Assembly: GCA_003990765.1 (NCBI GenBank)
Contig: RBNJ01000204.1
Location: 1 to 36,711, forward strand
Length of the DNA: 36,711 bases
Source: Jimgerdemannia flammicorona
Taxonomy: Eukaryota
Direction of reading: 5' to 3'
Shown: one piece after another, positions 1-36,711 of the stretch
How the letters are laid out: the number at the start of each line of letters is the position of its first letter
Position numbering within the stretch: the first letter of the stretch is position 1
Program-made: the position numbers and the translations under genes
The notes under the pieces: model-generated
What the model was told of the DNA's origin: nothing
The model's input: the letters and a program-made list of their open reading frames with translations, nothing else
Database searches by the model: none

Positions 1-99
1 TTTTTAAAAAAAAAATAATATAAAACTTATAATACTTTAGATATATTTATTGTTTACTTAATATATATATATATATATACTATTCATATAATATTATAG

Positions 100-325
100 A
101 GGCATATAAAAAAGAGTATATATAATAATATCTATTAAAAACTTTAGGTAAATATATTTAGATATTATTAGTAATATTAGAGATATTGTTGAATCAAATA
201 TAGTTACTAACTATATTTCAAATTTTACTACAGAGTATAATGAGTAAAATTTCATTTATGATTAATATCTGAATATCTCTCAATGTTATTTCATTTCTTA
301 GCATTACTGAATATTAGATTAATAT
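100..325 (+). pseudogene. hAT-family transposase remnant, left part (intron 148-233)
   Basis: From 234 reads SIMSKISFMINI*ISLNVISFLSITEY*IN, a decayed KISFTTDxWTS...SFLxITAHWID first catalytic-Asp region. It is preceded by a GTAAAT(148)...CTAAC(207)...CAG(233) intron and cut by element C at 326. Confidence 0.75.
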
Positions 326-799
326 TATAATATAATAGATATATATATACTAGTAAAAATATAGTAGATTTCTTTATTTTAAATACTTGATCTTCTTTAA
401 CTCCTTAGAGTCCTCAGGTGCAGGGGTGAGTAAGTTTAAAATATATCTATCTATAGACTTATTAGTTTCTTATCTCTTTACTTAAATTATTTTAATCTCA
501 GATTTATTTACTCTAAATATATACTAGAAATATTTATATAAGTTTACTAGCTATATAGTAGCTAAGTTAAGACTTCTTTTCCTGTAAGTTATTTTATATA
601 GTTGAGAGATCAGTATATTTGTGAAATCTATATAGATGAGAGATCATTATATCTGAGAGATTTATATAACTATACTTTTTATATAATTGTATAAATCATA
701 TAACTGAGAGATTAAGTAACTACTAAACTATAATACTATATTATAATGATCAAATATCTATCCTCTGATTATTATTCCTAATTTAGATTAACTATTACA
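326..799 (-). repeat. 3' LTR of element C
   Basis: Co-linear with 22162-22564 and 32825-32906; termini TATAAT...ATTACA (ancestral TG..CA). Confidence 0.9.
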
Positions 800-802
800 A
801 CT

Positions 803-809
803 CTCTCCT
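803..809 (-). promoter_or_regulatory. Polypurine tract of element C
   Basis: AGGAGAG on the minus strand, followed by AGT and the 3' LTR start TGTAAT. Confidence 0.7.
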
Positions 810-911
810 AAATAAGTAATTTTATCTCTAAATCATCTTATTCAAACTTCTATACTTTGACCAATTATATGTTCTTATACTATATAATCTACTCAATTAT
901 ATTCTCTTAAT
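810..911 (-). pseudogene. C-terminal part of element C accessory ORF3
   Basis: After removing element A and one TSD copy, ...KKYY*|ENIIE*II*YKNI continues in frame from 15395. Confidence 0.55.
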
Positions 912-1390
912 TATAAGAGATTTACTTGTTAGAGTAACCATTATATAGTTCTGGAAGAGTTTTCTGAAAGTTCTGGATATTCTGGAAGACTATTTTCTTT
1001 AGATCAAGATCAATTTCATATAGAGTATATCCTCTATACTTATTGATTTTAAGATCAGATTGATGTCTTAACTAAAGTCCTTTTTCAGACTAGTTCTGAA
1101 TATTCAGAATTTTCATATTTCAGAAAGTTTAAGAAACTAAGACCAGCTTAGTTGAATTGGTATATTACTATAGACAATACCCAATCAGAAAATTTCATGA
1201 TATAGTTAGGAGTAGATTTAACAGAGTATAGATTTACTTAAGAGTAGTTTGTAGATTATTAAATAGATTTATTTGCTATTCATGATATTGCTATATTAAG
1301 AGTAGTTGTATAAAGAGATATTGTGGAGAAGTGTTCAGAAGTTGTATTTAGATTATTCTTGTCTGAGTTTCTGAAATTTGGAGAAGGAGG

Positions 1391-1398
1391 TATTTATA
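1391..1398 (-). promoter_or_regulatory. Putative TATA box of element A LTR
   Basis: TATAAATA on the minus strand followed by pyrimidine-rich CCTCCTTCTCC, ~480 bp from the U5 end. Confidence 0.55.
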
Positions 1399-2119
1399 CT
1401 AATAGAAGGCTATCTGGACTATACTGAATATAGATATAGCACTTAGTGTCTTACTGAATCAAAATGCAGTTACATAATATACATAAGTATAAACTGACAT
1501 ATCAAGAGATCATCTGACTGCTGAGTTAGTTTACAGTTATATCATATAAGGCTAATCTAACTATACTAATAACTACTAAGCTATCTATAGATTTAGATAC
1601 TATCTGGATAGTCTTTAATGATATTACTATCAATGATATTATCTCTGATGAAGTAGTTATCTAGAAAGAGTGGTTCTCAGATTACTTCTCTCTATTTGCT
1701 CAGATAATAATACATCAGAACCTCATCACTATTTTACAGAATAGTATTATCTATCTCATATACTGAGTATGGAGTTAGTGAGTGAAGAAGAGATATATTA
1801 TCTTTACTTTCATCAGATTTGCTGTCTGTATACCTTTTATAGGTTATAGCACTATATGTTGCTGAATTGTAGTAAGCTGATAGCTATTATTTATATCACT
1901 CATACTTGAGTGGTAGAGTTATTGGTTTGATCTTAAGAGTTATCTGGAGATATAAGTTGTGTTCTCTAGTCTCTTCATTATAGTTGAAGTAGTTAGAGAT
2001 GAATATAGATTAGTACTTATATCAGTAATTATTATCCCAATAGATCTCATAGATAGTTATGAACTATTATAAGTTCATCAGCAAAGTTGGTAGGGTGATT
2101 AGGGCTAGCAGAGATCATT

Positions 2120-2720
2120 ATCTTCTGCTTTATTATTATTAAACTAAATTATATTATATATTCTTCATAGTATATCTAACTTAGGGCATTTGTAGGATGT
2201 AGTTATTGAGGTATAGAAAGGTTCTATCTATGGTCTAGATATACTTGATATACTTGTAGTTAAGTTCTTATACTATATTTCTAATTTGGCCATAGGACAG
2301 GATGGTAACCATTTTAGCAGTAGTAACTCAGAGGCAGAGAATAAAGATACTATACTCATAAAAGAATTCTTGGTATTTATGAGTAATGAGTTTCTAGTAT
2401 TGGAATATCTGGGTAATATCTATGTCATAGTAGTGTTCAATCATATCTTCCAGGAGGTGGCCAATCTGATAGTAGCTTGAGATTTGTCTAATTCAGTGGG
2501 TTTTGCTGAGTATGTTCAGGATATTTTATTGGACTTCTACAAAGTAAAGGAGTGCTAAGCTATGGATATTCATAAGGGGCAGAGAAGGTGTGGCTCAGTT
2601 GATAATAGTATTCCAAATGTCAGTACAGATATAGTTATAGATCTCAGTAGTCATATTTGTATATATGTTTAAGAGTTGTGGTTGTTTATTTAGTTTGTTG
2701 TAGTTTTTGTTTTGATACAT
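2120..2720 (-). pseudogene. Accessory ORF inside U3 of the element A 3' LTR (may extend with frameshifts to ~1600)
   Basis: Single frame from ATG 2720/2654: MTTEIYNYICTDIWNTIIN*ATPSLPL...IRQISSYYQIGHLLEDM...THKYQEFFYEY...VTTAKMVTILSYGQI. Several stops differ between the two LTR copies (e.g. TGA vs CAA, implying ancestral CGA). Confidence 0.7.
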
Positions 2721-2921
2721 CTAAGTACTCAGTATATATATTCAGTTCTGATTAGTAAGGTTTTGTTTATGTAAATCTTATATTCTATAACTTCAAGTTG
2801 ACTTAGCTTTATACTCTATGACTTTGATTTAACTCAGCTTTGTAATCTTATATATGATTTCTGAATTCAATCTGAGAGTGATATGTGATTTTAGTAGCTT
2901 AGAGATTGTGCACTTATAACT

Positions 2922-2929
2922 CTCTCCTT
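2922..2929 (-). promoter_or_regulatory. Polypurine tract of element A
   Basis: AAGGAGAG on the minus strand, then AGT, then the 3' LTR. Confidence 0.7.
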
Positions 2930-3369
2930 AGCTTTCAATGTCCTCATTGAGGTCTTCTAATTTTGGTCTAGTGTTGTTATACTATTTAGATGGTCAAAAG
3001 TCTGGTAATATCTATTTTTCTCAAAAAGTGGTATACTTGTAATACAGTTGCCTAATGCATTAGATTCACATGTTAAAGAGTCATGTATTCAATACTGTAT
3101 ACTGGAAGTGATTCTGATATTATTCATTACTGGAGAATTTCCTTTAAGAAATCTTCTTAAATGTTTATATCTTATTTCCTATCAGTAGTATAGAGATAAT
3201 AGACTGGTTTTCAGTTTTGCTATTTTTCTAGAGGGTCAGTATTCTTTTATCTTGTCTTATTGAGTTCTTGATTTCATTCATAATAATTATAAGGATACTT
3301 AATGTTTAGGAGGGATAGTATATGATGTAAACTGATAGATGCTGGGGTGTTCAGTTTCAATTATTTAAA

Positions 3370-3525
3370 GAATTATATTCTTGAACTAGATTAGTAGTAT
3401 TCTAGAGGTTGGTCTTAAGTTTCTATATTGTATCATAGATTGGATAACCTTTCTATTTGACAAGGTACTCTAGATGGTTCTTGTGGCTATATTTATTGAG
3501 GATTTGTTCAACTTCATATTCTTCT
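3370..3525 (-). pseudogene. Chromodomain at the C-terminus of element A integrase
   Basis: DQEEYEVEQILNKYSHKNHLEYLVK*KGYPIYD matches the EYEVExIL...YLVKWKGY chromodomain consensus. Confidence 0.9.
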
Positions 3526-3529
3526 TGGT

Positions 3530-4895
3530 CATTAATAATGATAAGTATAGGTGGTTTTGCAGTTTAGTTCAGGAATAGCTTATCATCATTTTCATTATAA
3601 TACTTGAGATATTAGACATTAAAGACTGGATGAATCTTAATAATATCTAGTAGTATCAATTTATAGGAAGTTAGAGAGACTTGTGTGATGACTTTGAATG
3701 GTCTAATGAATTTGCTGTTCAGCTTTATAGATAATTTATACTTGAGGTTATCAACTTAGTATCCTTAGATATCTAGTAAAACTTTTTCTCTGATATTAAA
3801 AGTTTCTTCTCAGTAGTACTAGTTGATATTCTATGACTATTGTTCTTGAGCTTAAGATAAATTCTTGATTGCAATCTGACTTAAATTATACATTTAGAGT
3901 AAGAATTCTTCAATGGCTTCAACAGTGGAGAGTTCATTGGTAGTTCTGATGAGTATCAGAGGGGTGTTTGGGTTTTGCCCTGTATTGGTAAAGAACAGAG
4001 TCATTTCAAGAGAGGCTTGCTTGCTGTTATTATAGGTAAACTCAACTATAGTAAGGTATTCATATCAATCATCTTGTCTATAGGAAATATAGTTCCTTAA
4101 CATTTGTTCTAAAGTTCAGTTTATTCTTTCAGTTTGACCATCAGTTTCAGGATAAAAGACTATAGATAGTATAAGTTTTATTTCAAGATGGGCATAGAGA
4201 GCTTTCTAAAAATAGCTGGTAAATTTTAGATCTCAGTTACTAATAATGATCTTCAGAAGACCATGATAGCAGAAGATGTTATTAAATAAGAGTATAGTGA
4301 TTTCAGATACTGTTATAGTTGTAGCAGTAGGTATAAAGTAGGCTTGTTTGCTGAGATAGTCTACAAAAACAATAATTGCATCTTTTCCATTCTTAGTTCA
4401 GGGTAGTTATATAATGAAGTCCATAGAGATTTATTCCCAATTAGCAGATGGTACTAGTATAGAGTGGAGTAGACCAGGTTTTGCTAGTGTTGAGAACTTG
4501 TTGTATTGGCAGACATTATAGAAAGTAATGTAAGTTTTTAGCTAATCTGCCATATAGAGCCAATAGAAGTTTCAGAAAATAACTTCATAGTATTTGTCAA
4601 ATCTTAAATATCTAGCTATAGGGGTATTATGATATTCAAATAGGATAGTTCTTTAGAGGTCTCAATTGTTTGGAATATATAATCTGTCCTTATAGTAGAT
4701 AGTATTGTCCTTCAGTTGGTATTGATGATACTAGATATACTTGTCAATATTGTCACTGCTCAGAATTTCTTGGAGTACTTGAGCTTCTTTATCATCAGCA
4801 TATGCTATGATAATTTATTCTATAATAGAGTTGGTAACCAAGGTAAGAGTTTGAATAACTTCTTTGATTGGTGGTCTGGAGATTGTATTGATAAT
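3530..4895 (-). pseudogene. Element A integrase
   Basis: Minus-strand motifs W(E)*ISMDFI, IVFVDYLSK, YPETDGQTER, KFIRPFKV (GPF-like) and IHPVFNV, with many stops. Confidence 0.88.
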
Positions 4896-4919
4896 AATAA
4901 TATATATATATATTTAAAG

Positions 4920-7900
4920 TTATTTGGACTCACTATTTATTACCAGTCTAGTTACATTATCTCCTCCCACTACCCAATCCTCATAGGAGAGCCCCCTCCT
5001 ATATCTTCACACTTAAATACTACTCTACTATCCACTACTCCAACTCTCCCCCCACTCTGTCTACAGATTTTCTCCACCAAGCAATGTCTCTGACCACTCT
5101 ACAGACCCCAACCTAACCACCAGCCTGTCAGAATATCCTCCATCAACTTTTCTCATCTTAACAGCTGTACCCCTAAACTCAAATACCTCTCTTCCTCAAA
5201 AACAAACAATCAGTGACCTGTCAGCCCCACTCAAACAGCTAATACTCAACCTATAGTAAGCCACTCCTTTTCTATTCTCCCTACCAATCTATCTCTCATA
5301 TTCTCTCACCAACCTCTCTCACCATCCCCTCTGCACACAATACCCAATCAATTCCCAACTACTAGCCAAAAATCACTAAGTACCTCACACTCTTCCAGCC
5401 AATGTTCTGGTATCTGTACAAATTCTCCTTTCTGTCCTACATTGTAGTACTTCTTATAGTCAAAACTATCCCCCTCTACAAGATAGCCTGAGTGAAAGTT
5501 GAGCATGACATTCCTCTACAGCATACACTATCAGACTACTCAGTACTTCAGTAGCAGCTATTGTCATACCTCAGCACACCAGGCCTAGACCCTATTCCAG
5601 TCTCACTTCTCTCTGATTCTAGCCAACTATCATCTACTGGGTCATAAATTCTGTCCTAACCCCCTCTGGCACTTGATCCTATTACTAATATTGAAATTAA
5701 TTAGAGAGATATCCCACAACAACACTCTGTCCCATCTCTACATTGCTGGGCCCCAAGGCATCTCTTCTTCATTTCTTCTCCAGTAAATTTCAATGTAGTG
5801 TGCCCCATCTACTACCCCTATCAGAAGTCTTTGTACTGTATGCACTCATTGTTCTGAAGTCTAACTAAGGACAGTAGATCTTCTATAAAGCCTCTTAGTG
5901 AGGGCCTCATCTTCCAGACCTTCTTCATTAGAGGAACCTAATCACCTCCTTGTAGCTCCACAGCTCTCTTCAGCTACCATGCTCTCAGACAGTACAGCCT
6001 CTTCAAAAAGTCAACAAGTCTGAGGCCCCCTCTAGCCACTGGCAAAGACAAAATTTCTCAGCTAATCTGACTCCTTCTCTCAGCCCAGATCTACCCCTTG
6101 GTTAGTTTCAATAGTCTCTTTACCACCCAGACTGGAAAGTCTAGGTAATAAGCCAAATATCACAACTTTAGTAGCCAGTAGATGTTCAAAATTGAAACAT
6201 GCTCTGCCAAAGATAAGTGGTGTCCTCTCCAACTCTATAGAGCCTCTCTCCAAATCACAACTCACTGCTCTCATCAAGGTCTCAGTAAGACTGACCTATA
6301 TACTAATAGATAGATGTTCAAGTAGCACACCATCTCTTCAGTAAGGACAATTGTTCCAATGATATCTCCTCCTACCAAACTATTGCCCAACACTATCATT
6401 TCACACTTATACCAATTGAGTTTAGCCCTAGAGTGAGTCTCATACCACTCTACCATCTCTTTGAGTTCCTTGATATCTGCAATCAATCTCAGGCCAACCA
6501 CTATATTATCTGTAAAGGCTCCAAATTTCCACCCAATTCCAAATACTAAGAGTCCAACTATCTTCTGCTGAATCTTATCCATCAAAGGCTCTAAGGAAAG
6601 AGCATATAGAATAAAGGGCAGTGGGTCTCCCTGAAGGACACTCCTACCCAGGGGAAATACCACCCCTCTATGTCTATTATATATAAGTGTACCTCTACTC
6701 TCTTTCAATAGGCTAACTATCACTACTTGGAACTAGTGAGAGATATCAATCCTATTCAATATCTTCATCAATCAGACCTACCAAATATAGTCATATACCT
6801 TCTTCTAATCTAGAAAAACCAGTTGCCTATCCAGACCACAGGCCCATGCCTCTTTAATAATATCATATATCTAAGCCATGCCATCCCTAATGAGCTGGCC
6901 CCCTACAAAGCCCCACTACTCCTCACCCAAGACTTGCTAAGCCACTTTCTGCAGCCTTGCTACCACTATCTTAGTAATCAACTTTCTGTCCATATCCAGA
7001 AGTATGATCAGCTACCAGTTCTTCCAGTTCTCTCTTCTGCTCTTATTCTTATAAATTAGTATTACTAGCTTTAGATTCTGCTCACCCACTCATCTTCCTA
7101 ACTATAGTATTAAGTCACAAAGTACCATCAGCTCTCCTAATACTCTAGGGACTCCCACTATCTTCTTCCAAAGTCTCAAGACAGATCATCCTCCCCTGGC
7201 ACTATATCTAGTATAGTTGCAGCAAGAATCTGACAAATCTCCTTCTCCTATACAGACAATGTCAAGCTGCCCAGCCCTTTTACTTATAGTGGGTGCCAAT
7301 CTTCTAAAGTCTGATCAATGATGACAGCATCAGCCCCACCCTCCTCTTCACTCTACAGACCACTCCACCTCTCCTTTAATAATTTAAGAATGTCTTGTAT
7401 ACTATACACCAGCTGTCTATCAGAATCTAGTACCCCCTCCCACCTCTGCTTTACTCTCCTCATCTGAAGAGCTCTCATGAGATACTTAGAGGGTCTTTTC
7501 CCTTCTTCTAGCCCCTGCCAATATAACTATACTGCCAAACTCTGTACCTGTACCTTCTTCTTCTCCCACAATATCTGTTGTAACTTCTCAACTTCCATTT
7601 TTACCTGCAACAGTCTCCAGTCCTCTACTCCCTCCAGGGTCAACAGATCAGCCCAATCTTCCAGAAGCCTAGCCAATCTAGTAGAAGCCCACATCACCCT
7701 CTTCCTCCTCCACCTTCCAGCCATCTTGCCAGCCTTGCTCCAGTAGACCCTGGTGGCCTCTTTTATTCTTATCTACTGGACACCAACTGGGGCTCCTTTC
7801 TATATCCAACCTTCCACCCTCTGCTGAATGTCCTCAGCCCACTTATTCCATAGCACCTTATCATCTAACAAAGAGGAATTGAGGTGTCAATATTCAGGCC

Positions 7901-8623
7901 CATTCCCACTCTTCCCAAAATATCTCTGTCTTAGTAGCCCCCAATGATCAGACCATAGACACCACTCAGCCTCCAGTAACTTCCAAATACCCAAGCCCTA
8001 GCAGTTTGCTATCAGAATCTAGTCAATTCTTATCCCTAGACTGCTTGCCCAGTGTATGTATACTCTCCTATTTATCTCAAAACTCCCTACTAGCATCCAT
8101 TAGAGTACTTAGCCTTTCCACTTTCTCCTATACCTTCAGATCTTCACTCCTATCCTCAGCCCCTCATTCTCTATCAGTTCTATTCACCAGTATATCTCTG
8201 ACTATATTAAAGTCTCCTTCAAGCATATCCACTCCTATCTCTATAAGAGTCCCACTTTTCTAGAGACCTTTCACCCAATCTACATGCTCACTCCTCACAG
8301 CAGGGCAGTAGTAAGAATCCACTAACCAACTTTCAACCTATTTATATTCACTCTCCCCAAACCAGTCTGTCTCTCCAGCTTCTTACATCTCATATCTCTC
8401 CTCTGTCTCTCTAGATCAGAATCTCAACCTTGCTCTTCCAAACTACCTCACCTCCCTATTCCTTTGTCTATTTTAGTCTATCCAAATAATTCTTACATCT
8501 GATATCCTGCAAAAGAAAGAGATCAGCCTCCAATCTCTTCAGCTAAGCAAAAATGTTTCAATACTAAAATGAACTCCATAACCCATTCACATTCAAAGAA
8601 AAAATATTAGTTATACTGTTCAT
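4920..8623 (-). pseudogene. LINE ORF2 (AP endonuclease + reverse transcriptase + C-terminal Zn region)
   Basis: MNSITNIFSLNVNGL start, GDFN, SDH, D*KKVYD, QGDPLPFILYALSLEPL, FTDN (ex FADD), RGGLRL, EHWLEEC; ends WVVGGDNVTRLVINSESK*. Confidence 0.9.
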
Positions 8624-8710
8624 AAGAAATATTATAAGATAGCAAGTGTATCCTCTATTACTCCATATTCATCTCCTCCTAAGCCAAGTCTAGATTGCAT
8701 TCAGCAGTCA

Positions 8711-10620
8711 CTACCTCCTCTTTGATCCTCTTAGCCTCCAATCCAACCAGTAGTTTAGCAAGTTCCCCATTCTCTTTCTTCTTGAAATCCTCATAATACT
8801 CCAGGCAGACCTCCTGCCAGAGCTGCAATCCATGATGCTCCACTCAACAGAAGGTGGCCTACTCACCAGCAGCAACTGCCAGCTCAGTCTCCTTCTCCTT
8901 ATTAACCTCATATCTTTCCTCTAGGAAAACTACAAGAACCTCTGCCTTCAGTGCCTCTATCACTCTATTATTATGCAGAATCTATGCCCAATGCTCTTCA
9001 CTCATCACTCTCAGGTCCACCTCTCCCAACTCCTCTGCTGCAAAGTTATTTATCATCTGATATATTCATAGTAGATTTCTTACCTCCTTCCTTCCTGAAG
9101 TTACTGGCCTTCCTCTATTCAGTATTGAGGTATCAATCTCTGCACTCATAGTCTTATCCCACTCCTCCTCTTGAATGTCTACTAGTTCATTCTTACCAGC
9201 TACCACTATCTGTCCCCCCTTTACTACCTCAAGAACTTCAAAGTATACTTACTAGGTTCTCTATATAGACACATCCTCTGCCACCTAGCTCCTTGAAGCC
9301 AGACCTCATCTAATAAGAGAAGTAGAAGTTGAGGAGTCCTTCCAGACCTCAAATATACCATCTGTATATGAGTCATTATCAGTCACCCCCTTGTCCACTT
9401 CCAGTCCCTTTTCTATATTCTTTCCATCTTCACTAGCTTAGACACTCACTTTGACTCTCCCCAAGATCTCAATTCCACCAGTATCCTTCTTCACTCTACT
9501 CTTCAGATTTGCCAACAGCTCTCTCTATCTCTTATATTCTTGGGACCTTTCTCACAGCTTCTTATCTATATAGATCTGCTTTCTATCCACTATCTCTAAA
9601 TGTATCAACTATATATATGCCTCTAAGCCTTTGTCCTCCACTCTACTATACCACTCAGCCCCTCTAGTTTCTCCAATAAATTCTCTTTCTTCTTCTCACT
9701 TCCCTTTATCCTCATTATCTTATATAAGAATGTCCCCCATACTATTACCAATAGCCAGTTCCCGACCTTCCCAGTAGCTTCCCTTTCTGCTAACCAAATC
9801 CAGATATCAATATCCCCAGTTCTGAATGAGGTCCCTTCCTAGACCTGGAACCCAACATCAACTACCTCTTCATACTTAGTCATGACTTCCTCAACTCTTC
9901 TCCTTATCTCCACAGTAATCACTATAGATACTCCTTTTACCAGAAATTGCACCACTCTAGGGTCCTACCTCAAGTAGCATGCCATTGGAATATACATCTC
10001 TCTGACAGTCAGCCTAGCCTTCAGTATATCCTCTAATAGCCCAGCTTTCTCAAAGCCCACCTCTACTCCTTCTAATCTCTTCAGAAACTTTACAGATGCT
10101 ACTTCAGCTATCTGCTTAGTAATCAGCCCCAATACTATTTTTGCTGTTACTGCTAAACCCCTGAAGTATAAAGTAACTATAAACTCTGAGATTGACTTCT
10201 TGAGTAATGGGGTCACCACTAGGTCTGTTATACCATCTATCAGATCCCCCATCCATCTAAGCCCCATCCTCTCAGCCCTGTTATCAGCAGTTACATCTGG
10301 ATTTTTTTCAGATTACCAGTCACCACCCTATCAGCAGTTATACTCCCAGCCACTACTCTACCAGCCCTTCTACCTGATACTCCCAAGGGAGCCCCTCCTG
10401 GCTCTCCAGCAGCAGCTGTCTCCTTTACTGTCTCCTGGCCCTTTCTCAGCCAGCTCTCTAGCCTATTTATTAGCTAACCCCTCTTCATCATATCAGCAAA
10501 GTTTGCTCTCTCTGTCTCCTATCCTCCAACCCTGCTTCCCCCCCTTCTATATCCTTCTATCAGTAGACCCCTCATGTTTCCCCCCAAGCTAGGGCCCCTT
10601 CTCATATATTGCCAGTTGAA
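8711..10620 (-). pseudogene. LINE ORF1 remnant
   Basis: Located upstream of ORF2; ORF-track fragments 9965-10267 and 8711-8911; RRM-like EVMTKYEEVVDVGF...FRTGDIDIWI. Boundaries approximate. Confidence 0.55.
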
Positions 10621-10705
10621 TATGCTTGGGCCACCCTGCTCAGTATATATCTTGGAATACTCATCAGTTGCTATGTTACTAGTCTCTTTTTTTCAAAAAT
10701 GATAT

Positions 10706-12000
10706 TGTGAGTGTCTTCAAAGATTGTGTAACCTGAATGTTATCAGAGAAAGATGATAATAATATTTTCCTTATCAGAGTGATACTGGATTTTATAGTCA
10801 AAGTTAGTGAGAACTTTTAACTATCTGGCTTACTTTTAAAAAAGAATAGTCTGGATCTTGATATTAACTAATGATTTGTGGTCTATTAAAATAGTGAAGT
10901 ATACTTCTTCAAGATAGAGTTACTATTTAATCATATAATGGCTAGCATTTCCTTCTTATGAATTATATAGTTGATTTCTACATTATTGAATTTTTGAGAA
11001 TAGTAGGCCACAGAGTGTCCTTCTTACATAAGTACTGCTCTAAGAGCTAGGTCAGAGACATTAGTAGTACATAACTTCATATAGTAGGGCAGGATTTATC
11101 ACTTGAAGTACTGGAGTGATTATTAAGACATCCTTTAGTGCTTAAAAGGCTATATCTTATTTATATTTCCAATTTACAAGATTGTTGAAGTCTTTTTCTT
11201 ATTTTGTAGTTCAGGGCTGTTCTTCTTTCTTGCTATACTTGATTATTTGGATAAGAGCAGTAGCAATCTTCATCTTTTAGCTTCTTAGGTTTGGGCCAAT
11301 TCTTGATTGTAGAGATTTTGCTAGAGTCTACTTTGATTTTATTGGGAGTAATAATGTGTCTAAGGAATTGAATTTCCTTCAGAAGGAATTCATATTTGCT
11401 GAGTTTTGCAAAGAGTCAGTTTTCTCAAAGCTTTAGTAGTACTAGTTCAAGATGTTCAAGATGTTTCTCTAGGGTTTTACTGAAGACCAGGATGTCATCA
11501 ATATAGATAATAACAAATTTATCTAGATATAAGTATAGAATGATATTCATCAGTATCTGGAAGATTGCAGGAGTATTAGTTAAGCCAAAGAACATAACCA
11601 AGAACTCAAAATATCTATAGTGAGTTTAGAAGACTATCTTGTAAATGTCTTCTTCCTTTATGGCAATTTGTTAGTAACTATTTCACAGGTCAAAAGAGCT
11701 TATAAATTGTGAATTAGTAAGTCTATTAAATATTTCATTGATTCAGGGTAGTGAGTAACAGTTCTTGATAGTCTGTTCATTGAGATCATAGTAATCAATA
11801 CACATTTGCAGGTCTTCTCCTTTCTTGACAATAAAGAAGACTGGTGCTCCATAGGGTGATACACTGGGTTTGATGAATCCTTGCTCTAGGAGTTCATCAA
11901 TCTCTTTCTTGAGTATATCAATTTCTCTCAGAGATATATAGTAGATTGACTTGAATACTGACTTAGCATCTGGGATAGTCTTGATGGTATAGTCTACTAC
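10706..12000 (-). pseudogene. Element A reverse transcriptase and RNase H
   Basis: [51 protein letters not shown]. Confidence 0.9.
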
Positions 12001-12299
12001 TCATTTAGATGGTAGGTCTTTTAGAAGTTTCTTTGGGAATATGTCTTAGAATTTCTGAAGTAGAGGTCTGACATGGCTGTTAACTTTGGAAAAATCTTCT
12101 TTGAGGTTCTCAGGTTCTCCTTTGGATGGTCAGATAGAGATAGCAAAGAGAGAGCATTTCTTGGCCAATTTCTTGAGCTGTAGTTTATTGATATAGGTGA
12201 TCTTTGATTCAGATTCACTAGAATTGAGTGGGTCTTTTTTATCTTACAGTTTGAAATTATGACATCCTTTCTTGATCAGAGAATAGTTTATCTAATCAA

Positions 12300-12600
12300 T
12301 CATAAGGTTCTCTTATTTTAACCATGAGGTCACAAGAATAATTTTGTTATCAGGAAGTAGTATGATCTAGAGTGTAATATATACTCAGTAGTCACTAATT
12401 CAGAAGGATAGATTGTAGACTTCCTTACTAATAATATGGGAGATTCTATTAGCTATAGTAACTGCTTGAGTCTGTTGTACTGGAGAGGTCAAGACCTTGA
12501 GTCTGTTGGCTGTTTCTTTATTGATAAAGTTGCCTAAGGCACTACTGTCTATTATAATCTTGACAGATGCTCAGTTGACAAAAGCTTGGAGTATAAGCAG
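12300..12600 (-). pseudogene. Element A aspartic protease
   Basis: VKIIIDSSALGNFI (DSG-type active site) and a downstream IIL..SW motif. Confidence 0.7.
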
Positions 12601-12699
12601 TTTGTCTGATCCAATGGTAGTAATTTTAGTTATAAGAGCTTTCCTTTTGTTAGTTCTCCTTTGGGCCAGTTTATTGATACAAGAGAAGCAATTATTGAT

Positions 12700-13700
12700 C
12701 ATTTGAGAAGAGTACATTCTGATATCATAGAGGCATCAGCTACTCAGTACAAATCTATCTTCAATTTTCTTATAGAATTATTCTTTCTCATTCATAGTGA
12801 ATCGGACTGAGGTCTTGTTTGATGAGTCAAATCCTTTGAATCCTTGGATGGTGAGCAGTAGTTCAGGGACTTCCTTGACTATCAGAGTTGATTCAATTTT
12901 CTCAAATAGGATCTGGGCAATACAGAAACTGATGGAGATCTTAAAGAGTATCTAACTATGGTTTCAGATAAGGGCAATAATTTTGTCTATATAATTCTCA
13001 TCAATAACTTCTCCTTCAACTGAGAGTCCTTTCAGTACTAGGCTGCTGCAACAGTATATTCTTCCAATATATTCTTCCAGGATTTGAATGCTGATTCTTA
13101 TATAGATTTTCTTGACTTCTCAGTTGGAAACTATAGCTTCTTTGGCTATATATAGATCATATCTGACTGCTTTTTGACTTCCTTTAATTAGAGCCTTGGC
13201 AGTTGATCTTAACTTAGTAAAGTTTACTATTTTGGTGATCAGATTGTTAACAGAGAGTTTTTCTTGCTTCTTCTTTAAGAATATGGTAGGTCTTGCAATT
13301 CTGAAAGTAATAATATAAGGCAGTCTTGGTCTTAGTATAGTGAAAGTCAGTAGAATTGAGCTACTTGACTATAGAGGCTTAGGCTTCATGAGAAACTAAA
13401 ACTAGAAAGATAGCTACTGGTTGTCCTAGGTCACTCAGGTTTGTGGAGCTGACAAAACTCTTATAGAAAAGAGTAAAGAAGACTTCTATAAGACCTTCTT
13501 CATCTTGACTTATGAGTATAGAGTAAGAAGTTTGATATATAGGATTTTATCTATCTGCTAGTTTAATTGAAGTACTTCTTTTTATAGATAAAGTCTATCC
13601 CACTTATTATAGATATAAAGATCAAATTGTTCTTATATATCAAATTTAATTCTCTCCAGATTATCAGATAGTTTAGGATAAATTCCAGTTCAGAGGTTGG
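12700..13700 (-). pseudogene. Element A gag remnant
   Basis: Lies between PBS and protease, with a decayed zinc-knuckle-like region near 12690-12745. Boundaries approximate. Confidence 0.55.
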
Positions 13701-13781
13701 GCTTTATACCAACTTGTAGAAATTCTTATAGAGGTTTGTAGCAGAGTGAGGAAGCATCTTGAAGTAGAATTGGATTGTAAA

Positions 13782-13793
13782 CTACTACTACCA
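13782..13793 (-). promoter_or_regulatory. Primer-binding site of element A (tRNA-iMet-like)
   Basis: TGGTAGTAGTAG 3 nt inside the 5' LTR; TGGTAG(C>T)AG is compatible with an initiator-Met tRNA 3' end. Confidence 0.65.
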
Positions 13794-13796
13794 AGT

Positions 13797-15394
13797 TATA
13801 AGAGGGTTACTTGTTAGAGTAACCATTATATAGTTCTGGAAGGGTTTTCTAAAAGTTCTAGATATTCTGAACTATACTGAATATAGATATAGTACTTAGT
13901 GCCTTGCTGAGTTGAAATTTAGTCATATAGTATAAGTGTGAACTAATATATCAAGAGATCATCTGACTGCTGAGTCAGTTTATAGCTATGTTATATAAGG
14001 CTAATCTAACTATACTAATGACTGCTAAGCTATCTATAGATTTAGATACTATCTGGATAGTCTTCAATAATACCATTATTAATAATATTATCTCTAATAA
14101 AGTAGTTACCAGAAAGAGTAGTTCTCAGATTACTTTTCTTTGTTCACTCAGATAATAATATATCAGAACCTCATCACTGTTCTACAGAATAGCATCATCT
14201 ATCTTATATGCTAGATATAGAGTTGGTGGGCAAAGGAGGGATATATTATCTTCACTTTCATCAGATTTGCTATCTGTGTATCTTCTATAGGTTACAGTAC
14301 TATATATTGCTAAATTATAGTAAGCTGACAGCTATTGTTCATATTACTCATACTTAGGTGGTAAAGTTGTCTAGAGGTATAGGTTGTATTCTCCAGTCTC
14401 TTCATTGAAGTTGAAGTAGTTGGGGGGTAAATGCAGATTGGTACTCATACCAGTGATCATTATTCCAATAAATCTCATAAATAGTTATGAACTATTGTAA
14501 GTTTATTAGCAAAGTTAGTAGAGTGATTAGAGCTGGCAGAAATTCTTAGCTGGAGGTCATATCAGTGTTGAAGGGATCATTATCTTCTACTTTATTATTA
14601 TCAAACTAGATTATATTATAGATATCCTTTATAGCATATCTAACTTGGAGCATTTGCATGATATAGTTATTGAGATGTAGGAAGGTTCTGTCTGTAGTCT
14701 GGACATACTCAATATACTTATGATTGAGTTCTTATACCATATTGTTGATTTGACTATAAGATAGAGTAATAATTATTTCAGTAGTAGTAACTCAAAGATA
14801 GAGAATAAAGGTGCTATACTCATAAAAGAGTTCTTTATATTTGTGGATAATAAGTTTCAAGTGTTAGGATATCTGAATAATATCTATGACATAGTAGTGT
14901 TCAACTATATCTTTCAGAAGACAGCTGATCTAGTAGTAGCTTGAGATTTGTCTAATTCAGTGAGCTTCACTGAGTATGTTCAGAGTATTCTATCAGGCAT
15001 CTATGAAGTAGAGGGGTACTAAGCTATAGATATTCATAAGAGGTAAGAGAGGTGTGGCTTGGTTGATAATAATATTTCAAATATCAGCACAGATACAGTT
15101 GTAGATCTTAGTGGTCATGTTTATATATATGTTCAAGAGTTATAGTTGTTTGTTTGGTTTATTGTAGTTCTTGTTTTGATATATCTGAGTATTCAATATA
15201 TATATATATATATATATTCAGTCTTGATTGGTAAGGTTCTATTTGTGTAAATCTTATATTTCATAACTTCAAGTTGACTCAGCTTTATACTCTGTGACTT
15301 TGGTTTAACTCAGCTTTGTGATTTTGCATATGATTTCTGGATTTGATCTGAGAGTGATGTATGATTTCAGTGGCTTGGAGGTTGTATACTTATA
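13797..15394 (-). repeat. 5' LTR of element A (~1.6 kb, internal deletion)
   Basis: Matches 912-2918 but lacks the segment equivalent to ~987-1418. Confidence 0.92.
14600..15118 (-). pseudogene. Second copy of the U3 accessory ORF in the element A 5' LTR
   Basis: MTTKIYNCICADI*NIIINQATP... co-linear with the 2120-2720 copy. Confidence 0.65.
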
Positions 15395-15601
15395 TTAATA
15401 GTATTTTTTCACCTGCTAGAAATCTCCTAAGACTACTTCTCAGAAATGGGTCAGGGCTTGCTTATTATCTTTAAATAGTTTATAGATCTACTTGGCTATA
15501 CTGATCTGAATATAAGATATCTGGCACTCTGTGATCTATTCTTCTTTGATTATATCCTTCTTATTTAGCAATTTCTCTAACTTAAAGTATTCTTAAAACT
15601 C
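15395..15601 (-). pseudogene. Element C accessory ORF3 (after integrase), split by element A
   Basis: EF*EYFKLEKLLNKKDII...ISIAK*IYKLFKDNKQALTHF*EVVLGDF*QVKKYY*. Confidence 0.6.
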
Positions 15602-15629
15602 AATATAATATTAATAGGCTCTAAAGTAT

Positions 15630-16960
15630 AAAATTTATAATAAGTGAGTCTATATGATACTTTAAATATTGTCAAAGAATTCCTTTATAGCTGGTAGCTC
15701 AATGGAACATTATTATCTTTCTATAACTCACTAGACAGCACTTGTAATCTTGAGGGCCAGAGTAGTACTTCATTGATTAGTCATAGTACTTTTTGAGTTA
15801 GTTTTGATAAATAATAGTAAAGATAATTATACCTAATAGTTTTTGTAGCCAAAAGGTAGTTCTTTTTATATTTTACACAATATCAGATTCTTCTCACTTA
15901 GACTAACCATAAAGCTTTTACTATATTTTGATATATCAGAACTTTATCTCCTATCTTGATAATCTTCAGAGACTTATAAATCTTCTCTATATTATTTCAT
16001 TACAATATCTGTATCTTAATTATATAATCTTCAGCCTTCTTTCTTATTTAGTACAATTACTATATCTCAGTATCTATATATTTCTATACTATATCTCTAT
16101 TGAACAATAAGGTTCTTTTAGAACTTTCTTGAATAGTAATTCTTAAGGAGTAAAATGAATACTTTGTGATTATATATCCTAAAGAGTAGATAATACTATT
16201 AATAGATAGTAGTTCCAATTATTATAGTTATTTCAGATCTTAATAATAATATTCTTAAATATTCTATTAGTTCTTTTAGTCTGTCTATTTCTCTATAGAT
16301 GATAGGCTGTAATTCAAATATACTAAATCTTGTACTTCTTATATAGAATCTCAAAGAGCTAGTTCATAAATTCAGTTTCTCTATCTATTATTACTTACTT
16401 TAAGATCTTGAATTAGCAAATAATTTCTCTATAAAAGAAATTAGTAATTGACTATATATTAACTTCTTTGAGAGATTCTGCTTCTATCCATTTCATAAAG
16501 AAGTCTATAATGATAATAATGTATTTGTTATCAGTTAATATCAAGGGTAGTAAGTTAATTATATCTATTATAATATAAATATATAATACTAGTTCTATGT
16601 CTACTGATACTGATTCTATATCTACTGATTCTGATATCTAGTTTCACTAATCTTATTTTTATTTTTGATATTTATCATAGGTCTTGACAAATCATCTGAT
16701 ATCTTCCTTTATTCCAGACTACTATATTGTTCTTTTTGCCTTATTATAGATATTTATTCCTTCTAAATAGTCAAGTTTATATACTAATTTTATTACTTGT
16801 TCTTTCTTGTACTCTGATATAACTAATAGTTCTTTAGTATTTCTCTATCAGTTTTTAATTATTTCCAGCTTCTATTGATAATTATTTATATCTATTTTCC
16901 AGGTATTAGAGTATCTTTACTATTTTAAATAGGTGATAATTCTGTAGTAGAGTTTCTTAT
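15630..16960 (-). pseudogene. Element C integrase (no chromodomain)
   Basis: SGIKEDIR*FVKTYDKYQK (HHCC Zn finger), DIINLLTL...NKYIIIIIDF, AYHL*RNRQTKRTN, heavily decayed. Confidence 0.8.
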
Positions 16961-16989
16961 TTATTTTGATTTTACTAGTTGTGAGTTCT

Positions 16990-19450
16990 TTGAGATTTCT
17001 GTAAGATATATCTATATTAGTATTATATCTTCCTGAGTAGTACATAATAGTTGTATTATAGACTTACAGTTTTATAATCTATTTAACAAATATTTCTTTA
17101 GATTGACTGATGATCAATAACTAGATAAAGGCTGAATCATTAGTCAGAATAGTGAAGTATCTTTCAACAAAGTAGTAGTAAAACTTTCTACAGCCCAGAT
17201 GACTATAAGATACTCCAGCTTATAGAATTTATATTCTCTTTCTCTTTTGTAGTTTCTTAGCTAAGATATATAATTATATATTCAATCTTATTCTTCTTTT
17301 ATATAAAAACTACTCTTAGTCTAATTGAGCTTACATTTATCTATAAGATAAACTCTTGAAGCCAGTCAGATCTTCTCAAGATAGATATCTGAGAGACCTT
17401 GAGATGTTTGAATACTTGTTATTACCTATCAATCTATTAGAACTTGGTATCTTTCTTAAATAATTCATAGATAGGATCTATAATACTTTGATAAATCTTA
17501 ATTGAGTCTATATAGGTTCTATTCTAATTGATAAATATCTAAGATAGGAGATCTTGATTTTACTGAACTTATACTTCTTTAGCTTAATAAACAGGTCATA
17601 ATCTCTCAGTTTTTGCAGAATTTGATAAATATAGTTCAGATATTCCTTAGTTATCTTGCTGTAGATAACTATATCATCTATATCAGCTCCTTTCTCTGCT
17701 ACCTTACTGGTTACAAGGTTTGGTAGGCAACCTTCCAAGTCCCCTTTCCCCTAATATTACCCCCTCTACCTCGGGTTGGTTTACTATGCCTGCAGGGGCA
17801 TGGTGGGAGGAGGGCAATGGTGATGAGTTGCCCCTTTATCGGTGTCAGATCGGTGCTTCCTCTACTTTTTTGTGAATTTTGGTGCCTTCAGCTGTGTCTA
17901 GGGTATACCCGTTTTGGTGCAGCACCTTCTTCCTTTTGCTATCGCCAACAAGGAGTTGTCTCAGTGTGTCTCGGGCTACGTAGGGAGTCGGCCGACCTTG
18001 GGCATCAAGTGCTCAGTGTAGGTTACCTGCAGGTCCTCGGTACCTGTGGTGGGGCCCTCTGGCTTTGGTGAGCTTCCTGGCAAGCGTGGTTCTGGCGTAG
18101 GTGACTGCTTTTCGGATGTTGTCGGGATGGGAGGGGAGATGGCTGTCACAGATAGACAGAAGGGCGATTATGGTGAACCAGTAGGGTACCAGGCTGGGGG
18201 CGGTCGTCGGGGCTGAGGCAGGTGCTGCTTCAGTGGGGCCTTTTGATTGGTGCAGCATAGTTAGGTGGTAGGTGTCACTATTGGCTTCTTTTGGCAGTCA
18301 GCGGGGTTGGGCCCCAGTCGTCAGGGGGGGTTGGGAGGCCCGAGGCTACCCATTTCAGGCATCTTGGCTACACTCAACTGGAACCGGGAGCTGACATAGC
18401 AATGTGATCGAGGCCCACAGGCTTGAGTAGTGGGGTATTGGGGGCTTCCTCCCGCCTCACGTGTAAGTCCTTTACTCACCTCAACTGGGAGAACCAGGCC
18501 CTACCCACCATGTTGTGCTTTGATGAGGGTTTTTTATTTACCTATCATTCTCTTTGGGGTGGTAGGGACTATTCTATTCGGCTTAGACATGGTCTTGTAC
18601 ATATGTTGGGTTCTCAGGTATGCACTTTCAGTCGTTGGCATATGGTTGGGTTTCCCCTGGTGGTAGGGAGAGCATGGTGCACAGAATGAGGTGCGGGCTT
18701 ATTAGCCCTGCTGCACCTGACATGGTCGAGCTGCTGGACAATAGCTAGCCTAGGTTAATGGGGGGGCAGTGCTTGGTGGGTAGTGGGGGAGAGTTTTGGC
18801 CTATATAGTCTAGGTTCCCTTCCAATAAAAATCCATAGGACATGAGTCCGTAAAACAAAAACAAAAAAAACTATATCATCTATATAGATCATTATCTATT
18901 TTTTCATATTTTCTTGGAAAATCTTATTTATTATTTTTTAAAAACTTACTAGAGTATTATATATACTAAATGGTATTTGCAAGTAGACATAGGTCTATAT
19001 GGGGTAATTAATGCTAACTTTTTACTGACTTCTCTGATAAGGCCAATTTGATAGAATTCTGAGTATAAATTCAAGGTAGTGTAGTATTATACTCTATCTC
19101 TTAGTACATATCACCAGAATATCACTAATGAGAAGCAGTAATTAGTAATTCTTCTTAGTAACTTCATTCAGTTTTCTATAGTCTGTATAGAGTCTTGAGG
19201 TAAATTCTTCTAGTTTGCTTTTTTTCTTTAGAGCTAGTACAATTTATAAGAACTAGAGACTAATGGCCTCCTTAATGATATCAGTTTCTTCTATCTACTT
19301 GATTTTCTCTCTAAGCTATTTAAAATATACTAGTGGGATTGGTCTTGCCCTTTGATAGATTGGCTTAGTATCTTTTATATCTATATTATAATAATAGTAT
19401 AGTATCTTTCTTTTGATATCCTTGAAATCAGTGATAAGAATATTCTTAAA
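16990..19450 (-). pseudogene. Element C RT and RNase H, interrupted by retroposon E at the YIDD motif
   Basis: IYIDDIVIYSK duplicated by the TSD, LFIKLKKYKF, WAVESFYYYF, ILTND; N-terminal RT region 18886-19450. Confidence 0.85.
17684..18870 (+). mobile_element. Young GC-rich poly(A) retroposon E (5'-truncated L1/Tx1-like LINE derivative or non-autonomous element)
   Basis: Perfect 15-bp TSD CTATATCATCTATAT (17669-17683, 18871-18885); AATAAA 18824-18829; A-rich tail 18852-18870; about 30 CpG; 3' end WWVVGE resembles the LINE B ORF2 end DWVVGG. Confidence 0.85.
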
Positions 19451-20329
19451 TTCATGCAGTAGCTTCTTGAGTTCCTTTTTAAATAGAAATTTATTTCCAA
19501 TAGTTTAACTATACTTGTCTGTAATTTTCTCCTTCTTGTGGTTCAATTCAGTAATCTTGATACTAATAAAAACTCCTCTTTTTATAGATCCAAATTCTCT
19601 CCTTTCTTTTTCCATTTTCTCTAACTTCTTGACTTCTGAAATTCTGAGTTACAGTATCAGAAAGATCAGTATTTATGTAAGTTAATCTTTCTTCTTAACT
19701 ATAAACAGAATTGTAGAGTTGTAGTTCTTGACAATGAGTAAGATTTCTTTAATATAATCAGAATCAATAACTTCTTCTTCAATTAAAATTTCACTCTTAG
19801 CTAGACTACTTCTTATCTTGAGTATTCTAATATAGCTCTTAAGAATAGTCATCTCTAGTCTAGTTATAAGTAGATCTATTATCTGAAATTTGAGAATTAT
19901 CTCCTCAACTATAGTAATATCTATTTCAGCAATATTTTCTGACTTATATTCTAGTAGAACTATATTAAGATAAATTCTCTAAATCTTAACCTTTATTTCT
20001 TCTTCATCATCACTATTCTCTAAGAGTACTAGTGATTCATTCTTCTGGTCTTCTTTTTCTTACTGCTTCTGTCTTCTTTTCTTCTCTTTATAATGAATCT
20101 TATAGATCTTAGTAATATATTGATAGTACTTATTTATATACTTTATATAGTATATTCAAATTTCATAAGAATATACTTCTTGAGAGACATATTCTTTAGC
20201 AATCTTCTTATATCAGTCTTTTTCACTGATCTATTCAACCTTCTTTTTCTTTTGAGTAGTTACTATATAGACTTCTTTTTGCTTGCTGTCTTCTTTCTCT
20301 ATCTTAGAGTATTTTTTTTATTAATATTG

Positions 20330-20680
20330 ATGAAAATTCATATCTTTTGTTCTTAGTAAACAATCTGTATCTTTTGGAGATTTATGTTGATTATAGTCTT
20401 AGCCTTATAAAGCCACTGATTACTAATGAGAATATTATAATTAATAGTATTTATAATGATCACATCCACTAGAATGGTCACTTCTCTGAACTTAATAAAG
20501 ATATCTTAAATTCTTTCTAGAGAGATGGTATCTGCTGTGATGAATACCAATTTCATAGCTTCTTCAATTTTCCAATCTAGACAGTCTATAGCTTTCTTAC
20601 TGAGGAGGTATCCTCTTACTCCTATATCAATGATAACTTCAAAGATCCTATTCTCAATCTGACAGATAGCATAGGCAGAG
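20330..20680 (-). pseudogene. Element C aspartic protease
   Basis: FEVIIDIGVRGYLL (ex DTG) and IILISNQWL. Confidence 0.7.
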
Positions 20681-21199
20681 ATCTTGTAGTTATCTTTTTC
20701 ACTTTCTTCACCTGAATTCTTCTGTATATTATTGATCTCAACTATCTTTTACTCTTAATTCTTGACTGTTTCTGTAAGTCCTAGTCTCATTTATTATCTG
20801 AAGATGGGAATTTCTGCCAACTATCTAAAGGTTATATTGACTTTTTACTAGCTGAGATTCTTGAAGATATTATACTTAAAAATCTTACTCTTTTGTAGCT
20901 TCTTCTCCTTTTCTCCTTCACTGACAGAAGTATTGCCTCAGATGATACATATCTTTAACTACTTATTCAAGCTCTATATTTTAATCTATTTCCTCAGCTA
21001 TAGTTTTAATTTCTATAGATACTTCTATCTGTTCTTCTACAGACTATTCTACTGCTTTCTTCTTAGATCTTTCTAGTGGCCTCTTGTAGGGTTTCTGGCA
21101 GATATTTCTCTTGGAGATAAGGACTAAATAGACTTTTTATTCTTTTATTTTCTCTGAATCTCCAATCTCTTTAAAGATGATAATATTGGTCTGTTTATA

Positions 21200-22090
21200 G
21201 ATTTTAATAGTATTACTTAGCTGAATCTTATACTTAATCTTACTTATATATTCATAAAAGTAGTTACCTTCTTCTCTATATATATAGCAGATTTTTCTCT
21301 TCTTATTTATGGTAATAGCAAACTTTTGAACTAGGCAATAATCTCTTTCTCTGATTTCCTTTACTATATCTCTCAGATAAGTAGTTATTTCAGCAAACCT
21401 CTTAGCAAGTTTCTCCATAAGATAACTATTTCTCTACTACTCTATAGCCTTTGGCTGAGGTGTGTTTTAATTGATTATAGTTATAGAAATTACACTAGTC
21501 ATCTTAAGTACTTTGATTCTGACTTCTGTAACTCTCTTCATTATATAGTCTTGAGGGTATCTAGATATCTAATATTACTGAGCATAAGTTATCTTCTGTA
21601 CTAAGTCTAGGACTATTGATATTAATCCTATCTCTAGGTAAATACTTTTTATAAAGATTGTTTTAACAACTTAATCTTTAATAGTATTAGTATAATTAGT
21701 CAAGATTATCTGATAGCAGATTCAGTATAGAAGGTATTTGGATCTTTATTTATTTCTTAATAAATACTATTGAGTTAGTTCTTCAAAATCTGCTTTATTT
21801 TATCTATATAGTAAGTAGTTTACAACCAGGTCTTCTGTACTATTAATATTGTAGTATCATTATTTTTAGCATAAGTTACTACTATAAATATAGCTCTCAC
21901 TGATCCTCAGAGACTAAATAATATTAAAGTTACTTATTATTATACTGATAGAGTTTTGACAGTAGTATATTACTTGAAATTATTAATAAAGATAATGATT
22001 GATTCATTAGAGATATATTTATAAAATATTAGTAGTCTTATATCTATCTTGTCTAAATGTCTTGTTTTGATTTGAGTATATGTTTAGATA
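21200..22090 (-). pseudogene. Element C gag remnant with CCHC knuckle
   Basis: ICYIYREEGNYFYEY = decayed Cx2Cx4Hx4C (ORF 21137-21418); lies after the PBS. Confidence 0.7.
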
Positions 22091-22146
22091 GTAGTAATTA
22101 TTTATTATTTAGCTTAAAAGTGAGAGATTTATCTTGAATTACCAGC

Positions 22147-22158
22147 TAATAGATACTA
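22147..22158 (-). promoter_or_regulatory. Primer-binding site of element C
   Basis: TAGTATC.. (TGGTATC with one G>A) 3 nt inside the 5' LTR. Confidence 0.5.
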
Positions 22159-22161
22159 AGT

Positions 22162-22564
22162 TATAATAGTAGATATATACTAACAAAAGTGCAGTAGATT
22201 TTTTTATCTTAAATACTTGATCTTCTTTAACTTCTCGGAGTCCTCAGGTACAGAGGTAGATGAGTTTGAAGTATATCTGCCTACAGGTTTACTAGTTCTT
22301 TATCTCTTTACTTAAACTATTTTGATCTCAGATTTATTTACTTTAGATACTAGAGATATTTATATAAGTTTACTAGCTATATAGTAGCTAAGTTAAGACT
22401 TCTTTTCCTATAAGTTATTTTATATAGTTGAGAGATTGATATATCTGTAAAATCTGTACAAATGGGAGATCATTATATCTGAGAGATTTATATAGCTATA
22501 CTTTTATATAATTATACAAATTATATAACTGAGAGATTAAGTGACTGCTAAACTATAATACTAT
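22162..22564 (-). repeat. 5' LTR of element C, part 1 (split by D)
   Basis: Co-linear with 326-~740. Confidence 0.88.
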
Positions 22565-23892
22565 TATGATATGAACTTCCAGTATAGCATAGTTACTTAT
22601 GTCTACTACACTTATAATTAGCCAGAATACCAAATCAGGGTTATTTATCTATATTCTGAGGACACACCTATATCTGGTAGATATACTTATATTCTGTAGA
22701 TATACTCATATCCTGTAGACACACTCATATCCTATAGATATACTTATGTTCTATAGACATACTTAAATATTACTAGAGATGATAAATCTATAATTATTCA
22801 GATAGCAACTAGATAGTAACCATAATATATAAAATACCCCAGAGATAAGAGTGAATAAACCTCAGTCCAAATTGAAGTACAAATTAAAGAAGTTTTTAAA
22901 GATTGAGCATTAGTCTCCTTTTTCTATTTTGGTCTATTTTTTGATAGAAAGAACAAGTCTATTTTTAGTTTACTTGCTAGATAAGCCTGCCAAAGTTCAA
23001 GTAAAGAACTTTGCCACTATTTAAGTAGTCTGTCACTTAAGAAATAAGCTATCATTTTTAAGAAATTTGCTATCTTATTACAAAGCCAGTCTGTTGACAC
23101 AACTTTGCAGTGAACTTATTTATATAAATGAAGCCAGTCTCAATATAACTTTGCCAAGAACCTGTATTCCCAGAGAGCTCTTAAGGAATCTTGCTACAAG
23201 CCAGCCTCTTGATGTAACTTTATAGTAGAGCTAGTCTATGATATAACCCTATGCAAATGAAACTAGTCTTTAACATAACTTACTGAGAATCCATATTATC
23301 TAAGTTATCTGAATATTCACTATCTGAGTTATTTATCTATTCCCAGTAAGCCCAATTTAGAAGAATCCATACTATCCACTATTCTCAAAAGAGCTAATTC
23401 AGAAAAATCTGCAATATCTAAGTTATTTAAGTTATTTGAATTATCTGTACTATCTAAGTTATTATTCAAGAAGTCTGCTAATTTAGAATCTGCACCAAAT
23501 CAAGTTATCTATCAAATTATATATTTTTGGAGATTATTGCACTATATAGAGATTACCTATTACTTAAGAAGGAAAACTACTAAATTACTAGACTACTTCA
23601 TATAAGAAAACCCATTACACTATATAGAGATTATTATGCAGAAATCACCTATCACTTAAGAAAAAAACTGCTAAATTACCAGTCTGCCACATACACAAAT
23701 TACTACTATACTCAAGAACCTATCCTAATAAGAATATTACTTATTATATCTAGATTGATTATTATATCTCTAAATACTAATAAGAAAACTCAGAATATTT
23801 TGCTACTTTTTAACAAAGTAACTAGGAGTTCAAGCCAAACTACATCAACCCCCATCCTTGTAATTTACCTCTATTGAGTCAGGTATATTATA
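22565..23892 (+). repeat. 5' LTR of element D
   Basis: Co-linear with 31447-32820; TATATAAAA ~22826, AATAAA ~22854; internal tandem sub-repeats. Confidence 0.92.
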
Positions 23893-23894
23893 TT

Positions 23895-23911
23895 TGGAGG
23901 CTCAACTAAGA
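23895..23911 (+). promoter_or_regulatory. Primer-binding site of element D (TGGAGG type; tRNA-Gln-like, Thr/Cys possible)
   Basis: TGGAGGCTCAACTAAGA 2 nt after the 5' LTR. Confidence 0.7.
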
Positions 23912-24289
23912 AGATTTCAAATCAATGTAACTTTTTAGCTTATAAGAACCTATAGTCAAACTGAATACATTTGATATAATACCAATCTCTACTACTATAG
24001 GAGAACTAGTCATCACCAGCATTTGGACAGGAAGAGAAGTAATTACTTCAAGACTTGTCAACTACCCAGTATCAGAAAGATTCCAACCAGAAGCTAGTAT
24101 AGTATAGAATTTCCAGCCAGTACTAACAGACTTATTACAGAATCAATCAGATCAACCAGATTATACAGACAGCCTTGCCAGAATTTTTAATAAGCTAGTA
24201 TATCAACTTGAAGACCTCATTGAATAAATCTGATTCTCTATAAAAGACTCACTAATTTCATCTATTGATCTCTTACCACCAGCTACTAC

Positions 24290-25400
24290 AGAACAGAAAG
24301 ACTAAGAAGTTGTCTCTTTAAGGATACTCAGACCTATTCCACCCTATCCAAGATCTTCTATACCATCCTCAGGATACCCAAGTGTCTTAGACTCCAGCAA
24401 TAACTCAGAAAGTGAATCAGATTCAGTATCAGGATTAGAACCAGAACCAGAATCAGAAGACAGTGATGACAAAATAATCACCCTATTGTTAATCTTTGCA
24501 GGATACCCCAAAGAAGACCCAAGAGAATTTCTTGATTGAATAGAAGAAATTACAGCTCTGAAAAACCTCACTTCTGAAAGAAAAATCACTATCTACAAGG
24601 CCCAACTTAGAGAACCAGTTAAAGGAATTTTTATTCAAGCATACAATAATTCAAACTCAGACCTTAGAGCAGCTATCATTACAGCAACAACTTGGCTAGC
24701 AGAGTATCAAGCTATGACCCACTGGCTCATTGAGAAGTATGCAGGAAATGAGACCTGCTACAAGGCTTAAGAATCTATCATAAGAATGAAAATGAACCTT
24801 AGAGAATCACCCAGAGCCTTCTTTACAAGAATTCAAAAGAGAATGTATATAGCTGGATTCAATACCACTAACCAAGATATCATAGGTCTAATGACCTTCA
24901 TGAATGGAATTTCCCTGGACATTACTCAGTATGTCTATACTCTAGATATCAGAAGGTTTAAAGAACAAGTAGATGTAGCCGAAGAATTCTTTAATATCAG
25001 ACAAGGAACTACCTAAAGTGACTATAATAAGAAGGATAATAAAGAAGATATTCTGATCAAAGCCCTATAAGGACTTCTTTAAGGATAGGAGTAAAATTCA
25101 GGACCTCAGTTCTAAGTTGGACTGATTGGTTGGACAGATTGAAAAACTTACCATATACAAAAATCAGAGTTATCAAGACAACAGAGAATACTCACCACAG
25201 AGGAGCCAAGGTTATCTACTAAGAGATAATAGAAACTATCAGTAAGAAGAAAGGATATATCCTATCCAAAACAGAGCCCAAGTCTAATACTTTCATTATA
25301 GATAATTTGGATACTATACCACTGAATATGACAATAAAAGGAGTGATCAAAGGGATTCAGAACTACTAAATCAAAGGAATGAAACCCAGTATAAGAAGAC
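24290..25400 (+). pseudogene. Element D gag
   Basis: IFAGYPKEDPREFLD, ESPRAFFTRI and FMNGI; knuckle YFHYR*FGYYTTEY at 25288-25329 (Cx2Cx4Hx4C with C/H>Y). Confidence 0.85.
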
Positions 25401-25939
25401 TGAAGTCTATCCTGTTGAAGACTTTGAAGAAGAAAGCAACAGTGAAGACTATAGTGACCTAGACTTGTACTCAGCCAAAGTTATCATCCAAAAGCCAGTT
25501 TACCTAGTAGAGAAGAGGAAGAGACCTATAGGAAGACCATCCAGGAATACTAGTAGAAGAATTATTCAAGTAGAAGACAAAGAACATGAAGAGAAGCAAG
25601 TAGAAATACCCCCTAGGTCTCTCTCATCTTTTGTTTCTGAAACAAATAAACTATCTCTAGAAGATAAAGAAATAGAGCAAGAAGAATGGGAACCTGCTGT
25701 CCTAAAGCCCAAAAAGAAGTATATCTCAAAGACCATACCCAGAGATATCTACAATAAAGTCTGGCAAAAGATTCAAGAAGCCAAGATGGAAGTTTCTCTC
25801 CTGCAGTTTCTACAACTAACACTAGCTAGAGTCTGAAAAAAATTACTAAGAACTACTAGGTCTAGCACTGGCCAAGTTCCAATTCTATAGCAAGAACTAG
25901 CTCTTACCTCTATCCAAGCTATGGAGAGATATGTTAGCA

Positions 25940-26290
25940 CTTATCTACATAGAGATATTGGAGGACAAAAGGAAAAAATCCTCATAGATATAGGAGTAGC
26001 TATCTGTATTATTGCCAAATGATTCCTAGATACCCTCCAATGGCCCATTGATGGACCATCTAACATTAGCATCATAATAGCAGATAGAGCCCAAACTCAA
26101 CCCCTTAGAGAAGTATAAAACATCACTATCTCTCTTAAATACATTCAGTTCTCCATTCTAAAAGCTATTATCACTGAAACTGTTATCTATGATATAATCC
26201 TTAGCACCAACTGGATGAAGAAAATAAATACAGTTATTGATATTGGTCAACAAGTACTCAAGTTTGACTACTGAGGCAAGAAGTACAGAG
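25940..26290 (+). pseudogene. Element D aspartic protease
   Basis: ILIDIGVAICII (ex DTG) and YDIILSTNWM. Confidence 0.85.
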
Positions 26291-26520
26291 TTAAGATAAC
26301 TAGCTATGAGCAATCAAAGAAAAAGAAGAAGGTTACTATCCAGAAAGAATATATCAGCAGTAAAGAGTCTACCATAGAAGAGGAAGAAGAATCCAAAGAT
26401 AGAAATGATCCCAGACTCAATCCACAAATCAACCTAGTAGATGATAGGCCAGAAGATAATGTGTGGGCCAGAAACACTATCTCTATTACCATTGGAGCCA
26501 TTGCAGGAGAGATCAAAGAA

Positions 26521-26640
26521 TGCTCTATCTGCCTCAAGAAATACAAGTACTCTAAGCACTCCTCCAAAATTATTGGGACAAGGAATTCACCTGGTACAGC
26601 TTGCTCTGAGTGCAGAAGAAGGAAGAAGAAATGCAGATAT
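26521..26640 (+). pseudogene. Zn(II)2Cys6 (GAL4-type)-like cysteine cluster in frame with D pol
   Basis: CSICLKKYKY-x17-CSECRRRKKKCRY, in the same frame as the protease and dUTPase. Confidence 0.6.
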
Positions 26641-27599
26641 GTTCCAGAAATACCTGCAGCTGAAGCTGCAGAAGTACAAGCAATCTAGGATTAAAAATTA
26701 TCTAAGGAAGAAGAAATCTCTAAACAGGAGGTTCCTGAACAAGAAGTACCTGAAGAGGAAGAAGTTCCTGAACTCATTCTCTGGGATGACTCTTGCTGGA
26801 CACTACTCAAAGATAATGACCCCTGGAATATTGAAGAAGGATCCAGCACAAGCTCCATTATTTCTAAGTAAGAAACATACTAAGAAAGAGTCTTTTGGCT
26901 AGGAAGATATCCATATTAAATCATCTTTTACTTTTCTTGAAACTACTGCTATTAGTGCCATCTGCTGGACCAATAAGAGAGACAAAGACTCCAAAGATTA
27001 AAACTCCCAACTATAGTTGCATAGTCAACTACTTTCCAAGAAGTTACTACTAAGTTACAAAGCTGATTTAGAGGATAAAGTCTCTTTATCCAAATAGAAA
27101 TATATCTCTTGGCCACCCTTTCCCCAACTTATAACCAAGATAGATACTGATTCCTGAGACAATAAGAGATCAATAATCAGAAACAGCATTTCTAAACAAT
27201 GAGATATTGTAATTATAGAAGACACCCAAACTGCTGAGACTGCAGATATCAAAAGATTCATCCTAGTTAGGATATCACAATTTACATCTTAAAGAGAGAA
27301 GATAATATAGACCAGATCCAAAAAAGCTAGACCAAGAAACCAGAAAGAAGGACTCTCAAGATCTATAATTTAGAAGAAGATATTTTAGCTCTCATCAGAC
27401 ATACAACCTACTGAGGATGGGTAGAGGATGCTACCAACTTTATGGAAGCCCTAGACCTTACAGGAAAGAGAGAAATCAACTACCTCTGAGATCTCTCTAC
27501 TGGAGCCAGATGGCCACACCTCAACCTCAGAGTCTGGAGACTTTCTACTAGTGGAGCTTCAGCCCAAGGACAGTCTGAACTCAGTAAGAATATTGCCCA

Positions 27600-28001
27600 G
27601 TATGCCCTATTGCATCCAAAGGCCAAACCTCTGACCAAAGCTCACCAAGAAGATATAAGATATAACCTTTATAGTCCAAGGATGAACCCATCAAGCCTGG
27701 AAGAATACTGATGTTTAGAACCAGACTAGCCATGTAGTCACCTTAAGAAACTTACATCTAACTGACCTTAAGGTCTGAGCTTACCAGACAGAGAATAACT
27801 GTAGAAGGAGAAACTATAAACTCGGGATATATAGGTGAAATCAAGATTATTCTATACAACAGTAGTACAGAATGGTACTGAATTATTAGAGGGCAGAAGA
27901 TTGCTCAAGCAGTCTTCATGAGAGTCAAGACCCTATAATTACAAGAAGTCTCCAAACTGACTGAAGGAATAAGACAAGCTGAAGGATTTGGAAGCTCAGA
28001 T
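27600..28001 (+). pseudogene. dut: dUTPase domain in element D pol
   Basis: All five motifs recognisable: AHQEDIRYNLYSP (I), RSEL (II), GETINSGYIGEI (III), GQKIAQAV (IV), RQAEGFGSSD (V). Confidence 0.9.
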
Positions 28002-28499
28002 AAGAAAGAAGTACATATATCTCCTTTAGGTCAATTACCTCAAGAGAAATGTTCCCTAGCAAGTATACTATCAACTAGTTAAACTATACAAGAATCTCAT
28101 CCTAGAGCCTGGAGAGCAAACCACCTTTAAAATCTTTATACTACCTAATCCCAGAAATCTCTTCTTTGAACTTAATAAAGATATCCTGAATTTGGATATA
28201 GAAGAACATATATTTCCTGATAAGATGAATTTAGTATACTCCTGAGCAACTAACCAAAGTTGAGAGACCATCATCTTATCAAAGAGAACTATTATAGGAT
28301 ATCTGGTGCCTTTTCTCAACTGAACTTATAGAGAAGTTTATAAACTAAACTTATTAAGAAATAGTAAAAGATCTCAGAAGAAAGAAAAGGCTCCTTTGTG
28401 ACCCAGGAGATAGTAAAGCCTTCCACTAATATTAAAGAAGAATTGACACTCTAGCAATGGTAATAACTAGTAAAACTCCTCAACAAATATCAAGATATC

Positions 28500-29825
28500 T
28501 TTATCACAGACTATGATAACCTACTATATAATCCATCATATCACTATAGTATAAATACAGAAAATACAACACCTATCTGGTAGAAACCCTTAGAATACCC
28601 TATCACTTAAAGATATTTGAAAAGGAACACATTCAAGAACTCTTAGACAATAGAGTCATTTTGACCCTCAACCAGCTCTTGGGCCAGCCCTATACTTATT
28701 ATACCAAAGAAAGGAGGATAGAGACTCTATGTAGACTATAAGAAACTCAATTTAATTACTGAAAAGGATACCTATTCTTTGCTCAAAATCAATGACCTCT
28801 TGGATCAGTTACAAGATATCAGATACTTCAGCAGTATGGACCTTTTCACAGAATTCTATGAGATTCCTATAGACTTAAAAGACATTGAGAAGACAGCCTT
28901 TCTTGCTCTAGAAAAACTGTTTGAATATCTCTGAATGCTCTTTGAACTTTGAAATATACCTCCTATCTTTCAGAGAATGATGAATTTGATCTATATCTCT
29001 CTGATTTACTACTGCCTGATTGTATATATAAATGATTCAAACATCTACTCAGCAAATTTTGAGGAACACCTGTACTATCTAGAAGAATTCATCAAGCTCA
29101 CCCATAAGAATCACCTGAGACTCAATGTCAAGAAATACTACTTTGGAAAACAGAAACTTGAATTTCTTAAATTCATAATTTCAAAAGAAGGAATCTATAC
29201 AGATCTAAAGAAAACTGAGAAGATTAACAATTGGCCAATACCCAAGACCTTGAAGGAAATACTATCCTTTCTGATACTAGTATCCTACTACAGGAGGTTT
29301 ATCAAAGACTTTACCTAAATTACTACTTTAATCTGAATCCTTCTCAAGAAAAAAGTACCTTATAAATAGACAGAATCACAAGAGAAAGCCTTTAAAGAAC
29401 TCAAGCACTATATGACCACAGCACTAATCCTCATCTACCCCAATCTACAGAAGCCATTCATCTTATATATAGATGCTTCCAAAGATAGTCTAAAAGTAGT
29501 TCTAGCCCAAGAAGGACCTAACTAACAATACTATATAATAGCTTATATAAGCTGAGCTACTAATCAGCAGCAGATGAACTATGGTAGTACTAAATTGGAA
29601 TGTCTTATAGTTATATAGATAGTCACTCTGTTCAAGCATTATCTTATCAGAAAAAGATTCACTCTAATAACTGACTATACAGTCCTCAAATAGCTATTCA
29701 ACTATAAGAAACCTACTGGAATCCTAGCCCACTGGATCCTTATCCTCTAGAATTACAAAATCATCATTATCTATAAAGTAGAGAAAGCTCACAACAATAT
29801 TGATGTACTTTCCTGCCAACTCTAA
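28500..29825 (+). pseudogene. Element D RT and RNase H
   Basis: SSWASPILII, IVYINDSNIYS (ex YIDD), YYRRFIKDF, FILYIDASK, HNNIDVLSCQL*. Confidence 0.92.
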
Positions 29826-30904
29826 TGAACTAGAAGAAGTATATACTGAGGAACTATACTCTAAAGAAAGTTCCTCAGATCATTAAGGTATAGAAAGATC
29901 TTATCTGAAAAGAATATCAGAAAACCCACCAAGGATAGATAAATATAGAAGAAAAGTTGTGAACAGCATATCAACACTGGCTCAATCTCAGAATATAAGT
30001 CTGGAATATACTTAAAAAGTATGATACCTGCCAGAAGTACCAAGGAAGAAAGAACCATTAAGCACTATTACAACCAATTGTACTATTAGACAACATCTTC
30101 TAGAAATGGAGAGTAGATATAATTGGACCCCTACCAGTTACACTAAAAAGAAATAAGTATATTCTTATATTTGTGAAATATCTAACTAAGTGGTCCAAGG
30201 CTTTTCCAATAGAAATTACAGATGCCTTGACCATTGTAGGCCTTCTCTATAGACTCACACTCAGATATAGATCTCCAGAAGAACTTATCTCTAACCAAGA
30301 CACAGAATTCATAAACAAAATAATTATAAGTTATACTAAAATTCACAAGATCTACCTCAAACAGACCACATCATACTACCCTCAGACCAATGATATAATA
30401 GAAAGAATGAATCAGACTATTAAGAAAGAACTTGCCTGAGTTAATTCTACTAACTGAGATCTCTGCTTACCTGAGATCTTATGGGAAATTCAGAACATCT
30501 CTGCTGTCTCCACCAAACAAAAATCCTTTGAAATAATATTTGCTAAGAAAATCAGAACTATTGACTATGAGAACTTCAGAGACCTCCTTAAGAAAGCAGA
30601 ATAGTTATATAATCAAGCCTGAGTTCAGATTATCAAAGCTCAAGAAAGACAAAAGAAGTATTATAATCAGAAGTAAAAGAATCAGAAGATCAAGATTAGA
30701 GATCAAGTACTAGTTTGGAGAAGTATGATTAAAACAAACTTTGCTGCCAAACTAAAGCCCAAATGAGAAGAATTCTATCTTATATACAATATTAGAGAAA
30801 CTAGCATCTATTTAAGAAGTATGAATAGATGAACCCTAAGGACACTAGTATATATCAATTATCTCAAGATATACCTCTCCTCATATCATGAATCAGAGAA
30901 TTGA
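29825..30904 (+). pseudogene. Element D integrase (separate frame starting at a TAATG overlap)
   Basis: THQG...KKYDTCQK Zn finger, WRVDIIGPLP, ELISNQDTEF, YYPQTNDIIERMN; no chromodomain. Confidence 0.9.
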
Positions 30905-31396
30905 TAACTGCCTCCAGACCTTTATCTTCAGTTCCTTCTAAGCTCTACTAGTTCCCCTACTACAGTTTTAAGAACCCAATAGAATATATCATCAAAGGAT
31001 CTAGGTTCATCAAGAAAATCTCACTCTGACTAAGAGATTACTCTAGGTTCACTAGCTATAGGCCTATTATGTAATTAGAGAATAGTTGTAGAATCTTCTC
31101 CTTCTAGATCTGGCCTACGTCTGCAATACTACTGGCCTAAATAGAAGAAATACCACTGCTGTAAAAAGACTATATACAATCTACATACAAATAGAACCCT
31201 TCAGCCTTAATTTAGGTTCAGTTCTCTCTGAATGATCTCCAAAGGATGACCCTACCTATCTACCTTAGTATTATCTACCAAGTTGAGACCCTATTTCTTG
31301 AGAAAGAAGAGAAGTCTTTAAAATAAAGTAACCATAGCATAGATAATGAAGATGATAGAACAGGTATAGATGCAGAAGCTACTTATACTTATTGAA
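30888..31396 (+). pseudogene. Element D accessory ORF3
   Basis: ATG overlaps the integrase end; MNQRIDNCLQTFI...*AYYVIRE*L...GLNRRNTTAVKRLYTIY, then after a frameshift K*NPSALI*VQFSLNDLQRM. Confidence 0.65.
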
Positions 31397-31434
31397 ATAA
31401 TAACTAAAGAATAGTCTGAGGTAGACTATTCTTC

Positions 31435-31442
31435 AGTAGGGG
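31435..31442 (+). promoter_or_regulatory. Polypurine tract of element D
   Basis: AGTAGGGG just before the 3' LTR start TGTGATG. Confidence 0.6.
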
Positions 31443-31446
31443 CTAA

Positions 31447-32820
31447 TGTGATGAGCAAATAGTATAATATAGCCAGATAATGTAAACTTCTAGTATAGTA
31501 TAGTTACTTATGCCTGCTATACTTATAATTAGCCAGGATACCAAATCAGAGTTATTTATCTGTATCTTGAGAACATATCTATATCCAGTAGATACACTTA
31601 TATCCTATGAATACACTCTTGTCCTGTAGATACACTCATGTCCTGCAGACATACTTATGTCCTGTGAATATACCCAAATATTACTAGAGATGGTAAATCT
31701 ATAATTATCCAGATAGCAACCAGATAGCAAGCATAATGTATAAAATACTCCAGAGACAAGAGTGAATAAACCTCAGTCTGAATTGAAGTATAAACTAAAG
31801 AAGCTTCTAAAGATTGAGCATTAGTCTCTTTTTTCTACTCTAGTCTACTTTTCTATATAAAGAATAAGTCCATTTTTAGTTCTCTTGCTAGATAAGCCTG
31901 AAGATTTACTATCAAAGTTTGAGTGAAGAACTTTGCCACCATTTGAGTAGTCTGTCACTTAAAGAATAAGCTATTGTTTTCAAGAAATCTGCTATCTTAT
32001 CACAAAGCCGGTCTATTGATATAACTTCACAGTAAACTTGTTCATGTAAACAAAATCAGTCTTAATATAACTTTGCCAAGAATCTATATTCTCAAAGAGT
32101 TCTTAAGGAACCTTACTACAAGTCAGTCTCTTAATATAACTTCACAGTAGAGCTAGTCTATGATAAAATTCTATACAAATGAAGCCAGTCTTTGATATAA
32201 CTTACTGAGAATCTATATTATCTAAGTTATCTGAATATCTACTACCCAAGTTATTTATCTGTTCTCAGTGAGCCCAATTCAGAAAAATCCACACTATTTG
32301 CTATTCTCAGAAGAGCCAATTTAGAAAGAATCTACAATATCTGAGTTATTTAAGTTATATATTCAAATTATCTATATTATCTAAATTATTATTCAAGAAG
32401 CCTATAAATTTAGAAGAATCTATACCAAATCAAGTTATCTACCAAATTATATACTTTTGGAGATCATTGCACTATATAGAGATTATCTGTCATCTAAGAA
32501 AAAAAACTGCTAAATTACTAGACTACTTCACATAAAAAAATTCATCATACTATACAGAGATCATCAGGTAGAGATTGCCTATCACTTAAGAAAGAAATGG
32601 CTAAATTACTAGTCTACTATATACAAATCACTACTATACCCAAGAACCTATCCCAATAAGAATATTGACCATTATATCCAGATTGACTATTATATCTCTA
32701 AATACTAATAAAGAAACTTAGAACATTTTGTTGTTTTTTAACAAAGTAACTGAGGACTCAAGCCAAACTATATTAATTTCTAATCTTATAATTTACCTCT
32801 ATTGAGCCAGACATATTATA
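31447..32820 (+). repeat. 3' LTR of element D
   Basis: Starts TGTGATG, ends TATTATA (ex CATCACA); co-linear with the 5' LTR. Confidence 0.92.
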
Positions 32821-32824
32821 CTAT

Positions 32825-32906
32825 ATTATATTAAGAATCAGATTTAAATACTATAATTAAATATCTATCTCTTGATTATTGTTTCTAATTTAGATTAACT
32901 ATCACA
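32825..32906 (-). repeat. 5' LTR of element C, part 2
   Basis: Matches ~740-799; ends ATCACA followed by TSD ATAT. Confidence 0.85.
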
Positions 32907-32910
32907 ATAT

Positions 32911-33305
32911 TAACTAATAGCTTAAATTCTTACTCTTGACTTTATAAAACTTGAAGGTTCTCATTCTAGAGAAAATATTGCAGAAGTATTTATAAACTAT
33001 ATTTAGAATCTTAGTATTATAACTAAAATATAGGAGTTTTTTTTTATTTTTAGACTAATTTAAAAAAAGATAAAAAGAAAAAATATATTTTTACTTTTAA
33101 TCATTAACTGTTTTCTGTATAATTTTATATATTAAAATTTTAAAATAAAGATATTAGCTATTATAATAGATTATATATCTCTAATAATATTATATTTCTC
33201 TATATTTTGGTAACTAAACTTTAATAAAAAAATATAATATTTAATACTAACAATATTATATATAGTGTCAGATATGTTCTCAATCTTACTACTTAAGATT
33301 ATCTT
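32911..33305 (+). pseudogene. hAT transposase remnant, right part (probable intron ~33028-33150)
   Basis: LTLDFIKLEGSHSRENIAEVF (HSGENIA), ILAIIIDYIS.NN (AITxDNA) and YVLNLTT*D (HVLNL..Q). Confidence 0.8.
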
Positions 33306-33537
33306 ATATATATATTTGAGACTATAAATATAATATACTAGATATGTCTATATATATTTATACTATTCTAGATAACTATAACTACTAGTCTGAAATTTCT
33401 AGTAACTTATAAATATATATAATAATTCATTACAGAATTGGTCTTAGTTTATTTTTAAGAAGTAGTACTAGAGAATTTCATATAAATAAGGAGGTATTAC
33501 TGAGAAAATATTATTATAATATACATAATACTTTACA

Positions 33538-33899
33538 TAGTACTTATAAATAAATTGAATCAATTCAAATAGAATTAAATTGAGAGTCATTTAAATCAAA
33601 TCAAATTGGAGTTTTTTCAATTTAAATTAAATTAAATTTGAATTGAATTGAGGGTCTGATTTGAACTCTATTTTTTGAAATATAATAACTTAATGAAAAT
33701 ATATTAAAAATTAATAATCTTTAGATTATTAGATTTTTTTTATATAGAGAAATCTAATAAGCTAAAGATTATTAAATTTAGATATATTTTTGTCAAGTTA
33801 TTATATTTTGAAAAATAGGATTCAAATCAAATCTTGAATTAAATTATATCTTTGAATTAAATCAAATTAGACCTTTGATTCAATTTATTAAGAGTACTA
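33538..33899. mobile_element. Foldback MITE 1, hAT type
   Basis: Ends TAGTACT..AATAAATTGAATC / GATTCAATTTATT..AGTACTA; near-palindromic throughout; 8-bp TSD ACTTTACA/ACTCTATA. Confidence 0.8.
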
Positions 33900-34074
33900 A
33901 CTCTATAAGAGATAGAAATATAAAGATTTGAATAAGATATTTTAGAGATAAAATTATCTATTTAGAAGAAAGTTATAATATATGATCTAAATTAGAAATA
34001 AGAATCAGAGAATAGATATTTAATTATAATATCTAAATCTGATTTCTGATATAGTATAGTAATATGATTAATCA

Positions 34075-34407
34075 TAGTACTTTCAAATAAATTAAATTAA
34101 TTTAAATTAAATCAAATTAAGAGTTATTTAAATCAAATTGAGAGTTTGATTTAAACTCTATTTTTAGAAATATAATAACTCAATGAAAATATAATCAAAT
34201 TTAATGATCTTTAACTTATTAGATTTATCTTATATATATAGAAATCTAATAAGCTAAAGATTATTAAATTTGGACATATATTCATTAAGTTATTATATTT
34301 TAAAAATAGAGTTTAAATTAAATTTTGAATTAAATTTGATTTGAATTAAATTAAATTAGACCTTTGATTCAATTGAATTGATTTGATTCAATTCATTGAG
34401 AATATTA
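34075..34407. mobile_element. Foldback MITE 2 (same family as MITE 1)
   Basis: Direct similarity to MITE 1, same palindromic structure; TSD degenerate (ATTAATCA/GTTAGTAG). Confidence 0.75.
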
Positions 34408-34554
34408 GTTAGTAGTCACTCAATCTTATACTTATATATAAATCTTATAGTTGTAAAATAAAAGACAGTTATAAACTTAGCTACTATATAGCTAGCAAAC
34501 TTATATAAATATTTCTGATATATATTTAGAATAAATAAATCTTAGATTGAAATA

Positions 34555-36161
34555 AGTAAGAGATAAAAGTAATTAAATATTATCTTATTATTATTATTTC
34601 ATTATATTGTAACTTAAATATAAGTTCAATTAAATTTATATTATAACTAATAATTTAATAATTCTAGAGCTTCTAAAAAATATTAGGTTTAATTTATTAT
34701 ATTAATTATATATAAAGTTTTTAATATTTAAAGTAGAGTTACTAATTTGATCACTTTTGTCCCTGATGTATTATTATATCCATTTTATTGATAACTTTAA
34801 TATTTTATATAACCACTCTTGGCTTTGAATATAGCTACAATATATCTCAGTATACTCTCTACTAAATCAGTATAAATATTATTAGGAACCTTATTCTACT
34901 TATCTTCTACTTATTCTCAAAGTATCTACATATATTCTCTTTTATACTTTCTTATATGTATTGAGTCTCTGTTTGATATACTACTATAGATATTCTATAG
35001 GATTCAGATCAGAAGATTGAGCAGACTAGTCTAATAAGTAAATCAAATAGCTCATGAATTATTTCTGTACCAAACTACATATATACTTTGAATTATTATC
35101 TTGCTAAAATAAATTTTTTTTTTGGTGACATCTTAAAATATTTGATGAATTTCTTTAGTTCATCATTAAGGATACTTTTATAGAATATATCATCTATTTT
35201 ACTATCTATTTTGCATATATATCTAATATTGATATATGATATATAGCTCCAAATCATCACTGAACTATCTTCAAATTTACACAATAGTACTAGTTATATA
35301 TATAGCAGTCTTTAAGTAGTATACCAGGTTTAGATTTCTTTTATATCTATAGGTATCCATCAGAGCTAAAGCAGTTGATCTTGGTCTTATCTGAGAAAAT
35401 AACACATTTCTAATCATTAACTACATATCTAATTCTTATATTTTTAGATAAATTTATATTAAATCTTCTTATAGCATATAAACAATCTCAGTTTTTTTTA
35501 CTTGATAATAGTTTTTATATCTACTTTTTTCAGTATTCTACATATGATCTTGGTACTGACAGTTTTTCTATCTTCTTTTATCAGTTTAGTAATTTTAGAG
35601 ATAGTTTCAATCTTACTAGAGATAATTTGGTAAACTACTCATAATGAGTTATAAGAGATAAGTATATATAGATAGGTAGCTGTTTTTTGATCTAATAGTA
35701 ATATCAATATAATTCTTCTTTCTTATTTATATGACACATCCATAACTAATATCTATCTCTTTGAAAATCTTATATATAGATATATATACTGAAATATAGT
35801 ATATTGATTATATAGTTATGAATATTGACAGAGAGCTTTTTCATTATTTTTAAAATATTTTGAAAGTTAGAATTAATAGAGTATATTAATAAGAATAATA
35901 GAAAAAAATTCTGTAGTGATAGAATAAGTATATTTGAAACAATTACCTGAAGATAGTTCAAATAAAGATAGGAGACAAAGTGATCAAATCCATAACTCTA
36001 CTTTAAATACTATAAACTCTATATATAATTAATAAAATAAATTAAAACTAATATTTTTTGAAAGCTTTAGAATTACTAAATTATTGGTTATAATATAAGC
36101 TATAATATAATAAAATAGTAATAATAAGATAACATTTGATTATTTTTATATATCTCTTACT
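34555..36161 (-). mobile_element. Tc1/mariner DNA transposon with ~200-bp TIRs
   Basis: TIRs 34555-~34763 and ~35970-36161; TA TSD (34553-34554, 36162-36163). Confidence 0.88.
34797..35844 (-). pseudogene. Tc1-type DDE transposase
   Basis: FSDKTKINCFSSDG, SVMIWSYI, D*SAQSSDLNPIENI*, AKSGYIKY*. Confidence 0.88.
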
Positions 36162-36711
36162 TAGTTCAAAGTAAAGAAATAAGAGAACTAGTAAGCCTAC
36201 AGATAGATATACTTCAAACTCACCTACTTTCACATCTCTAAGAACTCTAAAGAGTCAAAGAAGATTAAGTATTTAAGATAAAAAAATCTACTATATTTCT
36301 GAGATTAAGTATCTGCTATATTATACTAGCTAAGATAAGATATTTAATATTAAAAAAAGATAAAAAAATTTAATAAAATCTTGATATTAAGAAAAAAAAT
36401 TTTAAGTATTTAAAAAGTACTGAGATATTATAGAATATTTAAGAAATAATTAAAAAAAAAAACTAGAGAAAGATATATATAAAAATTAAGTTATAACTAA
36501 TGAAATTATTATATAATAATTCAAATTAGTATAATATTAATTAGCTAATAAATATATAAATTCTTCTATTTTTGATATTAAATAAAGTTAGTTCAGTTTA
36601 GTTTAGTTTTATTCTTATATAACTCTATATACATAACTTCTTTATTAAAGAGTTTTAATAATAATTTTTATGTTTTTATATTTTTATGTTTTTTTTTTTT
36701 TTTTTTTTTTT

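Follow-up and report, generated by a model that had tools for sequence, protein, structure and literature searches.

RIP-mutated copies of a probable small accessory gene in three different Ty3 elements of Jimgerdemannia flammicorona

Retrotransposons and ORF3 copies in the window

The DNA analysed here, called the window, is the whole stretch of 36,711 nucleotides (positions 1-36,711) of Jimgerdemannia flammicorona contig RBNJ01000204.1 (GCA_003990765.1). We use the name ORF3 for an accessory gene that follows pol on the sense strand. The elements A and D and the copies of ORF3 are located as follows.

912..15394, minus strand: element A, a chromovirus with dUTPase (LTR alignment, Pfam matches, junction sequences)
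912-2918, minus strand: 3' LTR of A, with a 428-bp insertion at 985-1412
about 13797-15394, minus strand: 5' LTR of A (LTR alignment)
907-911 and 15395-15399: target-site duplication of A, ATTAA, 5 bp (junction sequences)
about 4700-10930: non-LTR element nested in A
13197-12820, minus strand: dUTPase of A (Pfam)
11826-11362, minus strand: reverse transcriptase (RT) of A (Pfam)
11068-10931, minus strand: RNase H of A (Pfam)
4664-4497, minus strand: integrase Zn domain of A (Pfam)
3731-3597, minus strand: SH3 of A (Pfam)
3518-3372, minus strand: weak Chromo match of A (Pfam E 0.0017, 18.6 bits, under the cut-off of 25.1)
22565..32820, plus strand: element D, Ty3 type, with dUTPase and without chromodomain (self-alignment; Pfam dUTPase, RVT_1 and RNase H)
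about 22565-23892 and 31477-32820, plus strand: LTRs of D (self-alignment)
junctions of D: target-site duplication CTAT, 4 bp (compared with an uninterrupted copy at 725-765)
2268..2654, minus strand: A-type accessory ORF, 3' LTR copy (A3), 128 codons and TAA, 5 in-frame stops
14732..15118, minus strand: A-type accessory ORF, 5' LTR copy (A5), 7 in-frame stops
15395..15784, minus strand: C-type ORF3, 129 codons and TAA (ATG at 15784, TAA at 15397-15395)
30888..31326, plus strand: D-type ORF3, about 145 codons (TAA at 31324-31326)
33430..33503, plus strand: 3' end fragment of a second C-type ORF3 (purine/pyrimidine alignment to C 15470-15395)

The 5-bp duplication that the original prediction gave for A was seen at both junctions, and its 4-bp duplication for D was seen as well; judged from the same junctions, D sits in the 5' LTR of element C. 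We accept A as a chromovirus, with a chromodomain that is weakly seen. C and D are non-chromoviral, as had been proposed: both are without a chromodomain, and the pol of each stops directly after the integrase SH3-like motif. In all three elements the dUTPase lies upstream of the RT.

All four stretches that had been pointed out as related are present in their places. The A-type ORF lies 264 nt inside the LTR and downstream of the polypurine tract, so that both LTRs of the provirus and the 3' end of the genomic RNA contain it. D ORF3 has 8 in-frame stops within its first 101 codons; a frameshift near 31183 links the two D frames originally described, and the frame-1 continuation matches the C-terminus of P0021, one of the database relatives described below. 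The C stretch exists, but the 15592-15410 first given for it covers only the C-terminal half of the full ORF (15784-15395), the stop codon of which falls inside the target-site duplication of A. The partial copy proposed at 33390-33537 is real, with 33430-33503 as its matched part: with transitions ignored, the alignment to C has z 7.7 (0/100 shuffles). Its translation reads ...F*EVVLENFI*IRRYY*ENII..., compared with ...F*EVVLGDF*QVKKYY* in C and then *ENIIE from 909 onward. Since the fragment runs on into sequence that matches the flank of C after the insertion, it shows the insertion site of A in its empty state.

Unmutated relatives and evidence for coding

The relatives of ORF3 in databases are few, and they are unnamed or just called 'hypothetical protein'. 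For the LTR ORF of A the sole protein relative is P0019 (128 aa; 66% identity, 99% coverage, E 8.8e-39), a singleton called 'hypothetical protein' on a contig of 1180 nt. Using tblastn, P0019 matches A3 with 63% identity over 128 aa (E 4e-49) and A5 with E 1e-46, and the common stop of both copies at codon 129 is also the end of P0019. For D ORF3 we found four proteins at E<=0.001 among 1.84 billion representatives (P0020-P0023; phmmer E 8e-23 to 2e-8), and three D-type metagenome loci (L001, L002 and L003, where P0021 is the protein of L001) were obtained from 505 pattern matches. The HMM of this D family recovers the window D ORF3 with E 4e-29 (hmmsearch). The Atlas 'recognition' values, 2273 and 1462, are under the level reached by 91% of known families.

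The ORF3 frame is open in P0020, P0021, P0022 and P0023 and, up to the end of the contig, in L003; in L002 there are 3 in-frame stops. A dN/dS comparison had been suggested along with the original prediction. In 3/3 pairs of loci, pN/pS is 0.28-0.34 in frame versus 1.12-1.63 in the two shifted frames, and the differences at codon positions 1, 2 and 3 amount to 0.25-0.29, 0.20 and 0.43-0.62, respectively. These figures come from the D-type loci, the A family having P0019 as its one unmutated relative. D-type ORF3 evolves as a protein-coding gene.

Decay of the window copies

In three LTR pairs the ratio of transitions to transversions is 237:8, 198:11 and 47:1, and the changes are found mainly in CpA/TpG context. 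In the aligned part of the A and D copies of ORF3, 20/20 stops are found where the relatives have Q, R, W or H. For example, A3 has its stops at R20, W43, R54, Q87 and R109 of P0019, and A5 at W14, R42, W43, R54, Q63, Q85 and R109, while the stops of D ORF3 face Q, R or H, the relatives varying at position 66. Stops at such positions are what RIP predicts. The window copies are dead, and their stops arose when Gln, Arg and Trp codons underwent C>T and G>A changes.

Homology of the A, C and D versions

The likeness of the three ORFs could not be seen from the window alone. Smith-Waterman comparisons of the window ORFs against 1000 residue shuffles gave p 0.055 (A5-D), 0.145 (A3-D), 0.21 and 0.63 (A-C) and 0.73 (C-D), and between 2.6 and 19% of the other six-frame windows (about 1800-1980) equal the ORF-versus-ORF scores. 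Nor did the A, C and D ORFs of the window align significantly as nucleotides or as purines and pyrimidines.

With the unmutated relatives, on the other hand, the likeness becomes significant. P0019 matches the D-family HMM with E 1.1e-4 (hmmsearch), a score reached by 1/5000 shuffles. Over the first 72 residues, global alignments of P0019 to the D-family proteins have z 5.3-7.7 (0/3000 shuffles for each of 4), and the alignment is collinear and starts at Met1 of both. Of the single pairs, P0019 and P0021 are similar with E 5e-4 (BLASTP), while P0020 taken singly gives p 0.086 with P0019, which is not significant. The profile-profile comparison proposed earlier turned out weak: the two hhalign results were E 0.003 at 10% probability and E 0.017 at 2.6%.

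When the D HMM is run over the six-frame window, the best matches after D itself are both A LTR copies in the correct frame. Against a background of 1500 random windows with a maximum z of 4.36, A5 has z 6.0 with the D profile, its raw score being equalled by 0/1500 windows, and A3 has z 4.9. C has z 4.6-4.7 in global alignment (p 0.001), but by raw score 18/1500 random windows do equally well, and its local-alignment tests vary with the scoring (p 0.008-0.32). The shifted frames of the A and C copies have z about 0. C ORF3 further begins with MT..Q, at the position relative to pol where the D type begins. Of the residues first reported as aligned, I5, P23, L25 and Y61/62 are invariant in the joint alignment, whereas N7 and C8 vary among the relatives (Q/H/N and R/H/C).

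It could be argued that only the D-type ORF3 is real, that the likeness of A and C to it is due to chance or shared composition, and that P0019 is a spurious gene call in an LTR. The chance-level comparisons within the window, the low hhalign probabilities, the raw score of C and the isolated position of P0019 on its short contig speak for this. We nevertheless consider it unlikely, given how rarely shuffles reach the HMM score of P0019, the strong global alignments of P0019 from the first residue onward, and the scores of both RIP-mutated A copies in the correct frame only. In addition, P0019 is open at the RIP-type stops of the window copies and ends at their common stop, and C shares with the D type both its start and the ATGA junction described in the next section. 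These sequence comparisons, we conclude, make the A, C and D versions of ORF3 homologous. The proposal of one uncharacterised accessory family carried by the chromovirus A and by C and D is thus borne out once the unmutated relatives are used, with Pfam negative. We put the probability that a single real retrotransposon gene lies behind the RIP-mutated stretches of the window, including the account proposed here, at roughly three in four.

Junction with pol and expression

In C and in 2/3 of the D-type loci (L001 and L002) the ATG of ORF3 overlaps the pol stop as ATGA; L003 has ATAA at the junction and no ATG. In C, the pol frame reads ...LSKLTQKVL* at the junction, with ATGA at 15784-15781, and in the window D copy the TGA is 1 nt out of frame with pol. 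In C and D, the genomic gag-pol RNA is probably the template from which ORF3 is translated, through coupled termination-reinitiation at the ATGA. Stop/restart translation at AUGA is described for the victoriviruses of filamentous fungi (PMC6631646), in which, as in C, L001 and L002, the upstream UGA overlaps the downstream AUG. Victoriviruses are, however, dsRNA viruses that also require an H-type pseudoknot just upstream of the AUGA (PMC6631646). For the retrotransposon ORF3, plain folding of the RNA upstream of the ATGA gave no significant structure (z -2.1, +0.7, -0.4, +1.3 and +1.0).

Could ribosomes instead shift by -1 shortly before pol ends, so that ORF3 is translated as a C-terminal extension of Pol and not as a separate protein? 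ORF3 does lie in the -1 frame of pol; in P0020 and L003 this frame stays open for 41 codons before the place of the usual ATG, and L003 lacks that ATG. Yet a stop closes the upstream extension 21 codons (L001) or 9 codons (L002) before the ATG, and the ATG is kept in P0020-P0023, L002, window C and window D. In A, pol and the gene are about 700 nt apart, with the polypurine tract and the start of the LTR between them. A Pol extension therefore seems very unlikely to us. As a separate gene in U3, the A-type ORF would still be carried by the genomic RNA in its 3' part, yet would need another route of expression. Accessory genes in or overlapping the U3 of the LTR are familiar from retroviruses, such as sag of MMTV and nef of HIV. 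The A-type ORF is likened to them by its position in the LTR only and, unlike these retroviruses, A belongs to a fungal host and is without env.

Character and possible function of the protein

The ORF3 protein has 128-145 residues and is predicted to be all-helical, with a short N-terminal helix, a Pro-rich linker (PxPLP) and a long helical hairpin. The models of P0021 and P0019 have the same three-helix topology at low confidence (pLDDT 61 and 66); both were built on a shared alignment, so that their agreement is not independent.

The original prediction saw in ORF3 a ParB/KorB/DUF1016-like helix-turn-helix protein that binds DNA, and a candidate trans-activator or anti-silencing factor. The helical prediction, a short basic patch (RRN..KR) in D-type members and the heavily mutated repeats of the host genome would fit such a protein, but the searches did not support it. 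Pfam gave no family at E<=10 for 5/5 ORF3 proteins, the best match of the PDB profile search was a 'putative transfer protein' with E 0.37, and the proposed structure comparison by Foldseek against PDB gave 0 matches at E<=0.001 (best E 1.4), with generic helical hairpins and no HTH proteins in the top rows. Furthermore, the full-length protein has a pI of 5.2 in P0021 and 6.3 in P0019, acidic to neutral, and the low-confidence models suggest long helices rather than a compact HTH bundle. We regard DNA binding of this kind as highly improbable. The maximum Kyte-Doolittle mean over 19 residues is 1.18, and there is no TM or enzyme signature. The acidic to neutral protein has neither an enzyme-like nor a DNA-binding signature; our guess is that it is most likely a protein-binding helper of the element's own replication, perhaps in particle assembly or complex trafficking.

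Exchange or common descent

It had been proposed that ORF3 is a mobile module exchanged between lineages. Across pol and the first ~15 codons of ORF3, two of the D-type metagenome loci share about 97% identity, which then falls to only 55-75%; ORF3 bodies therefore recombine between related elements. Nothing indicates exchange of A with C or D. The A-D identity is about equally low in ORF3 (18-22%, 28% locally) and in the integrase (22% over 51 aa). All three elements also carry a dUTPase, and the sharing of ORF3 may be explained at least as well by descent in a dUTPase-bearing Ty3 group as by exchange.

Known extra genes of LTR elements

Three different Ty3 elements with the same small unnamed gene for a helical protein after pol would extend the known set of extra genes in a real, if modest, way. 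Fungal Gypsy elements have been drawn with an 'add. ORF' of unknown function, and PosPlaTy3 and Tmt1 are examples of dUTPase-bearing elements in fungi (Novikova et al. 2010, PMC2864245). They resemble ours in being Ty3/Gypsy elements of fungi that carry a dUTPase, which in some of them lies between PR and RT, and unexplained extra ORFs; the main text gives no sequence family for the 'add. ORF', which is likened to ORF3 by description alone. Another small unexplained extra gene of a fungal Ty3 retrotransposon is brtn, the additional gene of the Boty-like (BcGypsy1) elements of Botrytis cinerea (Zhao et al. 2011, cited in PMC8365987). By the cited title brtn is antisense whereas ORF3 is sense, and it is set apart here by description only.

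In bdelloid rotifers, ORF3s of LTR retrotransposons are described as common to diverse lineages; they are modular in structure and show signs that genes were shared (Rodriguez, Kenefick and Arkhipova 2017, PMC5408684). As here, they are third ORFs after pol in dUTPase-bearing Ty3-like elements, with one ORF type in different lineages. However, the rotifer ORF3s described there are env-like, GDSL esterase, DEDDy exonuclease or TM/coiled-coil proteins of at least 210 aa, whereas the fungal ORF3 is shorter, has none of these enzyme or TM signatures and lies inside the LTR in one lineage.

ORF3 in three nested Ty3 elements

According to the original prediction, the three nested Ty3 elements A, C and D share one family of accessory proteins, encoded 3' of pol by a gene that we call ORF3. 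In this it was right: members of the family are found both in a probable chromovirus and in elements without a chromodomain, on the sense strand and distinct from gag and pol. The window itself is AT-rich repeat DNA (GC 16-45%) without a long open frame, and the nested elements were delimited by self-alignment and by Pfam scans of read-through translations.

Elements and ORF3 copies in the window
912-15394, minus strand: element A, inside element C; LTRs of about 1.58 kb, TSD ATTAA; Pfam domains dUTPase, RT, RNase H, integrase, an SH3-like domain and a weak chromodomain match
22161-15395, minus strand: internal part of element C, the host of A
331-857, and 22162-22564 plus 32821 onward: LTRs of C (self-alignment repeats), the second one split by element D
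22565-32820, plus strand: element D, TSD CTAT
13197-12820 (A), 19957-19586 (C), about 27678-27998 (D): dUTPase 5' of RT (Pfam matches with E 1.5e-14, 1.9e-7 and 1.1e-14)
2654-2268, minus strand: A-type ORF3, within the 3' LTR, 3' of the weak chromodomain match (3518-3372)
15784-15395, minus strand: C ORF3, after the pol stop, with the start ATGACT (MT...) and TAA at 15397-15395
30888-31326, plus strand: D ORF3, between the integrase motif (30854-30877) and the 3' LTR (31477)

All ORFs named in the prediction lie where it had placed them. The pol of C and that of D stop directly after the integrase SH3-like motif. In A, the SH3_Tf2-1 domain is matched at E 1.4e-8 in Pfam, and the putative chromodomain, in a stop-riddled reading, stays below the Pfam Chromo cut-off of 25.1 bits (18.6 bits, E 0.0017).

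Paired LTRs differ by many transitions and few transversions (237:8, 198:11 and 47:1), mostly CpA/TpG, and among the scorable C/T differences the next base was A in 52 of 73 and 57 of 98 cases and never G. These differences are the signature of fungal repeat-induced point mutation (RIP).

Direct comparison of the window ORFs

Compared with one another, the window ORFs are similar at chance level only: Smith-Waterman scores against shuffles gave p = 0.055, 0.145, 0.21, 0.63 and 0.73, between 2.6 and 19% of other six-frame windows score as high as the ORF pairs, and neither nucleotide nor transition-blind (purine/pyrimidine) alignments were significant. Stop density is about equal across all frames of the ORF regions. 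RIP-aware scoring, which assumes the most favourable codon before mutation, prefers the regions richest in AT if it is run as a scan, and it was used with codon shuffles only. The single copy that stood out was a fourth one, a C-type fragment at 33430-33503 that matches C 15470-15395 with z = 7.7 when transitions are ignored. A long alignment of the 3' part of C to 32971-34411 was dismissed as noise (about 47% identity, transitions about as frequent as transversions), apart from the stretch C 843-744 and the fourth copy, which is short. RIP has erased the signal in direct comparison, and it was recovered only via unmutated relatives; such natural relatives took the place of a de-RIPed consensus as the reference for the comparisons.

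Unmutated relatives

A phmmer search with D ORF3 against 1.84 billion representative proteins yielded four relatives, P0020-P0023 (88-157 aa, E 8e-23 to 2e-8), three of which start with MTQRID; the remaining one has MNQRID at residue 42. When metagenomes were scanned with the alignment of these proteins, we obtained three D-type loci that carry pol and ORF3 (L001-L003), with pol nearly intact, but broken in L002. The same kind of scan over viral contigs with the family alignment gave 32 pattern matches and no confirmed one, and a search with the D integrase returned only distant Ty3 polyproteins (21-27% identity) and no close relatives. Since the C-terminus of P0021 matches frame 1 of D past a frameshift near 31183, the two D frames of the prediction are one ORF of about 145 codons that ends at 31326. 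In P0022, residues from about 64 to 119 (the C-terminal half) no longer align with the family, which suggests that its source copy was frameshifted.

The A ORF (3' LTR copy, with X at stops) matches P0019, a singleton of 128 aa annotated as 'hypothetical protein' (66% identity, 99% coverage, E 8.8e-39). P0019 is open at every stop of the window A copies (W14, R20, R42, W43, R54, Q63, Q85, Q87 and R109) and ends at the TAA common to both of them. A search with P0019 as the query gave 6 candidates, with P0019 itself as the sole match, and a metagenome scan with it gave 92 pattern matches, none confirmed. ORF3 is a protein family without a name, for which we find only 5 protein relatives by searching with D ORF3 among the 1.84 billion representatives and with the A ORF among 5.8 billion word-indexed clusters.

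Homology of the A, C and D types

P0019 and the D-type protein P0021 align over 46 ungapped residues at an equal distance from Met1 (BLASTP E 5e-4), and Smith-Waterman comparison of P0019 with four D proteins (5000 shuffles) gave p = 0.0004, 0.0006, 0.0096 and 0.086. With an HMM built from six D-type sequences, P0019 has E 1.1e-4, at a score reached by 1 of 5000 shuffles; across the six-frame window, this HMM matches both LTR copies of A best after D itself, and in the correct frame. Over its first 72 residues, P0019 aligned globally with the D proteins at z = 7.75, 7.73, 5.68 and 5.34 (0 of 3000 shuffles), where the limit of 72 residues was picked after the alignment had been seen and z is 3.1-6.2 with 100 residues. 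The hhalign results are weaker (E 0.003 with a probability of 10%, and E 0.017 with 2.6%).

The window copies, aligned globally from their ATG with the D-family profile, reach z = 6.0 (A 5' LTR), 4.9 (A 3' LTR) and 4.7 (C); shifted frames give z of about 0, and none of 1500 random windows exceeds 4.36. The raw score of C is less extreme, being equalled by 18 of the 1500 random windows. The membership of C is backed independently by the position of the ORF3 start at the pol stop: its ATG overlaps the TGA of pol exactly as in L001 and L002. By these comparisons, the three ORF3 types are homologous.

The TAA of C ORF3 lies inside the target duplication of A, and therefore A inserted at the stop codon of C ORF3. 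The fourth copy is the uninterrupted version of the sequence that A has split.

Coding constraint

At 7 of the 8 stops of the window D copy, each of the 5 unmutated relatives carries Gln, Arg or His; at the remaining stop, position 66, their residues are mixed. Among L001, L002 and L003, differences in ORF3 amount to 0.43-0.62 at third codon positions vs 0.20-0.29 at first and second ones. All three locus pairs have a pN/pS of 0.28-0.34 when read in the frame of ORF3 and of 1.12-1.63 in shifted frames, in an alignment with few gaps that was guided by the ORF3 translation and is thus slightly biased to this frame. ORF3 is a gene under purifying selection, as measured in the D type. For A and C, coding retention is suggested indirectly by protein-level similarity that was kept when nucleotide similarity was lost. 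Not all D-type copies are intact: there are three stops in L002, and L003 has no ATG.

Anatomy and likely translation

Two anatomies of ORF3 can be seen, namely the overlap with pol in the tetranucleotide ATGA (C and D types) and the embedding in the LTR (A type). The UGA/AUG overlap is present in L001, L002 and the window C; the window D has ATGA with the pol frame displaced by 1 nt, and L003 has ATAA at the junction. In A, the polypurine tract and the LTR start (2918) are upstream of the ORF ATG (2654), so the ORF is in the LTR and thus in both LTRs, presumably in U3. No ORF precedes it.

The AUGA overlap is common to C/D-type ORF3 and to victoriviruses of filamentous fungi, for which AUGA stop/restart, aided by an H-type pseudoknot directly upstream, is established as the mode of translating the second ORF (PMC6631646). 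By analogy, C/D-type ORF3 may be translated by coupled termination-reinitiation. When the 70-76 nt before ATGA were folded by pseudoknot-free MFE, the result was not significant (z = -2.1, +0.7, -0.4, +1.3 and +1.0). A stem of 7-8 bp, UCUUGAG...CUCAAGA, recurs in all three D-type loci, some 20-25 nt before the point where pol stops and ORF3 starts.

Recurrent stem, no covariation
L001, 1735-1770
L002, 1161-1196
L003, 3799-3836

ORF3 raises the question whether retrotransposons, like fungal RNA viruses, make use of stop-restart translation.

Exchange or descent

The family had also been proposed to move between lineages. L001 and L002 share about 97% identity from integrase through the first 15 or so ORF3 codons, and 55-75% from L001 1835 onward; the ORF3 of L002 resembles P0020 and that of L001 is P0021. 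This drop inside ORF3 implies recombination between related D-type elements with different ORF3 variants. Nothing points to exchange between A and C/D. In each of the three elements a dUTPase precedes RT, and the divergence of ORF3 is similar to that of integrase. Exchange between the three lineages is unproven.

Possible function

AlphaFold2 predicts three helices for P0021 (2-18, 34-69 and 81-129; pLDDT 61, small family alignment) and the same three for P0019 (2-20, 30-73 and 80-127; pLDDT 66). The Pro-rich linker contains an invariant P..PLP, and the pI of the full-length proteins is 5.2 (P0021) and 6.3 (P0019). In all five proteins the maximal 19-residue Kyte-Doolittle mean is 0.57-1.18, that is, no transmembrane stretch by this measure. 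An env-like ORF3 of the errantivirus or Athila type was rejected, as the proteins have 128-157 aa and not several hundred, and no hydrophobic anchor by Kyte-Doolittle.

A DNA-binding fold like that of ParB, the KorB HTH or DUF1016_N, as first suggested, found no support. Pfam has no family at E<=10 for P0019 or P0020-P0023, the PDB profile search gave no sequence relative (best E 0.37), and Foldseek against PDB gave no fold match (best E 1.4, generic helical hairpins), a weak test with a query model of pLDDT 61. Neither P0019 nor P0021 gave a usable lead in the Protein Atlas.

The ORF3 product may be a small helper that binds proteins and serves the cycle of the element itself. In another reading, to which we would give a probability of only about 8%, it would have a role in regulation or counter-defence in a dUTPase-bearing fungal Ty3 group. 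It could be a Rev/Rex-like adaptor, with LQTLILSSFQSLPxPLPLF as export signal and the hairpin for self-association, or a blunter of host repeat defences; it would be made by ATGA stop-restart, and in A the gene would have moved into U3. The Leu/Pro-rich motif presumably resembles export signals. If the A gene did move into U3, all LTRs, even solo ones, would carry a copy.

Among the extra genes known from LTR retrotransposons, few are understood, and those of fungi have hardly been described. Published reports mention extra ORFs common to different retroelement lineages in bdelloid rotifers (PMC5408684), an 'add. ORF' of unknown function and a dUTPase of varying position in fungal Gypsy elements (PMC2864245), and the antisense gene brtn of Botrytis Boty elements (cited in PMC8365987). 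Our full-text literature search found no description of the ORF3 family. As a candidate gene, ORF3 allows one to ask concretely which functions besides gag-pol a fungal retrotransposon requires.

Other features of the window

A repeat search confined to 15300-22300 did not find the C LTRs, and Rfam had no match in the window. Several further features were seen.

Further features
About 4700-10930, minus strand: non-LTR-type retroelement nested in the pol of A, between RNase H and integrase (RVT_1 E 2.6e-13 at 7026-6394)
985-1412: 428-bp insertion in the A 3' LTR, absent from the A 5' LTR
About 17700-19100: GC-rich stretch (49% in 18001-19000) that interrupts the C RT region
32900-36711: repeat debris, extremely AT-rich (GC 16-23%)

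The nested non-LTR element has a GC content of 40-45%, much above its surroundings, and a plus-strand GC skew of -0.29 to -0.52; no terminal repeats were found for it. The GC-rich stretch in C gave no Pfam match in the minus-strand frames read. Within the debris there is a tandem duplication of about 490 bp, in which 33596-33885 resembles 34083-34374, as well as an inverted piece of the C LTR (33916-34032, similar to 857-738).

Follow-up and report, generated by a model that had tools for sequence, protein, structure and literature searches.

Can the long terminal repeat (LTR) of a fungal Ty3 retrotransposon carry a protein-coding gene? Where LTR retrotransposons are known to carry extra genes, these lie in the internal region, and a few retroviruses are known to have genes in U3. 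A locus in Jimgerdemannia flammicorona raises the question because an earlier note, written from the DNA letters without database searches, placed a protein-coding gene at 1600..2720, in the U3 of a 2-kb chromovirus LTR and in both LTRs of the element. We investigated this locus in the window, by which we mean the whole stretch of 36,711 nucleotides that was analysed (contig RBNJ01000204.1 of assembly GCA_003990765.1, positions 1 to 36,711 of the forward strand). The whole window is rich in AT and crowded with degraded, nested retroelements. We ask which element the LTRs belong to, whether the stretch within them is a relic of coding sequence, on which strand it would have been read, and how it could have come to lie there.

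Results

The LTRs belong to a dead Ty3/chromovirus-type element on the minus strand

Judged by its domains and ends, the element at 912-15394 is a dead, dUTPase-containing retrotransposon of the Ty3/chromovirus type on the minus strand, with a weak chromodomain match. We compared a six-frame translation of positions 1-14000, with stops written as X, against Pfam and computed coordinates from residue numbers. The minus strand holds every retroelement domain found in these six frames, all of them relics: a dUTPase (12820-13197, E 1.6e-14), RVT_1 (11362-11826, E 5.5e-35), RNase H (10931-11068, E 5.9e-7), an integrase zinc finger (4497-4664, E 3.4e-4) and SH3_Tf2-1 (3597-3731, E 1.7e-8; 34.9 bits, with a cut-off of 30). 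Past SH3_Tf2-1, as expected, lies a chromodomain relic (3372-3518, minus strand, E 2.1e-3) whose 18.4 bits are under the 25.1-bit cut-off. A protease-like DSSA stretch, for which there was no Pfam match, can be seen in the minus-strand translation within 10931..13197, and the dUTPase is placed upstream of both this motif and the reverse transcriptase (RT). The order RT, RNase H, integrase on the minus strand is that of Ty3/gypsy elements and is interrupted by another, nested element at about 4750-10900. A search with pol gave only generic Ty3 matches at 27-49% identity, and the closest pol proteins among those found share only 30-48%.

The ends of the element are well defined. The 3' LTR (copy A, 912..2918) and the 5' LTR (copy B, 13797..15394) lie on the minus strand, and on that strand both copies have the termini TATAAG...CTTATA. 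They are flanked by a target-site duplication, ATTAA in minus-strand reading, whose 5 nt are identical at the two outer LTR ends (907..911 on the 3' side, 15395..15399 on the 5' side). The polypurine tract (PPT) AAGGAGAGAG (2921..2930, minus strand) is immediately upstream of the 3' LTR, and the primer-binding site (PBS) TGGTAGTAGTAG (13782..13793, minus strand) begins 3 nt past the end of the 5' LTR. The LTR pair is 79.6% identical between 1413-2918 and 13866-15394, with a further matching piece at 911-984 and 13796-13869. In the LTR alignment, an insertion of about 428 bp (985..1412) is found in copy A only, and it is only because of this secondary insertion that copy A reaches 2007 bp. The LTR itself is the 1598 bp of copy B, rather than the 2 kb first assigned to it.

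Differences between the LTR copies are RIP-like

Copies A and B differ by 237 transitions and 8 transversions, mainly at CpA/TpG. An A follows the site in 57 of the 89 C/T differences between the LTRs, and a T precedes it in 86 of the 148 G/A differences. This mutation pattern is RIP-like, with classical RIP indices that are borderline only (TpA/ApT 1.10-1.14; (CpA+TpG)/(ApC+GpT) 1.03-1.08).

This history limits what the two copies can tell us. Since LTRs are identical at integration, all differences between A and B post-date the death of the element and are therefore uninformative on selection for a gene. The two LTRs are a single ancestral sequence seen twice, so that they are not independent confirmations of each other. 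Moreover, as the differences are mostly transitions at CpA/TpG, every stop in the frame described below can be later than integration. The earlier note had drawn support from stops in one copy that reconcile with the other copy to sense codons. However, such pairs occur in all six frames of 1500-2800 (20, 26, 28, 22, 40 and 20). Transitions in CAA, CAG, CGA or TGG can produce every stop codon, and reconcilable stops therefore favour no frame.

One plus-strand frame is unusually open in two blocks

One plus-strand frame stands out in both LTRs, as had been claimed. Its stops number 4 in the 185 codons at 2217-2771 of copy A and 5 in the 189 at 14681-15247 of copy B, whereas the remaining five frames over this stretch have 9-23 stops each. 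When the copies were reconciled by taking C over T and G over A wherever they differ, 2 stops were left in the 185-189 codons. The stretch belongs to a longer coding-like block (block 2), which runs on the plus strand from 2103 to 2771 in copy A, with a TAA next at 2772, and from 14531 to 15247 in copy B (239 codons; 6 stops raw, 3 reconciled). Within block 2, copy A has an open 87-codon ORF (2217-2477) and a deletion of its own (34+2 bp) that breaks the frame locally at about 2112-2157. The stops common to A and B in the block are at 2214, 2478 and 2556 in copy A coordinates. The final 15 or so codons of the frame cross a length-variable (TA)n run.

A second coding-like block (block 1, 1518..1862, plus strand) lies in the same frame as block 2. 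Its 115 codons have 5 stops raw and 0 reconciled, and its equivalent in copy B (about 13967-14310, plus strand) is shifted by a 1-nt deletion. The two blocks together amount to roughly 340 codons, with a non-coding spacer of 240 nt between them (1863..2102, plus strand) that has 7-8 stops in 80 codons and a purine/pyrimidine (RY) codon-position chi2 of 0.7. The gene range first given, 1600..2720, thus stands for the coding-like blocks on either side and fails for the stop-rich stretch at 1863-2102. GTAAGC (1872-1877) and TAG (2100-2102) limit the spacer and are 231 nt apart inclusive, so that the frame is kept across it. The spacer could, speculatively, be read as an intron.

No complete open frame with a start codon is present in either copy, and each copy has 4-6 stops. 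No in-frame ATG is recoverable before 2562 in copy A, where only ATA codons (2156, 2172, 2241, 2250 and 2292) could be mutated starts. Of the proposed protein-coding gene in U3, what remains appears to be a coding relic inside the LTR that is intact in neither copy and lacks a start codon. The stop density of the frame (2.2-2.6%) is nevertheless lower than the 3.4-5.7% found in the pol relics of the same element (25/732 and 27/475 codons).

Codon periodicity persists on purines and pyrimidines alone

Codon-position bias, a check on which had been proposed along with the gene, is the stronger evidence in the two LTRs of this element. The base-by-codon-position chi2 of the frame is 27.5 in copy A and 26.8 in copy B, values reached by 0/500 shuffles. 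The RT relic scores 24.6 on the same statistic and the dUTPase relic 31.3. We also trained a second-order Markov null on the LTR itself; its simulations reached the maximum chi2 in 3/2000 runs for A and 0/2000 for B. Stop paucity alone, under a second-order Markov null, gave P=0.016 (A) and P=0.13 (B) and is weaker evidence than the periodicity. The lag-3 autocorrelation of the frame equals that of RT, with no dominant repeat lag. Tandem repeats were considered as a source of the periodicity and rejected, as none explains it.

Since transitions never swap a purine for a pyrimidine, we retested periodicity on the R/Y alphabet alone. The RY chi2 of block 2 is 14.8 in copy A (1/2000 shuffles) and 23.8 in copy B (0/2000), and that of block 1 is 12.3, reached by 4/2000 shuffles. 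As a control, the LTR pair of a neighbouring second element gave four-letter chi2 values of 2.7-9.4 and RY chi2 values of 0.0 and 5.6. An RY-codon model trained on the pol of this element gave the frame only 4-10 bits; best-frame scores across the window have a median of 4.2 and a 90th percentile of 16.4. Taken together, the LTR stretch appears to be the relic of a coding sequence, more than chance would produce.

The plus strand is favoured

Periodicity is symmetric for a frame and its in-phase complement, so the choice of strand needs other measures. In block 2, the plus frame has 4-5 raw stops and reconciliation leaves 2; for the in-phase minus frame these counts are 9-11 and 5-6. In block 1, the reconciled stops number 0 in the plus frame versus 7 in the in-phase minus frame. 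We also counted the codon class YRR, which comprises the stops together with Q, W and CGR codons and which transitions leave unchanged. Its share is 5.4-5.9% in the plus frame and 10-12% in the in-phase minus frame. The real RT relic in the window has 4.2% in sense and 10.4% in in-phase antisense, and its six-frame profile is near-identical. The pol-trained RY-codon model, derived from a pol that is purine-rich in this element, scored the plus and in-phase minus frames alike and was not decisive. Finally, the sole outside relative (see below) is an ORF call in the plus frame. We therefore favour the plus strand with fair confidence, provided that the stretch is coding at all.

With gag-pol, PBS and PPT on the minus strand and the best frame on the plus strand, the relic is antisense to the element. 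This runs against the proposed likeness to MMTV sag and the U3 part of HIV nef, and the proposed layout of LTR start, ORF and TATA box fits only a plus-strand reading of the LTR and is backwards for the element. The relic lies wholly inside the LTR (boundary at 2918, PPT at 2921-2930) and not between pol and the 3' LTR.

A single outside relative is a fragment of similar sequence

An exhaustive HMMER search with the plus frame, stops written as X, against 1.84 billion representative proteins matched only one protein (P0003). It is an unnamed protein of 82 aa, from a 605-bp contig, in a one-member cluster. The match covers 2499..2669 of block 2 on the plus strand (E 2.7e-12, 56% identity). Where both copies have TAA at 2556 the protein reads Q, and at three stops present in one copy only it reads W or Q. 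The alignment makes it evident that the protein stems from the same LTR in a less mutated copy, in which the plus frame is open for 82 codons. Its start corresponds to a position 6 codons past the shared TGA at 2478, and its M is aligned to GTG in both copies; the protein may therefore be a mere ORF call, and the stop at 2478 may be ancestral. Further relatives of P0003 were absent among proteins of near or greater length.

Searches for domains and folds gave no match. Pfam was searched up to E 10 with the plus frame of copies A and B, with P0003 and with the in-phase minus frame, and matched none of them. PDB searches by sequence and by profile had no match below E 0.9. In the ESM Atlas, the scores of 0.82 obtained for the 87-aa ORF came with low recognition and amount to noise, and AlphaFold2 with a 3-row alignment gave an unusable model (mean pLDDT 40.7). 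An ORF-alignment scan of metagenome and viral contigs confirmed no locus. A scan of metagenomes with pol found 80 related loci at 28-54% identity, and 0/80 carried the LTR or the ORF by tblastn and blastn, the only matches being to (TA)n or having an E of 0.12 or worse. Within the window, tblastx of the LTR against the rest gave a best E of 0.15, in another frame. As far as these searches reach, the stretch is a relic without an assignable protein family, and they found no relative of known function. The whole case is supported by one element and one outside fragment.

The relic lies in the first part of the LTR and is flanked by inverted repeats

The supposed TATA box is a (TA)n run whose length differs between the copies, with 9 nt in A (2733..2741) and, in B, (AT)11 over 22 nt (15196-15217). 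In element orientation it is about 180 nt from the U3 edge, pointing out of the element. In the opposite orientation, ACTGAATATAGATATA (13876-13891) is a nearly identical motif about 95 nt before the end of U5. ACTGAATATAGATATA sits where the sense promoter is expected, although as a promoter it is predicted only.

In element orientation, a core of 1254 bp (1518-2771) occupies 147-1400 nt from the U3 edge of the 1598-nt LTR and precedes its last 200 nt or so. The promoter, R and U5 are normally found in such a last part of an LTR. The position of the core is compatible with a place in U3, ahead of the element's transcription start. The LTR minus the core is 344 bp long, and about 344 bp is an ordinary size for the LTRs of fungal Ty3 elements. 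On the two sides of the core are imperfect inverted repeats of about 190 bp (1413-1601 versus 2724-2903), with a score of 68.5 versus a null maximum of 61.5 in 300 shuffles. These flanking repeats hint at an inserted unit. We considered a nested DNA transposon with terminal inverted repeats, of the Tc1/mariner-like kind, because inverted repeats flank the core, but rejected it as there is no transposase domain (Pfam, E up to 10).

Discussion

Our analysis supports a coding relic inside the LTR of a fungal Ty3 element, in line with the location first described, and revises the orientation, the TATA box and the weight given to reconcilable stops. The anatomy of the LTR, its orientation and the coding-like statistics in both copies are direct observations. 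How the stretch came to lie in U3 is a separate question, and we consider one history that has about an even chance of being right. A passenger or accessory ORF would have been inserted antisense into U3, would hence have come to be in both LTRs, and would now be a pseudogene.

The steps of this history can be set out as follows. A foreign or accessory coding unit would have entered, in antisense orientation, the U3 of an ancestral short LTR. It is well established for retroviruses that an insert in the U3 of the 3' LTR is copied to both LTRs, and double-copy vectors work on this principle. Since the U3 of the 3' LTR templates both LTRs at reverse transcription, the unit would have been present in both after the next transposition. 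It would have been open, or nearly so, when the present copy integrated, and RIP-like C-to-T and G-to-A transitions would later have ruined it along with gag-pol. Being inside the LTR, the relic is present in both LTRs and would also persist in solo LTRs, as proposed at the outset and as expected from the way LTRs are copied. In this history the unit may have been a working gene, perhaps with a rightward promoter of its own, and the spacer may have been an intron; retrotransposition would spare an intron on the antisense strand.

A stronger version of this history would make the relic the remains of a fungal chromovirus lineage with a genuine antisense LTR gene, probably intron-containing and with its own promoter. 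We regard this stronger version as unlikely.

Several other explanations must be weighed against the insertion of a passenger or accessory ORF. One would be that there is no gene at all and that the open frame and its periodicity reflect chance or composition in an AT-rich, transition-saturated LTR. Stop paucity alone (P=0.016 and P=0.13) would be compatible with this, as would the unremarkable score from the pol-trained RY-codon model, the failure to find a homologue or fold, and the fact that both LTR copies count the same ancestral sequence; by a rough estimate, 82 open codons on a contig of 605 bp are not unusual either. Chance or composition would have to account, however, for a periodicity that is as strong as that of the RT and dUTPase relics, that few or no shuffles or simulations reach, that is missing from the other LTR pair and that persists on purines and pyrimidines alone. 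It would also have to place two separate blocks in one frame and an outside ORF call in the identical frame. We therefore consider the absence of any gene improbable. The stretch could instead have been dead on arrival: a fragment derived from a host gene or a different transposable element and lodged in the founder LTR, never functional there, whose codon periodicity has been fading since. The unrecoverable start codon, the three stops common to both copies and the division of the blocks by a stop-rich stretch of 240 nt would all fit such a fragment, as would the imperfect inverted repeats of about 190 bp on either side of the core, which an inserted unit might have. Yet the frame is no richer in stops than the pol relics, and pol must still have been intact when the element integrated. 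Moreover, the search of 1.84 billion representatives returned no parent gene, although it did detect the LTR itself in a less mutated copy at 56% identity, and Pfam at E up to 10 showed neither a transposase nor any other domain. A fragment that never functioned is, on this balance, a doubtful explanation.

The relic could also have been read on the minus strand, as a sag- or nef-like U3 ORF in the sense of the element and in phase with the plus frame. Only the plus frame is more open than the in-phase minus frame (9-11 stops raw and 5-6 reconciled in 185-189 codons), whose base composition by codon position resembles that of the element's own genes and which the pol-trained RY-codon model scores like the plus frame. 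TGA/CAA pairs like those quoted in the earlier note are also found in this frame, at 2529 and 2595. The minus frame nonetheless retains 7 reconciled stops in block 1, where the plus frame has 0. Its YRR share of 10-12% is like that of the antisense shadow of real genes, Pfam has no match for it at E up to 10, and the outside ORF call is in the plus frame. A sense-strand ORF is thus very unlikely. Insertion of an antisense passenger or accessory ORF into U3, followed by decay, remains the reading on which we base what follows.

Why would such an insertion matter? An antisense gene inside the LTR of a fungal Ty3 element would, if true, combine an extra gene of the type known from the internal region with a location in U3. 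U3 would then be a natural "double-copy" cargo site: each insertion would deliver two copies of the gene, and one would be kept in every solo LTR. The LTR itself would be a vehicle for spreading genes, a role not described for fungal Ty3 elements in the open-access literature that we searched. Even if the unit were a mere passenger, it would document the capture of a gene into an LTR. The present case is a single degraded element. It also carries a lesson for the analysis of other RIP-mutated elements. Reconciling stops between mutated copies says nothing by itself, whereas transition-proof measures such as purine/pyrimidine periodicity and YRR counts discriminate between frames.

Comparison with known systems

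Within fungi, the closest elements that we compared are the dUTPase-containing chromoviruses PosPlaTy3 of Postia placenta, the Phanerochaete elements and Tmt1 of Tuber (PMC2864245). Like the element analysed here, these are Ty3 elements with a dUTPase, whose position varies among them; they also have a chromodomain following integrase, where our element has a weak match. In the parts of that work available to us, neither LTRs of 1.6 kb nor ORFs within LTRs are described, and a figure legend lists an 'add. ORF' of function unknown, with its location not given (PMC2864245). For fungal Ty3 elements, the term searches that we made of the open-access literature turned up no ORF located within an LTR, and a term search of one review (PMC7264820) gave no mention of such ORFs.

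Plant Ty3 elements offer a parallel in orientation. Grande, RIRE2 and Retand have antisense additional ORFs (aORFs) between pol and the 3' LTR, many of them with a TRP28 domain and present in most copies of a family, according to the sections of the source that we could consult (PMC11963269). The same sections also mention HTLV-1 HBZ and HIV-1 ASP (PMC11963269). As far as those sections describe them, the plant aORFs resemble the relic in being ORFs of unknown function, antisense to gag-pol and on the 3' side of pol. Unlike them, the relic is inside the LTR, where it starts 147 nt from the U3 edge; Pfam recognises no domain in it, and one element and one fragment are its only known occurrences.

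Retroviruses provide the nearest parallels for a gene associated with the LTR. HTLV-1 HBZ and HIV-1 ASP are antisense retroviral genes driven from the 3' LTR. They share with the relic the arrangement of an LTR-associated antisense gene, which implies antisense promoter activity. Their coding regions are in the internal genome, whereas the relic is in the LTR and is known here from sequence alone. MMTV sag and HIV/SIV nef, in turn, are sense-strand retroviral genes that lie in or overlap U3, with expression from viral mRNAs. The relic is unlike sag and nef in that it is antisense to gag-pol, belongs to a Ty3/chromovirus of fungal type, and is a pseudogene without a known family. What it shares with them is coding sequence inside the LTR, duplicated at each reverse transcription and carried at both ends of the provirus.

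Organization of the LTR and internal region of the studied element

Imperfect inverted repeats, about 190 bp long and internal to the LTR, bracket the coding-like core in the LTR of the dead, dUTPase-containing retrotransposon. In LTR copy A, the 3' LTR, the two arms lie at 1413-1601 and 2724-2903, and their counterparts in copy B, the 5' LTR, lie at 13866-14059 and 15190-15379. Within the inverted repeats are 2.3 copies of a 31-nt unit (2778-2848) as well as mirrored TATA-like motifs, which are oriented outward at each end. As a control for the codon periodicity of these LTRs we used the LTR pair of a second element in the window (22566-23892 and 31477-32820), in which codon periodicity is absent.

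Copy A alone contains an insertion of about 428 bp (985-1412). In copy B, the LTR sequences that flank this insertion in copy A overlap by about 4 nt (13866-13869), which points to a short target duplication.

Between the PBS and the dUTPase domain there is room for only some 600 nt (minus strand, 12820-13795), so that gag is very short, about 200 codons. Reading of the translation, rather than a Pfam hit, places a putative mutated zinc knuckle immediately ahead of the dUTPase. Further along, a nested insertion (~4750-10900) separates RNase H from integrase. Its GC content is 0.40-0.45 and its excess of C over G is extreme (skew about -0.5), as if G-to-A changes had occurred on one strand only. 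A stretch at 6277-6732 matches RVT_1 weakly on the minus strand (E 0.0014) and another, at 8400-9400, is strongly periodic; no LTRs were found for the insertion.

Other elements and sequence features in the window

A third, Ty3-like fragment on the minus strand (18800-21700) carries protease (RVP_2, E 0.0023) and dUTPase (E 3.5e-8) sequences together with the beginning of RT, including a YIDDI motif. The order here is protease, then dUTPase; the studied element has its dUTPase ahead of a protease-like motif. This opposite order indicates that two dUTPase-bearing families are present in one window.

A GC-rich island (17500-18800, GC 0.49) surrounded by AT-rich repeats holds several ORFs, 60-114 aa long, that overlap one another and lie on both strands; the 114-aa ORF had no Pfam match. 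GC content in the window is lowest, at 0.16-0.18, in a region that contains a ~490-bp tandem duplication with 83% identity (33536-34374).

The second LTR element (22566-32820, plus strand), whose 1.33-kb LTRs are 83% identical, interrupts a copy of a repeat, leaving 22162-22564 and 32853-32907 on either side. The repeat, which is found unbroken at 331-800 (85-87% identity), may represent the LTR of the third element. The RT of the second element is located far downstream (28683-29258), a position like that in the Ty1/copia order.

What the first reader, a model, noticed from the sequence alone, without database searches (positions are those of the whole stretch)
26461..26688. GAL4-like Zn2Cys6 motif inside a retrotransposon polyprotein
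Seen: CSICLKKYKY-x17-CSECRRRKKKCRY in frame with protease and dUTPase, flanked by acidic stretches. The Tyr at the third ligand position (TAC) is one G>A from Cys, the same change that erased the gag knuckle. Known: ACxxCRRRKxKC is the hallmark of fungal Zn(II)2Cys6 transcription factors. Inference: a captured host DNA-binding module could direct integration or autoregulate the LTR. Spacing is non-canonical (x5, x17), so it may be a half cluster.
Basis: partly seen in the sequence, partly recalled or inferred. Interest (0 to 1): 0.75.

Follow-up and report, generated by a model that had tools for sequence, protein, structure and literature searches.

The report
Zinc-cluster-like insert in dead fungal retrotransposon
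A long-dead jumping gene carries, in frame inside its polyprotein, a small cysteine-rich module whose only detectable relative is in an ordinary fungal protein and which resembles, without fully matching, the DNA-binding zinc cluster of GAL4-type regulators.

Summary
The motif is real. CSICLKKYKY-x17-CSECRRRKKKCRY is at 26521-26640 (+), in the protease frame of a decayed dUTPase-bearing Ty3/gypsy element (LTRs 22566-23892 and 31477-32820, 83% alike). It is unique in the window, and 0 of 300 simulated windows contained it.

An HMMER search of 1.84 billion proteins found one homologue of the module among 150 listed hits. This is P0097, a non-transposon hypothetical protein of Jimgerdemannia flammicorona (E 8.6e-6; 48-58% identity).

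The nearest polyprotein relatives, P0004 and P0005, lack the module. The window has 92 codons between two conserved motifs where they have 30 and 34, so the module is an in-frame insertion.

Membership of Zn2Cys6 is not established. Pfam Zn_clus is the top or only hit but falls below its cut-off (18.5-19.8 bits against 21). Spacing is x5/x17. PDB sequence hits to GAL4, LAC9 and PUT3 are not significant, and the AlphaFold model is poor.

This copy is dead. A role in targeting or regulation is untested, and other copies could not be examined. Best reading: a divergent zinc-cluster-like module acquired at the plastic PR-RT junction. A new variant of a known kind, of moderate interest.

The parts
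22566..23892 (+). 5' LTR of the element
   Evidence: blastn pair with 31477-32820: 83.07% identity over 1347 columns. Repeat families D1, D2, D5 and D6. 206 of 230 substitutions between the LTRs are transitions.
25891..26274 (+). Aspartic protease region (phase-1 frame, three in-frame stops)
   Evidence: Pfam RVP_2 at 21.6 bits against a cut-off of 20.3. 69% identical to fragment P0002 and 37% to polyprotein P0004. Active-site region reads ILIDIGVA.
26485..26505 (+). Conserved junction motif ITIGAIA, just upstream of the insertion
   Evidence: Aligns with FEIGPIA of P0004 and FTIGAIE of P0005.
26506..26709 (+). In-frame extra segment relative to related polyproteins; it contains the Cys module
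   Evidence: From IGAIA to WDD the window has 92 codons, against 30 residues in P0004 and 34 in P0005. tblastn collinearity with P0004 resumes at window 26710.
26518..26655 (+). Cys-rich basic module homologous to P0097 residues 201-246: C-x2-C-x5-(Y, Cys in P0097)-x2-H-x14-C-x2-C-x6-C
   Evidence: phmmer E 8.6e-6 against 1.84e9 proteins. BLASTP: 26/54 identical, E 2e-15 pairwise. tblastn: 57.8% over 45 aa. Pfam Zn_clus 18.5-19.8 bits, below the 21-bit cut-off.
26548..26550 (+). TAC (Tyr) at the putative third zinc ligand
   Evidence: Codon table. The homologue P0097 has Cys at the aligned position.
26686..26694 (+). Two in-frame stops (TAG, then TAA one codon later) that end the ORF 15 codons after the last Cys
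26893..26967 (+). Family-level Cys motif 1 of the PR-dUTPase spacer (C-x12-C-x2-C in P0004); the first Cys is Tyr (TAT) here
   Evidence: tblastn alignment with P0004; codons.
27199..27261 (+). Family-level Cys motif 2 (C-x-C ... C-x2-C-x5-H in P0004); the second Cys is Tyr (TAT) here
   Evidence: tblastn alignment with P0004; codons.
27678..27998 (+). dUTPase domain (phase 0, a different frame from the module in this copy)
   Evidence: Pfam dUTPase at 54.7 bits against a cut-off of 22. tblastn with P0004 residues 919-1027.
28701..29174 (+). Reverse transcriptase
   Evidence: Pfam RVT_1 at 43.7 bits against a cut-off of 29.6.
29370..29756 (+). RNase H
   Evidence: Pfam RT_RNaseH at 84.1 bits and RT_RNaseH_2 at 82.8 bits.
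30104..30439 (+). Integrase core remnant
   Evidence: 111-aa ORF. Only a weak Pfam rve_3 hit, 17.4 bits against a cut-off of 26.5. No chromodomain hit.
31477..32820 (+). 3' LTR

Best explanation
The motif is a small, basic, cysteine-rich zinc-binding module of about 46-55 residues. It sits in an in-frame insertion of roughly 60 codons at the protease-dUTPase/RT junction of an old, inactivated, dUTPase-bearing Ty3/gypsy retrotransposon.

It shares ancestry with an internal segment of a non-transposon protein, P0097, a hypothetical protein of the fungus Jimgerdemannia flammicorona. That protein looks like a transcription factor: a basic Cys module followed by three acidic repeats.

The intact form is C-x2-C-x5-C-x2-H-x14-C-x2-C-x6-C. 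This amounts to two similar C-x2-C-x(5-6)-C halves rich in Arg and Lys. It is best read as a divergent relative of the fungal Zn2Cys6 binuclear cluster with a long inter-half loop.

The most likely history (inferred) is that a lineage of this element took the module from a host gene at the PR-RT junction. This is the same permissive site where dUTPase was acquired in such elements. The module would then have been expressed as part of Gag-Pol and would have bound nucleic acid. Neither the target nor the benefit to the element has been shown.

This copy is non-functional. The third ligand is Tyr, two stops follow within 20 codons, the polyprotein has many stops and frameshifts, and the LTRs differ by 17%.
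For: Shown:
- The motif is unique in the window's six frames and absent from 300 of 300 simulated windows.
- Among the 150 listed hits of an exhaustive HMMER search (171 hits at E<=0.001), only P0097 covers query residues 210-261, with E 8.6e-6 and 50% identity.
- Pairwise BLASTP gives 26/54 identities, including the non-Cys loop S-x-H-x2-K-x-IG-x-RNSPG-x-AC.
- P0097 has Cys where the window has TAC-Tyr.
- P0097 has no protease, RT or other Pfam family at E<=1, and only its module matches the window by tblastn.
- P0004 and P0005, the closest long polyprotein relatives, lack the module. The interval from IGxIA to WDD is 92 codons in the window against 30 and 34 residues.
- The extra segment keeps the frame and strand of Pol.

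Zn2Cys6-likeness:
- Zn_clus is the top Pfam hit for the window peptide (E 0.0009-0.002) and the only hit for the P0097 module (E 0.0019).
- The profile of the two modules hits only LAC9 and GAL4 among 177,635 PDB sequences. GAL4 aligns across both halves with an 11-residue loop gap, and CRYVP aligns with CRYSP.
- The P0097 module alone hits only PUT3.
- ESM Atlas neighbours of the P0097 module are Zn_clus clusters at ranks 2-3 by features, and 9 of 10 structural rows carry Zn_clus. All of these are below the tool's confidence bars.
- The halves resemble each other: the window's half 2 aligns with P0097's half 1 at E 0.037.

PR-RT junction as an acquisition site: dUTPase between PR and RT in fungal Ty3/gypsy elements is described in PMC2864245 (passages read) and PMC6431247 (passage read).

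Decay by transitions: 206 of 230 LTR differences are transitions. Three of 14 aligned Cys positions are TAY-Tyr in the window.
Against: - Zn_clus scores (18.5, 19.8 and 18.7 bits) are all below the curated 21-bit cut-off. They cover only the first 18-20 of 39 profile positions, aligned to the module's second half.
- Whole P0097 gives no Pfam family at E<=1.
- The spacings of x5 and x17 are outside the canonical C-x2-C-x6-C-x5-12-C-x2-C-x6-8-C pattern (pattern recalled, not taken from a call).
- All PDB sequence hits have E >= 0.95. The window peptide alone gives eS25, RNF4 RING and AlcR at E 2.7-9.7.
- The AlphaFold2 model has mean pLDDT 53.6, and Foldseek found 0 matches.
- A conserved His, plus an extra Cys in P0097, allow a different ligand scheme.
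- Only one homologue exists, so the direction of transfer is undetermined and no selection test is possible.
- No second copy of the element could be examined, so the insertion could be private to this copy or to a small sublineage.
- The PR-RT junction is not where known targeting domains of LTR elements sit; they are on integrase (recalled).
Confidence: 0.55

Rival explanations
1. The transfer went the other way, or P0097 is not a host gene. On this reading the module arose in retroelements, and the Jimgerdemannia protein is a domesticated or mis-annotated piece of an element, a chimeric gene model on a 5.3-kb contig.
For: P0097 is a partial model on a contig of 5254 bases, with one member sequence and one contig. 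No other cellular homologue was found in any search. The spacer of this element family already carries other Cys motifs. P0097 has I-P-I-G 18 residues before its first Cys, faintly like the element's I-T-I-G-A-I-A (by eye; not significant).
Against: P0097 shows no protease, RT, gag or other transposon family. Nothing outside the module matches the element. The closest polyprotein relatives lack the module. P0097's architecture, a basic Cys module followed by three acidic repeats of about 57 aa, is what a transcription factor looks like (by eye).
Confidence: 0.2
2. The module is not a Zn2Cys6 cluster. It is two independent mononuclear zinc knuckles (C-x2-C-x5-C-x2-H, then C-x2-C-x6-C plus a fourth ligand) acting as a basic RNA/DNA chaperone-like element for the retroelement, as nucleocapsid knuckles do.
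For: His is conserved three residues after the third ligand in both sequences. P0097 has an eighth candidate ligand (Cys, x7 after the last). Zn_clus membership fails its cut-off. Weak hits to a treble-clef family (zf_Tbcl_Rhp7, E 0.02) and RING-like families and to the RNF4 RING. The same spacer carries other Cys/His motifs.
Against: The window has Ala at the eighth position. The spacings match neither RING nor the retroviral CCHC knuckle (patterns recalled). The only PDB hits of the two-sequence profile and of the intact P0097 module are Zn2Cys6 proteins. The two halves are mutually similar, as in Zn2Cys6.
Confidence: 0.2
3. The segment is a functionless passenger. A piece of a host gene was inserted into an already dead copy, or into a short-lived sublineage, and never served the element.
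For: Only one copy is known, and it is dead. There are 24 in-frame stops in 741 codons of the phase-1 frame, 25306-27528. No other copy or polyprotein with the module was found in any database searched.
Against: The segment is on the sense strand, read in the Pol frame, and restores that frame downstream. For a random insertion this has roughly a 1-in-18 chance (my estimate: 1/2 x 1/3 x 1/3). It sits at the junction where accessory domains are tolerated.
Confidence: 0.15

Closest known systems
Fungal Zn(II)2Cys6 binuclear cluster DNA-binding domain (Pfam PF00172; GAL4, LAC9, PUT3)
   Same: Two tandem C-x2-C-x(5-6)-C halves rich in Arg and Lys. The ACxxCRxRKxKC signature is present. In the window the last Cys is followed by RY-x-P, as in GAL4. 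Zn_clus is the top or only Pfam hit, and the only PDB sequence hits of the profile and of the intact homologue are Zn2Cys6 proteins. The one homologue is fungal.
   Different: Scores are below the curated cut-off. The first half has x5, not x6. The loop between halves is 17 residues, not 5-12. There is a conserved His. No dimerisation coiled coil is evident. The window copy has only five of the six Cys. The module sits inside a retroelement polyprotein rather than at the N-terminus of a regulator.
dUTPase-bearing Ty3/gypsy LTR retrotransposons of fungi (e.g. PosPlaTy3-5 of Postia placenta, with dUTPase between PR and RT; PMC2864245, passages read)
   Same: The domain order is gag-PR-spacer-dUTPase-RT-RH-IN, with long LTRs. 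An accessory domain has been acquired at the PR-RT junction.
   Different: This element has an additional zinc-cluster-like module upstream of the dUTPase. The closest polyprotein relatives found (P0004, P0005) lack it. It was not found described in the papers searched.
Chromoviruses (Ty3/gypsy elements with a chromodomain on integrase that guides integration); recalled, with background in PMC2864245
   Same: A retroelement that has taken up a host-type chromatin or DNA recognition module.
   Different: There the module is fused to the integrase C-terminus and its targeting role has been tested. Here the module lies between PR and dUTPase, no targeting evidence exists, and no chromodomain was detected in the degraded integrase region.

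Membership tests
Pfam Zn_clus (PF00172), fungal Zn2Cys6 | Profile score at or above the curated gathering cut-off (21 bits) | tested here: not met
   Window ORF 18.5 bits, window 75-aa piece 19.8 bits. P0097 module 18.7 bits. Whole P0097 gives no hit at E<=1. Only profile positions 1-18/20 of 39 are matched.
Pfam Zn_clus (PF00172), fungal Zn2Cys6 | Six Cys with spacing C-x2-C-x6-C-x5-12-C-x2-C-x6-8-C (pattern recalled) | tested here: not met
   Window: C-x2-C-x5-Y-x17-C-x2-C-x6-C, five Cys. P0097: six Cys but with the same x5 and x17 spacing.
Pfam Zn_clus (PF00172), fungal Zn2Cys6 | Basic residues between the second and third Cys of the half-sites | tested here: met
   LKKYK and RRRKKK in the window; RKKHK and RERKRK in P0097.
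Pfam Zn_clus (PF00172), fungal Zn2Cys6 | Binds two Zn ions through six Cys, two of them bridging, and recognises CGG triplets | not testable with these tools
   The AlphaFold2 model (no metals) has pLDDT 53.6. Foldseek against the PDB found 0 matches.
Ty3/gypsy LTR retrotransposon with dUTPase | Two LTRs flanking gag-PR-(dUTPase)-RT-RNaseH-IN in that order | tested here: met
   LTR pair at 83% identity. RVP_2 at 21.6 against 20.3. dUTPase 54.7, RVT_1 43.7 and RT_RNaseH 84.1 bits. Integrase is only weak: rve_3 at 17.4 against 26.5.
RING finger (C3HC4) | C-x2-C-x9-39-C-x1-3-H-x2-3-C-x2-C-x4-48-C-x2-C (pattern recalled) | tested here: not met
   The observed spacings (x5 before the third ligand, x14 after His, x7 before the last Cys in P0097) do not fit. 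Hits to zf-RING_11 (E 0.05-0.13) and RNF4 (E 2.9) are not significant.
Retroviral/gag CCHC zinc knuckle (PF00098) | C-x2-C-x4-H-x4-C | tested here: not met
   No zf-CCHC hit on the ORF at E<=10. The spacing is different.

The most novel reading that the evidence does not exclude
A lineage of Ty3/gypsy retrotransposons in an early-diverging or AT-rich fungus carried a functional GAL4-type (Zn2Cys6-like) sequence-specific DNA-binding cluster inside Pol. It used this to steer integration to, or regulate transcription from, defined DNA sites such as CGG-type sites. In a genome whose repeats have lost almost all CpG, such sites would mark unmethylated gene-proximal DNA. This would be a new principle of retroelement targeting, borrowed from the host's own transcription-factor repertoire.
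Probability: 0.1. Interest if true: 0.8.

Novelty: new variant of a known kind. Interest (0 to 1): 0.5.

Why it matters
LTR retroelements are known to pick up accessory domains, such as dUTPase at the PR-RT junction and chromodomains on integrase. Some of these decide where the element lands.

A transcription-factor-type zinc cluster inside Pol was not found described in the three literature searches made here. If active copies exist, they would offer a natural example of a retroelement borrowing sequence-specific DNA recognition.

The module itself, with x5 and x17 spacing and a conserved His, is also unusual. It is an apparently very rare, uncatalogued relative of the Zn2Cys6 fold, known so far from one fungal protein and this element.

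The present evidence is one dead copy and one homologue, so the finding is a lead rather than a result.

Tried and rejected
Homologue and copy searches:
- Whole genome of the window: none is held, so other copies of the element could not be surveyed.
- Public sequencing runs: none was listed.
- Earlier findings of this scan: nothing by place, sequence or words.
- Word-indexed protein search. The 137-aa ORF against longer proteins gave 0 hits at E<=0.01 among 165 candidates. P0097 residues 190-260 found only itself. The two-sequence profile against longer proteins found only P0097.
- Metagenome contigs. In the profile scan, 551 pattern matches were found and none was confirmed. A degenerate DNA pattern for RNSPGxACxxCRxRKxKC gave 0 matches.

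Structure and family tests:
- AlphaFold2 on the two-sequence alignment gave pLDDT 53.6. Foldseek against the PDB gave 0 matches. Nothing can be concluded about the fold.
- ESM Atlas. All scores were under the tool's 0.9 bar, so they are leads only. For the window peptide the only row shown was an unnamed 77-aa cluster.
- RING, CCHC knuckle and treble-clef readings were rejected or left open on spacing and non-significant scores.

Local checks:
- The gag-knuckle claim has no alignable remnant.
- Overlapping ORFs at the site, +3 frame 26441-26902 and minus strand 26304-26684, have no Pfam family at E<=0.1. I read them as by-products of composition.
- Rfam: 0 families in the window.
- Target-site duplication, PBS and PPT: the LTR ends are too decayed for a confident call (by eye).
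The natural intact homologue, the P0097 module, was scanned instead.

Full report
**1. Observation**

The stop-to-stop ORF 26275..26688 (+) is 137 aa and ends ...GAIAGEIKECSICLKKYKYSKHSSKIIGTRNSPGTACSECRRRKKKCRYVPEIPAAEAAEVQAI*.
- Cys codons are at 26521, 26530, 26602, 26611 and 26632.
- The Tyr at the putative third ligand is TAC at 26548.
- The pattern is the only match in the window's six frames to C..C[RK]..[RK].[RK]C and to a relaxed six-ligand expression. Neither pattern occurred in any of 300 second-order-Markov simulations of the window.
- No second copy of the peptide or of the element's internal region lies in the window.

**2. Setting**

The motif lies inside a decayed Ty3/gypsy element.
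- The LTRs are 22566-23892 and 31477-32820, 83.07% identical over 1347 columns. 206 of 230 substitutions between them are transitions.
- Pfam finds protease (RVP_2, 21.6 bits against a cut-off of 20.3). It also finds dUTPase (54.7 bits, 27678-27998), RT (43.7 bits, 28701-29174) and RNase H (84.1 bits, 29370-29756). There is a weak integrase core (rve_3, 17.4 against 26.5).
- The phase-1 frame from 25306 to 27528 has 24 stops in 741 codons.
- The module shares the protease frame. The dUTPase is in another frame in this copy, so the statement 'in frame with dUTPase' holds only for the intact relative P0004.
- dUTPase between PR and RT in fungal Ty3/gypsy elements is already in print (PMC2864245, passages; PMC6431247, passage).

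**3. The one homologue**

The region 25891-26880 was read with X at its six stops (P0001) and searched by HMMER against 1.84 billion representative proteins.
- 171 proteins scored E<=0.001 and 150 were listed. 149 of these match the protease and adjacent spacer.
- One, P0097 (531 aa), matches only query residues 210-261, which is the module, at E 8.6e-6 and 50% identity.
- BLASTP gives 26/54 identities and tblastn gives 57.8% over 45 aa.
- The match includes the non-Cys loop S-x-H-x2-K-x-IG-x-RNSPG-x-AC, so it is not a composition artefact.
- P0097 reads KCDKCRKKHKCSVHATKFIGERNSPGRACSSCRERKRKC.
- A source names P0097 'hypothetical protein BC936DRAFT_139739, partial [Jimgerdemannia flammicorona]'.
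- P0097 has no Pfam family at E<=1 and no other similarity to the element.
- By eye it consists of a Pro/Thr-rich N-terminus, the module, and three acidic repeats of about 57 aa. That layout fits a transcription factor.
- Three word-indexed searches of 5.8 billion proteins found no further member. Two metagenome scans also found none.

**4. An insertion**

The closest long polyprotein relatives are P0004 (1179 aa, carrying gag knuckle, PR and dUTPase) and P0005.
- Both align with the window on either side of the module: ...ITIGAIA upstream and ...WDD downstream.
- Between these anchors the window has 92 codons. P0004 has 30 residues and P0005 has 34.
- tblastn collinearity with P0004 resumes at 26710.
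- The extra segment is on the sense strand and keeps the Pol frame. I estimate roughly a 1-in-18 chance of this for a random insertion. This is mild evidence that the element was still under selection when it carried the segment.

**5. What kind of module**

Lines pointing to the fungal Zn2Cys6 cluster:
- Zn_clus is the top hit for the window peptide (E 0.0009-0.002) and the only hit for the P0097 module (E 0.0019).
- A profile of the two modules hits only LAC9 (E 1.4) and GAL4 (E 6.3) among 177,635 PDB sequences. GAL4 aligns across both halves with an 11-residue gap in the loop, and CRYSP lies opposite CRYVP.
- The P0097 module alone hits only PUT3 (E about 1).
- ESM Atlas neighbours of the P0097 module are mostly Zn_clus clusters, all below that tool's bars.
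- The two halves resemble one another, as they do in Zn2Cys6.

Lines against:
- All three Pfam scores (18.5, 19.8 and 18.7 bits) fall below the 21-bit cut-off and cover only profile positions 1-18/20.
- The spacing is x5/x17.
- The window peptide alone hits eS25, RNF4 RING and AlcR at E 2.7-9.7.
- The AlphaFold2 model is unreliable (pLDDT 53.6) and Foldseek finds nothing.
- A conserved His, and an eighth candidate ligand in P0097, allow a scheme with two mononuclear sites.

I therefore do not file the module as a member of PF00172. I read it as a divergent relative that probably works like one.

**6. Decay**

The window is almost free of CpG (observed/expected 0.04; 0.01 in the element). Of 14 Cys positions aligned to P0097 or P0004, the window has Cys at 10, TAY-Tyr at 3 and Ala at 1. 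Transition decay of zinc ligands is therefore recurrent in this copy. The specific claim about the gag knuckle could not be confirmed.

**7. Mechanism and rivals**

Most likely (0.55): a host-derived, Zn2Cys6-like nucleic-acid-binding module was acquired at the permissive PR-RT junction, was expressed within Gag-Pol in the active ancestor, and is now dead.

Rivals:
- Transfer ran from element to host, or P0097 is a chimeric gene model (0.2).
- The segment is a functionless passenger (0.15).

I put it at about 0.1.

**8. Novelty**

Three full-text searches found no paper that describes a Zn2Cys6-type domain in an LTR-retrotransposon polyprotein. One search listed 2 papers, one search listed 2 and one search listed 1. 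All are genome reports judging by their titles and abstracts in the listing, and I did not read them further. I rate the finding a new variant of a known kind (accessory-domain acquisition by Ty3/gypsy elements), with interest 0.5. The rating is limited because the evidence is one dead copy and one homologue.

Noticed in passing
window 1-36711; CpG cluster at 17772-18849: CpG depletion is extreme: only 37 CpG dinucleotides in 36.7 kb (observed/expected 0.04; 0.01 in the element). 30 of the 37 lie in one GC-rich stretch of about 1.1 kb (50-59% GC) that has no long ORF (13 ORFs of 50 aa or more, the longest 114 aa). TpA is not in excess (1.04-1.08). The pattern looks like methylation-linked CpG decay rather than classical CpA-to-TpA RIP.
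   Followed up: partly
window 26893-26967 and 27199-27261 (+): The PR-dUTPase spacer of this element family has two further Cys/His motifs shared with polyprotein P0004 (C-x12-C-x2-C, and C-x-C...C-x2-C-x5-H). In the window one Cys in each is TAT-Tyr. The spacer may be a zinc-binding region in the whole family.
   Followed up: partly
window 12820-13167 (-) and 19715-19957 (-): Two further dUTPase-like remnants on the minus strand match P0004's dUTPase (33% and 30% identity). Several dUTPase-bearing retroelements are therefore packed into this window.
   Followed up: no
window 1483-2918 and 13932-15394: A second pair of long direct repeats (79-89% identity, spacing about 12.45 kb) probably marks the LTRs of another element. 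The GC-richer interior at 5000-11000 has a strong negative GC skew. The ORF at 6274-6732 (-) looks like a reverse transcriptase by eye; this was not tested.
   Followed up: no
window 340-679 and 22170-22505: A 340-bp repeat (83-92% identity) lies just upstream of the 5' LTR of the element studied and also near the start of the window. This suggests nested or serial insertions into the same older repeat.
   Followed up: no
window 33619-34337: Tandem-like direct repeats with a period of about 490 bp (78-82% identity) lie in the most AT-rich part of the window, at 16-18% GC.
   Followed up: no
window 26491-26685 and P0097 residues 192-256: In the ESM Atlas both modules have the same kind of first neighbour: an unnamed 77-aa 'hypothetical protein' cluster with 79 members (scores 0.76 and 0.78, below the tool's bar). 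It could be a reservoir of further module-bearing sequences, but it could not be fetched.
   Followed up: no
window 26441-26902 (+, other frame): A 153-aa ATG-started, very basic ORF overlaps the module in another frame. It has no Pfam family at E<=0.1 and is probably a by-product of the purine-rich sequence.
   Followed up: partly
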